The notes under the pieces are model-generated. The model was given only the letters and a program-made list of their open reading frames with translations. It ran no database searches and had not been told where the DNA came from. From an uncultured delta proteobacterium (GTDB taxonomy: Bacteria > Myxococcota_A > Polyangia > Palsa-1104): a stretch of 64,000 nt of DNA. This document shows, in pieces, positions 1-64,000 of the stretch (positions are counted from its first letter, which is position 1; each line of letters begins with the position of its first letter). A program made the position numbers and the translations under genes. The stretch spans positions 192,001 through 256,000 of the forward strand of contig CAWAWS010000015.1 in the NCBI GenBank assembly GCA_963785725.1, in the 5' to 3' direction.

Positions 1-1126
1 GAAGGACTATTTGACGTTCCACGCCATCGCGCACGTCAGCGGCAGCTCTGCCCAAGGCGTTCGTCGACGAGGGCTTCGAGTTCTACGGCAAGAAGCTGGC
101 CGGCACGCCAAGCTGCCCGATCGCTGGAAGCGCGCCGTCTACGCCACCGACGACGCGCTCGGCGAGGCCGTCGGCAAGCTCTACGTCGCGCGCTATTTCC
201 CGCCGGCGGAGAAGGCGCGCGCCGAGGAGATGGTGCACAACGTAGATCGCCGCCTTCGCGCAGCGCATCGATCGGCTCGACTGGATGGCGCCGGAGACGA
301 AGGCGCAGGCGAAGGCCAAGCTCGCGGCGCTCAAGGTCGGCGTCGGCTATCCCGACAAGTGGCGCGACTACTCGGCGCTCGACGTCGTCCGCGGCGACGC
401 GCATCGGCAACTGCGAGCGCGCCGAGCTGTTCGAATATCGGCGCAACCTGGCCAAGCTGGGGCAGCCGATCGATCGCGGCGAGTGGGTGATGACGCCGCA
501 GCTGGTGAACGCCGTGAACCTGCCGGCGATGAACGCGCTCAACTTCCCGGCGGCGATCCTGCAGCCGCCGTTCTTCGATCCGAAGCGGCCGGCGGTCGAT
601 GGACTACGGCGCGGTGGGCGCGATCATCGGCCACGAGATCAGCCACAGCTTCGACGATCAGGGCGCGCTCTTCGACGCCGACGGCAAGCTGCGCAACTGG
701 TGGACGCCGGCGGACTTCGCGCACTTTACGGCGTCGTCGACGGCGCTGGTCAAGCAGTTCGACGGCTATCAGCCCGCTCCCCGACGTGCACGTCAACGGC
801 AAGCTGACGGTGAGCGAGAACATCGCCGACGTCGCCGGGCTGGCCGCGGCGTACGACGCCTATCGCCTCTCGCTCGGCGGCAAAGAGGCGCCGGCGGTCG
901 GTGGGCTCGCCGGCGATCAGCAGTTCTTCGTCAGCTTCGCGCAGACGTGGCAGCAGCAAGTCGCGCGAGCCGGCGCTTGCGGCAGCAGCTCATGACCGAC
1001 GGCCACGCGCCGGCCGAATTCCGCGCCGACACCGTGCGCAACCTCGACGCGTGGTACGACGCGTTCGGCGTGCACGAAGGCGAGAAGCTGTACCTAGGGC
1101 CGCAAGAACGCGTGCGCGTTTGGTAG
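1..1126 (+). CDS. M13 family zinc metalloendopeptidase (neprilysin/PepO-like), 5'-truncated by the window edge and split by several frameshifts
   Basis: Motifs spread over successive frames: LGEAVGKLYV, KVGVGYPDKWRDYS, VNAVN..NALNFPAAILQPPFF, GAIIGHEISHSFDDQG (HExxH), SENIAD, DGHAP..R; stop at 1126. Confidence 0.9.
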
Positions 1127-1190
1127 TCGACCGCGCGCGTCTCATAAATGCGCGTCGCGCGACGATCGCGACTGCCGGCGGCGGCTGAAG

Positions 1191-1610
1191 CTACTTCGTC
1201 GTCGCCGGCAGCTTGAGCGTCTTTTCCACCCAGCGCAGGATCGTGTCTTTGTTCCACGGCTTGGTGATGACGCCGAGCATGAGGCCGTCCTCTTCGGCGC
1301 GCACCACCTCGTCGAGATCGCCGTGCGCCGTCAACATCAGGCACAGCATCGTCGGCTGCAGCGTCTTGGCGGCGCGCAGGAAGTGGATGCCGTTCTTGCC
1401 CGGCATCGAGTAGTCGACGAGCGCCAGATCGATCGGCTGCTGCCTGATGACCGCCAGGCCCTCGTCGACGGAAGCGGCCAGCGTCACCTGATAATCGTTG
1501 CGAAAGACGCGGCGAAACGTCTGCAAGTTGGGCATCTCGTCGTCGATGACGAGGATGCGCGGCTTGTGCGGCGGGTCGTTCGCGGGCGGAGAGGGAGGCG
1601 TCGTCGTCAT
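1191..1610 (-). CDS. Single-domain response regulator (receiver)
   Basis: ILVIDDE, DYSMPG (phospho-Asp), LMLTA, KPW; directly downstream of a histidine kinase. Confidence 0.92.
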   Translation of the reverse strand: MTTTPPSPPANDPPHKPRILVIDDEMPNLQTFRRVFRNDYQVTLAASVDEGLAVIRQQPIDLALVDYSMPGKNGIHFLRAAKTLQPTMLCLMLTAHGDLDEVVRAEEDGLMLGVITKPWNKDTILRWVEKTLKLPATTK

Positions 1611-1626
1611 TGGCTCGCAGCGAGCA

Positions 1627-4600
1627 TCATACGTTTACCACCTCGGCGATACCAGCAACTGCGGCGAGTGGCAAACGCATGACGAAGCGGGCGCCGGTCG
1701 TCCACGTCGAGTCGAGCTCGAAGGTGCCGCCGTGATTGTTGACGACGATCTGGCGGCAGACGGCGAGGCCGAGCCCGGTGCCTTTGCCGACATCCTTGGT
1801 CGTGAAGAAGGGCTCGAAGATGCGCTCGCGCACCGTCGCCGGCACGCCCGGCCCGTTGTCGGTGAGCCTGACCTCGACGAAGGTCTCGTCGACGCTGCCT
1901 TCGATGACGATCTTGCCGTGACCGCCGAGCGCCTCGAGCGAGTTGGACAGGATGTTGAGGAACACCTGGCTCAGCTGCCCTTTGTGGAACGCCAACGGCG
2001 GCAGCTCGGGCAGCCGCTCGTCGATGGTGACGCCCGGCGGCAGCGTGCGCCGCAGCATCTGCACCGTCTCGTGCAGCGGCACGCGCAGGTCGCCCATCGA
2101 CTTCTGCAGCGTCCCGCCGCGCATGAACGCGCGCAAATCGGAGTGCACCGCCTGCACGCGCGCCGCCGCCATCTCGACCACGTTCAACGCCTGCTGAAAG
2201 TCGCTCAAGACGAAGTCGAGATCGCGCTCGGCCCACATCGCGTCGAGCTTGGTGCGCGCAAAAGGCGTCGCCAGCTCGCGCGCCTCCGCCAGCGTGCGCT
2301 CGAGATCGGTCAAGTAGTCGCGCATCGGCGGCAAGTTGTTGGCGATGACGTTGATGGGGTTGCTCAGCTCGTGCGACAGCTGCGCCAAGAGTCGTCCCAG
2401 CGCCGTGAACTTCTCGCTCTCGGCCACGCGCAGCTGCGCTTGCGTCAGCTCGCGCGTGCGACCGGCCACCATGCGCTCGAGCTCGAGGTTGCGCTGCTCG
2501 AAGCGGGCCAAGCGCCAGCGCACGGCCAAGAGCACGAGCGCGGCGATGACGAGCACGAACAGGCCGCGCAGCCACCAGTTTTGCCACCACGCCGGCATGA
2601 CGATGAACGCCGCGAACGCCGGCTCGCCCCACGCGCCCGAGCCGAAGCGCGAGCGCACGCCGAGCTGATAGTGACCGGGCGGCAACGCTTGGTAGCGCGC
2701 CTCTTTGGCGTCGGTGGCCATCCAGCGATCGTCGGCGCCGACGAGCCGCATCTGCCGCGACACTTGGTGGCTGTCGAGGAAGCCCAGCGTCGAATAGCGG
2801 AACTCGATGCTGTCGGAGCGGCCGACGCGCAGCTCGGCCGGCGGCGCGCCGAACAGCCGCTCGCCCACGCGCACCGACGAGATGACCGACTTGGGCGGCG
2901 CCGGCGGGCCGCGATAGTGCGCGCTGTCGAAGCGGCCGAGGCCGGTCGACGAGCCCAGCCACAAGGTGCCGTCTTTGTCGGCGAAGAAGGCCATGGCGTC
3001 GAGGTCGTCGCCGGGCAGACCGTCGCCGCGCTGGAAGACGTCGACGCGCCCGTCACTGCCGACGATGCCGAGGCCGGACGCGGTGCCGACGTACAGGCAA
3101 TCGTTGCCGTCTTCGCCGAGGAAGTAGGCTTTGTCGCTGGGCAGACCGTCTTGCCCGTCGAGGTGGCGGATGTCTTCGAGGCCGCGCGCGCCCAAGCGGA
3201 AGCAGCTTATGCCGATGGGCTCGAAATATTGGACGCAGAGGTCGCCCGAGCGGCGCGCCAAGATGCCGGAGACGTAGTCGCCGCGCAAGCCGTCGGCGCG
3301 CGTGAAGCGGCGGGCGCCGGCGCCGGAGGGCGTCACGAGGCCGAGGCCGCGCTCGCCCGCGGCCCAGATGCGGCCTTGCGCGTCGCTCGCGACCCAGTCG
3401 AAGTGCTCGGTGGCGCTGCCGCCGGGCAAGACGTACGACGAAAAGTGGGGCAGGGCGCCGCCTTCGGTGTGCGCGCCGCGCAAGAGCCCGGCGCCGTGCG
3501 TGGCCAGCCACAGGTCGCCCGCGCCGTCGACGGCGAGCCCCATGATCTGCAGGCCGCCGACGCCGTAATCGGCGCCGGCGCGGGTCACGCGCAGCGTCGT
3601 CGGATCGATGCGCAACAGCTCACTCGGCGAGCCGCCGCCGAAGAGCGCGCCGTCGTGCCAGCCGAGCCCGCGGAACGAGTGGCCTTCGGAGCCGGCCACG
3701 AGCTGCCAGCCCTTGGGCGTCGCGCGCAGTAAGCCGTCGTCGGTGCCGACCCAGAGTGTGCCGTCGGGCGTGCGCGTGATCTGCCAGATGACCTCGTTGG
3801 GGAGGCCGTCGGCGCTGCCGTAGCTGGTCATGAGATCGCGGCCGGCCAGACGATGCAAGCCGACGCTGGCGATCCACAGCGAGCCGGACGAGTCGGCGAA
3901 GGCGGCCATGGCCTCGTCGGTGGGTAGACCGTGCGCGCGATCGATGATTTCGCTGCTGCTCGCGCCCACGCGCAAGATGCCGCGCGTCGTCGGCACGAGC
4001 AGGCGGCCTTCGCGATCGGTCGACATCAGGCCTTCGGAGTTGCGCGACGGGAGCAGGCACGATCGCTCGACGAAGCCGCCCGAGTCTTCGGTCTCGCGCA
4101 GCCACAAGCGCGCGTGCGAGCGCATCCACACGCGGCGGCTGCCGTCGACGACGACGCTGGTGATGGTCTCGTGGTCGCCGATGACGCTGCCGTCGGCGAG
4201 CGTCTGCCAGCTGCCGTCGGTGGCGCGGCGCAACAGCCGATTGCCGACCGCGGCCAAGACGCGCCCGTCGCCGTCGACGGCGAGCGCGGACGCTTCGCCG
4301 CCGGGCCAGCCGCCGGCGAGCGCGAACTGGTCGGGCGCGACCTCGGCGTAGAGGCCGAGCCGCGAGGCCACCCACAAGCGCGCGTGGCTGTCGAGCGCGA
4401 GGCCGTTGATGATGGCGCGCGGCACGTCGGCCACGACGGTGAAGCGGGCGTCGTCGCGGCGCGCCAGGCCTTCCCACGTGCCCACCCACAGGCGGCCGTC
4501 GCGGCGCGCCGCCAGCGCGCTGACGTACGTCGACGGCAGCCCGTCGTCGCGTCCGAAGCGCACGAAGCGCGTGCCGTCGAAGCGAAAGAGCCCCTCTTCC

Positions 4601-4782
4601 GAGCCGCTCCACAAGTAGCCGTCGCGATCCTCGGCGAAGTCGAGCTCCGCCAAGTTGCTGAGGCCATCCTCGGTGCCGAACGACTCGAACTGATAGCGAC
4701 CGGGCGGTGGCGCCGGCCGATCGGCCGCCAGCGCGCACGTGAGGCTCGCTTGCAGGACCAACGTAGTGAGCGCGGACAGCAC
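1627..4782 (-). CDS. Sensor histidine kinase with extracytoplasmic beta-propeller (Reg_prop) repeats and a Y_Y_Y domain
   Basis: Signal peptide; repeated DGLP..D..G.LWxGT; YQALPPGHY; TM PAWWQNWW..; HELSNP H-box, N-box, DNGPG, FEPFFTTK, GTGLGL. Confidence 0.93.
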   Translation of the reverse strand: MLSALTTLVLQASLTCALAADRPAPPPGRYQFESFGTEDGLSNLAELDFAEDRDGYLWSGSEEGLFRFDGTRFVRFGRDDGLPSTYVSALAARRDGRLWVGTWEGLARRDDARFTVVADVPRAIINGLALDSHARLWVASRLGLYAEVAPDQFALAGGWPGGEASALAVDGDGRVLAAVGNRLLRRATDGSWQTLADGSVIGDHETITSVVVDGSRRVWMRSHARLWLRETEDSGGFVERSCLLPSRNSEGLMSTDREGRLLVPTTRGILRVGASSSEIIDRAHGLPTDEAMAAFADSSGSLWIASVGLHRLAGRDLMTSYGSADGLPNEVIWQITRTPDGTLWVGTDDGLLRATPKGWQLVAGSEGHSFRGLGWHDGALFGGGSPSELLRIDPTTLRVTRAGADYGVGGLQIMGLAVDGAGDLWLATHGAGLLRGAHTEGGALPHFSSYVLPGGSATEHFDWVASDAQGRIWAAGERGLGLVTPSGAGARRFTRADGLRGDYVSGILARRSGDLCVQYFEPIGISCFRLGARGLEDIRHLDGQDGLPSDKAYFLGEDGNDCLYVGTASGLGIVGSDGRVDVFQRGDGLPGDDLDAMAFFADKDGTLWLGSSTGLGRFDSAHYRGPPAPPKSVISSVRVGERLFGAPPAELRVGRSDSIEFRYSTLGFLDSHQVSRQMRLVGADDRWMATDAKEARYQALPPGHYQLGVRSRFGSGAWGEPAFAAFIVMPAWWQNWWLRGLFVLVIAALVLLAVRWRLARFEQRNLELERMVAGRTRELTQAQLRVAESEKFTALGRLLAQLSHELSNPINVIANNLPPMRDYLTDLERTLAEARELATPFARTKLDAMWAERDLDFVLSDFQQALNVVEMAAARVQAVHSDLRAFMRGGTLQKSMGDLRVPLHETVQMLRRTLPPGVTIDERLPELPPLAFHKGQLSQVFLNILSNSLEALGGHGKIVIEGSVDETFVEVRLTDNGPGVPATVRERIFEPFFTTKDVGKGTGLGLAVCRQIVVNNHGGTFELDSTWTTGARFVMRLPLAAVAGIAEVVNV

Positions 4783-4833
4783 GATTTCCGCCGCTATTTT
4801 ACCAGACGCGACGGCGCTTGCCGGGCATTAAGG

Positions 4834-5412
4834 CTAGTCGTCGTCGAGCAGGTCGCCGACGAGCCGGTCGACGACCTGCTCGGCGACTTCCGAGTCGGCG
4901 TTGGCGCGACCGCGCGCCGCCGCGTCCTCGAGCGCGCGCTCGATGTGCCCGGCCACGTCGCTGCCCGCCGAGCAGCGCAAGCAGCGATAGCCGGTGCCGT
5001 AGCCGACGACGTCGGTGCGCTCGATGGGGAACGTGCCGCCGCAGGCCGCGCAGACGACGTCGTGCGGCTTCGGCGCCGTCAGCGGCGCCAGCCCGTCGCG
5101 ATAGGGCGCGACCCCGCGCTGCTGCAGCCACGGCGACGGCTTGGCCGCCGGCTTGCCGTCGGCGATGACCTCGTCCACCCGCCGCGACAGCGCCTGCGCA
5201 TCGAGCAGGCCCGCCTCCGTCAGCAGCGCCACCGTCGCCCGCACCGTCGCCACCAACACTTCGTTCTCGGCTTTGACGTCGACTTCGCGCTGTTTCATGG
5301 TCGTCATGTTCTGCTGCAGCTCGTCGAGCTTGCGCTCGAGCTCGGCCAACGCCCACGCCGGGTCGGCGCCGCCGCTCGACAGCCAAGCCCGCCATTTCTG
5401 CACGCCATTCAT
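4834..5412 (-). CDS. Hypothetical protein with coiled coil and CxxC...CxxC zinc ribbon
   Basis: Helical N-terminus; CAACGG and CLRC motifs; protein-like composition. Confidence 0.65.
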   Translation of the reverse strand: MNGVQKWRAWLSSGGADPAWALAELERKLDELQQNMTTMKQREVDVKAENEVLVATVRATVALLTEAGLLDAQALSRRVDEVIADGKPAAKPSPWLQQRGVAPYRDGLAPLTAPKPHDVVCAACGGTFPIERTDVVGYGTGYRCLRCSAGSDVAGHIERALEDAAARGRANADSEVAEQVVDRLVGDLLDDD

Positions 5413-5476
5413 GCGCCGGCTTTAACCATACGCCCAAGCGCGAGCGTCGCCAACACGTGTGGATCTAGGAGGATAC

Positions 5477-6374
5477 TTAGGTGATGGGCGCTTGTGCGAG
5501 CTTCAGCGTCGTCGTGAACAGCATGTTGGAGCCGCCTTTGTGGCGCTCGGCGAAGAAGAAATCGAGCGGGTAAGCCGTGCCCTTGGTGAGGCCGAGGTTG
5601 TCGAGCACGACGTCGCCGATCTCGGGATCGTGGATGCCGCCCAAGTTGATGACGAGCTGATTGTTGATGTAGACGAACACGTCATCGTCGCCGCGATAGT
5701 GGAAGGTCTCGCCGCCCATAGTACGTGAACGTCGTGTGCGATTCGGCGGTGAACGAGAAGTTGTGCGGATCGCCCTGATTGCCGAACGCCGTCGCGTAGG
5801 GCGAGCCGTCGTCGATGGGGAAGAAGCCTTTGGACGACGGGTCGCCGGCGGTGTAATCGACGCCGTCGATGTTGCTGTCGTAGCCCCAGCTGCCGTCGGC
5901 CGCCTGCGTCAACGTGATCGGGAAGTCGACGTGGATGTTGATGTTGGGCGTGTCGTTGTACCACTGGTTGAAGCTGGCCAACCCGTGCGTCGTCAGCGTC
6001 GTGCCGGTCGTGTTCTTGTAGACCGGCTTGCGATCGGCGCCGAGCGTGTTGGTGACGATATCGGTATCCGGCCACGGCGACGGCGTCGACGGCACGTTCT
6101 CGAAGTTCGGGTTCGTGTTGGGATCGCTGGCGTTGTAGAGCTTGAAGTCGCGAATCGTAATCGTGATAATGTTGCTGCTGGTGGTGCCGGCGTCGCCGTC
6201 GCCGCCCGCATTGCCGCCCGCCGAGCCGCCGGCGCTGCCGCCCGCCGAGCCGCCGGCGGCGCCGCCGCCCGCCGAGCCGCTGCCGCCGCCGCCCGATACT
6301 TCGACCTTGGACGAGCAGCCGCTGGCGACGGCCGAGAGCGCGAAGACGAACGCAAAAACCAAGTTCCTATTCAT
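5477..6374 (-). CDS. Fibro-slime/PA14-domain lipoprotein, frameshifted near 5715
   Basis: Lipobox ASGC, Gly linker, TIRDF..NPNFE, FNQWY, HNFSFT; continues in another frame as GGETFHYRGDDDVFVYINNQLVINLGGIH...FFAERH. Confidence 0.85.
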
Positions 6375-6665
6375 TACCGATCTCCTTCACGGGCCGCGTT
6401 ACGCAAACGATGCGCCAACCCGCTCGCGTCACCGCGAAGCGCCGCGGAGCATGGTCGCCAAGTAGCGCCGGCACATGAAGTAGAGACGGCTGCGCGCGCA
6501 CCGTCGCATTATTTTCCGGCGCCGTCTCCACGCGCATACAGCTGAGGACTGTTTCCCCAGTAGGTAAATGAATGCATTGGTACTTTTCCTCGCCCAGCGA
6601 ACCGACGCGCGTTATCTTGAATGTTCCCGGCGCGCGCGCGCCGAGGGCGGAGGCAGCCGGGCCAG

Positions 6666-8137
<1,472 letters not shown>

Positions 8138-8141
<4 letters not shown>

Positions 8142-8785
8142 GGATGACGATCGTGGCGAAGCGTTCGCGTGCGGCGGTGGCGGCCGCGCTGGTCATCCAG
8201 CTGTTGGCGCCGGCAGCGTGGGCGCGCGCGCCGAAGATCGGTGGCGCAGCGACGGAGCACGTCGCCGCCGCCAATCGCGCCTACAAAGAGAAGAACTACG
8301 ACAAGGCGCTCGAGGAGCTGCGTGCGGGTTATCGGCTGGCGCCGCGGCCCGAGTTCCTGCTGACGTTCGCGCAGATCTATCGCTCGGCGGGCAAGCTGCA
8401 GCAGGCGCTGGAGGCGTGTAACTCCTACTTGGCGACGATGCCGAACGGCTCGCTGGCGCCGAGCGCGCGCGAATTGGCCGACGTCTTGCGCGCCGAGATC
8501 GCCGCCGCCACGCCGCCGCCCGCGCCGCCGCCGCCGGTCGTCGCGCAGCCGGTCGCGCCGCCGCCCGCCGTCGTCACGCCGGTCGCGCCGCCGTCGGTCG
8601 TCACGCCGGTCGCCGCCGCTGTCGGCACGACCGCGCCGCCGCCCGATCATCGTCGCAAGGCGCTGGCGTGGGGGCTCGGCGTCGGCGCCGTCGTCGTGGT
8701 CGGCCTGGCCGTCGGGCTCGGCGTCGGGCTCGGCGTCGACCACGGGCGCGCCTCCACGTTCGGCAACGTCAAGTTCAACCCGTAG
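8138..8785 (+). CDS. Secreted/membrane TPR-like protein with Pro-rich linker and C-terminal hydrophobic segment
   Basis: Signal peptide ..AWA; YDKALEELRAGYRLAPRPEFLLTFAQIYR TPR pattern; ATGA overlap with the kinase. Confidence 0.75.
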
Positions 8786-8822
8786 CCGGGATCGTCGCGG
8801 CGCGCGAAATCGGTCGGGAAAT

Positions 8823-9749
8823 TTAGTGCGAGCGCGTGGCGAAGAGGCGATGGAAGGTCATGTCGAGCTGGCTCTGCGCGGCTTGGATGATGCTGTCGCA
8901 GTCGGCGAGCGGAATCTGCAGCTCGGCCGTGAGCGCCTGGCGCGTGCCGTCGAGCAGCCGCTGCCGCGCCATGGCCAGCCAGCGCGCCGCCGTCGCCCGA
9001 TGGGTGCGATAGAGGCCGCCCAGCTGATCGATGGTCACGCTGTCGAGATAGTGCAGCCTGAGGAGGCTCTTGTCGCGCGCCGACAGCTGCGCCATCGCCT
9101 GCGCGAACGCCTTCTGGAACGCCTCTTTGGACCACGCTTTGGAGTACTGACCCTCGACGTCGCGCGCCGAGCCCGACAGGCGCGCGAGCGCGGCGTCGCC
9201 GTCGGACTTCTCGTCTTTGCCGCGCTTGAGCAGCTTGCAGGCGGCGCGAACGGCGCTGACGCTGAGCCAGGCGCCGAGCGCGCCGCGACCGCGAAAGCCA
9301 GCGATGCCGGGCCGTCCATCGCGGTGCCGCAGCAGCAGCTGCGCGCGCAGACCCTGCAGGATCTCGTCGACCGAGTGCGCCGGCAGCCGCATGCGCGCCA
9401 ACGACGCCCGCACCAGCGGAAAATAGTGGATCTCGAGCTGCGCCATCGCCGTCGTGTTGCCGGCGGCGCAGGCGCAAGCCAAGTAGAGCTCGGCCGCGGT
9501 CGTCGGCGACAGCATGACGTCGAGCTCGCGCGCGCTCACGCTGCGCTCGGCCAGCCAGGCGCCGAAGCGTGCCGGCGCCACCTGCAGCTCGGGCCATTGC
9601 GCCGTCGCCGCGTCCCAGGCGCCATCGAGGCGCTCGCGCAGCGTATCGTCGCCGGCCAGCTCCGCGCGCACGTCAGCGGTCAGGCCGCTCCAGAAGGAGT
9701 CGACGAAAGTGGTCGGGGCGTCTTCGGCGAGCGCGAGCTGCGTGGACAA
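8823..9749 (-). CDS. ECF-like sigma-70 factor, myxobacterial type
   Basis: ELYLACACAAG, FRGRGALGAWL (region 2), LSARDKSLLRLHYLDSVTIDQLGGLYRTHRATAARWL (region 4 HTH). Confidence 0.85.
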   Translation of the reverse strand: MSTQLALAEDAPTTFVDSFWSGLTADVRAELAGDDTLRERLDGAWDAATAQWPELQVAPARFGAWLAERSVSARELDVMLSPTTAAELYLACACAAGNTTAMAQLEIHYFPLVRASLARMRLPAHSVDEILQGLRAQLLLRHRDGRPGIAGFRGRGALGAWLSVSAVRAACKLLKRGKDEKSDGDAALARLSGSARDVEGQYSKAWSKEAFQKAFAQAMAQLSARDKSLLRLHYLDSVTIDQLGGLYRTHRATAARWLAMARQRLLDGTRQALTAELQIPLADCDSIIQAAQSQLDMTFHRLFATRSH

Positions 9750-9899
9750 GGTGCACCCATACAGAGCAACCGCCGCGCCAAGCTCGACAGCGCTAAGCCG
9801 GCGACTTCCTGTCTACGTCGCGGTTGCAGGTGGGGCTCGAGGCTCCACTTCGTCTCCTCGAGACCTCGGGGTTCGTGTGCGACGAAGACGCTGTCGCGC

Positions 9900-11435
9900 T
9901 CACGGCGGCGGCTGCTCGCCGCCCAGCGTCACGAAGGTGTTGCCGGCCTTTTGGAGGTTGTAGTCGGTCACGATCCAGTCGGCCGAGCGCGCCAGCCCCG
10001 AGATGCGCACTTCGTCTTCGATGCCGGCGAAGAACTGGTCGGCGGTGGCGTCGGCGGCGGCGCCCAAGCGCAAGGGCACGGTGCTCGTCAGGTCGTTCGA
10101 GGCCGTGAGGTTCGTCGGCGTGCCTTCGGGGCCGTCTTGGTAGGCGTGCAGCTGCATGCCGGCGCGGACGAACGTGACGAAGTGCCAGCTGCCGTCGGCG
10201 ATGCTGGTGCGGCCGCTGACGGAGTCGTTGCCGCTGTTCGACAGCGTCTGCGCCTGCCACGGGCTCGAGCTGTTCGCGTCGTGCAAGAAGACATCGTAGC
10301 CCTGCGTGCCGGCGTTCGTGTCGCGCTTGGACAGGAGGCGCGCGCTGCCGGTCTGTTGCGACGACTTGACCCACAAGGAGAGGGTGAAGTCGGCGGAGGC
10401 GCCGAAGTCGATGAGGGCGCTGTCGGCGACCTCGACGTAGTCGCTGGTGCCGTTGAATTGAAAGCCGTTGCCGATGGCGCCGGGCGTGATGGTCGTGCCG
10501 GTGAGCGTGCCGGTGTGGCCGCCCGTCGTGCTGTCGCTCGTCGCCGTCGCGGCCGCGGCGTTGAGGTGCCAGACGGCGCGAAAGTGGCTGTCCCAGACGT
10601 TGGCGGCGACGGGCGAGCCGGGCGGCGTTGCGTTGCCGTAATAGAGCGTGAGCACCGTGTCGTTCGAGGCCGCGGCCGTGTTCAGCGCCGGCACGCGCAC
10701 CCACGCGACGAGCACGCCGGCGTTGGGATCGTAGCGCTCGATTTCGTAGTCGAGCAAGCAGGGCGACGCGCCGGCGCAGGTCGCGCCCGTGGCCGTGAAG
10801 CGCAGGTCGCTGCCGTCGGCTTTGGCGACGTGACCGCCCGGCGCCGCTTGCAAGCCGGGATCGCTGACGGCGACGAGCAGCGGATAATTGGACAGCGTCG
10901 CCGCGCCGTCGGATGAGCTGACGCCGCCTTTGGCGATGGTGATCGTGCGCGAGTAGGCGTTGGCGACGATGGGAACGGCGGTCATGTCGACGCTCGGCAT
11001 CGACAGATCGTGCGGGAAGTTCTCGCCCATGTCGTCGAGCGGCGGGCCGCCGTCGTCGACCGCGACGGTGCCGGGCACGATGTCGGTCGAGATGTCGAAG
11101 ATGTGATGGGCGGCGATGTCGCCGGCGGCGACCTTGGCGTTGCCGACGGTGCTGCCTTTGTCGAGCGCGACGACGAGGAACGTGGTGACGCCGGCGTTAT
11201 CGGGCAGCTCGGCCAGCAGCGTCACGGGCCACTTCAACGCCGGACCGCCGCTGCCGACGGGCAAGACGTGCACGGCGCTGCCGATGGTCATCTCGGCCGT
11301 GATGCGCACCTGGTCGGCGACGACGTCGTGGCTGTTGGTGATCGTCAGGAAGACGCCGGTCGTATGATCGCACGCGGCAACGGTGGCAGCGACGGCGAAG
11401 AGGAGCGCGTAATGGGCGGCGGTGGCCCGCGTCAT
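9900..11435 (-). CDS. Lipoprotein with DUF2341-like and LamG/concanavalin A lectin domains
   Basis: Lipobox VAAC; DGSDLRFT..LDYEIERYD..AWVRVP..LYYGN; FTLSLWVK, WHFVTFVR, GIEDEVRIS..RSADWI. Confidence 0.82.
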   Translation of the reverse strand: MTRATAAHYALLFAVAATVAACDHTTGVFLTITNSHDVVADQVRITAEMTIGSAVHVLPVGSGGPALKWPVTLLAELPDNAGVTTFLVVALDKGSTVGNAKVAAGDIAAHHIFDISTDIVPGTVAVDDGGPPLDDMGENFPHDLSMPSVDMTAVPIVANAYSRTITIAKGGVSSSDGAATLSNYPLLVAVSDPGLQAAPGGHVAKADGSDLRFTATGATCAGASPCLLDYEIERYDPNAGVLVAWVRVPALNTAAASNDTVLTLYYGNATPPGSPVAANVWDSHFRAVWHLNAAAATATSDSTTGGHTGTLTGTTITPGAIGNGFQFNGTSDYVEVADSALIDFGASADFTLSLWVKSSQQTGSARLLSKRDTNAGTQGYDVFLHDANSSSPWQAQTLSNSGNDSVSGRTSIADGSWHFVTFVRAGMQLHAYQDGPEGTPTNLTASNDLTSTVPLRLGAAADATADQFFAGIEDEVRISGLARSADWIVTDYNLQKAGNTFVTLGGEQPPP

Positions 11436-11512
11436 CGCGAAACAATAGCACGCACCGGCGCGTCGCTCTTGTCTTGCCGACGAGGTCGACGTGATAATGG
11501 AGCGCCCGCGCC

Positions 11513-14042
11513 ATGGCTCACCTGTCCGACAGCATCGTCGCCACCTTCACGGCGGGACAGGCGACGGCCGACGAAATCGAAGAGGTCGAGACGCATTTGG
11601 CCGGCTGTGCCGATTGCCGCGAGCTGGTGGCGCAATTGGCGGGCCTGCAGTCGCCACCGCCGTCCGATCACACGCTCTTGACGCCGCGTCCCGAGCACCC
11701 GCCGTCGCTGGCGGACGACGATGATGATGACGACGACGCGCCGCGCCGCAAGCGCCCACAGCCGACGCTGCCGCCGGGCACGATCCTGGCCGAGCGCTAC
11801 CGCATCGTCCATTTCGTCGCCCAGGGCGGCATGGGCGAGGTCTACGCCGCCGAGGACAACGAGCTACGCGAGACGCTGGCGCTGAAGATTCCCGCGCGCG
11901 GCGCCGTCGCCGACACCGATCTCTTGGCGCGCCTGAAGCGCGAAGTCTTACTGGCGCGGCGCATTGCGCACCCCAACGTCTGTCGCATCTTCGACGTCGG
12001 CTTTCACCGCGACGGCGCGCGTTCGATCGTGTTCTTGACGATGGAGCTGCTCGAAGGCGAGACGCTGGCCGCCAAGCTCCGTCGCGACGGCGCGCTGCCG
12101 GCCAAGGAGGCGCTGCCGCTGGCCGCGCAGCTCGTCGCCGGCTTGGCCGCCGCGCACGACAACGGCGTCATTCACCGCGACTTCAAGAGCAACAACGTCA
12201 TCCTCGTGCCCAGCGACGGGCCGGCGCCGCGCGCGGTGATCATCGACTTCGGCTTGGCCCGCGGCGAAGGCGGGCTCGACGCGTTCTCGCTCGGCTCGAT
12301 GTCGCGCGCGCTCGTCGGCACGCCGCACTATCTGGCGCCCGAGCAGCTGCAAGGCGCGCCCGCCAGCGTCGCCACCGACATTCACGCGCTCGGTGTCGTG
12401 CTCTTCGAATTGGTGACCGGGCGCCTGCCGTTCTCGGGCGCGACGCCGCGCGAGGCGGCCATGCGGCGGCTGCAAGAAGAGGCGCCGCGCGCGCGTTCGC
12501 TGGTCCCGCAGCTGAGCGCGGCCTGGGACGACGTCATCGCGCGCTGCCTCGAGCGCGACCCGGCGCAGCGCTTCGCCGACGTGCGCGCGGTCGGCAAAGC
12601 GCTGTCGCGACGACGCTGGCGGCCGCGACCGGGCTGGCGCACGGCGGCGAGCCTCTGCGGCGCGCTGGCGTTGGCGTGGGCGGGCACGGCGCTTTGGCAC
12701 GAGCGCGAGCGGGCGGCGGCGGCGCGACCGCGGCCGTCGCTGGCGATCGTCGACGCGGCCTTGTGGCGCGACGACGCGCCGTGGACGACGACGGCCGTCG
12801 CCGATGCGCCTGACCGCCGCCCTGGCCGCCGACGGCGACGTGCGCCTCGCCGACGCCGACGCGGTCGTGGCAGCGGCGGCGGAGCGGCGTGGCGACGGCG
12901 CGAGCGGCCTGCCGGCGTTGGCGCGGCGGCTCCATGTCGATCGTGTGGCGCTCGTCGACGCGTCGTTGGGCGAGCACGGGCGCATGCATGGCGAGGTGGC
13001 CTTGTGGTCGGCCGATCCGGCGCAGTCGCCGCGGCTGCTCGGCGAAGACGGCACGTTCGACGAGATTTCGGCGCGGCTGCGCGGCCAGCTGCGCACGGCG
13101 CTGCAGCGGCCCGCGCATGACACGACCGCGCCGCGCCATTTCGAGCCCGAGCGGCTGCAGCTGGCCGCCGAAGCCACGCGCCGGCAGCGGCGCGGCGACG
13201 ACGCGGGCGCCGTCGATCGCTGGCGGCGTGCGCTGGCGTCGGGCGCGCTCGACGCCGACTGGGGCGGCGCGCTCGCCCAGGCGCTCGACCGGCTCGGCTT
13301 TGCCGCCGCCGCGCGCCAAGAGCGCACGCGAGCGCTGGCCGTCGCCGAGCCGCCGCGTCTGCGCCGCCGCTTGACCGCCGATGCGGCGCGCGCCGACGGT
13401 CAATGGGCACAGCTGGCGACGATCGCGCGCGCCGCCTGGGCCGAGCACGACGACGACACGATGGCCGCCTTGGTGCTGCTCGAAGCCCAACGCGCGCTCG
13501 GTGACGTCGCCGGCGCGCACGCGACGCTGGCTCGTTTACGCGCGGCGCCGGCCGCCGAACGCGACGACGTGGCGCTCAATCTCGCGGCCGCGCGCCTGGC
13601 GCTCGCGACCGGCGAAGCGACGACCGCGCGCGCGGAAGCCGCCGCCGCCGCAACCGCCGCGCGCCGCGAGGGCGCGACCGCGCGCCTCGCCGACGCCCGC
13701 CGCCTCGAGAGCGCCGCGCTCTTGGCCGGCGGCGCGCCCGAGCCGGCGCGCTCGGCCGCCGAGGAGTCGCTGGCGCTGGCCGAGCAGCTGGCCGATCCGC
13801 TGCGCATCAGCGACGCCTTGGCGACGCGCGCGCTCGTCGAGATTCAGTCGGGCCAGCTCGACGCCGCCCGCGTGTCGCTGGCCGATGCGCTCGACCGCGC
13901 GCGCACGCTCGGCCAGGCCGAGCGCATGGCGCGGCTGCTGCTCGACCTGGCCGCGGTCGCGCGCCGGCAAAACCGCCCCGACGACGCCGCCCACTGGCTC
14001 GACCAATGGCGCGCGCTCGCCGCCGCCCGCAGCACGCCATAG
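11513..14042 (+). CDS. Ser/Thr kinase with N-terminal HxxxCxxC zinc finger, TM segment and Ala-rich TPR-like C-terminus; frameshifted near 12800
   Basis: HLAGCADC; QGGMGEV, ALK, HRDFKSNN, DFG, YLAPE; C-terminal half continues in ORF 12804..14042. Confidence 0.85.
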
Positions 14043-14055
14043 CGGCACCCGCGCT

Positions 14056-14070
14056 GAGGCTGGCAGCCAC
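14056..14070. promoter_or_regulatory. Palindromic site GAGGCTGGCAGCCAC, candidate activator-binding enhancer
   Basis: 16-nt exact match (14055-14070) to 23234-23249; about 110 bp upstream of a sigma54-like promoter. Confidence 0.6.
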
Positions 14071-14144
14071 ACGGTTGACTGGGAGAAGACACCCCCGACG
14101 ACCCTTCGCGTTTACGTAACTCGGCGTACGACAAAGGTTTGCGA

Positions 14145-14161
14145 TCGGCGCGCGTTTTGCT
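14145..14161 (+). promoter_or_regulatory. Sigma54-type -24/-12 promoter for the pilin-Hint gene
   Basis: TCGGCGCGCGTTTTGCT with GG-N10-GC spacing, followed by RBS GGAGGG (14174-14179) and TTG at 14185. Confidence 0.6.
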
Positions 14162-14184
14162 CTTGGGCAAGCCGGAGGGTTTGC

Positions 14185-16056
14185 TTGACCAGATCAACAC
14201 GCATTCGGCGCTCTTCGCGGGGTGCCTCGGGGATCGAATACGTCATCGCGCTGGTGCTCGTCTGCATGACGGTGATCGTCGGCTATCGCGCGTTCGGCAA
14301 GCGCGTCCGCTGCCGCATGGGCCTGGCCACGTCGGCGATGGCGCTCGACGGCAGCAAAGGCGAGAGCTGCGACGACGACGACGGCGCGCTCGCGCAGAAT
14401 GGTCCCTCCGGCAACGGCGGCAACAGCAACGGCCCGGCCGGACCGTCGGTCAGCGTCGAGTGCGAGCCGTGCAAGGTCAAAGGGCCCAACGGCGAGCCAG
14501 GCTGCTTCGTCGCCGGCACCAGCGTCATGACCGAGGCTGGGCCGCGTCCGATCGAGACGATCGCCGTGGGCACGACGGTGTTGACGCGCGATCAGCTCGG
14601 CGGCGAGCTGGAGTGGCGACCGGTCTTGCGCACCTTCGTTCACGACGTGCATGCGCCTCTGGTGCGCCTCACGGTCGCGACCGCCGAAGGCGTCGAGGAC
14701 ACGCTGGTGGCGACCGCCAATCATCCGCTGCAGAGCGACGAGCGCGGCTGGGTCGCCGCGGGCGAGCTGGTGCCCGGCCGCGACCACCTCCTCGATGCCG
14801 ACGGCGAGCGGCTCGCGGTGCTCGACGGCGAGACGCTGTCGAGCAACGAGCGCGTCTACAACTTCGAGGTCGAAGAGGCGCACACCTACTATGTCGGCCG
14901 GCTGCGGGTCTGGGCGCACAACGATTGCACCAAGCTGCAGCCGCCGTCGGCGGACACGAACACCGGACCGACCGTCTTGCCGCCGACGCCGGGGCCGACG
15001 CCGTCTACCACGACGACGCCGCCGCCGTCGACGACGCCGACGACGACGCCGACGCCGTCTACCACGACGACGCCGCCCCCGCCGCCTTCGTCGTCGACCG
15101 GAACGACCGGCGAACGGAACGGGTCGAATCATCAGTATCCGCCGGCGCCGGCCACCACCGGCGGCGGGTCGGGCGGCAACGGTCCCGGCGGCAGTGGCTC
15201 GGCCGGAAGCGGCGGCTCGGGTGGCGGCAAGTCGAGCCCGAGCCAGACGGCTGAGAAGTACACGGGCCTCGGTCAGAACGGCATCGACGTGCTCAACGGC
15301 GGCTTCGACGCGGCGAACAAGGGCGGCAACGTGGTCGGCCAGTCCAGCTCGATCACCCAGGCCATCGGCGGCGGCCTCGGCCTCGCGAATCAGGGGCTCG
15401 GTCTCTACAACCGGCCCAAGCCCAATCCGTTGAACCCCGGCAATCCGCCGCCGCCCATCGACAAGTGGGGCTTGGCGGGCGACGGAATCGCCAACGGCGC
15501 CGACGTCGTCGGCGGCATCAGCGGCGCCGTGGGTGGCTTCACCGGCAACTCGCAGGCGTCGACCATCGGCAGCTGGGCCAGCAGCGTCGGCAACGGCGTG
15601 TCGTCGCTCAACGGATTCCGGCAGGCGTGGAACTCGTGGAACGACGGCGAGCGGCGCGAGTTCATCAAGTATCTGATCGGCGCGACCGCCGACGGGTTCG
15701 GCTCGGCGCAGAACGCCATGCAAGCGCTCGGTCTGGCCGGCACGACGCAGTCCAACCTGCAGATCACGTCCGGCGTCCTCGCGATCATCGCGGCCGGGCT
15801 CGAGCCCGACGGCGTGCTCGCCACCTGGTTCAACAACGGCATGAACGCGTGGCGCGGCAACCAGCCGCCGCCGCCGCCTCCGCCGACGCCGAACCCGGTC
15901 GGGCCGCCGCCGATTTCGCTGACGCCGCCGGACAGCCCGCCGCCGGCGCAGCTGGGACCGCCCGATCCCAACCATCTCCAGCCGCCGCCGGTGAACAACG
16001 ACCCGGGCAACACGCCGCGGCCGCCACCGACGATCATCATCACGCCGCCCAACTAG
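14185..16056 (+). CDS. Flp-type prepilin fused to a Hint (bacterial intein-like) domain, Pro/Thr linker, Gly-rich helical domain and Pro-rich tail (about 623 aa)
   Basis: MTRSTRIRRSSRG|ASGIEYVIALVLV (basic leader, G-1, E+5, Y+6); Hint from CFVAGT (14503) through ATANHP to VYNFEVEEAHTYYVG..WAHN (14922). Confidence 0.88.
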   Translation: MTRSTRIRRSSRGASGIEYVIALVLVCMTVIVGYRAFGKRVRCRMGLATSAMALDGSKGESCDDDDGALAQNGPSGNGGNSNGPAGPSVSVECEPCKVKGPNGEPGCFVAGTSVMTEAGPRPIETIAVGTTVLTRDQLGGELEWRPVLRTFVHDVHAPLVRLTVATAEGVEDTLVATANHPLQSDERGWVAAGELVPGRDHLLDADGERLAVLDGETLSSNERVYNFEVEEAHTYYVGRLRVWAHNDCTKLQPPSADTNTGPTVLPPTPGPTPSTTTTPPPSTTPTTTPTPSTTTTPPPPPSSSTGTTGERNGSNHQYPPAPATTGGGSGGNGPGGSGSAGSGGSGGGKSSPSQTAEKYTGLGQNGIDVLNGGFDAANKGGNVVGQSSSITQAIGGGLGLANQGLGLYNRPKPNPLNPGNPPPPIDKWGLAGDGIANGADVVGGISGAVGGFTGNSQASTIGSWASSVGNGVSSLNGFRQAWNSWNDGERREFIKYLIGATADGFGSAQNAMQALGLAGTTQSNLQITSGVLAIIAAGLEPDGVLATWFNNGMNAWRGNQPPPPPPPTPNPVGPPPISLTPPDSPPPAQLGPPDPNHLQPPPVNNDPGNTPRPPPTIIITPPN

Positions 16057-16129
16057 ATCTCATGCCGGCCGGAACGCGCGCAAGGCACGCGTTGACAGTC
16101 GCACGCCTTCGCGATCACACTTGGGTCAC

Positions 16130-17482
<1,353 letters not shown>

Positions 17483-17540
17483 ATCGGCTGACGCGTCCGC
17501 CGTCGCGCGCGCCCTGCGGCGCAAGTAAACGGGTGTTTAC

Positions 17541-18999
17541 TTAGGCCAGCGGCTCGTGGCCGAACAGGCGCAACAGCCAGTGCAGCCAGCGCGGCCAGCG
17601 GCTCGGTGGCGCGCGTCGCGACAACACCGTCACCTGCGGCTCGAGCGGCCGGCTGCTGCGTGGCGCGTCGATGCGCGTCGGCTCGGCCTCGTCGTGCATC
17701 CCGATGTCGTCGAGCTTGGGCGGCGCGCCGAAGCCGAGCGGCGGCCCCGGCTCGTGCAGCGGCGACGGCTCGCCCGTGACCGTCGGCTCGTACTCGGTGC
17801 CGAGCGGCGGCGCCTCTTGAATCATGCTCAGCTCGAAGCGCATCGCGTCGTTGTCCTTCGACGGATCGATCGGGAGCGCCGGCTGCGATGATCGAGTGAT
17901 CGGCGGTCTCTTCGTCCTGCAGCAGCTGCGGCTCTTCAGTGTCGCTGTTGTACGTGCCCGAGCGGTCGGCGTCGTGGCGCTTCTCGAGCTCGTCGAGCAC
18001 GAAGCCGGTGAACGCCTCGCCGCCCGAGTGCTGCGCCGCGCGCCAGGCGTCGACCGTGAGCGCGAACAGCTCGCGCATGTAGCGCGCCAGCCCGACCGGC
18101 GACACCGGCAGCTTCTGCTCGCGCGCGAACGACTCCAGCGCCAGCTGCAGCTCTTCGGCGGTCTGAAAGCGATCTTCGACGCGCAGGCTCAAGCCCTTCA
18201 TCAAGATCGCCTCTAACGCTGGCGGATAATCGGGCTCGATGCTGCTCGGCTTGGGCACGTCGGCGTTGGCGACGGCCTTCAAGAGGCCGAGCGGGCTCTT
18301 GGGATCGAAGAGGCGGCGGCCCAACGTCAATTCCCACAAGACGATCGAGACCGAGAAGACGTCGGAGCGGCGATCGATGGCGCCACCCAAGCACTGCTCG
18401 GGCGACATATAGGGGATCTTGCCTTTGATGGTGCGGTTGCGCGTCTCGATGAGGCGGCGCGCGGCCTTGGCGATGCCGAAGTCGACGACTTTGACGCTGC
18501 CGTCGTACGTGACCGAGATGTTGTGCGGCGAGATGTCGCGATGGACGATGTAAAGCGGCTGCCCGTCGAGCGCGACCCGTTCGTGCGCATAATGCAGGCC
18601 GGCGCACATGCCGAGCCCGATCGACAGCGCGTGCTCGAGCGGGATGCGCACGTTCTTGGCCTGCGCGTGCTTCATCAGGCGCGCGACGTCTTCGCCGTGG
18701 AGGTACTCCATGGCGATGTAGTAGCCGCCGTAATCCTCACCGAAGTCGTAGGTCTGCACGATGTTGGCGTGCTGCAGCGTCGCCGCCAGCCGCGCCTCGT
18801 CGAGGAACATGGCGATGTACTTTTGATACGTCGCCAGCTGCGGCCGCACGCGCTTGATGACCACGAGCCGCTCGATGCCGACGAGACCGGTGGCGCGCGC
18901 CAAGAACAGCTCGGCCATGCCGCCTTGGGCCAACGGCCGCAGAACTTCGTACTTGCCGATACGGGCCGGCACCGTCGACTGACCGGTGGTCACCGTCAC
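17541..18999 (-). CDS. Ser/Thr protein kinase without obvious TM helix, frameshifted near 17880; acidic Thr-containing tail
   Basis: QGGMAEL, VVIK, HRDISPHN, DFG, YMSPE; tail continues in ORF 17541..17843, and the uncorrected frame would overlap the convergent activator gene. Confidence 0.88.
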
Positions 19000-19151
19000 G
19001 TCGCTCGCGCCTGCAAACTACTTTGAGTACCAACCCTAAGCATTGCTGGACACAGAATGTACTACTCGGCTTCGGGCTGCGGCAAGGGGACGCGTCTGAA
19101 AGTGCTAGCGGGAGTAGGGGTTCGTACGGATAGCGAGAAGACGCGACTGGG

Positions 19152-19385
19152 TCAGTGCGACTGGCTGCAGACGAGGCCGATGCAGCCGTCGTCGGCAGGC
19201 TTGAGCTGCGTGTTGCTCGAGCCGGTGCATTCGGACGCGTGGTCGCCCGCCGCCATCTTGCAGCGCGCGATGCGGCCGAACTCGTAGACGACCTTCAAGC
19301 CGGCGATGGCGATGAACATGACGACGATGATCCACTCGACGGCGGCGGCGCCGCGCGTGCGGGCACGGAGCTGATGACGGGCCAT
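19152..19385 (-). CDS. Small Cys-containing Flp-like minor pilin (77 aa)
   Basis: GGAGG RBS; MARHQLRARTRG|AAAVEWIIVVMFIAIAGL; four Cys in the C-terminal half. Confidence 0.8.
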   Translation of the reverse strand: MARHQLRARTRGAAAVEWIIVVMFIAIAGLKVVYEFGRIARCKMAAGDHASECTGSSNTQLKPADDGCIGLVCSQSH

Positions 19386-19387
19386 GC

Positions 19388-20266
19388 TCAACCTCCCTTG
19401 GCGATGACGGCCAGGTCGACTTTCATGGGGTCGACTTGATCGATCGAGAGGATGACGGTGCGCGCGCCCTGGTCGAAGCGCATGGTGACGCTGGCGTTGG
19501 AGCTCTTGGCGAAGCGCGGATCCTCGACCCAGTCGTGCTGCTTCATGGCGAACGCCAGCTGCGTCGCGACGCCCGAGACCGAGCCCTGTCCTTCGTAGAC
19601 GCGCGTGCTCCACGGCTTGCCCTTCTCGTCGAGCGCCAACACACGCTGCAGACCGGGGAGGCGCGGCACGTTGGGGATGTCGCCGCCGTCGACGTCGACG
19701 CCGTGCGGCGGCATCAGCTTGTCGAGCGAGAAGCGCGTGTCGGTCCACAGCGTCAAAAAGCGCGTGCCGCCGCCCGGCTCTTTGTGCCACTGGACGAAGC
19801 GGACTTGGCCGATGTCGCCGATGCGATGGCTCTTCAAGAACTTGAGGTAGCGATCTTTCAAGCTCGCCAGTGACAAGTCTTTGCCGAAGTCGAAGGCCAC
19901 GAGGCCGCCTTCGTCGTCGGTGCCGAAGGCCAGCTCGGTCGGCGGCGCCTTCTTGCCCGTCTGCGCCGCGATCTTCCGCAGCGCGTCCTGCGAGCTCGCA
20001 TATTGATCGACGTAGAAGTCTTTGACGCGCGCGCCTTGGTGCGGCGTCGAGCCCACGGCCACGTGCAAGAGCTGACCGTTGATGGCGACGGTGCGCGGCT
20101 CTTCGGTGGTGCGCTTGTCGTCGAGATAGGGCGCCATGTTCTTGCCGAAGTTCAGAAAGCCGTCGAACACCGAGCCTTCGGCGGGGCGCGGCGTCAAGAC
20201 GAGCGCGGCGATGGGCGCGACCGCCGCGATGAACGTCGTCAAACGCAAGATCGGCTTCCACCTCAC
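19388..20266 (-). CDS. Exported hypothetical protein within the pilin operon
   Basis: N-terminal hydrophobic signal; coupled to both neighbours; no recognisable family motif. Confidence 0.75.
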   Translation of the reverse strand: MRWKPILRLTTFIAAVAPIAALVLTPRPAEGSVFDGFLNFGKNMAPYLDDKRTTEEPRTVAINGQLLHVAVGSTPHQGARVKDFYVDQYASSQDALRKIAAQTGKKAPPTELAFGTDDEGGLVAFDFGKDLSLASLKDRYLKFLKSHRIGDIGQVRFVQWHKEPGGGTRFLTLWTDTRFSLDKLMPPHGVDVDGGDIPNVPRLPGLQRVLALDEKGKPWSTRVYEGQGSVSGVATQLAFAMKQHDWVEDPRFAKSSNASVTMRFDQGARTVILSIDQVDPMKVDLAVIAKGG

Positions 20267-20772
20267 GGCTGCACCTCCAGCTCTTTGAACGCGAACGGCG
20301 TCATGACGTCGAGCAGCGAGCTGTCGGGCGTCGGCAGCTTGTCATTGCAGTGCAAGAACGTGCGGCCGGCGATCTCCTTCGACGTAAAGCCGTAGCCGCC
20401 TTGCTCTTTGGCGGCGGTGCGGCCGACGCGCGCGTCGATGCTCGACGTCGCCTCGAGGAACGAGCCGCGCGCCGCTTCCGGCAAGATGAGGTACGCGGCC
20501 ATCGTCTCGTCGCCGAGCGTGCCCAAGGAGGCGAGCGTCGCCGCCGAGATCGCGCTCGGCACCATCGTCGTGTCGCACTGACCCGACGTCGCGTGCGCCC
20601 AGGCTTCGGTGCGCGACTCGTGCAGGACCTGCTGCGCCATCAAATACTGAATGCGAAAGTGGTTGATGGCGGCCCACGTGAAGATGAGCAGCGGGCAGAT
20701 GATGGCCAGCTCGACCATGGCCGTGCCGCGTTGCCGGCGATTGCGAGACCGTCGCGCGCGTGTCGTCGTCAT
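20263..20772 (-). CDS. tadE: TadE/TadF-like pseudopilin (169 aa)
   Basis: MTTTRARRSRNRRQRG|TAMVELAIICPLLIF; TAATG overlap with the upstream gene. Confidence 0.82.
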   Translation of the reverse strand: MTTTRARRSRNRRQRGTAMVELAIICPLLIFTWAAINHFRIQYLMAQQVLHESRTEAWAHATSGQCDTTMVPSAISAATLASLGTLGDETMAAYLILPEAARGSFLEATSSIDARVGRTAAKEQGGYGFTSKEIAGRTFLHCNDKLPTPDSSLLDVMTPFAFKELEVQP

Positions 20773-21932
20773 TAGTGGATCCACACTTTGTCGAGGATGG
20801 CGTTCAACGGGCCGGCGGTGAGGAACTTGAGCGGACCGAAGTCTTTGGCCTGCGACAGGATGAGGCGCGCGCGCCAGTCCATGTGCCACAGGTCTTCTTC
20901 TTTGCTGCCGCCGTAGCCGTAGACGCTCGCCTCCGACGTCGCCAGCATCCACTTGGCCGTCGCTTCCGGCGCGTCGCCGTACTGCGAAGCGGCGGCGACG
21001 AGATAGGCGCGGCGATCGTCGGGCTTGGAGTCGTCGAGGAAGCTGACGGCCTTGATGCGCGCCGTCGTCTGCCAATCGGGCGTGAGGATCTGCGGGATGA
21101 CGCCGTATTCGCCGCCGCAGGTCTCGGCCGCGCCGATGGCCAACGCCGCCGGCGACAGGCCGGCGATGATGAGCTTGCCCTCCGGCGGAATCTCCTTCGG
21201 CAGCTGCAAGAGGCCGATGGGGCCGAACGCCAAGCCGTACTCCTCTTTCTGCGGCGACGGGCCGCACACTTGATTGGGCGCGCCGTCCATCGCCGGAATC
21301 ACGGGCTTAATCGGATCGAGCACGGTGACGAGGCCCGGCAAGCGCTTGGCGTAGGCGTCATTCATGCTGACCTCTTCGGCCTCGACGGCGACGAGGATGG
21401 CGCCGGTCTTCTCGAGCTCCTTGGCGGCGTTGGCGATGGTCTTGATGCGACCGGCGAGCTCGCTGGCGGCGGCCTCGTAGCGCGCGGCGATCTCCTCGGC
21501 GATGCCCGAGTCGACGATGGCGCAGTCGGGCGCGTCGCCGATGCAGTAGGTGCCGAGCGACGCGGCCTCGAGCGTGCCGATGGCGGCGATGAAGCCGATG
21601 ATGGCGCCGCCGAGCCCGTTGAGCGTGTAGACCATGGCCATGCCGCAGGCGACGGCGAGGTTGCACCACGCGATCGAGTTCAGCGTCTTGGCCTCGGCGG
21701 CGGCGCCGGCGAAGGCGGCCGCGTCGACCGCGGCCTGGATGGTCTCCTTCTGCATGTAGCGGCGGCCGACGGCGATGACGAAGAACACCAGCGCCGAGAC
21801 GAAGAGCATGCAGACGGCGTAGAGGATAGCCACGTGGCCGCGCTCGTCGCGGTGCAAGCGCACGAACAGGCGCTTCGTGACGCGGCTGCGCAGCCGACCG
21901 AGGAATCCCGACGTCGAAGGTTTGGCGCGCAT
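20772..21932 (-). CDS. tadG: TadG-like pilus tip protein
   Basis: RDERG|HVAILYAVCMLF..IAVGR....IQAAVDAAAFAGA Tad-domain motif; no E+5, as is typical of TadG. Confidence 0.82.
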   Translation of the reverse strand: MRAKPSTSGFLGRLRSRVTKRLFVRLHRDERGHVAILYAVCMLFVSALVFFVIAVGRRYMQKETIQAAVDAAAFAGAAAEAKTLNSIAWCNLAVACGMAMVYTLNGLGGAIIGFIAAIGTLEAASLGTYCIGDAPDCAIVDSGIAEEIAARYEAAASELAGRIKTIANAAKELEKTGAILVAVEAEEVSMNDAYAKRLPGLVTVLDPIKPVIPAMDGAPNQVCGPSPQKEEYGLAFGPIGLLQLPKEIPPEGKLIIAGLSPAALAIGAAETCGGEYGVIPQILTPDWQTTARIKAVSFLDDSKPDDRRAYLVAAASQYGDAPEATAKWMLATSEASVYGYGGSKEEDLWHMDWRARLILSQAKDFGPLKFLTAGPLNAILDKVWIH

Positions 21933-21933
21933 G

Positions 21934-22533
21934 TCAGATGATCTTCCGCGGGTTGAGCTCGGGGTTCGGTCGGCCCTGTTTCGTCAGCGTGTGCTGCGCG
22001 CGCAAAATCAGATAGCGACCGTCGCCGGGCGTGATGTTCGCTTTGTGCAAATCTTCCTGCGCCGCCGACGGCAGGTCGCTGATCGGCCCGCAGAAGTAGC
22101 GGCTCGCGATGGGCACCGTGCAGTGATAGGCGTAGACGACGCGCACGGTGATCTGCGCGTCGTACTGGTCGGTGCCGAAGCGGCTCTCGGAGATGATGAC
22201 GCCGGTGTTCTTCGACGCCTCGGCCCAGCCGCCGCCCTTGCCGAACGAGTCGGCGATGGAGTTGCCTTGCGGCGCGATCGGCAAGATGGCGTAGACGGCG
22301 GCGTCGCGGATCGACTCGTTGTGCGCTTGATGGCCGTTCTCCTCTTCGTCGGGCACGACGACGATGGCGGCGCGCGCCGCGGCTTGCGCCGCGTAGTGCA
22401 CCGTCAGCTTCGCCACCGATAGCAGCGCGAGCTGAATGACGCCCGTGAAGATCATCATGAACGGGATGATGGCGATGACGAATTCGACCGCCACCATACC
22501 GCGCGGTCGTGCAGCACTACGCAGGCGTCGCAT
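21934..22533 (-). CDS. tadE: TadE-like pseudopilin
   Basis: RPRG|MVAVEFVIAIIPFMMIFTGVIQLAL....VHYAAQAAARAA. Confidence 0.88.
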   Translation of the reverse strand: MRRLRSAARPRGMVAVEFVIAIIPFMMIFTGVIQLALLSVAKLTVHYAAQAAARAAIVVVPDEEENGHQAHNESIRDAAVYAILPIAPQGNSIADSFGKGGGWAEASKNTGVIISESRFGTDQYDAQITVRVVYAYHCTVPIASRYFCGPISDLPSAAQEDLHKANITPGDGRYLILRAQHTLTKQGRPNPELNPRKII

Positions 22534-22607
22534 GGGCGGCTCCGTTCCGAAGGCGCGACGGTCTCCCGTCGCGCCTTCGTGGCGAGCGTACGGTTGCTGG
22601 CTCGTTG

Positions 22608-22826
22608 TTACTCGAGGACCTGAACCGACGTGAAGTGCTGGTCGGCCGACGAGACGGCGCCCTTGAACTTCGAGCCGAACGCCTTGAACACGGCGATGCC
22701 GGTGATGGCGATGAAGATGAGGACGATGATGTACTCGACCGAGCTCGCACCCTTCTGCTTGTTGAGCTTGCGGGCGATCTTCTTCATCGAGCGGTTCTCC
22801 ATCTTGGCGAGCGCGAGGGTCTTCAT
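22608..22826 (-). CDS. flp: Flp major pilin (72 aa)
   Basis: AGGAG RBS; ..KLNKQKG|ASSVEYIIVLIFIAITGIAVFKAFG (Flp E+5/Y+6 motif). Confidence 0.9.
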   Translation of the reverse strand: MKTLALAKMENRSMKKIARKLNKQKGASSVEYIIVLIFIAITGIAVFKAFGSKFKGAVSSADQHFTSVQVLE

Positions 22827-22852
22827 GGTCGTTTCTCCTGGTTGTGTGAAAT

Positions 22853-23032
22853 TCACGGTAAGGGCAGCTCGGTCATGAACTCGATCCGATCGTGATACCC
22901 GAGCAAGTACCGACCGAGCGGGGCCAGCGCGATGCAGGCTCCGAACGTGACCAGCGTGAGGATGATCAGCCACTCCAACATGGCCGTCCCCCTCTGCCGC
23001 TCTCGCGTTCGAATCCGACCGAGCCGTTTCAT
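22853..23032 (-). CDS. Small Flp-like minor pilin (59 aa)
   Basis: MKRLGRIRTRERQRG|TAMLEWLIILTLVTFGACIAL..; ends ELPLP. Confidence 0.78.
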   Translation of the reverse strand: MKRLGRIRTRERQRGTAMLEWLIILTLVTFGACIALAPLGRYLLGYHDRIEFMTELPLP

Positions 23033-23045
23033 GTTCCCTGGCCTT

Positions 23046-23061
23046 ATCAAGTCCGATGCCA
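23046..23061 (-). promoter_or_regulatory. Sigma54-like promoter of the pilin operon
   Basis: TGGCATCGGACTTGAT: good -24 element, TTGA instead of TTGC at -12. Confidence 0.5.
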
Positions 23062-23157
23062 AGTCGAATCTCCGCGGCTGCCGTGAAAGCGGGGTGAAAA
23101 TGGGCCCGATTTCGCCCGAATTTCGAGAGACTCGCGATGGGGTTTTTCCCCCTCGGG

Positions 23158-23266
23158 CCCGAGGCTGGCAGCCTCGGGGCCGTTTGCGGATGCGCTTGCG
23201 CGGCAAGGGCCCGGGGGATTTCCCCCTCGACCATGAGGCTGGCAGCCACCCGAGACTGCCAGCCCC
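23158..23266. promoter_or_regulatory. Three related palindromes in the divergent tad intergenic region
   Basis: CCCGAGGCTG-G-CAGCCTCGGG (23158-23178), GAGGCTGGCAGCCAC (23235-23249), GAGACTGCCAGCCCC (23252-23266). Confidence 0.65.
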
Positions 23267-23334
23267 GTGCCGGAACTCCGCGCGGGACGTGGACCTCGCG
23301 GTCGAAGCCGCATCACGGACCGCTACATAGATAG

Positions 23335-23350
23335 TGGCCCCTCTCTTGTA
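23335..23350 (+). promoter_or_regulatory. Weak sigma54-like promoter of the cpaB operon
   Basis: TGGCCCCTCTCTTGTA: correct spacing, GT instead of GC at -12. Confidence 0.35.
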
Positions 23351-23400
23351 TTGGCACTCGAGCCAACGGAGCGCGGCAACGGCCGCGAAGTGTGGGGACC

Positions 23401-24176
23401 ATGAAGAAGCGTCTATTGATTGCCGTCGCCTTTGCGATCGTCTCGATGGTGTGCGGCTACATGTATATCGACGGCCTCGGGGCCGCGACCACCGGCGGCC
23501 GCAAGGTGCCGGTGCTGGTGGCGGCGGCGGAGATTCCGGCCGGCTCGCGCATCACGAAGGAGATGCTCGGGGTGCGCGAGATCCCCGAAGCCTACGTCCA
23601 TCCCGAGTCGATCACGGCCGGGCCGGCGGAAGAGGCGCGGCTCATCGGCCGGCCGCTCTTCGCCAAGCTCGCGCAAGGGCAGCCACTTTTATGGAGCGGC
23701 TTCGATGTGCAGAAGGCTGGGCCGCAGAAGCTGTCGGCCGGCATTCCGCGCCACAAGCGCGCGCTCACGCTGCCCATCGATCTGCAGGGCGGCTTCTCGG
23801 GCATGTTGCGCTCGGGCGACCACATCGACGTGCTCGGCACCTTCACCCAGGCGGCCAACCAGTCGCAGACGGTGACGCTGCTGCAGAACCTGGCGGTCTT
23901 GGCCGTGGGCGACATGCGCGGTGATGCCGAGGGGCCGACGCGCGGCTTCAACAGCGTCACCCTGGCCGTCGACCTCGACGAAGCCGAGCTGCTCGTGTTC
24001 GCGCAGCAGCGTGGCGCGCTCAGCTACGCCTTGCGCTCGGAAGGCGACTTCGAGACGGTGGCCGACATCACCGAGAAGAGCTTCGGCGACGTGCTCGACG
24101 TGCATCGCCGCCAGGCCGAGTACAAGCGCAACGCGGCTCCGTCGGCGGCGCCTGCCGCTCCGCGAGCGGGTGGCCA

Positions 24177-24180
<4 letters not shown>
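23401..24180 (+). CDS. cpaB: Flp pilus assembly protein CpaB/RcpC
   Basis: N-terminal TM; SAF domain VLVAAAEIPAGSRIT; KRALTLPID..GFSGMLRSGDHIDVL..LLQNLAVLAVG..ALRS. Confidence 0.93.
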
Positions 24181-25946
<1,766 letters not shown>

Positions 25947-26034
25947 GCGAGCGTAAGCGAGAGAACGTGAGCGTCCGGCCCGTAGGGCCAGCGGGTCGAC
26001 TGGCTTGTTCACGCTGCACCGACAAGGTGCACCG

Positions 26035-26892
26035 ATGAATCCGTCGATTTGGCTGTTACTCATGTTGGCGACGCTGGGCCTGTCGGTGTTCGGCCTCGTC
26101 GTGTTCGGCGGTCCCATCGTCGTCGCCTTCTTCGAGAGCCTGTGGGCCAAGTACGCGCGTTGGGCCGGCGGCGAGCTGAAGGTGCTGCACATGCCGATGA
26201 CGCCGGCCGCCTTCTTCGGTCGCCACGTGCTCGTCGTCCTCGGCACGATGTCGGTCGGCCTCATGATGACGACGCCGTGGAAGACCGCGATGCTGATGGC
26301 CGGCGCCGCGATCTCGCCGATCTTTTGGTTCAAGCGGCAGCGCTTCAATCGCCAGCAAGCCTTCAACGAGCAGCTCGATCCGGGCCTGCAGCTGATGGCG
26401 AACTCGGTGTTGGCGACGCAGAACCTCGTCGACGGCTTCGAGTCGCTGGCGAAGTACGGTCAGCCGCCGCTCAGCCAAGAGGCGGAGCTGTTCGTCAAAG
26501 AGCTGCGCATCGGCAACAGCATCGACGAAGCGATGGCCAACATGGCGCAGCGCTGCCACAACCGCAACGTCGACTCGGTCATCACGGCGCTCGCCATCGG
26601 TCGCCGCACCGGCGGCAACTTGCCGAAGGTGCTCGAGTCGACGGCCAAAGTGTTGCGCGAGACGATGCGCATCGAGGGCCTCATCGCCTCGAAGACGGCC
26701 GAGGGCAAGGCGTCGGGCGTCATCATGGCGGCGCTGCCGATCTTCTTCGCCGTCGTCATGTCGGTCGTCGATCCCGAGTGGATGGCGCCGCTCTACAACG
26801 ACGTCATTGGTAACTGCATCCTGGCAGGTGTCCTCGCGATGACGGTCGCGGGCGGCATGCTGATCCGCAAAGTGTCGACGATCGATGTTTAA
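26035..26892 (+). CDS. tadB: TadB inner-membrane platform protein (T2SSF family)
   Basis: FNEQL..GLQLMA, PPLSQE, IGRRTGGNLPKVLE, TAEGKASG, multiple TM segments. Confidence 0.92.
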   Translation: MNPSIWLLLMLATLGLSVFGLVVFGGPIVVAFFESLWAKYARWAGGELKVLHMPMTPAAFFGRHVLVVLGTMSVGLMMTTPWKTAMLMAGAAISPIFWFKRQRFNRQQAFNEQLDPGLQLMANSVLATQNLVDGFESLAKYGQPPLSQEAELFVKELRIGNSIDEAMANMAQRCHNRNVDSVITALAIGRRTGGNLPKVLESTAKVLRETMRIEGLIASKTAEGKASGVIMAALPIFFAVVMSVVDPEWMAPLYNDVIGNCILAGVLAMTVAGGMLIRKVSTIDV

Positions 26893-26912
26893 CCGTCGTC
26901 TCGAAATCGTGG

Positions 26913-27857
26913 GTGAACGTCATGGGTGAGCTCCTGCAAAGCTTGACGACGAATCCGTCGCTGTATTGGCTCTTCGGCGCCATCGTGTGTATGGGCGTGG
27001 CCGCCTTCGTCATCGTCATGGCGGCGGTGCCGAAGCCGCGCGCGCTGACGCACCTCATGGGCTATCGCGCGACGGCACGCCGCGAGGGCCTCGAGCAGAA
27101 CCAGTTCCTGAAGATGGCGTGGCCGCTCGTCGAATTGGGCGCGCAATATTCGTCGGGAATCGCCATGCCGGAGTGGCGGCAGAGCATGGCCAAGCTGCTG
27201 CGCGACTCGGGCGCGCCGCTCGGCCTCGACGTCGACGAGCTGGTCGGCGTCATCTTCACCAGCACAGTGGCGCTGCTCGGCCTCGCGTTCGTGGTGGCGC
27301 AGCTGCGCGGCTTCGGCTTCGGCATCTACATCTTGGCGGCGTTCATCGGCGTCTGCTTGCCGTTCATGTGGCTGAGCGAGCAGGGCAAAGAGCGCTTCAA
27401 GTCGATCAACCGCGGCCTGCCGCAGGCGCTCGACCTCGTCGTCATGGCCATGGGCGCCGGCCTCGACTTCACCGGCTCGTTGCGCAACGTCGTCGAGCGC
27501 TGGACCGACAAGAAGGACCCGATGTTCCTCGAGCTCAGCCGCTTCTTGCACGAGCTCAGCCTCGGCAAGACGCGCCGCGAGGCGCTCGAAGACTTGGCCG
27601 TGCGCGCGCCCACCGAGCTCGTGCGCACCTTCGTCGCCAACGTCGTGCAGGCCGAGCAGCGCGGCACGCCGCTCGTCGAGATCTTGGCGATTCAGGCCGA
27701 CGTCGCGCGCACGCGCCGCTTTCAGACGGCCGAGAAAATAGCCGGTCGCGCCGGCGTCATGGTGCTTCTGCCGCTCATGTTAATCTTCATGGCAACCATC
27801 TTGGTGCTCTTCGGTGGTCTCATCGTCAAGGGCATCCGCGGGGAGCTCACGTCGTGA
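26913..27857 (+). CDS. tadC: TadC inner-membrane platform protein
   Basis: LPQALDLVVMAMGAGLDF, LGKTRREAL, QAEQRGTP, AEKIAGRA..LLPL. Confidence 0.92.
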   Translation: MNVMGELLQSLTTNPSLYWLFGAIVCMGVAAFVIVMAAVPKPRALTHLMGYRATARREGLEQNQFLKMAWPLVELGAQYSSGIAMPEWRQSMAKLLRDSGAPLGLDVDELVGVIFTSTVALLGLAFVVAQLRGFGFGIYILAAFIGVCLPFMWLSEQGKERFKSINRGLPQALDLVVMAMGAGLDFTGSLRNVVERWTDKKDPMFLELSRFLHELSLGKTRREALEDLAVRAPTELVRTFVANVVQAEQRGTPLVEILAIQADVARTRRFQTAEKIAGRAGVMVLLPLMLIFMATILVLFGGLIVKGIRGELTS

Positions 27858-28783
27858 CGCCTGAACGCGCAGTCCCGGCGCCGGCCGTCGTGCCTTCGGT
27901 GCCTTTCGAGGTCCACGTCGGCACCGTCGACGGACCGATCCGCTCGTACCAGTTCGACGCCGAGCGCATCCTCATCGGCCGCGCCAGCGACGTCGATCTG
28001 CGGGTCGCGCACTCGGCGATGGCGCGCCATCAGTTCATCATCGAGCGCATCCTGCTCGACGGCGGACCGGCGCGCTTCCGCATCGTCCTCGTCGGCGGCA
28101 CCAACCCGACCTATCTGAACGGGCAGCCGGCCGTCGAAGGCAGCTTGCAGCCGGGCGAGGAGATCGCCGTCGGACCGCTGCGCATCTCGGTGCACTCGCC
28201 GAAGAAGCGCAAAGCGGCGGCCAAGGCCTCGGGCGGCGTCCGCGAGAAGGTCGTGCTCATCGCCGGCATCCTCGGCATCGGCCTCGTCTGCTGGTGGATG
28301 TTCGGCGACTCGGATCCGCCGCCGCAGGTGAACCCGGCCGAAGTCGACGCGCCCCTGTTCCATTCGCTGCCGCCGTTGTCGTGCCCGACGTCGGACGCCT
28401 GCGCGGCGCGCGCTCGCGAGCAGTACGCCAAAGGCCGGCAGTACGAAGACCTCGTGCAAGGCGACATCGGCAACCTGTATCGCGCGTCGATCGCGTTCGC
28501 CTACGCGGCGCAGCTGCGGCAGGCGTCGAACCAGCCGATGCCGGAGATCGCCGACGCCACCGGGCGCGTCGATCGCGACGCGCGCAAGGCGCAAGAGATC
28601 CTCGAGGACGCGCGCTTCCAGCTGCGGCGCGCGCTCGCGGCCGGTGACGGCGACCGCACCGCGCATTCGCTGGCGGTCATTCAGCAGCTCGTGCCCGAGC
28701 CGGGCCATCCGATTCGGCTCGGCCTCGACAAGATTCGCCGCGACCTGGCCAAGGACAAAGACAAGGACAAGGACGATAAATGA
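27854..28783 (+). CDS. FHA-like domain + TM + periplasmic helical protein
   Basis: GTGA overlap with tadC; ILIGRASDVDLRV..MARHQ..GTNPTYLNG; TM VVLIAGILGIGLVCWWMF. Confidence 0.8.
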   Translation: MTPERAVPAPAVVPSVPFEVHVGTVDGPIRSYQFDAERILIGRASDVDLRVAHSAMARHQFIIERILLDGGPARFRIVLVGGTNPTYLNGQPAVEGSLQPGEEIAVGPLRISVHSPKKRKAAAKASGGVREKVVLIAGILGIGLVCWWMFGDSDPPPQVNPAEVDAPLFHSLPPLSCPTSDACAARAREQYAKGRQYEDLVQGDIGNLYRASIAFAYAAQLRQASNQPMPEIADATGRVDRDARKAQEILEDARFQLRRALAAGDGDRTAHSLAVIQQLVPEPGHPIRLGLDKIRRDLAKDKDKDKDDK

Positions 28784-29892
28784 GCCACGGTCCGCAGCGC
28801 ATCCCGGACGCGATCTTCCAGCAGACGCTGGTCGGGTTCCTAAAGCCGATCGAGAAGTTTCTGGCCGACGATCGCGTCTCGGAGGTCATGATCAACGGGG
28901 CGCGCGAGATCTACATCGAGCGCGGCGGCAAGCTGGAGCTCTCCGGCGCCGAGTTCCCGTCCGACCACGCGCTCGAGACGGCGGTGCGCAACATCGCGCA
29001 GTTCGTCGGCAAAACCGTCGACGCCGAGCGGCCGATCTTGGACGCGCGCCTGCCCGACGGCAGCCGCGTCTGCGCCGTCTTGCCGCCGGCCGCGCGGCGC
29101 GGCATCACCGTCTCCATCCGCCGCTTCCCGAAGTCGCGCCTGACGGTGCAGGATCTCGTCAACTACGGCGCCGTCTCGGAAGGCGCGCTGGCGTTCTTGA
29201 AGCTGTGCGTCGAGATGAAGCGCAACATCCTCGTCGCCGGCGGTACCGGCTCGGGCAAGACGTCGCTGTTGAACGCGCTGTCCTCGTTCGTGTCGGCGGA
29301 CGAGCGCGTCGTCGTCATCGAGGACTCGTCCGAGGTGCAGCTGCAGCAGCCGCACGCCGTCTACTTGGAAGCGCGCCCGCCCGATCACAAAGGCCAGCAC
29401 GCGGTAACCATCCGCGACCTCTTGCGGGCGACGCTGCGACTGCGCCCCGACCGCATCATCGTCGGCGAGTGTCGCGGTGGTGAGGCGCTCGACCTCGTGC
29501 AGTCGATGACCTCCGGCCACGGCGGCTCGATGTCGACCGTCCACGCGACCCATCCGCACGACACGGTTCAGCGTTTGGAGACGTTGTGCCTGATGTCGGA
29601 GGTGGAACTGCCCTTGCATGCTTTGCGCGGACAAGTGGCCTCCGCCGTCAACATGATCGTGCAGACGAACCGTCTCAACGACGGCAGCCGCAAGATCACC
29701 GACATCGTCGAGTGCCGCGGCCTCGACGCCAAAGGCTTCTACGATCTCAATCCGCTGTTCGAGTTCCGCCAGACCGGGGTCGATCCGAAGACGAGCAAGA
29801 TTCGCGGCGCGTTGGTCGCGACCCGCAACCCGGTCAGCTTCGCCGAAGAGCTGGAGGGCCACGGCGCGACGCTGCCCGAGGAGATGATGTAA
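28780..29892 (+). CDS. cpaF: Second CpaF/TadA family ATPase (no FHA)
   Basis: SEVMING, DARLPDGSRV, GGTGSGKT, IEDSSE, LRLRPDRIIVGECRGGEA, SGHGGSMSTVHA. Confidence 0.93.
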   Translation: MSHGPQRIPDAIFQQTLVGFLKPIEKFLADDRVSEVMINGAREIYIERGGKLELSGAEFPSDHALETAVRNIAQFVGKTVDAERPILDARLPDGSRVCAVLPPAARRGITVSIRRFPKSRLTVQDLVNYGAVSEGALAFLKLCVEMKRNILVAGGTGSGKTSLLNALSSFVSADERVVVIEDSSEVQLQQPHAVYLEARPPDHKGQHAVTIRDLLRATLRLRPDRIIVGECRGGEALDLVQSMTSGHGGSMSTVHATHPHDTVQRLETLCLMSEVELPLHALRGQVASAVNMIVQTNRLNDGSRKITDIVECRGLDAKGFYDLNPLFEFRQTGVDPKTSKIRGALVATRNPVSFAEELEGHGATLPEEMM

Positions 29893-31907
29893 TGCAGGAC
29901 GAAGAAGAAAAAACGTCGATGTTTCGGCAGAATAAGCCGATCGAGCCGGAGCGCACCGTGGTCGCGGCGCCGCGTCAGGTGGCGCGCCTGAAGGCCACGC
30001 TCGAAGACGGCATGCAGACGTTTTTGCCGCTCACGTCCGCGCCCGTGACGATGACGATCGGCCGCGATCCGTCGTGCGGCTGGTACCTGCAGGACTTGAG
30101 CGTCTCGCGCATTCACGCCTCCATCCGCTGGAGCGGCGTCGCCTTGTCGATCGAGGATCACGGCTCGAGCGGCGGCACGTTCGTCGCCAACCGCCAGGTG
30201 GGGACCACCCCTTGCCTGGTGAGGCCGGGCGACTCAGTCCGGGTCGGCGACGCCATCTTCGTCCTCGAGCTCACGAGCGGCATCGCGTCCAAGGATGTCG
30301 AGCAGACGCGCATGGTGCCGAACCCGTCGCCGATGTCGTACGCGGTGACGCCGGCGCCGTCGCGTCATCAGAAGCCGGTGGAGATTCCGCTCGGCACCTC
30401 GGCCGACGACGAGCGCACGGCGTTCTCGTCCGTCGCCGCGCCGCACGCGCGAGAGGGCCGTCAGGCGGCGCACGACGAAGAGGAGCGTACGGCGTTCTCG
30501 AAGGTGGCGACGCCGGCGCGCGGGCAGCGGGCGCACGCCGAGCTGCCGTCGATCGCCGCGCTCGCCGACGAGGAGAAGACGGCGTTTCAGGTCGAGCTGC
30601 CGAACGTCGTGGTGGCGTCGGACGCGACGGAGTCCGAGGTCGAGCTGCCGATCGCCGAATCGCGGCCGCAGCGCGTCGCGCCGGCCAAGCCGGTGGCGCA
30701 CGCCAAACCGGCCCCGAAGCCTGCGCCGCCGGTGCAGCAGACGCGGCCGACCACGCCGCCGAAGGCGATCCCGGCGGTCAAGCCGGCGCCGGTCAGGCCG
30801 GTCGCGCAGCCGAAGCCGGTCGCGGCCGAGCAGCAGACGACCGAGGCCGAAATTCCGCTGCCGGAAGCGGCGCCGTGGAGCAAGCCGTCGAGCGAGCAGA
30901 CGAAGACGGCGGCCGAGCTGCCCTTGCCGGGCGCACGCGCGACGCAGCCGCGCACCGAAGCCGAAGTGCGGCTGCCGCCCGAGCAGGCGCGCACGGCGAC
31001 CAAGACGCTGCCCGCCCATCAGCTGCCGACCGAGGCCGAGATTCCGCTGCCGGAAGCCAAAGCGCGCGCGCCCTTGCCGAAGACGGAGGCCCATATTCCG
31101 CTTCCCGCCGTCGCCGCCGCTTCGCGGACGGCGTCGACGGAATCGACGGTGGCGCCGGCTTCGCCGATCGCGATTCCGGTGCGCGCGCCCGATCACGAGC
31201 CGCTCGTCTACGTGCCCGAGAGCGACGTGCTGGCTCCGACGGAGGTGACGCGCAGCTGGGCCGTCGAGACGGCGCTGGCGAAGCCGAAGGAGGGCCTGTT
31301 CGGCGCGCGTCGCGGCACCGTGAAGTCGGGCATGCCGGTCAAGAAGTCGGCCGAAGGCAAGAGCGCGATCGGCAAGCTGGCGCAGCTGGCCAAGGGCGCC
31401 GCCAAAGGCGCCAAGACGACCGCCAAGACAGCGAAGCCGTCCCAGGCGGAGTCGACGGCGAAGACATGGACGTTGTCGAGCCAGCGCAAGCGCATCTTGC
31501 TGCTCGCGGGACCGGCCCTCTTGGCGATCGTCACCTCGGCGTCGGCGTGGATGCAGGCGCCGGCGGACGCGGCGAGCGAGGCCAAGCCGGCCGGCGCCAA
31601 GCACGCCAAAGCGCATCCGGCGAACGGCGCGGCGGTCGCGAACGGCGGCGCGGCCAACGGCGCGGCTGGCAATGGAGCCGGCGGCGACGGCAACGCGCAG
31701 CCCGCGGATCCGACGGCGGCGGTGGCGCCGGCCGCGGTCGCGCCCGTCGATTCGGCCGCGCGCGACGAGCTGCTCGCCGGCGCCATTCGCGCCTACAGCG
31801 ACGGCAATCGCGCCGAAGCGTTGAACATCTTCCGGCGCATGGGACCGAACGATCCGACCGGACGCGCGATGGTGCACATCATCACGCTGCAAGCCGAGGG
31901 ACAATAA
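29892..31907 (+). CDS. FHA protein with long repetitive disordered linker and C-terminal TM/periplasmic helix (about 671 aa)
   Basis: TAATG coupling; IGRDPSC..SVSRIHA..DHGSSGGTFV; repeats (D/E)ExTAF and TEAEIPLP; TM ILLLAGPALLAIV. Confidence 0.82.
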   Translation: MQDEEEKTSMFRQNKPIEPERTVVAAPRQVARLKATLEDGMQTFLPLTSAPVTMTIGRDPSCGWYLQDLSVSRIHASIRWSGVALSIEDHGSSGGTFVANRQVGTTPCLVRPGDSVRVGDAIFVLELTSGIASKDVEQTRMVPNPSPMSYAVTPAPSRHQKPVEIPLGTSADDERTAFSSVAAPHAREGRQAAHDEEERTAFSKVATPARGQRAHAELPSIAALADEEKTAFQVELPNVVVASDATESEVELPIAESRPQRVAPAKPVAHAKPAPKPAPPVQQTRPTTPPKAIPAVKPAPVRPVAQPKPVAAEQQTTEAEIPLPEAAPWSKPSSEQTKTAAELPLPGARATQPRTEAEVRLPPEQARTATKTLPAHQLPTEAEIPLPEAKARAPLPKTEAHIPLPAVAAASRTASTESTVAPASPIAIPVRAPDHEPLVYVPESDVLAPTEVTRSWAVETALAKPKEGLFGARRGTVKSGMPVKKSAEGKSAIGKLAQLAKGAAKGAKTTAKTAKPSQAESTAKTWTLSSQRKRILLLAGPALLAIVTSASAWMQAPADAASEAKPAGAKHAKAHPANGAAVANGGAANGAAGNGAGGDGNAQPADPTAAVAPAAVAPVDSAARDELLAGAIRAYSDGNRAEALNIFRRMGPNDPTGRAMVHIITLQAEGQ

Positions 31908-31909
31908 TC

Positions 31910-32626
31910 ATGATGCGTACGACGTTGCAGCTGGCGCTGTTGGCGGCGGTTTCGGCTTGGGTGGGCTGCACGCCGCCGCCGCCGCCGCGGCCGTTCGACA
32001 TCGAGGTCAAGGTCCACACCGACGAGAACGAGCCCGTCGCCGGCGCCGCGGTCAGCGCCGGCGATCGCGCGCTCGGCACCACCGACGCCAATGGCCGGCT
32101 GCTCTTGCATTTGCGCATGAACGAGGGCGCGCACGTGGCGCTCAACGTCGAGCCGCCGCAAGGCTACAAGACGATCGACGAAGCGCGGCCGCTCGTGCTG
32201 CACCGCATTTCGCGGATGGTCGACGGCGCGGCCAAGGAAGTGCCGATGGAGCACGTCGTGCGCTTCGCGCAGCTGCAGCGGCGTTATGCCGTGCTCGTCG
32301 ACGTCGGGCAGCCGAACATGGTCGTCGAGGCGTTCGGCGCGAAGCAGGCGGTGACGAATTCCAAGGGTGTGGCGTCGTTCGTTTACAACGGCACGCCCGG
32401 CGACGAGCTGGCCGTGCGCGTGAGCAGCGACGGTCATCCCGAGCTGGCGCCGAAAGTGGTGGCGAACAGCTTCGTGCTCGCGCCGCGCTCGGAGGCGTAT
32501 CTGGTGCAAGGCCGCTTCGAGCCGGCGGCGACGACGCGTTCGCGCGCGCCGCTGTCGTCGGTCGTGGTCGTGCACAAGTACGTGCATCCGAAAGCGCCGA
32601 AGAGCACCGGTCCGCATCGCCTGTAG
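31910..32626 (+). CDS. Predicted lipoprotein with beta-sandwich (carboxypeptidase-regulatory-like) domains
   Basis: MMRTTLQLALLAAVSAWVGC lipobox; EPVAGAAV..LGTTDANG. Confidence 0.75.
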   Translation: MMRTTLQLALLAAVSAWVGCTPPPPPRPFDIEVKVHTDENEPVAGAAVSAGDRALGTTDANGRLLLHLRMNEGAHVALNVEPPQGYKTIDEARPLVLHRISRMVDGAAKEVPMEHVVRFAQLQRRYAVLVDVGQPNMVVEAFGAKQAVTNSKGVASFVYNGTPGDELAVRVSSDGHPELAPKVVANSFVLAPRSEAYLVQGRFEPAATTRSRAPLSSVVVVHKYVHPKAPKSTGPHRL

Positions 32627-32655
32627 TCGCCGTCCGCGTCGTCACGCCGTCCGCA

Positions 32656-32741
32656 CGTAATTTCCGCCCGCGCCAAGCGCCGTCTCATCCGTAATTTCCG
32701 CCCGCGCCAAGCGCCGTCTCATCCGCAATTTTCGCCCGCGC
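32656..32741. repeat. 34-bp tandem direct repeat, about 2.5 copies
   Basis: CGTAATTTCCGCCCGCGCCAAGCGCCGTCTCATC at 32656 and 32690; degenerate third copy at 32724; no spacers. Confidence 0.9.
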
Positions 32742-33204
32742 ACATCATTGTCGCCGTCTCGGTCGCGCCGCGTCCGACGGTCATCGCCGCTGGCGCGTCG
32801 TCGCCGCTGGCCGGTCGCGCCCGACGCGGCGGACGACGCGAGCGCGGTCGTCAACCGATTGGCGAGGCGTGGTGGCGGGCGCTATGAGCTGTCGCGGCGG
32901 TGGCGGCGGCGCATGCGTGCTTGCTCGTGCTCGGCTGCGCGCTCGTGTGGTGTGGCTCGATCGTGGAGCCGTGATGGCGAGATGTCTCGTGCGAGGCGTA
33001 GGCGCGCAGACCTGTGCGCGAGCAAGCACGCATGCGCCGCCTTGGCGATGGGTTCTTCGTCGCTGACAAAGTCCGTCGGCGCGAACGTTCGGCGCGCGGG
33101 CTCGCCCGGCGCGAACGGACTGTCGAGCGCGTCGCGGGCGGTTGGTTGTCGACGGATTGCGAAGCTGGAAGCGAAGGACTGAGACGGGAGGGCGGGGCGA
33201 GCGG

Positions 33205-36200
33205 CTATTCGGCCTGACGGAGCGGGTGGTGAATGTGATGTGCCGTCGACGAGTGGTGCTCGAGCCGCGCCTGCGCCGGATGCGGGAACTTGTGCGGACC
33301 GGAGTGCGTGGCCGTCGCCGTGCCGCTTTCGCTGTCCATCTGCGTCGCCATCTTCTCGAGCTGTTGCCGCGCCGCCGGCGTCAGCGACGGGTTGTTGAGC
33401 GCCCGCCGCAGCTGCGCCGCCGACGCCTGGCGAATCGCGCGCTGCTGCGGCGTCAGCTCCGCCGTCGGCGCCGCCAATCCGGGCGCGCCGGCCGCGGCCG
33501 TCTGCAGCTGGCGGGCGCGGATCTTCTTGCCCTTTTTCTTGAGCTCCTCGCGCTCGGCCTGTTCGCGCGTGCCGACGTAGTTGCCGTTGCGATCGTAGAG
33601 GCCGGTGCCGTTGTAGTGGCCGGCGGAGTCGTAGCCGCCGGTGTAGACGCCGCCCGCGCTCGTGCTGCGGGCGCCCGCCACTTCGGTCGTCGGGCGCGAG
33701 GCGACGATGACGCCGTCGCGCGGCTGCAGAGCGGTGGCGGGACCGAGCGCGCCCGGACGCGTCGCGACGACGCCGTTGGGGTCGCGCGGCGTCACCTGGC
33801 CGGCGGGCAGCGTGCCGATCGTCGGGCCGTAGCTGCGGGCGCCGGGCGAGCTCGAAGCCACCGGCTGGAGCTGCGTGCCGACGATGGGGTTGCCGTAGAT
33901 CGGACGTCCCGACGGGTCGGTGCCGACGACGACGGGGCCCGGGCCGAAGCCGCCCGGCGGATAGCTGCCGGCGACGACGGGGCCCGGTCCGAGCGTGCCC
34001 GGACCATAGATGGGCGCGCCGGTCGCCGGATCGACGCCGACGACGACGGGACCCGGTCCGCCGGCGACGGGCGCGACGGGGCTGGCGTAGATGGGCGCGC
34101 CCGTCGTCGGATCGAAGCCGACGACGACCGGCGCCGTCGCGCCGTTCGGCAGCGTCGCCACCGGGTTGCTATAGATGGGCTGGCCCGTCACCGGATCGGT
34201 GCCGACGACGACGGGACCCGGACCGCCCGGCAGTGTCGCGATGGGATTGGCGTAGACCGGATTTCCCGTCGTGGGATTGAGGCCGATGACGACGGGTCCA
34301 GGCGACGTGCTGCCGGGCACGGTCGTGATCGGGTTGCCGTAGATAGGATTGCCGGTGGTCGGATCGGTGCCGATGACGACCGGTCCCGACGACGAGCCGC
34401 TGGGCAGCGTGCCGACGGGGCTGGCATAGACAGGCGCGCCGGTGGTCGGATCGGTGCCGACGACGACGGGACCGGGCGAGCCCGGTTGCGTCGCGATCGG
34501 ATCGCCGTAGACGGGCGCGCCGGTGGTCGGATCGGTGCCGATGACGCCGGGGCTGGGACCGAAGCCGCCCGTCGTCACAACGGGCGCGCCGGTGGCCGGA
34601 TCGGTGCCGACGATGACCGGGCCCGGACCGAGCGGGTTCAGCGGATCGGTGCCGCCGACGACGGGGCCGGGTCCGAGCGGGCCGAGCGGGTTGAGCGGCG
34701 TGACCGGTTCGCTGCCCGTTCCGTCGCCGCCGGCGCTGCCGGAACCACCGGCGCTGCCAGTGCCGCCCGCGCTGCCGCTGGCGGTGCCGCCCGCGCTGCC
34801 GCTGGCGGGATCGCCGGAGCCGCCGGCGTTGCCACTGCCGCCGGCACTGCCGGAGCCGCCTGCGCTGCCAGTGCCGCCGGCGCTGCCGCTGGCGGGATCG
34901 CCGGAGCCGCCCGCGTTGCCGGAACCGCCCGCGTTGCCTGCGCCGCCTGCGCTGCCAGAACCGCCTGCGGAACCGGTGCCGCCTGCGCTCGAGGGATCGC
35001 CGGTGCCGCCCGCGTTGCCGGAGCCGCCTGCGCTGCCAGTGCCGCCTGCGCTGCCGGTGCCGCCCGCGTTCGACGGATCGCCGGAGCCGCCTGCGTTGCC
35101 CGCGCCGCCGGCATTGCCGGTGCCGCCTGCGCTGCCAGTGCCACCCGCGCTGCCGCTGGCGGGGTCGCCGGTGCCGCCCGCGTTGCCGGAACCGCCTGCG
35201 TTGCCGGCGCCGCCCGCGTTGCCGCCTGCGCCGCCGCTCGCGGGATCGCCGCCGCCTGCGCCGCTGGCTCCACCGCCGCCGCCTGCGCCGCTGGCTCCAC
35301 CGCCGCCGCCGCTGCCGCCGGGATCATTCGAACCCGAGCCGGTCACGCTCGGCGGCGTCACCGTCGGGCCAGTGCTCGTCACCGTCGGGCCAGTCACCGT
35401 CGGGCCGCTGCCGGTCGCGGTCGGTCCGGTGACGACGGGGCCGGTGCCGGTGACGACGGGGCCGGTCACGGTCGGATCGGAGCCGGTCACGATCGGGCCG
35501 GTGACGACGGGGCCGGTGCCGGTCACCGTCGGGCCGGTCACGGTCGGGCCGGTGCCGGTGACGACCGGGCCGGTCACGGTCGGGCCCGTGCCGGTCGCGG
35601 TCGGGCCGGTGACGACGGGACCGGTGCCGGTGACGATCGGGCCGGTCACGGTCGGGCCGGAGCCGGTCACGGTCGGACCGGTGACGACGGGGCCGGTGCC
35701 GGTGACCGTCGGGCCGGTGACGACGGGGCCGGTGCCGGTGACGACGGGGCCGGTGACCGTCGGGCCGGTTCCGGTCGCGGTCGGGCCGGTCACGATTGGG
35801 CCTGTGCCGGTGACGACCGGGCCGGTGACGACCGGGCCGCTGCCGTTGACGGTCGGGCCGGTGACGACAGGGCCGTTGCCGTTGACGCTCGGGCCGTTGA
35901 CGGTGGGACCGCTGCCGGTGGCCGTCGGGCCGGTCACCGAGCCCGAGCCGGTGGCCGTCGGGCCGGTGACGACGGGGCCATCGCCGTTGACGGTCGGGCC
36001 GGTGACGACGGGACCGCTGCCGTTGACCGTCGGGCCGGTGACGCCGCCGCCGTTGCCGTTCACCGACGGGCCGTTGACGTTGCCACCGCCGACGTTGACA
36101 CCGCCGCCGCCGACGTCGACCGAGCCGTTGAACGAAGGACCGCTGTAAGCGCCGCCGCTGAAGTTGATGCTGCCGCCGCTGATGGTGCCGGCGCTCAAGT

Positions 36201-36753
36201 TGACGCCGCCGCCGCCGATCTGTGGGCCGTTGAAGGTGAGGCCGCCGCCGTTGACGTCGGGGCCGTTCAAGTTGATCGTCGGTCCGTTGAAGTTGGGCGT
36301 GACGTTGACCGTGCCCAGCGAGATGGACGGGCCGCTCAAGTTGATGCTGGGCCCGTTGACGCTCGGTCCCGACAAATCGATCATCGGCAGCTCGAGGCCG
36401 GGCACGTTGATCGTCTTATCGGGCAAGTTGAGGTTGGGCAGGCTCTTGTCGAACTGCGGCGAGAAGCCGGGCGAGAAGTTCCAGGTCTTGCCGTCGTAGC
36501 CGGGCACCGTGTAATCGAGGCCGGGGACGTTGATCTGCGGCCCGAACGAGATCGCGAGGCCGCCGCCGGTGTTGCCCGCGGCCTTGACCTTGTCGTACAG
36601 CGTGTTGGCCGTCGCGCCCTTCGACTTCGCGGTCGTGCCCAGCTTCTGGTAGCCCATCATCGCCGTGACGGCGACGAACACCGCGCCAATGGACCACTCG
36701 ACGGTGGCTCCGCCTCGGGTTCGTCGTTTTCTCGTGCGTGATGGTTGGCCCAT
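33205..36753 (-). CDS. Giant repetitive Flp-like prepilin fusion (1182 aa), putative surface fibre/adhesin
   Basis: MGQPSRTRKRRTRG|GATVEWSIGAVFVAVTAMMGYQKLG; then GPx(I/V)N, GP(T/V)VT, GSAGGT/GNAGG and GPVVVGTDPxTGxPxY repeat blocks; basic/His-rich C-terminus. Confidence 0.85.
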   Translation of the reverse strand: MGQPSRTRKRRTRGGATVEWSIGAVFVAVTAMMGYQKLGTTAKSKGATANTLYDKVKAAGNTGGGLAISFGPQINVPGLDYTVPGYDGKTWNFSPGFSPQFDKSLPNLNLPDKTINVPGLELPMIDLSGPSVNGPSINLSGPSISLGTVNVTPNFNGPTINLNGPDVNGGGLTFNGPQIGGGGVNLSAGTISGGSINFSGGAYSGPSFNGSVDVGGGGVNVGGGNVNGPSVNGNGGGVTGPTVNGSGPVVTGPTVNGDGPVVTGPTATGSGSVTGPTATGSGPTVNGPSVNGNGPVVTGPTVNGSGPVVTGPVVTGTGPIVTGPTATGTGPTVTGPVVTGTGPVVTGPTVTGTGPVVTGPTVTGSGPTVTGPIVTGTGPVVTGPTATGTGPTVTGPVVTGTGPTVTGPTVTGTGPVVTGPIVTGSDPTVTGPVVTGTGPVVTGPTATGSGPTVTGPTVTSTGPTVTPPSVTGSGSNDPGGSGGGGGASGAGGGGGASGAGGGDPASGGAGGNAGGAGNAGGSGNAGGTGDPASGSAGGTGSAGGTGNAGGAGNAGGSGDPSNAGGTGSAGGTGSAGGSGNAGGTGDPSSAGGTGSAGGSGSAGGAGNAGGSGNAGGSGDPASGSAGGTGSAGGSGSAGGSGNAGGSGDPASGSAGGTASGSAGGTGSAGGSGSAGGDGTGSEPVTPLNPLGPLGPGPVVGGTDPLNPLGPGPVIVGTDPATGAPVVTTGGFGPSPGVIGTDPTTGAPVYGDPIATQPGSPGPVVVGTDPTTGAPVYASPVGTLPSGSSSGPVVIGTDPTTGNPIYGNPITTVPGSTSPGPVVIGLNPTTGNPVYANPIATLPGGPGPVVVGTDPVTGQPIYSNPVATLPNGATAPVVVGFDPTTGAPIYASPVAPVAGGPGPVVVGVDPATGAPIYGPGTLGPGPVVAGSYPPGGFGPGPVVVGTDPSGRPIYGNPIVGTQLQPVASSSPGARSYGPTIGTLPAGQVTPRDPNGVVATRPGALGPATALQPRDGVIVASRPTTEVAGARSTSAGGVYTGGYDSAGHYNGTGLYDRNGNYVGTREQAEREELKKKGKKIRARQLQTAAAGAPGLAAPTAELTPQQRAIRQASAAQLRRALNNPSLTPAARQQLEKMATQMDSESGTATATHSGPHKFPHPAQARLEHHSSTAHHIHHPLRQAE

Positions 36754-36765
36754 GTAAGCGCTGAC

Positions 36766-36781
36766 AGCACGGCCCGTGCCA
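36766..36781 (-). promoter_or_regulatory. Sigma54 -24/-12 promoter of the giant pilin gene
   Basis: TGGCACGGGCCGTGCT, a near-consensus match to TGGCACG-N4-TTGCW. Confidence 0.75.
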
Positions 36782-36879
36782 GGCGTTCAGACGCTCCAGA
36801 CCCACACCCGCCGCGGGCTGCAACGCGTTGGAGAAGCTCAGTGGATGCGCGGCAGGGGGGAGAAGTCCGCCCCAACGAT

Positions 36880-36908
36880 GAGGCTGTGCGCCTCAGGCGG
36901 CGAGCCAC
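36880..36908. promoter_or_regulatory. Tandem GAGGC-N5-GCC(T/A)C-type palindromes
   Basis: GAGGCTGTGCGCCTC (36880-36894) and CAGGCGGCGAGCCAC (36894-36908). Confidence 0.5.
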
Positions 36909-37012
36909 GCGCGTCGACGGGAGAACGTCTCGCGAGCGGGTTCGGTGGCGCTACAGGGTTACTGCAATTTGCGTGTCACGAAAGCGCCGCGGAGAGCGCG
37001 CGCACGGGCGAG

Positions 37013-38011
37013 CTACAGCTTGCTGCAGACGGTCTCGGTGATGAGACGCGTGACCGTGTAGGGATCGACGTTGGCGCACGGGCGACGATCTTCGATGTAG
37101 CCCTTCTTGTCCTTCGCCACTTGCCACGGGATGCGCACGGACGCGCCGCGATCGGAGATGCCGTAGCGGTACTCTTTATAGGAGCAGGTCTCGTGCTTGC
37201 CGGTGAGGCGCTCCTCGATGCCGTGGCCGTAGTTGGCGATGTGCAGCGCGTGCCGCGTGCCCAGCGCCTCGGCGGCCTTGATGCACGCGTCGAGCGAGCT
37301 GCGCATCGCCTTGGTCGAGAAGTTGGTGTGCGCGCCGGCGCCGTTCCAGTCGCCTTTGACCGGCTTGGGGTCGAGCGTCGCCGAGACGCCGAAGTCCTCG
37401 GCGATGCGATAGAGCAGCCAGCGCGCGACCCACATCTCGTCGCCGACGGTGACCGGATCGGCGGGGCCGATCTGGAACTCCCACTGCGCGGGCATGACCT
37501 CGGCGTTGATGCCGGAGAACTGCAGGCCGGCGGCGAGGCAGGCGTCCATGTGCTCCTCGACGATGTCGCGGCCGAAGACCTCGTCGGCGCCGACGCCGCA
37601 GTAGTAGCCGAACTGCGGCGCGGGGAAGCCGTTGTCGGGCCAGCCGAGCGGACGGATGCCGTCGAAGAAGGTGTACTCCTGCTCGATGCCGAACCACATC
37701 TCGTGCGACTCGTACTGCTCGGCGACGTCGACGAGCGCGGCGCGCGTGTTGGTCGGGTGCGGCGTGAAGTCGGTGAGCTCGACCTCGCACATGACGAGCT
37801 TGTTGTCGCCGCCGCGGATGGGATCGGGACACACGTAGACCGGCTTGAAGACGCAGTCCGACGCGTGGCCCATCGCCTGGTTGGTGCTCGAGCCGTCGAA
37901 GCCCCAGATCGGCGGCGCTTCGCCCTTGGGCACGATCTTGGTCTTGCAGCGCAGCTTGCGCGTGGGCTCGGCGCCGTCGATCCAGATGTATTCAGCCTTG
38001 TAGACGCTCAC
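37013..38011 (-). CDS. glnII: Glutamine synthetase type II
   Basis: 332 aa; AEYIWIDG, WGFDGSST, FGIEQEY, INAEVMPAQWEFQIGP, GDWNGAGAHTNFST, RLTGKHET, GYIEDRRP. Confidence 0.96.
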   Translation of the reverse strand: MSVYKAEYIWIDGAEPTRKLRCKTKIVPKGEAPPIWGFDGSSTNQAMGHASDCVFKPVYVCPDPIRGGDNKLVMCEVELTDFTPHPTNTRAALVDVAEQYESHEMWFGIEQEYTFFDGIRPLGWPDNGFPAPQFGYYCGVGADEVFGRDIVEEHMDACLAAGLQFSGINAEVMPAQWEFQIGPADPVTVGDEMWVARWLLYRIAEDFGVSATLDPKPVKGDWNGAGAHTNFSTKAMRSSLDACIKAAEALGTRHALHIANYGHGIEERLTGKHETCSYKEYRYGISDRGASVRIPWQVAKDKKGYIEDRRPCANVDPYTVTRLITETVCSKL

Positions 38012-38060
38012 GAATGGATCCTCCTTGGACGAGGCGCGGGCGGCGCCGGCCAGTAGGTCA

Positions 38061-40481
38061 TCACGAAGGCAGCTCGTCGTCCAGCGTCATCCGAGCGTCG
38101 ATCGTCGCCGTGGGAACGGCGAGGCGTGTGAGGATCGGGCGCGCCTGGGCCAGCGACGGCGCGAACAGCGACGGCTGCGCCGGATCGGCGAAAACGGTCG
38201 CGAAATCCTCGCCGTCGAGCGCGCGGGCGAAGCGCGCGGCGAACGTGTCACGCAGGAGCTGCACGTAATAGTCGGAGTCGTAGTCGCGCGGGTCGGGCAG
38301 GTCGTCGTCGCGATCGTCGGGCCAGAGGCGCGGACGGCCGCTGGTGCCGCGATAGACGCGCACGCTGTCGCCGGCGCTCCAGTCGTCGAGGCCGGCGGCG
38401 AGCGCGGCTTCGTAGGCATGCTCGCGGCGACTTTGGCGCGTCGACCCGTATTGCGCCGGCGTCTTCGTCAGCCGCACGCGCGCCGTTACGTCGATCGTCG
38501 CGATGGTGCGCCGGCGCAGCGCCAACACGGTCTCGATATAGATCGCTTGCACGCCGGCGATGTCGTTCGCCAGCAGCTTGCCGAGCGCGCGCCGCAGGAA
38601 CTGCTCGCCGAACGGCTCGGCGCGGCTCGATCGAAACGCCACGCCGCGCAAGAGGAGCGGTCCCGCATAGGGCTTGAGCGCGTAGTTCTTCGGCTCGTGC
38701 GACAGCATCGCGGCATAGCGACCGTCGAGCTCGAGGTGCACCCGCTCGGGCAAGAGCGCGGCGACCTCGGCGACGACGCGGCGCTCGTCGGCCTCGCTCC
38801 ACGCCGGCGGCACGGCGAAGTAGACGCCGTCGGTGTCGGCTTCGAGCAGCGTGACCTCACGCGCGGCCAGCTCGCGGCACAGAAGGTCGAGCACCTCGCG
38901 GCCGCGGCGCGTGACCTCGTTGGCCGCGTGCACGTCGGCGAAGCGCGTCAGGCCGACGGCGCCGAGATAGCCGTAGGCGGAGTTGACGACGATCTTCATC
39001 GCCGCCGACATCGCCTCGTGCGTGTGCCGTTCGGGCGAGCCGGGCGGCGCTTTTTTGGCCGCGGCCTTGGCCTGCAGCCGCTGCTCGACCAGGCGATCGA
39101 CCATCGTCAAGAGCGCACCCAGGCGATCGCGCATGGGACCGATGCGATATTGCCGCATCAGCGACGGGTAGAGGCTGGCGACGTCGGCCTTGACGATGCG
39201 CTCGGCGACGCCGGCGGCGAAGAGGTGCAGGGCCGCGCCCGAGTGCGGCGTGCCGTCGCCCGGCTGATGCGCGGGCAGGGCGGCGCCGGCGCGCAGGTAA
39301 GCGCGCACCAGCAGCGGATCGAGCACGCCCGTCGCCGCGCCGGCATCGGCGAGCCGCTCGTAACGACGCGGCGCCATGCGCGCCAGCGCGAACGCGGCGC
39401 CGCCGAGCAGCCGCGCGACGCCGGCGGCCTCGACGACGTCGGCGCCGGCGTAACGCCGCACGCGCTCGGGATCGCGGCCGTAGACCTCGTAGACGCGCGC
39501 GCCGGGGATGAGCTCGCGGTCGTCGCCGGCGAGGCCGAGGTGGCGCGCCACCGCTTTCAAGCCGTGGCCGGGCAGCTCGCGCGTCGCGAAGTCGTGGCGG
39601 CGGACGGCGTCCATCGAGTCGACGAGCTCGCGGCCAGGCACGGTGTAGCGCGCGCGCCGCATCGGGTCGTTCTGGCCGCGCCCGACCTTGGCGCCACGCG
39701 CCGCCGCTCGTCGCCGCAGACCGGGCGCGCGCCCGAGCGACAGCGTCACCCCCAGCGTCTCGGCGCGGCGCGCGAGGAACGGCAGATCGAAGCCGTGCAG
39801 GTTGTGGTTCTCGATGACGTCGGGATCGTGCGCGGAGATGCGCGCCATGAGCTGCTCGATGAGCGCCGCTTCGCCGCTGTTCTCGCGGTTCGTCGCTTCC
39901 AAGATCTCGACTTGGCCGTCAGGCGCGCGCAGCGCAATCAGGAACAGGCGATCGCGCGTCGGATCGAGGCCGGTGGTCTCGAGATCGAGCTGCAGGCGGC
40001 GCAGATCATCGAAGGCCAGCCCGCGAAAGTAGTTACGGCCCGACGCCACCAGATATTGCTCCTCGGGCGGCAGCGCCAACGCCGAGGCTTGGCCGAGCTC
40101 GCGCAGCGACTGGATCGGGCGGCCGAGTCGGCGCGACGCGCCTTGCAGCACGGCCGCGGACAGCGCGCGGCCGTCGTCGCCGCGCACGAGGAAGCGCAGC
40201 GCGCCGAGGCCGTCGAGCTCGCGCCAGGTGATCGCGTGCGGCGGCGCCGGGCGATCATCCGACGGCTCGGGCTGGACGCGCGCGCCCAGCTGCTGCTGCA
40301 GATCGTCGAGCCGGTCGAGCAAGAGCCAAGGGCGAAAGCGCGCCTCCTCGCGCACCAGCGTCAACGCGCCCGGCAGGCGCCGCCAGATCGTCGCGCGTCC
40401 GTCGGCTTCCGCCCACACCGAGACGATGCCGGGCGACACATCCCAGCCCCACAGCCACTCGTCTTCGGTTACGGTCGTCAT
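38061..40481 (-). CDS. Family B DNA polymerase with 3'-5' exonuclease domain (about 806 aa)
   Basis: ExoI DLETTG, ExoII HNLHGFDLPFL, ExoIII YAGADV; polymerase motifs DVASLYPS, KIVVNSAYGYLG, ADTDG, KNY; start at 40481 inferred. Confidence 0.92.
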   Translation of the reverse strand: MTTVTEDEWLWGWDVSPGIVSVWAEADGRATIWRRLPGALTLVREEARFRPWLLLDRLDDLQQQLGARVQPEPSDDRPAPPHAITWRELDGLGALRFLVRGDDGRALSAAVLQGASRRLGRPIQSLRELGQASALALPPEEQYLVASGRNYFRGLAFDDLRRLQLDLETTGLDPTRDRLFLIALRAPDGQVEILEATNRENSGEAALIEQLMARISAHDPDVIENHNLHGFDLPFLARRAETLGVTLSLGRAPGLRRRAAARGAKVGRGQNDPMRRARYTVPGRELVDSMDAVRRHDFATRELPGHGLKAVARHLGLAGDDRELIPGARVYEVYGRDPERVRRYAGADVVEAAGVARLLGGAAFALARMAPRRYERLADAGAATGVLDPLLVRAYLRAGAALPAHQPGDGTPHSGAALHLFAAGVAERIVKADVASLYPSLMRQYRIGPMRDRLGALLTMVDRLVEQRLQAKAAAKKAPPGSPERHTHEAMSAAMKIVVNSAYGYLGAVGLTRFADVHAANEVTRRGREVLDLLCRELAAREVTLLEADTDGVYFAVPPAWSEADERRVVAEVAALLPERVHLELDGRYAAMLSHEPKNYALKPYAGPLLLRGVAFRSSRAEPFGEQFLRRALGKLLANDIAGVQAIYIETVLALRRRTIATIDVTARVRLTKTPAQYGSTRQSRREHAYEAALAAGLDDWSAGDSVRVYRGTSGRPRLWPDDRDDDLPDPRDYDSDYYVQLLRDTFAARFARALDGEDFATVFADPAQPSLFAPSLAQARPILTRLAVPTATIDARMTLDDELPS

Positions 40482-40560
40482 GGAGCGGGCGAAAGCCATA
40501 GCACGAGCCCGCGGCCGCGACGACGCGCGCTCATTCACCGTCGGTGACGAAACGAGACTG

Positions 40561-40629
40561 TTGACAGCGACCGGGCCGGCTTGGTACAGCTGCTTCATGA
40601 AATTGAAATCCATTATCGATTTCATTTCA
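40561..40629 (+). promoter_or_regulatory. Sigma70-like promoter followed by a Fur-box-like operator
   Basis: TTGACA at 40561; GAAATTGAAATCCATTATC (40599-40617) matches 14/19 of GATAATGATAATCATTATC, within an AT-rich inverted repeat upstream of iron genes. Confidence 0.75.
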
Positions 40630-40741
40630 GGCCAAACCGTGGGCAAACGGGCTGGTTGACGGAAAATTTTGCGCGTTTCGGGCCGGGTCGCACGACCGCC
40701 GGGCGCGCTGACGAGTTGAGCGACGAAAGGGTAGGAAGCAG

Positions 40742-41932
40742 ATGACGATTCGGACTTATGGCAGATCGAGCCTATTGGCTTTGGCGGCGCTGGTCGCCGG
40801 CTGCGGCGGTGACGATACGACGAGCAAGGTCAAGGCGCAGACGCCGCTCGTGCTGCAGAACTACGCGACCAACTTGTATCAGGCCTACTCCGACGCGGTG
40901 ACGGACGAGCAGAGCTTCTCGACGCAGGTGGACGCCTTCGTGGCGGCGCCGACCGAGGATTCGCTGGCGAGCCTGCGCACGGCGTGGCTGGCGTCGCGCG
41001 CGCACTACATGCTGAGCGAGGGCGCGCGCTTCATCGACGGCCCCATCGACGGCCCTCCGCAGAACTACGAAGCGATGATGAACTCGTGGCCGCTCGACGA
41101 GGCCTACGTCGACTACATGACCGATCCGACGACCGGCGTCATCGACGACACGCAGGGCCTCGTCAACCATCCCGACGTGCTGCCGGACGTCACCAGCGAC
41201 GCCATCGACGCGCTCAACGCGCAGGGCGGCGACGACAACATCTCCGACGGCTATCACGCGCAGGAGTTCCTGCTGTGGGGCCAGGCGCTCATGCCGGTCG
41301 GTCCGGGCCAGCGTCCGGCGAGCGACTACCAGACGGGCGGACCGCGCCCCAACGTCGCGCGTCGCGCGGCCTATTTGCAGGCGGTCACCGCCGGGCTGGT
41401 CGCGCACTTGACGGCCGTGCGTGACGCGTGGGCGCCGGGCGCGACCTATCGTACGCAGTTCGTCGCCGGCGGGTTGCCGTCGGTGGCGTTGGCGCTGACC
41501 GGCCTCGGCAAGATGTCGAAGGGCGAGCTCGCCGGCGAGCGCATCAACGCGCCTTACACGTCGAAGTCGCGCCGCGATCAGCACGACTGCTTCTCGAGCG
41601 ACACGCTCGTCGACTACACGCGCGACGCGCAGGGCCTCTTGAACATCTTCACCGGCGTCTACGGCAGCAACTCCGGCCCCGGCTTCGACACGCTCATCGC
41701 CATCAAGGACCAGGCCGTTTCGGCGGCGTTGTTGGCGCAGGTGCAGGCGGGTCTGGCGGCGGTGCAGGCGATTCCGCCGCCGTTCGAGCAGGCCATCTTG
41801 GGTGACGACAGCGATCCGGGCCGCACGGCGGTCCTGGCGGCCGTCAACGCGCTGCGCGCGCAGGGCGACGGCTTCGCGACCGGCGCGCAGGCGCTCGGGC
41901 TGACCATCGTCGTCCCCACTTCGAACGATTAG
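40742..41932 (+). CDS. Imelysin (peptidase M75 family) / IrpA-like iron-regulated lipoprotein
   Basis: Lipobox VAGC; NSWPLDEAYVDY, GYHAQEFLLWGQ, GELAGER, HDCFS. Confidence 0.9.
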   Translation: MTIRTYGRSSLLALAALVAGCGGDDTTSKVKAQTPLVLQNYATNLYQAYSDAVTDEQSFSTQVDAFVAAPTEDSLASLRTAWLASRAHYMLSEGARFIDGPIDGPPQNYEAMMNSWPLDEAYVDYMTDPTTGVIDDTQGLVNHPDVLPDVTSDAIDALNAQGGDDNISDGYHAQEFLLWGQALMPVGPGQRPASDYQTGGPRPNVARRAAYLQAVTAGLVAHLTAVRDAWAPGATYRTQFVAGGLPSVALALTGLGKMSKGELAGERINAPYTSKSRRDQHDCFSSDTLVDYTRDAQGLLNIFTGVYGSNSGPGFDTLIAIKDQAVSAALLAQVQAGLAAVQAIPPPFEQAILGDDSDPGRTAVLAAVNALRAQGDGFATGAQALGLTIVVPTSND

Positions 41933-41934
41933 TC

Positions 41935-43301
41935 ATGCGTAGTCGCTGGGCCACGATTCTCTGCATGTTGAGCGCGACCGCGGGTTGCGGCGGGGTGCAT
42001 TCCGCCGACCCGCTGTCGGGCGGCGCGACCACCGTGTTCGACGCCACCGACGGCGCATACGCCAATCCGGCGCCCGAACCTCACCGACACCGATCTCAAC
42101 GCCTTCAACCTCGGCCACACCGTCTTCGACGGCAACTGGGTCACGGCGCCGGCGACGACGAGCGACATGGACGGGCTCGGACCGCTCTACAATCAGCGGT
42201 CGTGCTCGGCGCTGTCACTCGCACGACGGCCGCTCCAAGCCCTTCGACACCACCGGCGCTCTCCTCGGCATGCTCTATCGCCTCAGCATCCCCGGCGCCG
42301 ACGTCAACGGCGGGCCGCTCGGCGACGCCGTCTACGGCGGGCAGCTGCGGCCTTACGGCATCCTCGGCGTACCCGGCGACGGTACGCCCGTCGTCGCCTA
42401 TAGCCCGGTGCCGGGCCAGTTCGGCGATCGCACGACCTACGAGCTGCAGAAGCCGGCGTACAGCGTCACCGCTTGGAATTACGGGCCGCCCGACGCGTCG
42501 CTGATGATGTCGGCGCGGACCGGGCCGGCGGTCTTCGGCTTGGGACTGCTCGAGGCGATCTCGGAGAGCGACATCCTCGCCAACATCAAGACCAACGATC
42601 CCGACGGCGTCGTCGGCAAAGCCAACTACGTGTGGGATCAGGCCAGCGGCACGACGAAGCTCGGACGCTTCGGCTGGAAGGCCAATCAGCCGTCGGTGAG
42701 CCAGCAGACGCAGGGCGCGCTCAACGGCGACATCGGCATCACGTCGGCGCTCTATCCCGACGAGACCTGCACGCCGACGATGACGGCGTGCAACGCGGCG
42801 ACGCGCGGTCCGCAGCCGGACATCGTCGACCCGCGCTTGAGCAGCCTCATCCTCTACATGCAGACGCTGGCGGTGCCGGCGCGGCGCAGCTTGACCGACG
42901 AGACGGCGCTGCACGGCGAGAAGCTGTTCGCCGAGTTCGGCTGCGCCTCCTGCCACGTGCCGACGTTCGTGACCGGGACGCTCGCCGGTTTGCCGGAAGT
43001 GTCGGGCCAGACGATCCATCCGTACACCGACCTGCTGTTGCACGACATGGGTCCCGATCTCGCCGACAATCGCCCCGACTATCTCGCCTCGGGCACGGAG
43101 TGGCGCACGACGCCGCTGTGGGGCATCGGCCTTCTGCAGCAGGTCAACGGCCACGATCTGCTGCTCCACGATGCGCGTGCGCGTGGTATCAGCGAGGCCA
43201 TCTTGTGGCACGGCGGCGAGGCGCTGGCGGCGAAAGAGCGTTTTCGCCTGGCCACGCTCGCCGATCGCAATGCCCTCTTAGCCTTCCTCAATTCGTTGTA
43301 G
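41935..43301 (+). CDS. Di-heme oxidoreductase (DHOR/DUF1111) lipoprotein, frameshifted near 42075 and 42210
   Basis: DGLGPLYNQRSCSA(C)H, GLGLLEAI, GRFGWKA, CASCH, PYTDLLLHDMG, WRTTPLWGIG, LHDARAR..AILWHGGEA. Confidence 0.9.
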
Positions 43302-43312
43302 TGGAGCACCCG

Positions 43313-44401
43313 ATGTCGATTCGATCGCTCGCGATCCTGGTCGCTGCCTCTCTCTCGTTCGCTGCCTGCAACGACACCGGCACGCAGACGGCCGACTACG
43401 GGCCGCTCTTGGCGCAGCTCATGACGGTGGCCGTGCCCGAGCACGCCGACTTCGCCGCGCAATCGGCCTCGCTCGACACGGCGGCGATGGCGCTCGAAGC
43501 CAACCCCGGCATGCCCACGCTGATGGCGGCGCAGGCGCAGTGGCGCGTGGCGCGCGCGGCCTTGCGTAAGCTGGACGCGCTGCACTTCGGGCCCATCTCG
43601 ACGCTGGGCATCGGCGATCGCATCGACGCCTCGCCCGCCGACGACAGCGCCATCGACGCCGTCGTCGCCGGCACGCAGACGATCGACGCGACGCTCATCG
43701 GCAGCACGCTCGGCGATACGTCCAAGGGCTTCTTGGGCGTCGAGTATCTGCTGTTCTCGGCCGACGGCACGACCGCGGCGCTGGCGCGGCTCTCCGGCAG
43801 CGATGTCGCGTCGTCGCGGCGGCGAACGCTCTTGCGCGCCATGTGCGACGAGATCGCCGCGTCGGCGCAGCAGCTGTCGACCGCGTGGGATCCGACGACC
43901 GGCTACGCGCACCAGATCACGACGGCGGGCGCCGGCTCGACGGTCTACTTGCGGCAGCGCGGTGCGCTCGACGACCTCGTGGGCGGCAGCGCCTACGCGC
44001 TCGAGCTCGTCGTCGGCATTCGCTTGGCGATGCCGCTCGGCCTCAAGTCCGCCAACGGCATGCCCGACGCGTCGCTCGATCCGACGACGGCCAGCGACAG
44101 CGCCGTCGCCGACATGAACGCGTCGCTGGCCGGCACGCTGGCGATGTGGTCGGGGCAGGGCTTCAACGCGCAGGTGCTGTCGTCGAGCCCGTCGCTCGAC
44201 AGCCAGGCCGTGACGCAGCAGACGGCTTGTGATACGAGCGTGGCGGCGATTCCGTCGCCCTTCGCGTCGGCGGTCGTCAACCAGACTGCGACGGTGATGG
44301 CGGCCTACGAAGCCTGCAAGACGTGGAAAGACACTTGGAACATGGAGCTGACGAGCGCTCTGGGCGCATCTCTGCAGGTGCTCGACAACGACGGTGACTA
44401 G
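43313..44401 (+). CDS. Second imelysin-family lipoprotein
   Basis: Lipobox FAAC; KGFLGVEYLLF; C-terminal DNDGD. Confidence 0.85.
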   Translation: MSIRSLAILVAASLSFAACNDTGTQTADYGPLLAQLMTVAVPEHADFAAQSASLDTAAMALEANPGMPTLMAAQAQWRVARAALRKLDALHFGPISTLGIGDRIDASPADDSAIDAVVAGTQTIDATLIGSTLGDTSKGFLGVEYLLFSADGTTAALARLSGSDVASSRRRTLLRAMCDEIAASAQQLSTAWDPTTGYAHQITTAGAGSTVYLRQRGALDDLVGGSAYALELVVGIRLAMPLGLKSANGMPDASLDPTTASDSAVADMNASLAGTLAMWSGQGFNAQVLSSSPSLDSQAVTQQTACDTSVAAIPSPFASAVVNQTATVMAAYEACKTWKDTWNMELTSALGASLQVLDNDGD

Positions 44402-46679
44402 CCTTCGGCCTTCTCATACCGCTTGCTTGATTGCGCTCGTGGTTTCGCTGCCGGTCGCCGCTTCGGCGCAGCCGGCCGCGCCTGCGTCGGCGGTCGACTC
44501 GACCGCGCCGGCGACCGCCGCGCCGGCGCCGGCCGCGGCTGCGCCCAATGCAGCGGACGCGCCTGCGACGACGACGACGCCGCCGACGACGACTGACGCG
44601 ACCGCCATTCCGCTCGCGCCCGACGCCAAAGTGCGCAGCTATTCGTCGACGGTGCACGCCGACAAGGGCGACACCTTGCGCCGCGCGTCCGGCTCGAAGA
44701 CGGTCATCACGCAAGACGACATCGCCAAAGCGCAGCCGGAGAGCGCGAGCGAGATGCTGGCGCGCGTGCCCGGCTTGCAAGTGCGCCAAGAGGATCAGAG
44801 CGGCTTTCGCCTGAACTTGGGCGTGCGCGGCCTGTCGCCCGAGCGCAGCCGCCTCGTGCTCGTCGAGGAGGACGGCGTGCCCGTCGTCGTCAGCCCCTAC
44901 GGCGAGCCCGAGCTCTACTACATGACCTCGGTCGAGCGCATTCAGTCGATGGACGTCATCAAAGGTAGCGACGTCCTGCGTTATGGGCCGCAAACGGTCG
45001 GCGCCGTCATTCAGCTGCACACGTGGGAGCCGACGCCCGAGCAGTCGTGGTTCACGTCGGTCACCGGCGGACAGCGCGGCTACTTCGAGGTCGTGGCGCG
45101 CGACTCGGGCACGCTGGCGAACGGCGTCGGCTACGTCGCGCAGGCCTATTACAAGCGCGGCGACGGCTATCGCGCCATGGGTTTTCAGGCCGGCGACGTC
45201 TTCGGCAAGCTGCGCATTCCGACGGGGCCCAACGGCGAATTCCACTTCAAGCTCGCCTTCCATGACGACCTGACGAACACGACCTACACCGGCCTGACCG
45301 ACACGATGTATCAGCAGAACCCGCGGCAAAACACCATCGCGCCCAACGATCACTTCGGCATCCAGCGCGTCGAAGTCTCGCTCACGCACGACCAGCGCTG
45401 GGGCCGCAACACCAAGCTGCATACGGCGCTGTTCTTCTACCAAATGAACCTCGATCTGCGGCTGCAGGACTTCGATCGCCAAGAGCAGCCCGACGTCCAA
45501 TACGACACCGCGATGAATCACCCGGGCGACGGGCTCTACTTTCGCAACACGACGTCGCTGCGCAATCGCGTCTACGACGTCGGCGGCGTCTCGGCCGAGC
45601 TCGAGCAGCGCTTCGACTTGGGGCCGCTCAAGAACAAGCTGACCGTCGGCACGCGCATGATGTACGACGCCGCGCGCCGCCAGTTGTCGAGCGGCATGTT
45701 CCCGACCGCCGACTCGGGCGACCTCTTGACCGACGACACGACGCAGATCTTCGGCCTCTCGGGCTGGATCGAGGACCAAATCAGCATGGGCGACTGGGTG
45801 CTGGTGACGCCCGCGTTCCGCTTCGAGTACTCGCACACGACGTACACCGCCCACCGCATCGACAACGCGCCGGCGCCGCCGCAGGACGTCGACCTCACGA
45901 GCTACACGAGCGCCCACGGCACCATGCCCGGCATCGGCATCGTCGTCGGCAAGCCGGCGCTCAACGTCTTCACCAGCTTTTACTTGGGCTACTCCGGTCC
46001 ACGCGTCAGCCAAGCCATCACCCCCGACGGCCACGACACCAACTTGCCGTCGGAGCACTCGAGCAACTACGAGCTCGGCCTGCGCGGTCGCTTCGGCAGC
46101 TGGCTGCGCGCCGAGGGCGACTTCTTCTTCGTCAACTTCGACAACCAGCTCATCTCCAACAACCCGCTGAGCGGCTCCGACTCCGAGTTCGTCGACGGCG
46201 GTCGCACGCAGCACGTCGGCGCCGAGGCCACGGCGACCATCCGCTTCGGCCGCGCCTTGCAGCTGCCGCTCGACATCGACTTGGGCGGCACCTACACGTT
46301 CGTGCACTCGCGCTTCGTCGGCGGCTCGTTCAACGGCAAGACGGTGCCGTATTCGCCCGACAACACCGCCGTCTTGACGCTCGATCTCATGCACCGGATC
46401 GGCGTCGGCGCGCAGATCGCCTTCTCGTACGTCGGCGCGCAGTTCTCCGACGAGCAGAACACGATCGAGCCCGGCCCCACCGGCCTCGACGGCATCATCC
46501 CGGCCTACACGACGCTCGACGTCACGGCCCGCTATCACAACGCGCGCACCGGCCTCGGCCTGGCGGTGTCGATGAAGAACGCGCTCGACCGCGTCTACAT
46601 CTCCGATCGCCTGCCCAACGGCATCTTCACGGCCGGCTTCCGCCAGATCTTCGCGACGCTGTCGTGGTCGCGCGACTGA
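44394..46679 (+). CDS. TonB-dependent receptor (FecA-like)
   Basis: Plug LARVPG..NLGVRG..LVEEDGVP...YGPQTVGAVI; beta-barrel ending NALDRVY..GFRQIFATLSW. Confidence 0.93.
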   Translation: MTSLRPSHTACLIALVVSLPVAASAQPAAPASAVDSTAPATAAPAPAAAAPNAADAPATTTTPPTTTDATAIPLAPDAKVRSYSSTVHADKGDTLRRASGSKTVITQDDIAKAQPESASEMLARVPGLQVRQEDQSGFRLNLGVRGLSPERSRLVLVEEDGVPVVVSPYGEPELYYMTSVERIQSMDVIKGSDVLRYGPQTVGAVIQLHTWEPTPEQSWFTSVTGGQRGYFEVVARDSGTLANGVGYVAQAYYKRGDGYRAMGFQAGDVFGKLRIPTGPNGEFHFKLAFHDDLTNTTYTGLTDTMYQQNPRQNTIAPNDHFGIQRVEVSLTHDQRWGRNTKLHTALFFYQMNLDLRLQDFDRQEQPDVQYDTAMNHPGDGLYFRNTTSLRNRVYDVGGVSAELEQRFDLGPLKNKLTVGTRMMYDAARRQLSSGMFPTADSGDLLTDDTTQIFGLSGWIEDQISMGDWVLVTPAFRFEYSHTTYTAHRIDNAPAPPQDVDLTSYTSAHGTMPGIGIVVGKPALNVFTSFYLGYSGPRVSQAITPDGHDTNLPSEHSSNYELGLRGRFGSWLRAEGDFFFVNFDNQLISNNPLSGSDSEFVDGGRTQHVGAEATATIRFGRALQLPLDIDLGGTYTFVHSRFVGGSFNGKTVPYSPDNTAVLTLDLMHRIGVGAQIAFSYVGAQFSDEQNTIEPGPTGLDGIIPAYTTLDVTARYHNARTGLGLAVSMKNALDRVYISDRLPNGIFTAGFRQIFATLSWSRD

Positions 46680-48001
46680 GAGCGGCCGTCGATCGTTCGC
46701 TCGGGCGGCCCATCGACGGCGCGTCGCTCGCCGTCTTTCGCGTCCTGTTCGGCGCGCTCATGGTCATCGCCGGCGCCCGCTTCTTCACGCACGGCTGGAT
46801 CGCCAGCGACTACCGCGCCGCCCGCGTGTTCCTGCCGTATTGGGGCCTCGGCTTCATTCGCCCGTGGCCCGGCGACGGCATGTACGTCCACTACGCGGTC
46901 ATGATCGCCGCCGCGCTCGCGGTCGCCGTCGGCCTCTTTTACCGCGCGGCGACGATCGTGTTCGCGTTCACGTTCACGTGGGCGCACCTGTGCGATCGCG
47001 CCAACTACCTCAACCACTACTATTTGGTGAGCCTGGTCGCGCTCATCCTCGTGTTCCTGCCGCTCGATCGCCAGCTGTCGCTGCGCGTGTGGCTGTGGCC
47101 GGCCGATCGGCGCTCGCAGCTGCGCGCGTGGATGCTCTATCTCCTGCGCTTTCAATTCGGCCTCGTCTGGTGCTTCGGCGGCATCGCCAAGATCGGCAGC
47201 GACTGGGTCTTGCGCGGCGAGCCCTTGCGCATCTGGCTCGCCGCCGACGCCGACTTGCCGATCTTGCGCCACCTCGTCCGCTGGCATGCGCTGCCGTACC
47301 TGTTCAGCTGGGGCGGCTTGGCCTTCGACCTGTCGATCGTGCCGCTGTTGTCGTGGGAAAAGACGCGCAAGCTGGCGTTCGTCGTCGCCGTCGTCTTCCA
47401 CGTGCTGACGGCGGAGCTGTTCCCCATCGGCCTGTTCCCGTGGATCATGCTCGCCGGCGCGACGCTCTTCTTCGCGCCGACGTGGCCGCGGCGTTGGCTC
47501 GGCGCCGCGCGTGATGCCGAGGTCGCCGGCGGCGAGCTCGGTCGCGTGAGCGTGGCGGCGCTGGCGGTCTACGCGTTCGTGCAGCTCGTCGTGCCGCTGC
47601 GCCACTTCGCCTATCCCGGCAACACGCTGTGGACCGAGGAGGGCTTTCGCTTCGCCTGGCGCGTCATGCTGATCGAGAAGAGCGGGCAGTGCGAATTCAC
47701 CGTCGTCGACGAACGCAACCGGCGGACGCTGGTGACGCCGCGCGACTATCTGACCTACGTGCAGGCGCGGATGACCTGCACGCAGCCGGACCTGATCTTG
47801 GCGCTCGCCCACATCATCGCCGACGATTTCGCGCGCCGCGGTCGCGGGCCGGTGCGCGTCTACGCCGACGCGCCGGTGTCGTGGAACGGCCGCTCGCGCG
47901 CGCCGATGATCGATCCGCGCGTCGATTTGGCGCACGAAGAGGACGGCTTTGACGCCAAGCGCTGGATCCTGCCGGCGCCGACGACGCCGCCGCGCTTCTA
48001 G
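46664..48001 (+). CDS. HTTM-domain / vitamin K-dependent gamma-carboxylase-like membrane protein
   Basis: SLAVFRVLFG, YLNHYYL, GGIAKIGSDW..GEP, IGLFPW, WTEEGFRFAWRVMLIEK, TQPDLI, IDPRVDLA. Confidence 0.9.
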   Translation: MVARLRAAVDRSLGRPIDGASLAVFRVLFGALMVIAGARFFTHGWIASDYRAARVFLPYWGLGFIRPWPGDGMYVHYAVMIAAALAVAVGLFYRAATIVFAFTFTWAHLCDRANYLNHYYLVSLVALILVFLPLDRQLSLRVWLWPADRRSQLRAWMLYLLRFQFGLVWCFGGIAKIGSDWVLRGEPLRIWLAADADLPILRHLVRWHALPYLFSWGGLAFDLSIVPLLSWEKTRKLAFVVAVVFHVLTAELFPIGLFPWIMLAGATLFFAPTWPRRWLGAARDAEVAGGELGRVSVAALAVYAFVQLVVPLRHFAYPGNTLWTEEGFRFAWRVMLIEKSGQCEFTVVDERNRRTLVTPRDYLTYVQARMTCTQPDLILALAHIIADDFARRGRGPVRVYADAPVSWNGRSRAPMIDPRVDLAHEEDGFDAKRWILPAPTTPPRF

Positions 48002-48003
48002 GC

Positions 48004-49626
48004 TTACGGCATCGGCATCGACGTCGTCGACGGCGCGCCCGGCAGCGCGGGCCAGCCGTTGTTCCACACGATGCGATCGTCGAGGAGCACGCGCGTGTCG
48101 CCGGGGCCGTTGACGTGACCCGCGATCCAGGCGTGATAGACCATGTAGGCGTCGCCGCCGGGACCGTCGGTGACCGAGCAGTGGCCGGGCCCAATCCAGG
48201 CGGCGTTGCTGACGACGATGGGCGCCGTCGCTTTCGTGTACGGCCCGAGCGGCGACGCGGCGCGCGCGACGCCGACGGCATAGCTGGCGTTGGCGTACGA
48301 GTTCCCGCTGTAAAACAGGTAGTAGCTGCCGCCGTGCGCGTAGAGCCACGGGCCTTCGGTGACGGCGCCTTCCCACGCTTGATCGTTCGTGATCAGCGTC
48401 GACGCGGTGCCGGTCAGGGCGAGGCCGTTGGCGGCGAGCGGCTGGCCGTGAATCGGCGTCGGCTTGCCGACGGCGTTGCCGTCCTCTTTCCAGAGCAGAT
48501 AGATGGCGCCGTTGCTGTCCTGAAACTCGGTGGCGTCGATGAGGCCCATCGCCGGGTCGTGCACGAGCGGCGCGCCCGAGTCGACGAACGGCCCCGTCGG
48601 GCTCGTCGCCGACGCGGCGCCGATGCTGAGCATGCCGTCGCTGTTGCGGGCGGTGAAGTAGGCGACCCAGCCGGCGCCGACCTTGTGAATCTCGGGCGCC
48701 CAGAAGTCGCCCGTCGCCCATTTGGGCTTCTGCGCCGACGGGAAGATGGGGCCGATCGACGTCCAGTTGACCAGGTCGGGTGAGCTGTAGATGGGGAAGG
48801 CGTCGCCGGCGTCGCCGGACGTGCAGGCGACGAGGTAGCGATTGCCGTCGTGGAGCACGCCCGGATCGGCGCAGCCCGACGGTAGCACCGAGTTGACGTA
48901 GAGCCCGCCGCACTGCGTGTAGTCGAGCGAGAGGTCGCAGGCGGCGGCGCCGGTGAACGTCGGCGTCCAGCCGTTCGACAGCGTGGCCGTCGACTGCGCG
49001 CCCGACGTGGCGCAGGCGCGATCCCAGGTGACGCGGCCGGCGACGTCGTCGTAGCGGTTGGTGTGCCCGGCGGGCGCGGACCAGGCGGGGCCGTAGCTGA
49101 TGCGCGTGGCGCAGGTCGTCGGCGCGCCGGCGCAGCCCGTTTGATCGAGGGCCATGACGCAGCCGCCGTGGCCGTTGAAGTAGGGCTTCCAGCCGTTCGA
49201 CAGCGTGGCGTAGGAGTTGGCGCCGTCGATGGTGCAGACGCCGTCCCAGGTGACGCTGCCGGAGACGATGTCGTACGTGTTCGGATGCGACGCGGGCGCG
49301 ATCCAGGCGTTGCCGTAGGTGATGCGCGTCGTGCAGCTGCTCGCGCCGACGGCGAGGTCGCCGACGCCGCCGAGGTCGACGACGCCGACGACGCCGCCGT
49401 CGTTGCCGACCGCGCCGTCGCTGCTCGGCGTCGACGCGAGGTCGGCGCCGCTCGGTGTCGACGCGAGGTCGGCGCTATTGACGACGGTCAAGTCGTTCAC
49501 GCTGACGCTGGCGTCGTTCGTGGTCTTGCTGGTGCTGTCATCGCCGCAGCCAACGGCGCCGATGGTCAACGAAGACAGCGCGACGAGAGCCAAGATCGAG
49601 TGGTTCACGCGCCGCGAAAATAGCAC
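48004..49626 (-). CDS. GH43 glycoside hydrolase lipoprotein with two tandem Cys/Trp-rich modules
   Basis: Lipobox AVGC; ADPGV, WAPEI, IDAT, TEGP, GPGH catalytic motifs; exact start uncertain. Confidence 0.88.
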   Translation of the reverse strand: MLFSRRVNHSILALVALSSLTIGAVGCGDDSTSKTTNDASVSVNDLTVVNSADLASTPSGADLASTPSSDGAVGNDGGVVGVVDLGGVGDLAVGASSCTTRITYGNAWIAPASHPNTYDIVSGSVTWDGVCTIDGANSYATLSNGWKPYFNGHGGCVMALDQTGCAGAPTTCATRISYGPAWSAPAGHTNRYDDVAGRVTWDRACATSGAQSTATLSNGWTPTFTGAAACDLSLDYTQCGGLYVNSVLPSGCADPGVLHDGNRYLVACTSGDAGDAFPIYSSPDLVNWTSIGPIFPSAQKPKWATGDFWAPEIHKVGAGWVAYFTARNSDGMLSIGAASATSPTGPFVDSGAPLVHDPAMGLIDATEFQDSNGAIYLLWKEDGNAVGKPTPIHGQPLAANGLALTGTASTLITNDQAWEGAVTEGPWLYAHGGSYYLFYSGNSYANASYAVGVARAASPLGPYTKATAPIVVSNAAWIGPGHCSVTDGPGGDAYMVYHAWIAGHVNGPGDTRVLLDDRIVWNNGWPALPGAPSTTSMPMP

Positions 49627-49695
49627 GCGCGTTCGCTGCCGAGGCAGCCATCGACGCCGAAAATGCCCTAAATCGTCGTCTCATTTGCGAGACAG

Positions 49696-50307
49696 CTACG
49701 TGCCCTCTTCGAGCCACTTGCGCAGCGCGGGGACGACCGTGCGCGCCCACGTCGGCCGCGTGCGCTCGCCGAGGAACTGACGAAACGCCAGCTCCAACGC
49801 CGCGTCCAAGCTGCCGAGCAGCATGAGTCGCTCGTCGGCGCGATCGTCGTCCTCTTCGGTCAACAGCGCCGGAATTTGCACGCGCTTGAGATCGAAATAC
49901 TCGGCCGACAGCACGAACATGTAGCCGCGCTCCTCGTCACCGGCGACGAACAGCTGCAGCTCGGCCTCTTTGACCGCGAGGCCGCCGGCGAGCGCGTAGC
50001 GAATGTCGGGGCTGACGCCGGGCGAGGCGCCCTTCAACACCATGTCGCTGACGGCGCCGTCGCCGGCGTGCAAGCTCAAGCGGCCGCCGAACTGGATCGA
50101 GAAGTCGGGGACGTCACCTTCGCCGGCGAACGTGCCGCCTTGCGTCTCGGCGTGCCACACGAGCCAGGTCAGGAACTCGCGCGCCAAGAACGCGTAATCC
50201 TCGCGATCGGCGCGCGCCGCGGTCTCGGCGGCGCTGGCGGTCGTCTCGCCCGAGTCGCGAATCTCGTCGGCCAGCGTCGGCTCTTTCGACTTGCGGCGCG
50301 TCGCCAT
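49696..50307 (-). CDS. RdgC-related protein, second half of a two-gene pair
   Basis: TGATG coupling; FLAREFLTWL..., ERLMLL..LD..F..FL..R...W pattern. Confidence 0.6.
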   Translation of the reverse strand: MATRRKSKEPTLADEIRDSGETTASAAETAARADREDYAFLAREFLTWLVWHAETQGGTFAGEGDVPDFSIQFGGRLSLHAGDGAVSDMVLKGASPGVSPDIRYALAGGLAVKEAELQLFVAGDEERGYMFVLSAEYFDLKRVQIPALLTEEDDDRADERLMLLGSLDAALELAFRQFLGERTRPTWARTVVPALRKWLEEGT

Positions 50308-50966
50308 CAGCCGTCCTCCCGCGCCGTCGCCAACGGGCGCACGCCGGCAAAACCGAGCCACAGCTCCGGCGTCGGCTCGAGCTTCTTCAGCAGCTCGTCG
50401 GCGATCGCCGCGCGACTCCAGCGCGCCGGCCCTTCGACCTCGAGGCGCAGCCCGAACGAGCGCACGAACTGCTCGATGAACACTTGATTGATCGCCTTCG
50501 TTTGCGACCAAAAGTAGAGCCGCGACGTGTCCAGGTTCCAGACGACGTCGACCGTCTTCACTTTGGGGAAGCTGCGCTGACGCAAGGCGCGCGTGATCTC
50601 CTCTTTGAGCAGCGACTTCTCGCGGCGCGACAGCTTGCGCGCCTCGGCGGCTTCCATCGTCTGCACGCGCGTTTGCAGCTGGCGGCGCACTTCGGCCGGC
50701 GGCGGCTTCAGCACGTCGATGCGCAGGGTGACGCGCAGCTGCTCGCCGCCGGCGCCGACGAAGAAGAGCTTGTCGGCGCGTAAGTCGGCGTCGTCGTAGT
50801 CGTTCAGCGAGACCCAACCGAGCGAGCGATCGTGCTCGCCTTTGGGATCGAGCGGCGCGAACGCGTGCGCGCGGACGCCGCGCGCGAACTTGGCCCGCGC
50901 GTCGGCCGGCAAGGGGTCGAGGATTTTGTAGCGGCGAACGGAGATCGAACCTACGAGTGCGCCCAT
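50307..50966 (-). CDS. rdgC: RdgC-like recombination-associated protein, N-terminal half
   Basis: MGALVGSISVRRY, RSLGWV, LRID..KPP..V....E......LSRREK..LKEEI...L, DVVWN. Confidence 0.65.
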   Translation of the reverse strand: MGALVGSISVRRYKILDPLPADARAKFARGVRAHAFAPLDPKGEHDRSLGWVSLNDYDDADLRADKLFFVGAGGEQLRVTLRIDVLKPPPAEVRRQLQTRVQTMEAAEARKLSRREKSLLKEEITRALRQRSFPKVKTVDVVWNLDTSRLYFWSQTKAINQVFIEQFVRSFGLRLEVEGPARWSRAAIADELLKKLEPTPELWLGFAGVRPLATAREDG

Positions 50967-51011
50967 CGGGTCGCGGACGCTAGCCGAGCGCGACGATCGG
51001 CGCAAGCTCGG

Positions 51012-51224
51012 CTAACGCAATAGTCGCTGCTCGGGACGACCGCCGAGCAGCCGCACGGGAAAGAGCAGCACGCCCTTGACCAGCTCGAGCACGCCGTCGA
51101 CGGCCACGCCGAGCAGCCGGAACGGCAAGAGCAGCAGCCACACGAGCGGATAGAGGACGAGCGCGAGCAGCGCCAGCGGCCAACAAAAGAAGAAGAGGAG
51201 CAGCCACAACAGCAACTTCAGCAT
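51012..51224 (-). CDS. Small hydrophobic membrane protein (70 aa)
   Basis: LLWLLLFFFCWPLALLALVLYPLVWLLLLPFR. Confidence 0.7.
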   Translation of the reverse strand: MLKLLLWLLLFFFCWPLALLALVLYPLVWLLLLPFRLLGVAVDGVLELVKGVLLFPVRLLGGRPEQRLLR

Positions 51225-51311
51225 ATGGAAGTGACAAACGGGCGGGCGCGAATATTCCGTGACCGCCGTCGTCGCTTGACAGTGTCGGGCGATGCTTTAA
51301 ACCCAGCAGTC

Positions 51312-52244
51312 ATGGCGACGATCGCGAACCTCGAGGTCTTCCCGCTCAACTTGGGCGGCAACGTGTTCGGCTGGAGCGCCGACGAGGCGCAGTCGTTCGC
51401 CGTGCTCGACGCCTACGCGGCGGCGGGCGGCAACTTCATCGACACGGCCGACGTCTATTCGGCGTGGGTGCCCGGCCACGCCGGCGGCGAGTCGGAGGCC
51501 ATCTTGGGGCGCTGGATGAAGGCGCGTGGCAATCGGCAGCGCACGATCATCGCCACCAAAGTCGGGCAGCATCCGGCGCACAAGGGATTGTCCAAGTCGA
51601 GCATCGTCGCGGCCTGTGACGCGTCGTTGCAGCGGCTGCAGAGCGATCACATCGACCTCTATTACGCGCACGTCGACGACGCGGCCACGCCGCTCGAAGA
51701 GACGCTGGCGGCGTTCGACGGGCTCGTGCGCGCCGGCAAAGTGCGGCAGCTGGCGGCGTCGAACTACTCGGCGGCGCGGCTCGGCGAGGCGCTGGCGATC
51801 TGCAAGCGCAACGGTTGGGCTCGCTATGTCGCGCTGCAGCCGCACTACAACTTGATGGAGCGCGCCGGCTACGAAGGCGAGTTGGCCGCGCTGTGCGCCA
51901 AAGAGGGCATCGCCTGCGTCCCCTATTTCGCGCTCGCCAAGGGCTTCTTGACCGGCAAGTATCGGCCGGGCAAGCCGGTGCAGAGCGTGCGCGCGCAGGG
52001 CGCCTCGGCCTATCTCGACGCACGCGGCGAGCGCGTCCTCGGCGTGCTCGACGCGCTGTCGGCGCATTACGAGACGCCGCCGGCCGCGGTGGCGCTCGCC
52101 TGGCTGCGCGCGCAGCCGACGGTCGTCGCGCCCATCGCCAGCGCGCGCACCGTCGAGCAGCTGCGCGAGCTCTTGCCGATGGCGACGCTGCGCTTGACCG
52201 CCGACGAGCTCGATCGCCTGAGCCGCGCCGCCGCCACGACCTAG
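51312..52244 (+). CDS. Aldo/keto reductase
   Basis: LGGNVFG, FIDTADVY, IATK, IDLYYAH, ASN, Q..YNL, LAKGFLTGKY. Confidence 0.95.
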   Translation: MATIANLEVFPLNLGGNVFGWSADEAQSFAVLDAYAAAGGNFIDTADVYSAWVPGHAGGESEAILGRWMKARGNRQRTIIATKVGQHPAHKGLSKSSIVAACDASLQRLQSDHIDLYYAHVDDAATPLEETLAAFDGLVRAGKVRQLAASNYSAARLGEALAICKRNGWARYVALQPHYNLMERAGYEGELAALCAKEGIACVPYFALAKGFLTGKYRPGKPVQSVRAQGASAYLDARGERVLGVLDALSAHYETPPAAVALAWLRAQPTVVAPIASARTVEQLRELLPMATLRLTADELDRLSRAAATT

Positions 52245-52804
52245 TACCTCGCCACCGTGATGTCGACCGGTCCGCGCTGGTCTTCGACGTCCATGGCTTC
52301 GTTGCTCCTTCGTCGTCGCGCCTCGCCCTGAACGCCGAATCCTCGCCGGGGACCCATCAAAATCACTGTGCGAGGTACTGGCCTTCCGTCGCTGTCCGCC
52401 TCCGGCCGTCGCCATGCTCAGTCGCGCTGACGGGTCGTTCGCGCCGCGATCACGCGCGCGCGGGTCGGTCGTGACCGCGTAAACGACGCCGTTTTCGCGC
52501 GCTGTCTCTTTTTGTGCGCAGCGCGGCCTAGGACTTCGCGCGCCCGTCATCGAGTTGTCGGATTGCGGACGCGCTTCGTCGATCGCGCGTTGCTTCGCCG
52601 TTGCAGGACGGGCGTTCGCCTTTTTGCGCCGCAGCGGCGGTGAGCTGCGACGGCATCGACCGCGTCTGCCGAGAACCGTTCGCGAAAAGCGATTCCGACG
52701 TTTTGATGAACGGCGCGACAAAGCTCGATGACGCGCTGTTCCGCGCTTGCTGGGCTTCTGTCGCCGCGTTTATTGCTGCCCGCATCACGAACGTGGAGGA
52801 GCGA

Positions 52805-54079
52805 ATGATGTTCAGGAGAGCTTCGATGGCACTGGTGGCCGGCGCGATCGCCGTCACCGCCTCGGCAGCACAGGCGGCGGTTCCGCTTTGCAGTGGCACG
52901 ACACTGACGAAATCGGACGGCACGACGCTGTTCACCGCCACCCCGATCTACATCACGGGCTCGTCGGCCGTCGAGCCGATGCTCAAGATCTTGGGCGCCA
53001 AGCTGGCGTCGCAGGCCACGAACCCGTACGTCATCATCTACCTCAAGGACGGCTCCTGCTCGGGCGTCAACCGCATCAACACCGACGGCATGATCGCCGC
53101 CGGCACGACGATGTTCTACGTCCCGCCGGATCAGGATCCGACGAAGGCGAGCTTGACCTGTACGCAGACCGCCGCGCAGCTCGGCGACCTCGTTCTCGCC
53201 GACGCCGACGCCACGCTGTGCCCGGGCATCAGCGCGCAGCCGGCCGGCACCAAGGACTTCCAGGGTCCGGTCAACAACATGGTCATGGTCGTCCCCGCCA
53301 AGTCGGCGACGGATGGCAACACCGCGATCAGCGCCGAAGAGGCGTACCTCGTGTTCGGTCTCGGCACCGCCGGCATGGTCACGCCGTGGAACGACCCGAC
53401 CGCGTACTACATCCGCACGCCCGACTCGGGCACGCGCGCCATGATCAACGCCAACATCGGCGTCGGCGCGCACACGTGGATGGGCAACGACGGCACGATG
53501 GGCACCATCAACGGCGGCACGGCCTTCAGCTCGGGCACGCTCTACACCGCCGTCAAGAACGCCACCACCGACACGGTGATCGGCATCCTCGGCTCCGACT
53601 ACCTCGACCAGGGCACGAACCGCACCGCGGTCAAGTCGTTGGCCTTCCGCGCCTTCGGTCAGCACTTCGCCTACTGGCCCGACTCGACGGTGAGCTCGTA
53701 CGACAAGAAGAACGTCCGCGAAGGTCGCTACGCGATCTGGGGCTACCTGCACATGCTCGCCTCGGTCGCCACGGGCGCGACGGTTCCGACGAGCGCTGCC
53801 GGCGCGTACTTCGTCAGCCTCATGCAGGGCACGCTGGCGTCGCCGCAGTTCAACGTCAACGACGCGATCACCGACTCGCACTACGTCCCGCAGTGCGCGA
53901 TGAAGGTCACGCACGACATCGAAGGCGGCCCGCTCCGCGGCTACACGCCGGCGGCTCCTTGCGGCTGCTACTTCGAGAATCGCGCCACCGGCACGGCGCC
54001 GGCGAGCTGCACCGCCTGCACCACCGACGCGACGTGCGGCACCGGCAAGTGCCGTACCGGCTTCTGCGAAGCGAACTAG
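52805..54079 (+). CDS. Secreted PstS/PBP2-like solute-binding protein with Cys-rich C-terminus
   Basis: GGAGG RBS, signal peptide AQA; GSSAVEP, DGSCSG, RTPDSGTR, GRYAIWGYLH; CGC..C..C.....C....C...FC tail. Confidence 0.65.
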   Translation: MMFRRASMALVAGAIAVTASAAQAAVPLCSGTTLTKSDGTTLFTATPIYITGSSAVEPMLKILGAKLASQATNPYVIIYLKDGSCSGVNRINTDGMIAAGTTMFYVPPDQDPTKASLTCTQTAAQLGDLVLADADATLCPGISAQPAGTKDFQGPVNNMVMVVPAKSATDGNTAISAEEAYLVFGLGTAGMVTPWNDPTAYYIRTPDSGTRAMINANIGVGAHTWMGNDGTMGTINGGTAFSSGTLYTAVKNATTDTVIGILGSDYLDQGTNRTAVKSLAFRAFGQHFAYWPDSTVSSYDKKNVREGRYAIWGYLHMLASVATGATVPTSAAGAYFVSLMQGTLASPQFNVNDAITDSHYVPQCAMKVTHDIEGGPLRGYTPAAPCGCYFENRATGTAPASCTACTTDATCGTGKCRTGFCEAN

Positions 54080-54097
54080 CGAGCGATTACAGGAGAC

Positions 54098-54442
54098 ATG
54101 AAGATGAACAAGAAAATCATCCTGGGACTCGTCGCTGGCTTGACGCTTTCGCTGACGGCGATCGTCGGCTGCGGCGGCAGCAACAATAACGGCAACGGCG
54201 GCGGCGGTGGCTCGGCCGGCGGCGGCGGCACTGCCGGCGGTGGCGGCACCGCTGGCGGCGGCGGCGGTGGCGCGGGTGGCGGCGGCACGGCCAGCCCCGA
54301 CATGGCCTTCGTGTGCGTGACCAACCCGGTCACCAACAGCGACTTCCTCAACAGCTGCCCCGAAGCGACGGTCAGCAACGTCGATATCGAGCCGTTCTAT
54401 CCGGCGCTCGCGCCGGGCGGCACGCTTCCGGCTCTGCAGTAA
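54098..54442 (+). CDS. Small Gly-rich lipoprotein
   Basis: AGGAG RBS; lipobox IVGC; poly-Gly linker; small C-terminal domain with two Cys. Confidence 0.8.
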   Translation: MKMNKKIILGLVAGLTLSLTAIVGCGGSNNNGNGGGGGSAGGGGTAGGGGTAGGGGGGAGGGGTASPDMAFVCVTNPVTNSDFLNSCPEATVSNVDIEPFYPALAPGGTLPALQ

Positions 54443-54479
54443 CCAACCACTCTCCCACGACAACCAGCGAACCGAGGAC

Positions 54480-56034
54480 ATGCAGCCAAGCTCCATCCGA
54501 AACGCGGTGACTAAGACGCGGACACGGCGTGAACGGACGCCGTCGTCGCGACTGAAGCTGCTGCATGTTCTCGCGCTCGCGCCCCTTTTCTGGACGATCT
54601 CCGCGCACGCCCAAGCGACGCCGCCCGCACCTTCGGGGCCGGCGATGCTGCCGCAGGCGCCGGCTTCGTCCGACGACGTCGAGTCGCTGCGCCGCGAGCT
54701 GCGCCTGCAGGCCGAAGCGAACCAGCGGCGCATGGAGGCTGAAGAGGCCGCCATCGCGCGCCTGGCGACGCAGCTGCAAGCGGAGCGCGACGCGCGCGTC
54801 GCCGACGTCGCGCGCGCCGACGAGGCCGCGCACGCGCAAAACAATCGCCCGCTCGTCCAGGCCGGCCGCTTCAACCTGCGGCTGAGCGGCTTTTTACAGG
54901 TCGACGCGGTCGCCTACAGCCAGGACGCACAGGATCAGCTCAATCCGTCGACGGGCGCGCCGCTCAACGACGCGCGCTTCCTCATCCGCCGCGCGCGACT
55001 GCGCGCCGACGTCGACTGGCGCATGATCATCGGGCGCCATCGAGTTCGACGGCAACACCGTCAACGGCTATCAAGCGCGCATCATCGGCGCCGAAGCGTC
55101 GCTCGTCTGGCGCAACCCCGGCAACGCCATGATTCCGTATCTGCAGCTGACGGCCGGTAGCTTCAAGATTCCGTTCGGCTTCGAGGTCACGCAGCGCGAC
55201 ACCGAGCGCCTCTTCCTCGAGCGCTCGACGATGGAGCACGCGTTCTTCCCGGGCGAATACGACCTCGGCGTGCGGCTGCAAGGCGGCTGGCGCTTCATGC
55301 GCTACGCGTTCGCGGTCATGAACGGCGATCCCATCGGCGAAAAGGCGTTCCCCGGCCGCGATCCCAACCAGTCGAAGGATTTTCTCGGTCGCATCGGCGT
55401 CGAGCAGGTGCTCGGTCGCTTCGGCTTCGCCGGCGGCTTCAGCGCCTTGTACGGCACCGGCTTCCACTCGGGCACGCCGGCTACGAAGGACACGCTCGTC
55501 TGGCGCGACAACAACCAAGACGGCGCCGTGCAGCTGAGCGAGATCACCGTCATCGCCGGCCAGACGGCGCTGCCGTCGAAGAATTTCAACCGCTGGGCCG
55601 TCGGCGGCGACCTGCGCTTGATGCTCGAGATCTTCCCCGTCGGTCAAATGATGCTCTACGGCGAGCTCACCTACGCGACGAACCTCGATCGCAACATCGT
55701 CATCGCCGATCCGGTGACGGCGCAGCGCAACCTGCGCGAGCTCGGCTTCTACGCCGGCATCACGCAGGAGCTGTCGCCGTGGGCGGCGGTCGGCGTGCGC
55801 TACGATCGCTACGATCCCGATCGCGACAGCAACCGGCTGCAGAACGGCATCCAGGTGCCCAACGACATGACCTACTCGACGTGGGCCGTCGCTGCCGCCT
55901 TGCGCTATCCGAACTACGGCCGGCTCATCTTCGAGTACGACCACAACACGAACGCGCTCGGCCGCACGCCGTCCGGCTTCCCGACCACGTTGGCCGACGA
56001 CACCTTCACCATTCGCGCCGAGGTGAAGTTCTAG
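54480..56034 (+). CDS. Outer-membrane porin (OprO/OprP-like), frameshifted near 55030
   Basis: Signal peptide, coiled coil, LSGFLQVD..FLIRRARL; GSFKIPFGFE..LERS..DLG; RYD.YD; C-terminal Phe. Confidence 0.75.
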
Positions 56035-56919
56035 TGCGCCTGACCGTTGCCGTCGCTGCGTTGACGTTGGCCGCCGGCTGCTCGGGCGCCACGACCGATC
56101 CCGGCCTCGACGCGCTCTTGCGCGTGCCGGGCGCGCAGTTCCATCGCGGCGCCGCGCCGGCGGCGATGACGGGCCCCAAGCTCGGGCAGTTCACCAACGC
56201 CTCGAGCATCATTCGGCCGGGCGAGCTCAACGCGCCCGTCAGCGGCGTCGCCACGCGCGACACGACCGGCATCGCCATCTACTTGGTCGGCGATCCCGGC
56301 TACTGGATCATCACGCCCGGCGCCGAAGACGGCGGCTTGGCCGGCCAGCTCGACTTCAGCGCCAAGCTCTCGTTCTCGCCGCTGCTTCCCGACGGGACCT
56401 ACTCGGTCATCGGGCGCGCCGTCAACGCCGCCGGTCAGTTCGGCCCGCCGACCACGCTGACGTTGAACACGCCCGACACGCCGATGGCCTCGACGCTGCT
56501 CGTGTCGCTGCGCTGGGACACCGAGGCCGATCTCGATCTGCACCTCGTCATCCCCGACGGCACCGAGATTTGGTCCGACAAGATCAACTCGTTCGATCCG
56601 CCGCCGCCCGGGCAGATGGTCGACGCCGGCGCCTACAAAGCGGGCGGCATCCTCGACTGTCGACTCCAACTCGAACTGCGTCATCGATGGGCGGCGCCTC
56701 GAGAACATCTATTGGACCGAGACGCCGCCTTCCGGTCACTACATCGTGCGCGTCGACACCTGGTCGCTGTGCGGCGTGCCGTCGGCCAATTGGCACCTGG
56801 AAGTGACGCTCAACGGCAATTCGCTCGGCTCGGCAGCGGGCACGAGCCTCGACTCGGACGCGGCGCTGCCGCACGGCAAAGGCGACGGCCTGACGGCGCT
56901 GCAGTTCGACGTTCCGTAA
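56034..56919 (+). CDS. Lipoprotein with YfaP/DUF2135-like C-terminal domain, frameshifted near 56657
   Basis: Lipobox AAGC; VSLRWDTEADLDLHLVIPDG..GILD/DSNSNC..ENIYW..PSGHYIVRVD. Confidence 0.72.
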
Positions 56920-56940
56920 CCACCGAAGGAGAACGCAACA

Positions 56941-57621
56941 ATGTTGGTGCAGAAGCTTCTTTCGATCGCGCAAGTGTCCGGGCAGGCGGTGCTCTACATC
57001 CTCCTGCTCTTGTCGGTGATTTCGATCGGCATCATCATCGAGCGCTTCATCTATTTCCGCATGCGCCGCATCGACGCCGCCAAAGTCGGCCGCAAAGTCG
57101 TCGACTACTTGCGCGAAGGTGACGTCGAAGGCGCGCGCACCTACTTGCACACGCTGCCGGGCGTCGAAGCCGACGTCATCCGCGAGTCGCTCAGCTGGTA
57201 CGCCGACGGCTACGACGCCGTCGAGCAGGTCATCTCGGGCGGCATCAAAGAGCGGCGCAAGGGTTACGAAGCCGGCCTCCTGTTCCTGGGCACGCTCGGC
57301 AACAACGCGCCCTTCGTCGGCCTCTTCGGCACCGTCCTCGGCATCGTCACCGCCTTCCGCGAGCTCGCCAACGCCGCCGGCAGCGCCGCCGGCATGAACA
57401 ACGTCATGGGCGGCATCGCCGAGGCGCTCGTGGCCACGGCCGTCGGCATCCTCGTCGCCTTGCCGGCCGTCATCGCCTACAACGCGTTCCAGAAGAAGAG
57501 CCAGGACCTCGAGGAGAACGTGCAGTCGATCGGCAACCTCGTCCTCGCGCAGATGAAGAGCCACAAGGACGGCTTCCACGTTCGCCACGGCGGCAAACCG
57601 GCGCCGCGCGCGGAGGCGTAA
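56941..57621 (+). CDS. exbB: ExbB/TolQ/MotA proton channel
   Basis: LGTLGNNAPFVGLFGTVLGI, GIAEALVATAVGILVALPA. Confidence 0.93.
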   Translation: MLVQKLLSIAQVSGQAVLYILLLLSVISIGIIIERFIYFRMRRIDAAKVGRKVVDYLREGDVEGARTYLHTLPGVEADVIRESLSWYADGYDAVEQVISGGIKERRKGYEAGLLFLGTLGNNAPFVGLFGTVLGIVTAFRELANAAGSAAGMNNVMGGIAEALVATAVGILVALPAVIAYNAFQKKSQDLEENVQSIGNLVLAQMKSHKDGFHVRHGGKPAPRAEA

Positions 57622-57623
57622 TC

Positions 57624-58037
57624 GTGGCCGGCACGCTCGGCTCGGGCGGCGGACGCCGCGGCATCGTCTCCGGCATCAACGTCACGCCGCTCGTCGACGT
57701 CTGCTTGGTGCTGCTCATCATCCTCATGGTGTCGTCGACGTACATCGTCGCGCAGTCGCTCAAGATCCAGCTGCCGAAGTCGCACTCGTCGGATGGGCAG
57801 GCGGAGAAGCCGTCGACGGTGACGCTGCTCAAGTCGGGCGGCATGCGCTGGAACGACAAGGACGCGACCGAGGACGAGATCGTCAAGGGGCTCAAGGACG
57901 CGGCGACGGCCGACCCGGACACGAACCTCGTGGTCTCGGCCGATAAGGAAGTGCAGCACGGTCGCGTCGTGCACCTGCTCGACATCGCCAAGATCGCCGG
58001 CATCACCAAGTTCGCCATCAACGTGCAAGCCGAGTAA
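57624..58037 (+). CDS. exbD: ExbD/TolR
   Basis: INVTPLVDVCLVLLIILMV, ADKEV.HG.VV. Confidence 0.93.
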   Translation: MAGTLGSGGGRRGIVSGINVTPLVDVCLVLLIILMVSSTYIVAQSLKIQLPKSHSSDGQAEKPSTVTLLKSGGMRWNDKDATEDEIVKGLKDAATADPDTNLVVSADKEVQHGRVVHLLDIAKIAGITKFAINVQAE

Positions 58038-58041
58038 GTCC

Positions 58042-58753
58042 GTGCTGCGCCGAATCACCATCATCGGTTCGCTGTTCTTGCACGTGCTCGTGTTCGGGTA
58101 CGCGCTGCGTGTGGCGTCGCGGCCGCGCCCGCGCGCGACCTCGATCGCCGTGGTGGGAGAAAAGAAGAAGCAGGAGAAGCCCGAGGCGCCGAAGCCGAAG
58201 CCGAAGCCGATCGTCGCGCCGCCCAAAGCGGCGCCCAAGGTCGAGCCGGAGCCGTCGCACGCGCCGACGCCGGAGGTCGCGCCGACGGCCGCGCCGGTCG
58301 AGAGCGGCCTCACGCTCGGCAATGATGACGGGCCGGGCATCGACGTCGGCGGCAAGGGGCCGGCGACGCCGAAGCCGGCGGCGCCGAGCGGCGACAAGCA
58401 CGAGAAGCAGGCGGTCAAGAAAGAGAAGGCGATCTCGCCCAAGGACAATCCGGAAGAGGACAACTGCACCGAGGCGCCGTCGAAGCCGCAGCCGCTGACG
58501 CGCCCGAGCGACATCGAGTACACGCAGGACGCGCGCGCCAACGGCGTCGAAGGGCGCCTCGTGTTGCGCATCACCGTCGGTGCCGACGGCGTGGTCGCCG
58601 ACGTGCAAGTGCAGAGCGCGGTCGAATCCGGCGCTCGACGCCGCCGCCGTCGCCGCGGTCAAGACGTGGACGTTCAAGCCGGCCATGCGCTGCGGCAAGT
58701 CCATGGCCGGCGGCGTGTTCACGCTCGCGCGCCGCTTCGAGCTCGGAGACTGA
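58042..58753 (+). CDS. tonB: TonB energy transducer, frameshifted near 58630
   Basis: SLFLH TM motif, Pro/Lys linker, Y..DARANGVEGRLVL; continues in another frame as LDAAAVAAVKTWTFKPAMRCG..RFELGD, stop at 58753. Confidence 0.85.
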
Positions 58754-61410
58754 AACTGCGCCACGCTCGTTTTATTTGCGCGCTCATCCTGTCGCTCGTC
58801 GCCGCTCCCGCCTTCGCCCAATCGCCGGGTGACGACGCGGTCGGCAGCGACAACAACGACGGCGAGCAGCGCGCGCCGCAGCTGACCAAGCCGCCCAAGC
58901 TGTCGCACTTCGTCGAGGCCGAGTATCCGGCCGACAAGAAGGCGGCGAACGTGACGTCGTCGGTGCTGCTCAGCATCGAGATCGGCGCCGATGGCAAGGT
59001 CGGCAACGTCGCCGTCGTGCAGTCGGGCGGCGCCGACTTCGACGCGGCGGCGCTGGCGGCGGTCAAGCAGTTCGTGTTCGAGCCGGCCGAGGTCGATCAC
59101 AAGCCGGCGCCGGTCAAGATCGACTATCGCTACGCCTTCGCCATCCAGACGAAGGTCGTCAAGCTGGGGCCGCAGGTGAACTTCGAAGGGCGGGTTGTCG
59201 AGCGCTTCACGAAGAAGCCGATGGCGGGCGTCGTCGTGACGTTGCCGGAGCTGAACGTCAAGACGGTGACCGATGCCAACGGCCACTTCGAGTTCATCGA
59301 CGTGCCGCTCGGTCCGCACAAGGTGCAGCTGTCGGCGGACAAGCTCGTGACCGTGGCGACCGACGAAGAGCTCGTCAAAGATGTTAAAAAAACGGTTAAA
59401 TATTTCGTCGAAGAGAAACAAGAAGGCATCGACGAAGAGACCGTCGTCAGAGCGGCGCGCATCAAGAAGGAGTCGGTGCAGACGGTCATTCGCACCGAGG
59501 AAGCGCGGCGCGTGCCGGGAACGCAGGGCGACACGCTCAAGGTCGTGCAGAACTTGCCGGGCGTGGCGCGCTCGGCGCTCGGCTCGGGCGCCATCATCGT
59601 CTGGGGCTCGGCGCCGGCCGACACGCGCGTCAACGTCGACGGCGTGGAGATTCCCGCGCTCTATCACGTCGGCGGTTTGCGCTCGACGGTGAACAGCGAC
59701 ATCGTGCGCTCGATCGACCTCTTGCCCGGCGGCTACGGCTCGGAGTACGGCCGCGGGCTCGGCGGCCTCGTGCGCGTCGAGACGCGGCAGCTGCCCGACA
59801 AAGGCGTGCACGGCTACGTCGCCGCCGACGTGCTCGATACGTCGGCGATGGTGTCGGCGGCGGTCTCGCCCAACGTGCGCATCGGCGTCGCCGGCCGCTA
59901 CAGCTACCTCGATCGCATCCTGGCCGGCGTCACGTCCAAGGACATCGGCGACTACTTCCCGATCCCGCGCTACGATGACTACCAGCTCATCATGAACGTC
60001 AAGCTGCGCAAGGACGAGACGATCGACGTCATCTTCCTCGCGTCCGACGATCACTTGCGGCGCAGCATCCCGTCGTCCGATCCGGCCGAGGTGCGCTCGG
60101 AGAACGACGACTCCAGCTTCTATCGCGGCTTCATTCGCTATTCGCGGCTGCTGGCGGACGGCGCCAGCCTCGTCATCACGCCGTCCATCGGCTACGATAC
60201 GTCGAATTCGGTCACCAAGTTCGGCGCCGTGCCGACGACGGCTGACTCGACGGCGTGGCGCTACGGCTTGCGCACCTCCTATCGCCGGCGCCTGGCGAAG
60301 TTCGCGACGTTGTCGCTCGGCCTCGACATGCAAGGCACGGCGACGCACTCGGTGCGCGCCGGCTCGCTCGACATTCCGCCGCGCGAAGGCGACATCTTCG
60401 TCTTCGGCCGTCCGCCCGGCGACGACGTCAACGCCGACAACTGGAACAACCACATCGTCGACGTCGGCCCGTACATCTTCACCGAGCTCAACCTCGGCAA
60501 GCTCACCTTCGTGCCCGGCTTGCGGCTCGACGGCTACTTGATCGAGGGCAGCGCCTTGCAGCCGGCCGTGCTCGGCGTCACGCCGATCGGCTTCTCGCGG
60601 CTCGACTGGGCGGCCGATCCGCGGCTCACCGTCAGCTACAAGCCGTCGAAGCGGCTGAGCGTGACGGCGTCGGTCGGGCTCTATCACCAAGCGCCCGAGC
60701 CGACCGACTTGAGCGCCGTGTTCGGCAATCCCAAGCTGAACCTGTCGAGCGCGCTCCACGTCAGCCTCGGCGTCGGCTTCAAGATCACCGGCACCTTGAG
60801 CTGCGAGCTGGTCGGCTTCTACAAGCAGCTCTACGATCTGCCGGCGCGCAACGAGCTGGCGACGCCGCCCTTGGCCGAAGCGCTGACGCAAGACGGAATC
60901 GGCCGCAGCTACGGCGGCCAAGTGCTGTTGCGCCAGGAGCTGTTCAAGGGCTTCTTCGGCTGGGTCACCTATTCGCTCAGCCGCTCGGAGCGCAAGGACC
61001 ATCCCGATCGCGACTGGCGCCTCTTCGACTACGACCAGACGCACGTGCTCGGCGTCGTCGCCTCCTACGAATATCGCGGCTGGGTCGCCGGCGTGCGCTT
61101 CCGTTATACGAGCGGCATGCCGCGTACGCCCGTCATCGGCGCCTACTACGACTCGCGCGGCGATCAATATCAGCCCATCTTCGGCGCGCAGAACTCGATT
61201 CGCATCCCCGACTTCGTGCAGCTCGACGTGCGCATCGAGAAGACGATCACGTTCAAGCGTGGCGTGCAGCTGAACATCTTCGCCGATATTCAGAACGTCA
61301 CGAACCGCTCGAATCCGGAGGAGATCGTCTACAACTACAACTTCACGCAGCGCGACTACATCACCGGCTTGCCGATCTTGTCGGTCGTGGGCACGAGGCT
61401 GCAATGGTGA
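58750..61410 (+). CDS. TonB-dependent receptor with N-terminal TonB-C and carboxypeptidase-regulatory domains (myxobacterial type); start codon uncertain
   Basis: Own signal peptide ..APAFAQ; EYP..FDAAALAAVKQFVFEPA; plug PGTQGD..VQNLPGV..LYH.GG; barrel ending GLPILSVVGTRLQW. Confidence 0.88.
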   Translation: MKLRHARFICALILSLVAAPAFAQSPGDDAVGSDNNDGEQRAPQLTKPPKLSHFVEAEYPADKKAANVTSSVLLSIEIGADGKVGNVAVVQSGGADFDAAALAAVKQFVFEPAEVDHKPAPVKIDYRYAFAIQTKVVKLGPQVNFEGRVVERFTKKPMAGVVVTLPELNVKTVTDANGHFEFIDVPLGPHKVQLSADKLVTVATDEELVKDVKKTVKYFVEEKQEGIDEETVVRAARIKKESVQTVIRTEEARRVPGTQGDTLKVVQNLPGVARSALGSGAIIVWGSAPADTRVNVDGVEIPALYHVGGLRSTVNSDIVRSIDLLPGGYGSEYGRGLGGLVRVETRQLPDKGVHGYVAADVLDTSAMVSAAVSPNVRIGVAGRYSYLDRILAGVTSKDIGDYFPIPRYDDYQLIMNVKLRKDETIDVIFLASDDHLRRSIPSSDPAEVRSENDDSSFYRGFIRYSRLLADGASLVITPSIGYDTSNSVTKFGAVPTTADSTAWRYGLRTSYRRRLAKFATLSLGLDMQGTATHSVRAGSLDIPPREGDIFVFGRPPGDDVNADNWNNHIVDVGPYIFTELNLGKLTFVPGLRLDGYLIEGSALQPAVLGVTPIGFSRLDWAADPRLTVSYKPSKRLSVTASVGLYHQAPEPTDLSAVFGNPKLNLSSALHVSLGVGFKITGTLSCELVGFYKQLYDLPARNELATPPLAEALTQDGIGRSYGGQVLLRQELFKGFFGWVTYSLSRSERKDHPDRDWRLFDYDQTHVLGVVASYEYRGWVAGVRFRYTSGMPRTPVIGAYYDSRGDQYQPIFGAQNSIRIPDFVQLDVRIEKTITFKRGVQLNIFADIQNVTNRSNPEEIVYNYNFTQRDYITGLPILSVVGTRLQW

Positions 61411-62336
61411 CGCGCGCGCTCTTTGCTTTCGCCGTCGTTGCGACGGCCGTCGTCGGGATAGCGGGCTGCAAGCCCAACTTCGGGACGCCGACGTCGCTCG
61501 TCAACGACGAGCGCATCTTGGGCGTGCGCGCGACGCCGCCCGACCTCGTGCCCGGCAATACGGCGGCGTTCGAGGCGCTCGTCGTCGGCCCGAGCGGCAC
61601 CGAGGCGATGCCCAACCTCGACTGGGCGCTGTGCACGACGCCGAAGCCGCTCGACGAGAACAACATCGTCTCCAGCGCCTGCTTGGGCAGCGGCGACGGC
61701 ATCGTCGACGTCGGCATGGGCCCGACGGTGATGGCGAAGATTCCGGCCAACGCCTGCCAGCTGTTCGGTCCCGATCCGCCGCCGCAGATGGTCGGCCAGC
61801 CGCCGCTGCGTCCGCGCGATCCCGACATCACCGGCGGCTATTATCAGCCGTTGCGCCTGTCCGAAGGCAGAGTCACCGGCTTTGCGCTCGAGCGCATCCA
61901 GTGCGAGCTGACCAACGCCGGCGCCGACATCGCCGTGCAGTTCGGCATGACCTACGTCGCCAACACCAACCCGATGCTCGAGCCGATGACGGCGACCGTC
62001 GGCGGCGCCGCCGTCACGCTCGACGCGCTGCCCGCCGGCAAGTCGATCGACTTCACCGTCGGCTGGCCGGCGTCGAGCGTCGAGAGCTTCCCGGTGTTCG
62101 ACGAGACCGCCGGCACGCTCGTCACCCATCGCGAGTCGATGCGCGTCTCCTGGTTCGTCACCGACGGCGCTTTCGTCCACGACGTCACCGGCCGCGACGA
62201 GACCGATCCGGCCACGAGCACCGACAACAGCTGGACCGCGCCCACGACGCCGGGACCGGTGCACTTGTGGCTCGTCCTGCGCGACAGCCGCGGCGGCATC
62301 GACTACGCCGCCTACGAGCTGACGGTCACGCCGTAA
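61404..62336 (+). CDS. Lipoprotein associated with the TonB-dependent receptor
   Basis: Lipobox IAGC; RILGVRATPP; ESMRVSWF..W.AP..LWLVLRDSRGG. Confidence 0.8.
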   Translation: MVTRALFAFAVVATAVVGIAGCKPNFGTPTSLVNDERILGVRATPPDLVPGNTAAFEALVVGPSGTEAMPNLDWALCTTPKPLDENNIVSSACLGSGDGIVDVGMGPTVMAKIPANACQLFGPDPPPQMVGQPPLRPRDPDITGGYYQPLRLSEGRVTGFALERIQCELTNAGADIAVQFGMTYVANTNPMLEPMTATVGGAAVTLDALPAGKSIDFTVGWPASSVESFPVFDETAGTLVTHRESMRVSWFVTDGAFVHDVTGRDETDPATSTDNSWTAPTTPGPVHLWLVLRDSRGGIDYAAYELTVTP

Positions 62337-62345
62337 CGGCGCCGC

Positions 62346-63074
62346 ATGACGATGTCCGGCGACTCCGCCCACGCCGCGCTGGTCCTCGTCGTCGAGGATG
62401 ACCGCCAGCTGCAGCGGCTGCTCGACGCGCAGCTGCGCGAGCACGGCTACCGCACGACGCTGGCGGCGACCGGAAAAGACGCCCTCGAGCGCGCGCAGCG
62501 GCAGCGTCCCGAGCTGGTCCTGCTCGATCTGAACTTGCCCGACATCGCCGGCGCCGAGGTCTGCCGCCAGCTCAAGGCCGCGGCCGAGACGGCGCACGTG
62601 CGCATCCTCATGTTGACCGGCCGCGCGACCGAGGCCGATCGCGTGGCCGGCTTCGAGGCCGGCGCCGACGACTACGTCTGTAAGCCCTTCAGCCTGCGCG
62701 AGCTCATGCTGCGGCTGCGCGCGCTCGGCCGCCGCGACGCCGGCGTGCGCGCGAGCCACGACGCCGTCCGCCGCTGCGGCCTCATCGCGATCGACCCGGC
62801 CGCGTTCGCCGTCACCGTCGACGAGCGGCCCATCGTCGTCAGCAAGACCGAGCTGCGCCTGTTGATGCTCTTGAGCGAGCAAGCGGGGCGCGTCTACAGC
62901 TACGCCGAGCTGTCCTATGGGTTGTGGCAGGCGCTCGATGATCCGCAGGTCGCGCGGCTGCAGACGCACGTGCGGCGCCTGAAGGCCAAGCTCGGCGCCG
63001 CCGCCGGCGCGCTCGAGCTCGTCGGCGCCGTCGGCTATCGCCTGCGCACGCCCGACAGCGGCGACTTCGGCTAG
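62346..63074 (+). CDS. OmpR/PhoB-family response regulator
   Basis: VVEDD, LLDLNLPD, MLTGR..DRVAGFEAGADDYVCKPFS; winged helix HVRRLKAKLG..VGYRL. Confidence 0.92.
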   Translation: MTMSGDSAHAALVLVVEDDRQLQRLLDAQLREHGYRTTLAATGKDALERAQRQRPELVLLDLNLPDIAGAEVCRQLKAAAETAHVRILMLTGRATEADRVAGFEAGADDYVCKPFSLRELMLRLRALGRRDAGVRASHDAVRRCGLIAIDPAAFAVTVDERPIVVSKTELRLLMLLSEQAGRVYSYAELSYGLWQALDDPQVARLQTHVRRLKAKLGAAAGALELVGAVGYRLRTPDSGDFG

Positions 63075-63152
63075 CCGTCTTCGCCGTCGAGAGAGCCCTG
63101 CGCGGCGTCGCCGGCGCGAAGCCTGACGTCATCGCGCTCGCCGGTCATGGAC

Positions 63153-63218
63153 GCGATACTGAAGCAGTCACTTCAGTATTGGGCGCCGGCGACACTGAAG
63201 CATTTACTTCAGCATCGC
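63153..63218. repeat. Pair of REP-like hairpins in a convergent intergenic region
   Basis: ATACTGAAG-CAGTCA-CTTCAGTAT and ACACTGAAG-CATTTA-CTTCAGCAT, 36-bp period. Confidence 0.7.
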
Positions 63219-63236
63219 CCGCGCACGGTTACGCGG

Positions 63237-63870
63237 TTATTTCGGCTTCCGCTTCGGCGACTTGGGCGGATGGAGGGTCTCGCCGCGCGCCAGCATCGCC
63301 ACCAGCTCGGCTACCTTGCGCGCCCGCGTCGCCGCCAGCTTCGGCGCCTGCACGCGATAGAGCACGGCGTAGCGATTGCTGCCGTCGAGCGTGGCGAAAC
63401 GCCGCCCGTGCCTCGGCGTTGGCCGCCAGCGCCGCCGCCAAATCAGCGGGCACGGTCGCGGCGCGCGCGCCGTCGTACGCGCGCTCCCAACGACCGTCGC
63501 GGCGCGCGCGCTCGACCTCGGCCAGACCGGGCGCCTGCAGCTTCCCGGCGGCGATGAGCGCCGTCGCCTTGTCGCGATTGATCTTCGACCACGGGCTGCG
63601 CGTCGCGCGCGGCGAGAAGCGCTGCAGCCAATGGGTGTCGTCGAGCTTGTTCTTTTGGCCGTCGATCCAGCCCCAGATGAGCGCGCCTTCGATGGCCTCG
63701 GCGTAGGTGACCGAGCGCTGGCCGCCGTCCTTCTTGGCGATGCGCAGCCACACGCCGGACGACGACGCATGGTGCTCGGCCAGCCACGCGAGCCACGCCG
63801 ACAACGAGGCGCACGTCAGCGGCGCAGTCGCGCGTGCGGCGGAAGCGGTCGGCTTTTTCGGGGCGGCCAC
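63237..63870 (-). CDS. YdeI/OmpD-associated family protein, frameshifted near 63400
   Basis: WLAEHH..GVWLRIAKK..EAIEGAL.WGWIDG..FSPR..SPWSKIN; then NRYAVLYRV..K..TRARK. Confidence 0.88.
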
Positions 63871-63916
63871 GCCGTCACTTTACGACAGACGCGGCCATGG
63901 CAGGAGGCGTGCGGTG

Positions 63917-64000
63917 TTACGAGATCGGCGCTTCGGAGCAGAAGCCGTTGATGCACAAGTTGGTCTTGTCGCAGCAGTCGGCGGCCGTGGTGCACTTGTC
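63917..64000 (-). CDS. 3' end of a Cys-rich protein cut by the window edge
   Basis: DKCTTAADCCDKTNLCINGFCSEAPIS-stop. Confidence 0.65.
   Translation of the reverse strand, partial: DKCTTAADCCDKTNLCINGFCSEAPIS

What the first reader, a model, noticed from the sequence alone, without database searches (positions are those of the whole stretch)
14055..36908. Shared palindrome plus sigma54 promoter ahead of all four pilus transcription units suggests a regulon
Seen: GAGGC-N5-GCC(T/A)C-type sites at 14056, 23161, 23235, 23252, 36880 and 36894, including a 16-nt exact match between 14055-14070 and 23234-23249. There are -24/-12-like elements at 14145 (+), 23046-23061 (-), 23335 (+) and 36766-36781 (-). 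Relative to the inferred +1, site centres fall at about -109, -133, -119/-102 and -132; the two minus-strand promoters agree within 1 bp. Established: sigma54 activators bind palindromic enhancers about 80-150 bp upstream. Inference: the FHA activator at 16130 binds this motif and co-regulates both giant pilins with the machine, which is independent evidence that they form one system.
Basis: partly seen in the sequence, partly recalled or inferred. Interest (0 to 1): 0.8.

Follow-up and report, generated by a model that had tools for sequence, protein, structure and literature searches.

The report
Sigma54 regulon of pilus and pilin-toxins
A 17-base DNA palindrome paired with a sigma54-type promoter box sits in front of this bacterium's Tad pilus operons and in front of all six of its scattered pilin-plus-self-cleaving-domain genes, so one activator, likely the one encoded inside the cluster, would switch on the pilus together with a set of predicted toxin-carrying pilins.

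Summary
Confirmed and extended. The motif is a 17-bp dyad, YGAGGCTGSCAGCCTCR, often in tandem arrays, 67-172 bp upstream of -24/-12 boxes. It is not a REP: 11 genome copies within 2 mismatches, 10 intergenic, with unrelated flanks. A matrix trained only on window sites scored the upstream regions of all 5 other Flp-pilin-Hint genes elsewhere in the genome (5/5, against 48 of 7577 genes; p 8e-12). All 9 targets have a sigma54-like box (background 9.7%). Site and boxes persist in two species whose CpaB is 64-65% identical. The in-cluster FHA activator is the likely binder (about 0.7). It has no orthologue in the relatives searched, which also lack the strict motif, and a different Tad-adjacent activator goes with a different palindrome. 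But the genome has at least 56 activators and binding is untested. The 36894 site is weak, 3 of 9 -12 boxes are non-canonical, and the secretin operon has no site. Sigma54 control of Tad pili is known (DVU2114). The FHA/kinase input and the link to dispersed pilin-Hint cargo genes are new in my searches.

The parts
14055..14071 (.). Main 17-bp dyad of promoter P1 (centre -109)
   Evidence: top genome score 24.5; the C20 paralogue has the same -109 spacing
14080..14097 (.). Auxiliary arm-matching site, +25 bp from the main site (also +25 at the C20 paralogue)
   Evidence: background 0.4% per 45-nt intergenic window
14146..14161 (+). Sigma54 -24/-12 box of P1 (canonical GG and GC), inferred +1 at about 14172
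14185..16056 (+). Giant pilin 1: Flp-type N-terminus, PT-HINT, Pro/Thr/Gly linker, unassigned hydrophobic C-terminus; probable TTG start
16130..17482 (+). FHA-AAA+-HTH sigma54 activator (GAFTGA intact; helix ERTYLRRLLKKY); likely binder; no site upstream of its own gene
17419..18999 (-). Ser/Thr kinase convergent with the activator; candidate input; the reading frame appears shifted in its C-terminal part
   Evidence: kinase-FHA-activator neighbours recur in relatives
19152..23032 (-). P2 transcription unit: small pilin 22853-23032, Flp pilin 22608-22826, TadE, Tad/TadG-like, TadE-like, conserved unknown 19388-20266, small pilin 19152-19385
   Evidence: RNA-library contigs of close relatives cover 22608-23017
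23046..23061 (-). Sigma54-like box of P2 (TGGCAT...TTGAT, GA at -12), inferred +1 at about 23035, 3 nt before the ATG
   Evidence: kept in L061 and L063
23138..23155 (.). Auxiliary site 21 bp promoter-proximal to the P2 main site
23160..23176 (.). Main dyad for P2 (centre -133)
   Evidence: kept in L061
23212..23267 (.). Three-site array at -22, 0, +17 (23212, 23234, 23251) for P3; centres -119 and -102
   Evidence: L063 keeps the array as -21, 0, +17; L062 keeps the main site
23335..23350 (+). Sigma54-like box of P3 (TGGCCC...TTGTA, GT at -12), inferred +1 at about 23361
   Evidence: TGGCCCCGCTCTTGTA in L062 and L063
23401..32626 (+). P3 transcription unit: CpaB, FHA-CpaF, TadB, TadC, FHA protein, second CpaF, FHA protein, lipoprotein
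33205..36753 (-). Giant pilin 2: Flp-type N-terminus with long Gly/Pro/Thr repeats, no Hint, no Pfam match
36766..36781 (-). Sigma54 box of P4 (TGGCACG...GTGCT, canonical GC), inferred +1 at about 36755
36879..36895 (.). Main dyad of P4, perfect arms TGAGGC/GCCTCA (centre -132).

Best explanation
The 17-bp dyad YGAGGCTGSCAGCCTCR sits upstream of sigma54-type boxes at the four Tad-cluster promoters and at five further Flp-pilin-Hint genes, and is likely the enhancer of one sigma54 activator, likely the FHA-domain activator at 16130-17482. Shown: dyads and boxes, their rarity, their presence at 5 of 5 dispersed genes, their conservation, the tandem arrays at +17, +/-21-22 and +25 bp, and the activator's domains. 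Inferred from established bEBP mechanics: HTH dimers occupy the arrayed dyads, assemble the AAA+ ring, loop to sigma54-RNA polymerase at -24/-12 and open the promoter. Inferred from the FHA domain and the neighbouring kinase: a phospho-threonine signal, possibly from the kinase at 17419-18999, switches the activator on. The predicted result is joint induction of the inner-membrane machine, the major and minor pilins, and seven large pilins (six with Hint and variable C-termini) that would be built into the pilus. The secretin and prepilin peptidase, encoded elsewhere, lie outside the regulon.
For: Out-of-sample: the window-trained matrix scores 11.7-19.4 upstream of all 5 other Flp-Hint genes (C15:39529, C20:216244, C4:160349, C22:39662, C7:899007), against 48 of 7577 called genes at that score (Fisher p 8e-12). 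Boxes: 9 of 9 targets against 471 of 4848 genes (p 8e-10). 6 of 13 further intergenic hits also have a box 35-150 nt away (background 7.8%, p 2e-4). Footprint: L063 and L062 (CpaB 65% and 64%) keep the dyad and the P3 box; L063 also keeps the P2 box at the same -132 spacing while the DNA between aligns only with large gaps. rpoN is present. For the activator: it lies inside the cluster with GAFTGA and HTH_8. It forms its own clade with P0001/2/4/5 (SH-aLRT 100, quick tree). Its best match is 50% among 33 fetched activator loci and 40-45% for the C-terminus in 5 relatives. None of 76 loose-pattern matches in 14 family relatives has the CTG-N-CAG core, although those genomes hold 71-96% orthologues of 7 of the 17 other FHA activators. 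In G001 and G004 a different Tad-adjacent FHA activator (helix GRAYLHRLIRKY) goes with a different dyad, TGGATC-N6-GATCCA, at -75/-76 of a canonical box. Precedent: DVU2114 targets a neighbouring Tad-type pilin locus and a distant pilus operon (PMC3333781, passages).
Against: No binding or TSS data. The genome has at least 56 called activators, 18 with FHA; 10 of the 17 other FHA activators were not excluded, because only top hits to the window activator were fetched. There is no site or box upstream of the activator gene itself. Type-A Tad loci of relatives have sigma54-like boxes and a related 18-bp dyad with no activator in the fetched flanks, so these promoters can be served in trans. 3 of 9 boxes have GA or GT at -12. 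Five of the 9 pilin/Tad promoters have their best site at -67 to -74 or at -172 (four cases near -70, one at -172 counted with them), outside the 80-150 bp range cited in PMC7910581. The motif-bearing contigs L062 and L063 are too short to show an activator. rpoN is split over two frames in this assembly, probably an indel error. The FHA domain has GK where I recall a conserved GR.
Confidence: 0.68

Rival explanations
1. The sigma54 regulon is real but the binder is another activator encoded elsewhere, and the activator at 16130 serves other promoters or only assists.
For: At least 56 activators, 18 with FHA; 10 FHA paralogues not excluded. Type-A loci use a related dyad with no adjacent activator in the fetched flanks. 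Several paralogues share a similar xRxYLxRL helix, and the 17- and 18-bp dyads share TGRGG arms. No autoregulatory site.
Against: The paralogues with the most similar helices (C7:751482, C14:342363) have 84-92% orthologues in relatives that lack the strict motif. In type-B loci the adjacent activator and the dyad are both different.
Confidence: 0.24
2. The dyad binds a non-sigma54 regulator (a repressor or a sigma70-type factor), and the -24/-12 boxes are incidental or weak.
For: 3 of 9 boxes lack the -12 GC; P2 and P4 would give near-leaderless mRNAs; rpoN is split in the assembly.
Against: 9/9 boxes against 9.7% background. Boxes are kept letter for letter in distant species and at Tad promoters that use other dyads. 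No sigma70-like promoter passed the scan of 13900-23500.
Confidence: 0.05
3. The palindromes are REP-like repeats or terminator hairpins after upstream stop codons, or chance matches in GC-rich DNA.
For: Five sites lie 9-25 nt after the stop codon of a preceding gene. The loose pattern has 135 matches.
Against: 4 of the 10 training sites and C39:528607 lie between divergent genes, where nothing terminates. The conserved centre is a dyad with a 1-nt gap, and mismatches are non-compensatory. 11 copies with unrelated flanks. 5/5 out-of-sample hits.
Confidence: 0.03

Closest known systems
Desulfovibrio vulgaris DVU2114 regulon (PMC3333781, passages seen)
   Same: A sigma54-dependent activator encoded beside a Tad/Cpa-type pilin locus targets the pilin genes and a distant pilus-assembly operon; the paper reports mostly palindromic sites of 4-6-bp arms.
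   Different: DVU2114 is a response regulator of a two-component system; here the input domain is FHA next to a Ser/Thr kinase. The targets here include six pilin-Hint fusion genes at six loci. Binding was shown there and is inferred here. I did not compare the motifs (figure not held).
Myxococcus xanthus Kil (Tad-like) predation system (PMC8460266, PMC12075869, PMC12428579; passages seen)
   Same: FHA-fused CpaF ATPase, several FHA proteins, CpaB, TadB/C, Flp major pilin, small adapter-like pilins, TadE/G-like tip pilins, and tip or pilin genes in separate clusters.
   Different: There are two CpaF ATPases here (Kil is described with one); the secretin and peptidase are on another contig; the Flp-Hint-variable-C-terminus genes have no counterpart in the passages I read ('Hint' 0 occurrences in PMC12075869). 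I found no transcriptional activator or enhancer described for kil in those passages.
Myxobacterial FHA-domain enhancer-binding proteins (Nla18, Mx4885; Jelsbak et al. 2005: title seen in a reference list; paper not held; content recalled)
   Same: FHA-AAA+-HTH architecture beside Ser/Thr kinase genes.
   Different: My searches showed no binding motif for an FHA-type activator. The Nla28 half-site CT(C/G)CG(C/G)AG is described as a tandem repeat (PMC7910581), not this dyad.
PT-HINT polymorphic toxins; Flp-pilin-fused toxin domains (one sentence in PMC12605009)
   Same: Trafficking N-terminus, Hint domain and unrelated C-termini; one C-terminus matches Papain fold toxin 1 (PF15644) above its cut-off.
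   Different: None of the 6 genes has a co-oriented small downstream immunity-like gene; 3 of 4 intact C-termini have no informative Pfam match.

Membership tests
Sigma54-dependent promoter | GG at -25/-24 with correct spacing to the -12 element, just upstream of the gene | tested here: met
   9 of 9 target promoters against 471 of 4848 background genes
Sigma54-dependent promoter | GC at -13/-12 | tested here: inconclusive
   6 of 9 canonical; P2 has GA, P3 and C22 have GT; the variants are conserved in relatives
Sigma54-dependent promoter | Upstream repeat-type enhancer about 80-150 bp away | tested here: met
   Window sites at -102 to -133; dispersed genes at -67, -73, -74, -109 and -172, so four of five fall outside the textbook range
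Sigma54-dependent promoter | TSS 12 nt downstream of -12 and RpoN dependence | not testable with these tools
   Only contigs available; those covering the pilin genes in 8 of 8 runs laid end at or below 23017 and none crosses 23035; a weak hint with no clean DNA control
Bacterial enhancer-binding protein (FHA type) | AAA+ sigma54-interaction domain with GAFTGA, C-terminal HTH, N-terminal FHA | tested here: met
   PF00158 E 5e-65, PF02954, PF00498; GAFTGA present
Bacterial enhancer-binding protein (FHA type) | Binds this dyad and is switched by phospho-threonine | not testable with these tools
   Indirect co-occurrence only
REP / intergenic repeat family | Tens to hundreds of copies with shared flanks, foldable stem-loop | tested here: not met
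   11 copies within 2 mismatches, unrelated flanks, dyad centre of 1 nt
Kil system (target locus) | FHA-fused CpaF plus several FHA proteins, CpaB, TadB/C, Flp and tip pilins | tested here: met
Kil system (target locus) | Single ATPase | tested here: not met
   Two T2SSE ATPases in the P3 unit, also in relatives
Kil system (target locus) | Contact-dependent prey killing | not testable with these tools
   Relatives are named as uncultured Polyangia/Myxococcales MAGs
PT-HINT polymorphic toxin (dispersed targets) | Conserved N-terminus and Hint with unrelated C-termini | tested here: met
   6 genes align over pilin plus Hint, with invariant CFVAGT and HN ends; C-termini differ
PT-HINT polymorphic toxin (dispersed targets) | Recognisable toxin domain | tested here: inconclusive
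   1 of 4 intact C-termini (PF15644, E 3e-5); one fold attempt failed (pLDDT 34)
PT-HINT polymorphic toxin (dispersed targets) | Adjacent immunity gene | tested here: not met
   0 of 6: five are followed by convergent genes and one by the activator (own gene calls)

The most novel reading that the evidence does not exclude
This Kil-like Tad pilus is a toxin-delivery device. Six interchangeable Flp-pilin-Hint-effector fusions, scattered over the genome, are built into the pilus and release their C-terminal cargo by Hint self-cleavage at the target cell. A Ser/Thr-kinase-to-FHA-sigma54 switch induces the arsenal and the machine together. The enhancer would then be a handle for finding Tad cargo genome-wide, and a pilin-borne answer to how Tad-like pili intoxicate prey.
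Probability: 0.35. Interest if true: 0.8.

Novelty: new variant of a known kind. Interest (0 to 1): 0.58.

Why it matters
How Kil/Tad predation pili are regulated and what they deliver are open questions: the passages read call the effectors hypothetical (PMC12428579, PMC12075869). Here a concrete enhancer, its promoters and a candidate activator-kinase pair give a directly testable circuit. It may also give a binding site for an FHA-type sigma54 activator, for which my searches showed none. The motif ties six unlinked pilin-Hint genes to the machine without using protein similarity, which supports them as its cargo. The regulatory logic itself, a sigma54 activator beside a Tad locus, is already known.

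Tried and rejected
A first matrix with the wrong dyad register (15 bp) gave meaningless hits and was redone at 17 bp. The refined matrix held one mis-indexed training site and was redone; the window-only statistics are unaffected. GTDB relatives gave no footprint of this motif: no site upstream of cpaB in 16 loci or of the small pilin in 4 loci. A search of 400 class genomes with the pilin N-terminus gave only weak hits in 13, mostly plain Flp pilins. The G022 Hint gene near a Tad locus has no site. Helical phasing of site-promoter distances is post hoc and weak: p 0.84 for the 9 pilin/Tad promoters alone, 0.015 for 16 and 0.0025 for 19, best period 11.7-11.85 rather than 10.5; not used as evidence. 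IHF-like sites at 2 mismatches in 5 of 11 spacers had no background control; not used. Sequencing runs were small shares and contigs only; no TSS can be read, and the 'probably DNA' run also stopped at 22996, so there is no valid control. AlphaFold of the C20 C-terminus failed (pLDDT 34), so no fold search was run. The two membrane proteins had no Pfam, NCBIfam or PDB match, and the protein atlas did not complete. The activator tree is the quick tree only. Earlier scan findings: none returned. Supplements of the papers were not read; the DVU2114 motif and Kil gene tables there may bear on the comparison.
Full report
OBSERVATION. The 16-mer shared by 14055 and 23234 occurs twice in the 8.9-Mb, 67.9% GC genome, both times here. 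The true unit is a 17-bp dyad; 13 sites give the consensus YGAGGCTGSCAGCCTCR. Site centres relative to the inferred +1 are -109 (P1), -133 (P2), -119/-102 (P3) and -132 (P4). Left out of training, the P1 site and the two main P2/P3 sites rank among the top 2-15 genome positions. The P4 site ranks within 108, the 23251 site within 1248 and the 36893 site within 457. The 36893 site overlaps the main P4 site by 3 bp, and I drop it. The -12 element is GC at P1 and P4, GA at P2 and GT at P3.

THE LOCUS. It is a Tad cluster of Kil type. The plus strand carries CpaB, FHA-CpaF, TadB, TadC, FHA proteins, a second CpaF and a lipoprotein. The minus strand carries a small pilin, an Flp pilin, TadE/TadG-like genes and another small pilin. 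Two giant pilins flank these, and an FHA-AAA+-HTH activator lies convergent with a Ser/Thr kinase. Records of relatives are titled uncultured Polyangia or Myxococcales. The only cpaB found in the genome is this one. Secretin, a TPR lipoprotein and an A24 peptidase are on contig C4, with neither site nor box upstream.

OUT-OF-SAMPLE TEST. A matrix built only from five window sites was scanned over the genome. Independently, tblastn found five more genes with an Flp-type N-terminus, a Hint domain and an unrelated C-terminus, on C15, C20, C4, C22 and C7. All five have a site upstream (scores 11.7-19.4; centres -73, -109, -172, -67, -74) and a sigma54-like box just before the start codon. Only 48 of 7577 called genes have such a score within 300 nt (Fisher p 8e-12; my own gene calls). 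The box test gives 9 of 9 targets against 471 of 4848 genes (p 8e-10). Out-of-window hits scoring 16 or more are intergenic in 10 of 12 cases (background 19%). Of 13 further intergenic hits, 6 have a box at -66 to -87 (background 7.8%, p 2e-4). Two of these precede paralogous polytopic membrane proteins, both at -74, so the regulon probably reaches beyond pilins.

ARRAYS. Of 15 genome sites displayed, 7 have a second arm-matching site at +17, +/-21-22 or +25 bp, against 0.4% per 45-nt intergenic window. The relaxed pattern was chosen after seeing the sites, so this is descriptive. P3 has a three-site array (-22, 0, +17).

CONSERVATION. The metagenome scan gave 7 cpaB loci, 3 of them close enough to compare. 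L061 (97%) keeps all sites and both boxes. L063 (65%) keeps one central dyad flanked at -21 and +17, the P3 box and the P2 box, with -132 to P2 and -96 to P3, while the rest aligns only with large gaps. L062 (64%) keeps the dyad and the P3 box at -107. GTDB relatives (CpaB 53% or less) lack this motif at Tad promoters. They use the same design with other dyads. Type-B loci have TGGATC-N6-GATCCA at -75/-76 of a canonical box in 3 of 3 genomes. Type-A pilin promoters have paired 18-bp dyads with similar TGRGG arms at about -74/-109 or -86/-119 in 4 of 4.

WHICH ACTIVATOR. The genome has 84 PF00158 matches and at least 56 called activators, 18 with FHA, so adjacency alone is weak. Supporting points are as follows. 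The 16130 protein forms its own clade with metagenomic orthologues; the two closest (94% and 77% over the C-terminal part) keep its recognition helix. It has no orthologue in five relatives searched with its C-terminus (40-45%). None of 76 loose matches in 14 family genomes has the strict core, although those genomes hold 71-96% orthologues of 7 of the other 17 FHA activators, including those with the closest helices. In G001 and G004 a different Tad-adjacent activator accompanies a different dyad. Against: 10 FHA paralogues are not excluded, the activator gene has no site of its own, and type-A loci show no adjacent activator in the fetched flanks. I put the regulon at about 0.92 and this activator at about 0.7 overall.

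MECHANISM. Shown: sequence elements, domains and conservation. Established knowledge (PMC7910581, passages; and recall): activator dimers bind repeats about 80-150 bp upstream and contact sigma54 polymerase by looping. Inferred: arrayed dyads nucleate the ring; phospho-threonine read by the FHA domain is the switch, and FHA activators recur beside kinase genes in relatives; the induced Flp-Hint proteins are processed and built into the pilus. Their cargo role is uncertain. One of four intact C-termini matches Papain fold toxin 1, none of six has an immunity-like neighbour, and two genes are frameshifted after the Hint domain in an assembly where rpoN and several activators are also split.

EXPRESSION. 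In 8 of 8 runs laid, contigs of close relatives cover parts of 22608-23017 (small pilin plus Flp) and none passes 23017, just inside the predicted start at 23035. These runs were found with that stretch, are contigs, and lack a clean DNA control, so this is only a weak hint.

KNOWN SYSTEMS. DVU2114 of D. vulgaris is a sigma54 regulator that targets a neighbouring Tad-type pilin locus and a distant pilus operon (PMC3333781, passages), so the logic is known. The locus works like Kil in anatomy but fails the single-ATPase feature (PMC8460266, passages). Flp-fused toxin domains are mentioned once in PMC12605009 (passage). In eight literature searches (listings) and passages of seven papers I found no enhancer for kil-like genes, no motif for an FHA activator and no Flp-Hint family. 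The library lacks most subscription papers, and no supplements were read.

VERDICT. New variant of a known kind; interest 0.58.

Noticed in passing
G000 C15:39529(-), C20:216244(-), C4:160349(+), C22:39662(-), C7:899007(-); loci L046, L037, L047, L048, L049: Five more Flp-pilin-PT-HINT genes with unrelated C-termini and no immunity-like neighbour; C22 matches PF15644; the C15 and C7 copies are frameshifted after the Hint domain.
   Followed up: yes
L039:6931-8187(-) and L040:5263-6504(-): Two paralogous polytopic membrane proteins without Pfam, NCBIfam or (for L039) PDB match, each with the dyad at -74 of a strong sigma54 box; possibly pilin-modifying enzymes (a guess).
   Followed up: partly
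L036:11101-13616 (G000 C4): Secretin (432 aa), TPR lipoprotein and A24 peptidase lie apart from the Tad cluster, next to a matrixin-like gene; similar divergent coding DNA precedes cpaB in several relatives, which suggests the cluster was split here. No site or box.
   Followed up: partly
L001:4653/4685, L003:9451/9483, L004:3497/3529, L005:981/1014; L011:2066, L012:14509, L015:4764, L028:151, L035:12849: Two other Tad enhancer candidates in relatives: an 18-bp TGRGG-armed dyad in pairs 32-33 bp apart (type A) and TGGATC-N6-GATCCA (type B). G000 has some intergenic type-A-like hits (18 of 41, p 2e-4).
   Followed up: partly
window 23035/23032 and 36755/36753; L011, L012, L015 cpaB: Predicted starts lie 2-3 nt before the start codon, so these mRNAs would be nearly leaderless; the downstream Flp gene has a clear ribosome-binding site.
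   Followed up: no
window 16094-16122: TTGACA followed 18 nt later by CACACT upstream of the activator may be its own sigma70-type promoter; it did not pass the scan.
   Followed up: no
window 11513-14042 and 17419-18999; G000 C20:359480-359960: A kinase-TPR gene, the cluster kinase and rpoN each appear split over two frames, as do several activators; probably indel errors of the assembly.
   Followed up: no
L045:2262-3926: In a same-order genome, a Hint protein with a weak ParB_N-like C-terminus lies near a Tad locus and a sigma54 activator, without this motif.
   Followed up: partly
L012:1600-2640(-): The type-B Tad locus of G004 ends with an enlarged Flp-type pilin with a long C-terminal extension, just before its FHA activator.
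   Followed up: no
G000 C26:140, C24:29740, C16:20168, C3:206864, C3:137764, C44:4970, C16:343338: Further intergenic strong sites before lipoprotein, peptidase or unknown genes; three have a box at -86/-87; candidate regulon members.
   Followed up: partly

Follow-up and report, generated by a model that had tools for sequence, protein, structure and literature searches.

What does a Tad-type pilus export when a gene beside it encodes a large protein that begins as a prepilin? The 64,000-nucleotide stretch of Polyangia DNA analyzed here (the window) raises this question, since a first-pass annotation of its sequence had read it as an elaborated relative of the Kil apparatus, with pilin N-termini acting as export tags for large payloads. 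We therefore examined the machine, its pilin-headed genes, their relatives in the databases and their promoters.

Results

A Kil-related Tad locus with an ordinary Polyangia core

A CpaF/TadA ATPase, TadB, TadC, CpaB/RcpC, and Flp and TadE/G pilins are all present in the locus (Table 1). The eight ORFs proposed as prepilins all combine a basic leader (net charge +4 to +8) with a cleavage site at Gly and a hydrophobic helix, and seven of them have Glu at +5, the TadG-like protein starting at 21932 having Leu instead. The two CpaF ATPases, four FHA proteins and Ser/Thr kinase that had been called from the letters are likewise recovered with Pfam, as two T2SSE matches in the operon, FHA domains in the genes at 16130, 24177, 27854 and 29892, and one kinase match; Walker A, Walker B and His boxes are intact in both ATPases. 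No secretin or prepilin peptidase is encoded within the locus. Both are found on contig C4 of the assembly, where a secretin, a TPR lipoprotein and an A24 peptidase lie together (C4:103098-105615); in relatives, a 73%-identical secretin sits between cpaB and cpaF. The assembly holds a single cpaB/tadB/tadC set, and it also encodes a type II secretion system (T2SS) and four secretins.

Other parts of the first-pass annotation needed correction. The presence of two ATPases and three FHA genes is a conserved arrangement in Polyangia rather than an elaboration of this locus, and the core Tad block is typical of the class; the locus's "own" FHA/kinase signaling is only partly local. The cpaB operon is indeed divergent in the source genome, but it is co-directional with the pilins in relatives. 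Bracketing of the locus by two cargo pilins is seen at none of nine same-family loci, and the giant pilin is absent from all 41 relatives. This protein consists of Gly/Thr/Pro/Val tandem repeats without a Hint domain; a search with residues 10-215, covering proteins of 650-2069 aa only, returned no homologue, and an atlas search gave no match.

Independent soil contigs bridge the promoter–pilin–Hint junction (record 13886-14606) and likewise the Hint–tail part, and cover the giant pilin piecewise. The break in the kinase frame near 17887 is probably an assembly error, because the contigs of three of four soil runs lack the extra base.

Table 1. Features of the Tad locus and flanking genes in the window
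Feature	Position	Strand	Remarks
Palindromic upstream motif, putative enhancer	14056..14070	.	Exact match to one of 3 Tad divergent-region sites
Sigma54-type -24/-12 promoter-like site	14146..14161	+	1 mismatch to consensus; 39 nt before start
Flp prepilin–Cys linker–Hint–tail protein, 623 aa	14185..16056	+	
FHA-sigma54 activator (bEBP)	16130..17482	+	Pfam; candidate regulator of the motif
Ser/Thr kinase	17541..18999	-	Frame broken in assembly
Short Cys-containing Flp pilin	19152..19385	-	Same head as Hint fusions, without cargo
Conserved protein of Polyangia Tad loci	19388..20266	-	Orthologues 37-44% identical; no Pfam match
TadE-like minor pilin (tip trio)	20263..20772	-	
TadG-like large minor pilin (tip trio)	20772..21932	-	PF13400
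TadE minor pilin (tip trio)	21934..22533	-	PF07811
Flp pilin	22608..22826	-	Likely major subunit
Second Flp pilin	22853..23032	-	Possible adapter, by analogy with KilK/KilO in the available text of PMC12075869
Divergent promoter region	23033..23400	.	3 palindromes, 2 sigma54-like sites
Palindromes in divergent region	23161-23175, 23235-23249, 23252-23266		
Sigma54-like sites in divergent region	23046-23061; 23335-23350	-; +	
CpaB/RcpC	23401..24180	+	Pfam RcpC/SAF; TIGR03177 CpaB above cut-off
FHA-CpaF ATPase, KilF-like architecture	24177..25946	+	Pfam, tree
TadB	26035..26892	+	Pfam T2SSF
TadC	26922..27857	+	Pfam T2SSF
FHA membrane protein	27854..28783	+	
Second CpaF-family ATPase	28780..29892	+	Separate clade, conserved in Polyangia
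FHA, Pro-rich, membrane protein	29892..31907	+	
Conserved lipoprotein with Ig-like domains	31907..32626	+	Weak Pfam matches
Giant Flp-led protein, 1182 aa, no Hint	33205..36753	-	Orphan
Sites before giant pilin	36766..36894	-	Sigma54-like (36766-36781); palindrome with 2 mismatches (36880-36894)

The proposed kinship with Kil is supported by a tree, the FHA-fused CpaF, its FHA partners and the TadE/TadG/TadE trio, with the qualification that the Kil reference is an Archangium locus recognized by gene order. In a concatenated CpaF, TadB and TadC tree (23 rows and 705 columns, lacking sequences from M. xanthus, Bdellovibrio and Bradymonas, Hyphomicrobiales and Litorimonas excluded, and two rows having poor TadB/TadC segments), the Polyangia form a clade (100/100), and a split with support of 97.7/97 unites it with the Archangium Kil-type set, apart from canonical Tad. 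A single-gene quick tree that includes long-branch rows gives a weaker grouping (92), and the sister position to Kil may mirror the species tree. Similar to Myxococcus xanthus Kil, as the accessible parts of the Kil papers present it, the locus has an N-terminal FHA domain on its ATPase and several further FHA proteins in a Tad-type machine, a short secretin encoded away from tadB/tadC, and extra short Flp pilins. Its tip trio may correspond to the TadE/F/G-type tip complexes of Kil, and T3SS-type export gate genes elsewhere in the genome (two FHIPEP genes, on contigs C29 and C7, neither of which carries a secretin) are candidate counterparts of the needleless T3SS partner of Kil. Kil is described with one ATPase (PMC8460266, in the portion available), whereas two intact ATPases share one operon here; a relative of the second exists as a lone copy in the Archangium genome. 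Likewise, Kil has four tip trios according to the accessible text of PMC12075869, while one TadE/TadG/TadE trio was found here, assigned by motif and Pfam without sequence or structure comparison to KilLMN. With canonical Tad/Cpa adhesion pili the machine shares CpaB, CpaF, TadB, TadC, Flp, TadE/G, a secretin and an A24 peptidase, but it differs from them in its separate tree branch, its richness in FHA domains and its second ATPase.

Six prepilin–Hint proteins share one head and differ in their tails

The key feature of gene 14185, which the first-pass annotation did not name, is a Hint domain (Pfam PT-HINT, E 1e-17) with intact catalytic residues. It occupies 14503-14922, between the leader and helix (14185-14330) and a Pro/Thr/Gly linker that is followed by a Gly-rich tail (about 15217-15864) and a Pro-rich end. 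The source genome encodes six such Flp prepilin–Hint proteins with one common head and six different tails, and each of the six PT-HINT-type domains found there stands behind an Flp head.

The sole Pfam toxin match among these six genes belongs to the C22 tail, which is papain-toxin-like at 24.0 bits against a cut-off of 24.1. For the tails on C20, C7 and C4, motifs are the only sign of a toxin, and none had matches among PDB sequences; Scabin-like and other ADP-ribosyltransferase tail profiles missed C7 and C20, whose labels are therefore kept at motif level. For the tail of the window gene, the homology search returned only the query itself and Pfam no family. An atlas search gave an unnamed best match (0.85) and, at 0.78, colicin and glycine-zipper clusters; as shuffled proteins reach the same range, these matches are treated as a lead only. 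A single-sequence structure model of this tail (mean pLDDT 37) was discarded. An immunity-like gene lies beside none of the six fusions in the source genome, and we therefore describe the window gene as working like a polymorphic toxin, whereas the family as a whole qualifies as such.

A database-wide family with toxin-like tails and immunity-like neighbors

A pilin head precedes Hint in 70 of the best 150 clusters (50% identity). The combination of a constant N-terminus with variable C-terminal domains that marks polymorphic toxins is present within the source genome and also among the 76 of 156 Hint proteins that passed our filter, whose tails form 55 clusters. As befits a releasing domain, Cys1 is present in all 76 proteins and His-Asn in 75. 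Tails were scanned for 75 proteins: 19 match toxins or enzymes above the Pfam cut-off (ADP-ribosyltransferase, RNase, HNH or other nuclease, M91 peptidase, Gln deamidase and glycosyltransferase), 10 more do so below it, and 46 have no Pfam toxin or enzyme match.

The leaders are of the Flp type, with Phe at +1 in none of the 68 parsed, even though pilins of the type IVa and T2SS kinds are encoded in the genome as well; Gly(-1), Glu5 and Tyr6 are conserved over dozens of clusters. A cysteine directly after Hint and a cysteine at the C-terminus are mutually exclusive (47 and 12 of 67 proteins, respectively, with both in 3 and neither in 5; Fisher p 4e-7, kinship of the sequences ignored). The post-Hint cysteine is common in non-pilin Hint toxins too (69/78).

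Five pilin-led genes in three other genomes do have an adjacent immunity-like gene. A barstar gene lies downstream of three of the four Flp-led genes in G398 (two above cut-off); in G044, DUF6714 follows a pilin–Hint–Ntox16 gene that itself stands directly behind the second ATPase of a Tad locus; and in G270, CdiI follows a TadE–Hint–Ntox21 gene beside the tip genes. The other three of seven related Hint genes in G398 bear a signal-like segment in place of the Flp leader, and the head is therefore exchangeable.

The first-pass annotation was prepared to yield if the components grouped with ordinary adhesion Tad systems and the giant pilins proved unlinked to tad genes elsewhere. The outcome is mixed: the giant pilin is indeed unlinked elsewhere, but pilin–Hint–toxin genes do occur within Tad loci in G044 and beside tip genes in G270. 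Most Flp–Hint fusions lie far from tad genes. Their distribution is patchy, with no fusion carrying the source-genome head in 14 same-family genomes, and a scan of genome contigs recovered mostly RHS-type Hint toxins, with a pilin head at 3 of 74 loci. The class-wide search scored nine candidates per genome, so its blanks are weak.

A common promoter layout

Six exact copies of a palindrome, derived from the three divergent-region sites of the Tad locus, occur in 8.9 Mb. The motif is found with at most two mismatches upstream of five of the six fusions and of the giant pilin, and with three upstream of the sixth fusion, against a background of 9/2776 and 31/2776 upstream regions. Every motif-bearing fusion and the giant pilin also has a sigma54-like site 28-41 nt before its start, and a sigma54-type promoter and palindrome are laid out alike at the pilin operon, the giant pilin and all six fusions. 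The motif is missing at the C4 secretin gene and was not found at the Tad loci of relatives.

In sum, the idea of pilin N-termini as export tags is strongly supported as an architecture, and is wider than first claimed, given six paralogues, the share of pilin heads among the best clusters, toxin tails, immunity genes and a shared motif; the bracketing by two cargo pilins does not recur in relatives.

Discussion

Judged from sequence, the locus is a Kil-related Tad system, and the six Flp-pilin–Hint–tail proteins of this genome are probably polymorphic toxins, which would be assembled as minor pilins and then freed by Hint. A single sigma54 activator, for which the FHA-bEBP at 16130, controlled by the kinase, is a candidate, would switch on the fusions and the pilin operon together with the giant pilin. 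The hydrophobic helix would place Hint and tail in the periplasm, with the peptidase cutting after Gly; such a placement separates cytoplasm-acting tails from their targets and could explain why the source genome has no immunity genes beside its fusions. Through the Glu5/Tyr6 helix the protein would enter the fiber or its tip, Hint would cleave or splice it, and the conserved tail-side cysteine may tether the tail by a disulfide until a reducing cytoplasm is reached, the tail being delivered into a prey or competitor cell upon contact. The weakest step is the window copy, whose Gly-rich tail is predicted to act on membranes. We note that a 600-residue subunit must traverse the secretin, which speaks against a pilus-subunit model.

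The pilin head could instead be a mere membrane anchor and export signal, with Hint freeing the tail to the periplasm and the tail leaving as soluble cargo, outside the fiber, by type II secretion, vesicles or the Tad secretin. The three G398 Hint genes with a signal-like N-terminus, the T2SS and four secretins of the genome, and the intact Hint residues for C-terminal cleavage all fit this reading. We nevertheless regard it as unlikely, since a plain anchor has no need of the conserved Gly(-1), Glu5 and Tyr6, the promoter motif is common to fusions and tad operons, and the distribution of cysteines points to a tail that remains attached to its head. Less likely still is that the Tad pilus of this organism is an adhesion organelle whose Flp fusions present domains for adhesion or recognition, any killing being left to other systems: the Hint-less repeats of the giant pilin, the absence of a toxin homologue for the window tail and the lack of neighboring immunity genes in the source genome would agree with this, but five sister genes carry other tails, one of them papain-toxin-like, the family includes known toxin domains and immunity genes, adhesion has no use for a self-cleaving domain, and the machine groups with the Kil-type set.

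A third possibility keeps the same route and changes the target, so that immunity-free copies act against fungi or protists (as prey or grazers) and immunity-paired copies serve competition among related bacteria and not feeding. Papain-like, deamidase-like and Scabin-like families are often found among eukaryote-directed effectors, and tails of these kinds sit on immunity-free genes, while immunity-like genes lie downstream of RNase and Ntox tails. We hold this to be a minority possibility, although a real one: the gene context comes from about 17 genes only, the periplasmic topology could by itself account for the missing immunity genes, and apart from its putative target the proposal overlaps with delivery as a pilus subunit into prey or competitors.

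Extending pilus-subunit delivery beyond this genome, we see about even chances that in Polyangia and other Myxococcota the toxin is a Tad pilus subunit, in which a Flp or TadE prepilin is joined, via an intein-like domain and with a disulfide as tether, to one of dozens of toxin domains, the scattered genes belonging to the tad sigma54 regulon and together forming an arsenal delivered to prey or competitors. Like the PT-HINT polymorphic toxins, as the accessible parts of PMC3482391, 10.1101/2021.10.19.465003 and 10.1101/2023.12.09.570830 describe them, these proteins have a constant N-terminal trafficking part, release by Hint and an exchangeable C-terminal toxin. Unlike them, the trafficking part is a Flp or TadE prepilin, there is no repeat stalk, and the immunity gene that often lies downstream is missing beside the source-genome copies. 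Zhang 2012 (PMC3482391) uses none of the words "pilin", "pilus" and "Flp" in its first 300,000 of 357,715 characters, and pilins, pili and Flp are absent from the trafficking list in the main text of 10.1101/2021.10.19.465003 and from the available text of PMC13483458. One sentence in the accessible part of PMC12605009 names Flp pilins among the N-terminal partners of a CD38-like (ARC) toxin, calling Flp an anchoring element in passing, and a figure list there includes a Pendulispora albinea protein; that text describes neither a family nor a Hint domain, and gives no link to Tad, no regulation and no mechanism. Our P0108, a Flp–Hint protein with a weak ADP-ribosyl cyclase match, resembles this fusion. 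Literature searches, the supplements of key papers aside, found no published description of a pilin–Hint family or of toxin delivery as a pilus subunit. The introduction of PMC12075869 recounts how Vibrio cholerae TcpB-TcpF and T2SS pseudopilus tips likewise use a type IV filament, minor pilins and passage of cargo through a secretin; in those cases a protein of its own, docked at the tip, serves as cargo, whereas here the cargo is fused to the pilin via a self-cleaving domain. Variable cargo on Flp–Hint fusions equally sets this system apart from Kil, for which the discussion in PMC12075869 calls the effectors unknown and describes Tip4 as carrying or binding a toxin; "Hint" and "intein" are absent from the text available of that paper.

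If delivery as a pilus subunit is correct, the fusions would be the first concrete effectors of a Kil-type machine. According to the accessible text of PMC12075869, how Kil-type Tad systems kill is an open question; with the effector fused to a pilin, the question of Kil effectors becomes directly testable, and cultured carriers exist in Pendulispora rubella (WP_394832720.1) and P. albinea (WP_394827593.1, WP_394826115.1). The family offers many uncharacterized tail domains, along with a cis-motif for finding co-regulated genes. For the catalogue of polymorphic toxins it would add a new secretion route, and their trafficking would extend to type IVc pili.

A Kil-related Tad machine

Frame-specific GC and translation recovered the gene list of the first-pass annotation, which had described a Kil-like Tad locus with two ATPases and its own FHA/kinase signalling. 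Each of the eight proposed prepilins begins with a basic leader that ends in a Gly cleavage site and leads into a hydrophobic helix, with Glu at +5 in seven. Matches in Pfam and NCBIfam bear out CpaB, two CpaF-family ATPases, TadB, TadC, TadE, a TadG-like protein, four FHA proteins and the kinase. The kinase reading frame is broken near 17887, and the base at the break is absent from soil-run contigs in three of four runs.

The source assembly (G000; 8.9 Mb, 88% complete), whose proteins have database relatives labelled Polyangia, holds single copies of cpaB, tadB and tadC. Its secretin, TPR lipoprotein and A24 peptidase lie outside the window locus on contig C4, between two genes that flank the entire tad locus in a genome of the same genus, where cpaB and cpaF have a 73% identical secretin between them. 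The locus was thus broken up in the G000 lineage: the secretin group stayed at the relatives' tad site, and the rest moved and is partly inverted.

The pilin block is present in all nine fetched same-genus or same-family loci, with the ATPase block alongside in seven, and two-ATPase loci are found again in assemblies of Polyangiaceae, Sandaracinus and Kofleriaceae as well as in genomes G398 and G022. The suggested kinship with Kil was supported by a tree of CpaF, TadB and TadC (23 rows, 705 columns), in which the window falls inside a Polyangia clade (100/100) and joins an Archangium set against canonical Tad systems of alpha-, beta- and gammaproteobacteria, Abditibacterium and Streptomyces (97.7/97). 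The Archangium set was classed as Kil-type by gene order (peptidase–secretin–FHA ATPase–FHA protein), an order that agrees with cluster 1 as described in PMC8460266. The second ATPase forms a separate clade of its own (100). The core of the locus is thus a Tad system related to Kil and ordinary for the class, differing from Kil proper in its two ATPases.

Features of the window, of other contigs of the source genome and of compared genomes
Feature	Location	Strand	Description
Window fusion	14185	plus	Flp leader and helix, linker with four or five Cys, PT-HINT (E 1e-17), Pro/Thr/Gly linker, Gly-rich tail
Giant pilin	36753–33205	minus	Flp leader, weaker helix, Gly/Thr/Pro/Val tandem repeats, no Hint
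Exact palindromes	23033–23400		Three copies of 15 bp, between the divergent pilin and cpaB–ATPase operons
Exact palindrome	14056		Upstream of window fusion
Exact palindrome	C20		Upstream of fusion
Exact palindrome	C39		Upstream of membrane-protein gene
Cargo-less pilin	19152–19385		Ends pilin operon; Cys pattern of the Hint-fusion heads; not in relatives' loci; possible adapter or origin of fusion head
Gene group	6621–14042		Two further kinases, TPR protein, ECF-type sigma-like gene (by eye), DUF2341/laminin G protein
Kinase–TPR gene	11513–14042		Apparently single, split by frame break
Repeat	32644–32741		34 bp, three copies, between lipoprotein gene and giant pilin
DNA polymerase-like gene	38061–40646		Family B; adjoins short glutamine synthetase
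Secretin group	C4:103098–105615 (L182)		Secretin, TPR lipoprotein, A24 peptidase
Third FHA-CpaF-like ATPase	C16:337955–341397 (L006)		Long-branched; adjoins double-FHA protein; no tadB/tadC
Export-gate genes	C29:50385–52328; C7:204920–206809		Two T3SS/flagellar-type genes, contigs without secretin; candidates for needleless T3SS
Membrane proteins	C39:528567; C27:72214	minus; minus	Paralogous, multi-pass, about 420 aa; palindrome and sigma54-like site 55 nt apart; possible further regulon members, perhaps glycosyltransferase-like (by eye)
TadE–Hint–Ntox21 gene	G270:C1:403493–407255 (L239)		Followed by CdiI gene and TadG-like gene
Signal-led Hint toxin gene	G398:C1:5417090–5420770 (L230)		With CPCC gene, then directly TadE and TadG-like genes

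Six fusions with a shared upstream motif

The window fusion has five paralogues in G000, on contigs C15, C20, C4, C22 and C7. The six share head and Hint (39–67% identity), are completely different beyond Hint, and account for all profile-detected Hint domains in the genome; two are broken by frame breaks in the assembly. The C22 tail matches a papain-fold toxin family at 24.0 bits (cut-off 24.1), and the C4 tail shares with six database tails a His...Tyr-Asn-Leu...Asn-Cys pattern, which we take to be permuted-papain-like. No homologue of the window fusion tail was found by search, and none of the six genes has an immunity-like gene downstream. Likeness of the C20 and C7 tails to ADP-ribosyltransferases was seen by eye only, and searches gave it no support.

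A palindrome pattern built from the three copies in the divergent region matches exactly at six sites in 8.9 Mb. With up to two mismatches it lies upstream of five fusions and the giant pilin, and with up to three upstream of the sixth fusion. All six fusions also have a sigma54-type site 28–41 nt ahead of the start, as do the first flp and the giant pilin. Both elements occur in 9 (two mismatches) or 31 (three mismatches) of 2776 other-gene upstream regions, counts that may include the genes concerned. The palindrome was first spotted by eye ahead of the fusion and pilin genes themselves, with thresholds chosen later, so the enrichment is somewhat overstated, yet large. The motif is absent from the relatives' Tad loci and from the C4 secretin gene. 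The neighbouring FHA-sigma54 activator (16130) is the obvious candidate for its regulator.

The giant pilin's head and parts of its repeats are covered by independent contigs; homologue searches for it found none. Since it has the promoter layout of the fusions, it probably serves as a surface or adhesive subunit expressed together with them.

A wider family of pilin-led Hint proteins

We searched a head-plus-Hint profile against 1.84 billion representatives and took the best 150 clusters. Profile scores place a pilin head ahead of Hint in 70 of these, and a pattern search picks out a leader in roughly ten others. With six added proteins, 76 of 156 are pilin-led; Cys1 is kept in all 76 and His-Asn in 75. 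Their tails group into 55 clusters. Named members come from Polyangia MAGs, Pendulispora rubella and P. albinea. Three Flp-led proteins (P0012, P0014, P0051) have two or three Hint domains in tandem.

We scanned 75 tails (69 of the 76, plus six picked by eye): 19 match a toxin or enzyme family over the Pfam cut-off, ten fall below it and 46 have no match. The matches over cut-off comprise ADP-ribosyltransferases (exoenzyme, Scabin-like, HYD1), nucleases (barnase-like RNase; WHH, GH-E and non-specific nucleases), M91 peptidase, Gln deamidases and glycosyltransferases.

Seven related Hint genes occur in the complete genome G398, which encodes member P0077: four are Flp-led and three have a signal-like start; three of the four Flp-led genes are RNase-type, each with a barstar-like gene downstream (two over cut-off). 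In G044, a pilin–Hint–Ntox16 gene and its DUF6714 neighbour lie downstream of the second ATPase in a Tad locus, and in G270 the toxin carrier is the tip pilin TadE, not Flp. No immunity-like neighbour was found for the two genes of G292 or the one of G272. In each of the five genomes with fusions that were checked, tadC-like genes are present, a weak association as Tad is common across the class. No Flp-type head with Hint was found in 14 same-family genomes, and the distribution of the family is patchy.

Hint domains of this type can carry out cleavage or splicing with no nucleophile at +1, as the title of a 2004 paper by Dassa says. Among 67 non-redundant members (nine near-duplicate, shortened or multi-Hint rows removed), a Cys stands in the first six residues past Hint in 47, in the last five residues in 12, at both places in three and at neither in five (Fisher p 4e-7, rows taken as unrelated; background Cys in 2% of five-residue windows). 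Because the two positions largely exclude each other, the pattern suggests a need for a single tail-side Cys, such as one that would tie the tail to the head by a disulfide after Hint cleavage. Most non-pilin Hint toxins (69 of 78) also have the post-Hint Cys, and the device may therefore be general.

Proposed role and alternatives

Considering the architecture, paralogy, shared motif and family tails together, we think it rather probable that the fusions are minor pilins whose tails are freed on contact. Membrane insertion would place Hint and tail on the periplasmic side, a peptidase would remove the leader, the Tad motor would build the subunit into fibre or tip, and Hint would cut, with contact releasing a putatively toxic tail. 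The same delivery route might instead have eukaryotes or kin as its targets, and not bacterial prey, a more tentative view that overlaps with the minor-pilin reading. That the pilin head is an anchor only seems unlikely to us, and a role in adhesion more unlikely still.

We found no description of the fusion family in the main text of literature mostly outside subscription journals. Pilin terms are absent from PMC13483458, from the available portion of the PMC3482391 text and from the trafficking list given in the Nachmias preprint, and the words Hint and intein from PMC12075869; PMC12605009 and its preprint, in the parts available, have a single mention of Flp pilins, as one of the partners that a CD38-like toxin can have.

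In sum, judged by its sequences, the machine encoded here is a further member of the Kil-related Tad group, and the Flp/TadE–Hint–toxin family is predicted to be a variant form of polymorphic toxin systems, with a putative delivery route undescribed in the literature found.

Follow-up and report, generated by a model that had tools for sequence, protein, structure and literature searches.

Tad pili serve in adhesion and surface sensing, and in myxobacteria they are associated with prey killing by toxins that have been stated to be unidentified (PMC8460266, PMC12075869). Modular type IV minor pilins, such as S. sanguinis PilB/PilC and V. cholerae TcpB-TcpF, have a pilin helix that bears or docks a functional module (per PMC12075869). 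PT-HINT polymorphic toxins (Zhang et al. 2012, PMC3482391; MafB, PMC7738311; Streptomyces UmbC, PDB 8w20) are built, like the family described here, from a conserved trafficking N-terminus and a HINT domain placed before a variable tip, with an immunity gene next. A literature search returned a single passing phrase as prior mention of pilin fusions of this type, namely 'Flp pilins' among the listed carriers of an ADP-ribosyl cyclase toxin domain in section 8 of PMC12605009; Pendulispora albinea WP_394825747, which appears in a figure legend there, is presumably the Flp carrier meant. PMC3482391, over the 300,000 of its 357,715 characters that were covered, contains none of the terms "pilin", "pilus", "Flp" and "TadE"; "pilin", "pilus", "Flp" and "Tad" are likewise absent from PMC13483458 and the Nachmias preprint.

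The window analyzed here, 64,000 nucleotides from an uncultured member of the Polyangia (genome G000), carries on its forward strand at 14185-16056 a single gene for a 623-aa protein with zero internal stops, in which an Flp-type prepilin, a Cys linker, an intact PT-HINT domain, a flexible linker and an orphan helical tail follow one another. The pilin-Hint-tail fusion reported in a preliminary description of this DNA is thereby confirmed. We read the gene as part of a polymorphic toxin system with a Tad pilin as trafficking domain (probability about 0.7): the pilin would be trimmed and built into the Tad pilus, and the Hint domain would shed a membrane-damaging tail. The proposal of the preliminary description, a minor pilin carried by the Tad machine whose Hint domain sheds the C-terminus, is supported by a conserved N-module with variable tails, by toxin tails with immunity genes, and by members lying inside tad operons.

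The gene boundaries agree with those first proposed, with a GGAGG ribosome-binding site at 14174-14178, 6 nt 5' of the TTG start at 14185. Although the frame is formally open back to 13381, third-position GC 5' of 14042 is high (0.84-0.94) in the frame of a TPR gene and not in the focal frame, to which it shifts (0.76-0.96) from about the TTG on, and a start at 13381 is thus ruled out. An independent contig (run X1) spans 13900-14606 with 19 substitutions and 0 gaps, and one from a different study (run X2) spans 14359-14745 with 11 substitutions and 0 gaps. As both cross the pilin-Hint junction gap-free, pilin and Hint are one gene; the artefact that the preliminary description had considered, an indel joining two genes in assembly, is excluded by these contigs from two public studies together with the family described below. 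Among the 27 X1 variants listed within the focal gene, 21 are third-position changes, and 19 codons change synonymously and 7 non-synonymously. The gene is wholly missing from a related strain.

Flp pilins are marked by a Tyr at position +6. The focal N-terminus, RRSSRG/ASGIEY, has this Tyr together with a basic leader (aa 1-13, 14185-14223, Gly(-1) at its end), the G/XXXXE motif and a hydrophobic helix (Kyte-Doolittle 2.28 across aa 14-32), leader sequence and helix being as in the preliminary description, and cleavage is predicted between G13 and A14 on the basis of the prepilin motif G/XXXXE (PMC12075869). The Flp-type helix spans aa 14-52 (14224-14340; E+5 is E18, Y+6 is Y19). A profile of six paralogues of this genome matches an Flp pilin of the window (hhalign 97.1%, E 6.4e-11), and the helix has weak PDB matches to Tad pilins (8u1k, E 0.032; 8u2b, E 0.072). 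The Pfam model Flp_Fap (PF04964) finds no match in the focal protein and likewise none in the genome's own short Flp pilin; it reaches E 1.4e-6 and 28.4 bits in the C4 paralogue, below the cut-off of 32.2, and 33 bits in family member P0118. Whereas classical Flp pilins are short (50-80 aa) and all-helical, the focal protein is multidomain, and it is an Flp-led fusion rather than a classical Flp pilin. Across the family, G/A-xxxx-E with a hydrophobic run is found in 69/84 members and the EY pair (E+5, Y+6) in 60/84; the canonical motif is missing in 15/84, three of which are N-terminally cut records, the others having T, Q, S or D instead of E+5, or a shorter spacing. The helix leads into a Gly/Pro linker (14341-14502) with paired cysteines (C43 at the helix end, C62, C93 and C96) that probably form disulfides, and all 84 members have an even number of Cys between the helix and Cys1.

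The Hint domain covers aa 107-246 (14503-14922) and is of the PT-HINT, or type A BIL, kind. Pfam PF07591 matches it with E 9.8e-18 and 65.2 bits, above the curated cut-off of 27.7, and the profile matches PDB entries 2lwy (E 4e-30) and 8w20 (E 8.9e-19). The type A features named in the preliminary description were all recovered: Cys1 (C107), block B TxxH (T177-x-x-H180), a terminal His-Asn (H245-N246) and Asp (D247) instead of a +1 nucleophile; C107, T177, H180, H245 and N246 are invariant across the six paralogues, and TxxH occurs in 84/84 family members. The +1 residue, compared in 85 members, is never Cys, Ser once and Thr eight times, leaving 76 without a nucleophile there. Canonical intein splicing of the focal Hint domain, with Asp at +1, is unlikely.

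The residue at +2, passed over in the preliminary description, is C248, which follows D247 (14923-14928), is the sole Cys of the tail and is a candidate disulfide partner of C107. In the family, the number of Cys after Cys1 is odd in 63/78 members, all 39 single tail cysteines lie at most 8 aa from HN (30) or among the last 7 aa (9) where 7% would be expected, and Hint-less fusions have an even Cys number (18/20), counts whose significance is overstated because the members are related. The pattern suggests a disulfide latch in which catalytic Cys1 (C107) may pair with one tail Cys (C248). A linker-tail disulfide as a general rule is ruled out, since the linker-Cys number is always even, independent of a +2 Cys. 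A Cys near HN is also present in 64/71 non-pilin PT-HINT controls, so that such a latch would not be pilus-specific.

The preliminary description had proposed a search for pilin and PT-HINT co-occurrence in Myxococcota, asking whether the regions after HN vary between homologues. The fusion layout was found in 87 of the best 150 cluster representatives (69 by pilin HMM and 18 added by match start), a family of many members in myxobacteria. Among 81 members, the N-module is common to every one of the 3240 pairs, a tail to only 40; even among the 74 pairs with N-module identity of at least 55%, tails are related in only 6. The 81 tails fall into 58 clusters, 47 of them singletons. The genome itself has six PT-HINT genes, all with a pilin start and each with a different tail, one of which matches the papain-fold toxin PF15644; two of the six look broken, and five lie far from tad genes. 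For the C20 tail, the ESM Atlas gives ART-type clusters at 0.81-0.84, no more than a lead. Family genes lie dispersed, a genome having up to about 20 of them, with no orphan cassette arrays in the loci examined, and most members carry no evident translocation domain. Hint-less pilin-toxin fusions also exist; the scope is thus wider than first described, a whole family in which Hint is optional. A related-locus search with A1 gave, among the matches listed, mostly other Hint proteins, the same search with P0072 gave one distant locus, a word-based search with A3 gave 4 proteins, and a DNA pattern scan gave 10 stretches with no pilin-Hint fusion.

Toxin enzymes are frequent among the tails. Pfam toxin-enzyme cut-offs are exceeded by 21 of the 87 (ADP-ribosyltransferase, RNase, HNH/endonuclease, M91 peptidase, Gln deamidase and DXD glycosyltransferase families), with weak matches in 10 more and no toxin-family match in 56; a few relatives have non-toxin names (Stv adhesin, DUF4116, GGDEF). 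A small co-oriented ORF comes next in 14 of 27 complete members from other genomes, two of these ORFs resembling shadows, and is missing in the other 13. Nine of 13 scanned ORFs have immunity-type matches, namely barstar (4, after RNases), Imm74 (after an ADP-ribosyl cyclase), Imm49, CdiI_N, DUF4265 and DUF6714, and Hint-less fusions are paired similarly (lipase with ankyrin lipoprotein, cyclase with Imm74, deaminase with SUKH-3). No immunity-like ORF adjoins any of the six genes in G000, the focal gene included, which is followed by an FHA plus sigma-54 activator gene (16121-17482, forward strand; Pfam) and not by an immunity protein. At the family level, the marks of polymorphic toxins are all found: conserved N-terminus with variable C-termini, tails of toxin families, and downstream immunity genes. 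By its predicted architecture, the focal gene is filed with this family as an immunity-less member.

The preliminary description placed the gene adjacent to a Tad machine; a Tad cluster is indeed present, but it begins 3.1 kb downstream. Its reverse-strand tip operon (19388-23032) holds the genome's sole TadE/F/G set: it encodes two Flp-like pilins, TadE, TadG-like and TadF-like proteins and a conserved unknown product, and it ends with a 77-aa minor pilin (19152-19385, reverse strand; hhalign 96.7%) that has the same RCKM...C...CxGxVC pattern. In G001 and G004, this last slot is taken by a pilin-cargo fusion. The motor operon on the forward strand (23392-32626) comprises CpaB, the only one in the genome, FHA-CpaF, TadB, TadC, an FHA protein, a second CpaF and another FHA protein, the two CpaF genes being located at 24177 and 28780. 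Beyond it lies a Hint-less pilin fusion of 1182 aa (33205-36753, reverse strand), which contains long repeats and has no Pfam or PHROG match. Secretins number four in this genome and A24 peptidases two, a short secretin adjoining an A24 peptidase on another contig. Elsewhere, some members sit inside tad operons in the tip-pilin slot, as in G264 (Flp-Flp-A24-[TadE-Hint-Ntox21]-CdiI-TadG-TadF-X-CpaB-secretin-CpaF); G442 has the order CpaF-TadB-TadC-FHA-CpaF-[pilin-Hint-Ntox16]-DUF6714.

A sigma-54-type -24/-12 motif, GG-N8-TTGC, with a predicted promoter function, lies at 14147-14160 on the forward strand and ends 24 nt before the start codon. The motif precedes 6/6 paralogues (5 strict, 1 TTGT) against 155/3222 background genes, having first been spotted by eye in these same six, and in other genomes it precedes 14/41 genes against 2/41 on the opposite strand, figures again inflated in significance by relatedness. 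The FHA plus sigma-54 activator encoded next to the focal gene may be linked to this motif. Neither the shared motif nor the cysteine pattern had been picked up in the preliminary description.

Behind the Hint domain, a flexible linker, first Pro/Thr then Gly/Ser (aa 249-350, 14929-15234), differs in length between strains; P0153 differs from the focal protein mostly there, the tail being nearly unchanged. The orphan cargo (aa 351-560, 15235-15864) is followed by a Pro-rich tail and the stop codon (15865-16056). The preliminary description called the cargo globular-looking, which did not hold: it is Gly/Ala-rich with amphipathic to weakly hydrophobic helices, and no globular enzyme is evident. 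Over 19 residues its hydropathy reaches no more than 1.46, and a single-sequence AlphaFold model is all-helical with a pLDDT of 38. The cargo has no family in Pfam, NCBIfam or PHROGs, and no catalytic motif was found in the tail. A word-based search with aa 350-565 over 7047 candidates of 342-1091 aa returned its own cluster only, comparison with 40 relatives a single match (E 0.004) containing stops, a phmmer run against all collected proteins and loci no homologue, and the PDB sequences two designed repeat proteins only. The best ESM Atlas score is 0.86, colicin pore clusters score 0.78-0.80, no better than chance, and no similarity was found to the hydrophobic tail of L181. The composition makes the tail a candidate membrane-active toxin, and damage to the target-cell membrane is tentatively suggested.

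The delivery system may operate as follows. Transcription would start from the sigma-54 motif, probably triggered by contact or by phosphorylation, and the protein would insert into the membrane with its tail outside the cytoplasm, where one of the two A24 peptidases would cut G13/A14. Periplasmic disulfides would then form between C43 and C62, C93 and C96 and probably C107 and C248, a pairing to which the Cys pattern gives an even chance; the last would block the catalytic Cys and tether the tail until a reducing milieu is met. Judging from gene order, the product would fairly probably join the genome's one Tad machine, either as a minor subunit or at the tip. For release, Asn246 would cyclise and the chain would be cleaved at Cys1, as described for type A BILs. 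Killing would be enzymatic in many relatives, in keeping with their toxin families and immunity genes.

The pilin helix might instead be a mere membrane anchor or export tag. Hint would then cut within the periplasm, and the toxin so freed, never borne on a filament, would exit in vesicles, by way of a different secretin or through that of the Tad system, which would act piston-like in the manner of type II secretion. Three G522 members with a plain hydrophobic N-terminus in place of the pilin, the loss of E+5 in some members, the several secretins and A24 peptidases of the genome, and the location of most family genes away from tad clusters all fit such a route. A plain anchor, however, would not need G(-1), E+5 and Y+6, which most members keep, and the TadE-Hint-toxin of G264 takes the place of the TadE tip pilin inside its operon; the odd-Cys pattern also fits a tail that stays attached after export. 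We consider this route unlikely.

It is improbable, too, that the family are toxins and the focal tail is not, serving rather as an adhesive, a spacer or a membrane-entry helper on the pilus, or being a decaying cassette. The tail does lack a homologue, a catalytic motif and an immunity gene, and non-toxin names occur among relatives, but decay is at odds with the mostly synonymous strain variants and with a P0153 tail that has hardly changed next to a varying linker, an intact Hint domain ahead of the tail argues against lasting display, and paralogues of the gene carry toxin-like tails. That Hint splices, joining tail to pilin by aminolysis or through a tail-Cys nucleophile to give a Hint-less fusion, seems very improbable: type A BILs can splice, with cleavage dominant (PMC4031507), toxins of the same types are found both behind Hint and in Hint-less fusions, and most members have a single Cys beside the junction, but the +1 nucleophile is generally missing, the extra Cys lies at the far C-terminus in 16/78 members, which suits a disulfide tether over a splicing nucleophile, and splicing would add nothing beyond what Hint-less fusions do. 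Shedding of the tail from a pilus-borne pilin remains our preferred reading. In a broader form, to which we give slightly less than an even chance, Polyangia Tad pili would be contact-dependent toxin-delivery devices with interchangeable pilin-toxin subunits in the filament or at its tip, about 20 warheads per cell, held by disulfides, pushed into or against the target and released on reduction, and the same latch would apply to PT-HINT toxins generally.

A covalent fusion of pilin and toxin, accompanied by immunity genes, would provide a direct, testable link between Tad pili and toxin delivery, and named members in cultured Pendulispora species make experiments possible. The many singleton tails make the family a source of new toxin domains, and the Cys pattern proposes what holds PT-HINT cleavage back until the toxin has arrived at its target. 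Like the Kil system of Myxococcus xanthus (PMC8460266, PMC12075869), this genome has split clusters, an FHA-fused CpaF, several FHA proteins, a short secretin with an A24 peptidase in the second cluster, TadE/F/G-like tip pilins and extra Flp minor pilins. It differs in having two CpaF ATPases where Kil has one, and one tip set against four; KilK and KilO are plain Flp adapters, and Hint or intein is unmentioned in both papers. The family is probably not the Myxococcus Kil toxin, since a search of 81 genomes from the family to which the Archangium-labelled G638 belongs (22 candidates scored per genome) gave no pilin-spanning match. The S. sanguinis and V. cholerae systems carry adhesins or a non-covalent separate factor, whereas here the cargo is covalent, swappable and toxin-like, behind a predicted autoprotease. 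P0100, L194 and L205 have the pilin(-Hint)-cyclase-like arrangement of PMC12605009, the latter two followed by Imm74. The family shares with PT-HINT polymorphic toxins the pairs barnase-barstar, ARC-Imm74, REase-Imm49 and deaminase-SUKH but, unlike them, has a predicted cleavable Flp/TadE pilin as its trafficking domain, adding a route of trafficking that the polymorphic-toxin surveys searched do not contain.

The gene at 14185–16056 (+) encodes a protein of 623 aa without an internal stop, preceded by GGAGG (14174–14178, +), and third-position GC marks a switch of coding frame at about its TTG start, 5′ of which the open frame overlaps a TPR gene (end 14042). The protein comprises a leader (MTRSTRIRRSSRG, then ASGIEY), a hydrophobic helix (aa 14–32, hydropathy 2.28), a linker with four cysteines, a PT-HINT domain (aa 107–246, E 9.8e-18), an Asp-Cys directly after it, a Pro/Thr/Gly linker, a Gly/Ala-rich region (aa 351–560), and a Pro-rich C-terminus. 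The preliminary description took pilin and Hint to be fused in one gene, and the fusion is real because contigs from two separate studies, X1 (13900–14606) and X2 (14359–14745), cross the junction with substitutions and zero gaps; no single X1 or X2 piece covers the whole gene. The 27 X1 variants in the gene (best-supported listed) fell in 19 synonymous and 7 non-synonymous codons. In a further X1 contig of 434 nt, about 94% similar, 56 nt of different sequence separate 14038 from 16090. A related strain or species thus has the site without the gene, which makes the gene an accessory insertion flanked by a kinase-TPR gene and a sigma-54 activator gene. Both flanking Ser/Thr kinase genes (11513–14042, +; 17419–18999, −) appear frame-shifted, with the kinase part out of frame with the TPR part and a separate short ORF at 17541–17843, which suggests indel errors of assembly.

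A profile search was run over 1.84 billion representatives, and pilin followed by Hint was found by HMMs in 69 of the best 150, together with 18 more whose match began near the profile start; since only the best 150 were considered, the true family is larger. Three cut records were left out of the tail, TxxH and linker-cysteine comparisons (84 remain), and three double-Hint and three further cut records out of the count of cysteines after the catalytic one, Cys1 (78 remain). The check proposed in the preliminary description comes out positive, in that the region after the His-Asn (HN) that ends the Hint domain varies between homologues: among these members, 81 tails formed 58 clusters, and all 3240 pairs were alike in the pilin-Hint module while only 40 were alike in the tail. 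Of the 87 members, 21 have a tail that scores above the curated cut-offs of toxin-type enzyme families and 10 have a weak match; three tails are named otherwise (Stv, DUF4116, GGDEF), and no name was assigned to the others. Three members (P0004, P0006, P0045) have two Hint domains each, and in P0004 each Hint has its own tail behind it, as in a tandem double warhead.

In many members the conserved module with swapped tails is accompanied by matching immunity genes. A small co-oriented ORF comes next in 14 of the 27 complete members with flanking DNA (two of the 14 shadow-like), and 9 of the 13 scanned ORFs match barstar (four), Imm74, Imm49, CdiI_N, DUF4265 or DUF6714. We take DUF4265 and DUF6714 in this position to be immunity proteins. 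All four barstar matches, one of them below cut-off, stand behind RNase-like tails, and the pairs barnase–barstar, ARC–Imm74, REase–Imm49 and deaminase–SUKH are given in the main text of PMC3482391. Hint-less pilin-tail genes were also compared (L205–L215 in G491 and L221–L223 in G522, n = 14): lipases occur with ankyrin lipoproteins, a cyclase-like tail with Imm74 and a deaminase with SUKH-3, the rest being without assignment, and some show by eye a PT-TG-like spacer. Lipase fusions followed by ankyrin lipoproteins fit periplasmic action.

The range of the family is patchy. Named members include Pendulispora rubella, P. albinea, P. brunnea and Polyangia MAGs, two proteins are labelled Polyangia bacterium, further loci belong to MAGs of Myxococcales, Polyangiaceae and Kofleriaceae, and the datasets holding matching sequence are soil metagenomes, so that the source organism probably belongs to uncultured Myxococcota of soil. 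With 15–22 candidates scored per genome, pilin-plus-Hint matches were found in none of 14 same-family genomes, 7 of 81 genomes in the family of G441, 2 of 121 in the class sample, and none of 81 in the family of the Archangium-labelled G638; four candidates per genome were scored in the phylum sample, and with so few candidates misses are likely. In G491 alone, 10 pilin-Hint matches were counted, besides 11 or more pilin fusions that lack Hint.

The focal protein is not a classical Flp pilin. Neither it nor the short Flp of the source genome matches Flp_Fap (Pfam); P0118 is the sole member above that cut-off, and two members are annotated at source as Flp pilus assembly pilin Flp. A profile of the source genome's paralogues matched the short Flp at 97.1% and the 77-aa minor pilin at 19152–19385 at 96.7%, each in a single pairwise comparison of hydrophobic helices, and this minor pilin has RCKM and the Cys pattern in common with the paralogues; solved Tad pilins in the PDB match the profile weakly. 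Of 84 members from the best 150 representatives, 69 combine G/A-xxxx-E with a hydrophobic run, and EY occurs in 60.

The Hint domain had been described as lacking the usual +1 nucleophile, as in cleaving BILs, which agrees with the family: among members in the best 150, the residue after HN is Cys in 0/85, Ser in 1/85 and Thr in 8/85, and TxxH is present in 84/84. The +1 pattern is the same in type A BILs, which mostly cleave but can splice, according to PMC4031507. The cysteines are non-randomly distributed among the same members. The linker before Cys1 holds an even number in 84/84, as would be expected if disulfides form outside the cytoplasm. Apart from Cys1, the Hint body is free of cysteine in 77/78, and an odd number follows Cys1 in 63/78. 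The extra Cys stands no more than 8 residues from HN in 47, in the last 7 residues in 16, in both in 4 and in neither in 11 (n = 78), and all 39 single tail cysteines occupy one of the two places; in Hint-less fusions the count is even in 18/20. The simplest reading of these counts among related proteins would be a bond between Cys1 and the extra Cys (C107–C248 in the focal protein), which would block the nucleophile and keep the tail tethered up to its reduction. Inteins are known to be gated by disulfides on their catalytic cysteines (PMC4031507; PMC6195587). Of the non-pilin PT-HINT toxins (L013–L085), 64/71 carry a Cys among the 8 residues that follow HN and 53/71 an odd number after Cys1, so the near Cys is not special to pili and PT-HINT toxins in general may share the proposed latch. 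The C-terminal Cys variant alone is commoner in pilin-Hint members (16/78 vs 4/71).

Six PT-HINT genes are present in the source genome, and all have the N-terminal pilin and Cys linker in common. The paralogue modules share 39–67% identity with the focal one, and the six tails are mutually unrelated. The tail on contig C22 matches papain-fold toxin PF15644 (25.6 bits, cut-off 24.1), the other paralogue tails have no family match, and none of the six genes adjoins an immunity-like gene. Two paralogues appear broken. In L007 (C15:37975–39530, −), a frame shift shortly past HN, after which the tail goes on in another frame to a terminal Cys, is either an assembly error or a recent inactivation (P0008 is an intact relative). 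The stop-less tail of L008 (C7:896434–899007, −) lacks the tail cysteine and runs into convergent genes, including a phage-baseplate/VgrG OB-fold gene (PF04717), possibly through insertion or rearrangement. The tail of L009 (C4:160349–161950, +), without a Pfam match, has the order GH...NC, presumably that of permuted NlpC/P60 papain-like enzymes; P0038 and P0039 resemble it. The tail of L011 (C20:214490–216244, −) has the pattern YRG...E-G...SE in common with P0007, P0157 and P0158, and its nearest Atlas clusters are ADP-ribosyltransferases, all below 0.9, making it a candidate new ART or NADase family.

A putative promoter motif is shared by the six genes and recurs in part of the family. 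GG-N8-TTG[C/T], by consensus presumably a sigma-54 promoter, ends 13–26 nt 5′ of the start in all six genes vs 155 of 3222 background genes, and is not found before the Flp, TadE or secretin genes of this genome. In other genomes, the strict motif occurs within 150 nt of 14 of 41 pilin fusions, vs 2 of 41 when the opposite strand is read, a comparison that counts more, since the motif was first spotted by eye and the paralogues share ancestry.

The focal tail gave no homologue, family or reliable fold in sequence, family, Atlas, PDB and model searches. It is rich in Gly and Ala and has amphipathic segments plus a single hydrophobic stretch (hydropathy 1.46), its low-confidence model has seven helices, and in the strain variant P0153 it is nearly constant while the linker differs. 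By composition and position, it may be a membrane-damaging toxin (probability roughly 0.4); a non-toxic display or entry module ranks behind this. The missing immunity gene could mean that the target differs from the producer, or that topology and the latch give protection.

The link of the family to Tad is positional. The single CpaB and the single TadE/F/G set of the source genome both lie in the window, starting 3.1 kb downstream of the focal gene, and contig C4 carries a short secretin, a TPR lipoprotein and an A24 peptidase. Most family members lie away from tad genes. Within tad loci, the operon of G264 itself contains a TadE-Hint-Ntox21 gene and CdiI between peptidase and TadG, G442 has a pilin-Hint-Ntox16 gene after the second CpaF, and in G001 and G004 a pilin-cargo fusion occupies the slot of the 77-aa pilin. 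Hint-less pilin-Cys-pair-tail genes occur in three genomes of the same genus as the source (L225, L226, L228, L230, L231, L232; G001, G003, G004); two of these genes close a second tip operon and have hydrophobic, Gly-rich tails. A 292-aa gene (19388–20266, −) without a Pfam match follows TadF in every tip operon seen, with 34–43% identity in family relatives, and is also present in G264, G522 and G022. Elsewhere in the window are a 1182-aa pilin fusion (33205–36753, −) with VTGP and GSAGG repeats, a charged C-terminus and no family match, and an iron-uptake-type cluster (40742–48001, +) of imelysin, di-haem oxidoreductase, imelysin, TonB receptor and HTTM/VKGC genes. One of two FHIPEP export-gate genes (C29:50385–52328 and C7:204920–206809) could belong to a type III system without a needle, of the kind found in Myxococcus.

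No description of the pilin-Hint-tail family was found in the literature searched, most subscription papers lying outside it. The words pilin, pilus and Flp are absent from PMC12356396, from the first 300,000 of the 357,715 characters of PMC3482391 (main text only) and from the main text of the Nachmias preprint, the supplements of the latter two being places where such architectures could be listed, and from PMC13483458, whose nine supplements are also without Flp_Fap, TadE, pilin or Pendulispora. In the text of PMC12605009, Flp pilins are named once among cyclase-toxin carriers and a Pendulispora protein is listed.

For the focal protein itself, we infer processing, pilus loading, the latch, release and tail activity. 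Filed by architecture, it would work like a polymorphic toxin, immunity-less and with a tip without assignment. Hint-mediated release is treated as expected and unproven in PMC7738311 and the umbrella-toxin preprint. If pilus loading holds, the pilus would be a new delivery route for polymorphic toxins. Kil pili, whose variable tips wrap or penetrate prey, have an unknown toxin according to PMC12075869. The evidence does not place the focal protein in Kil. KilF is an FHA-bearing CpaF according to PMC8460266; one CpaF in the window likewise has an N-terminal FHA domain, but the source genome also has a second CpaF.
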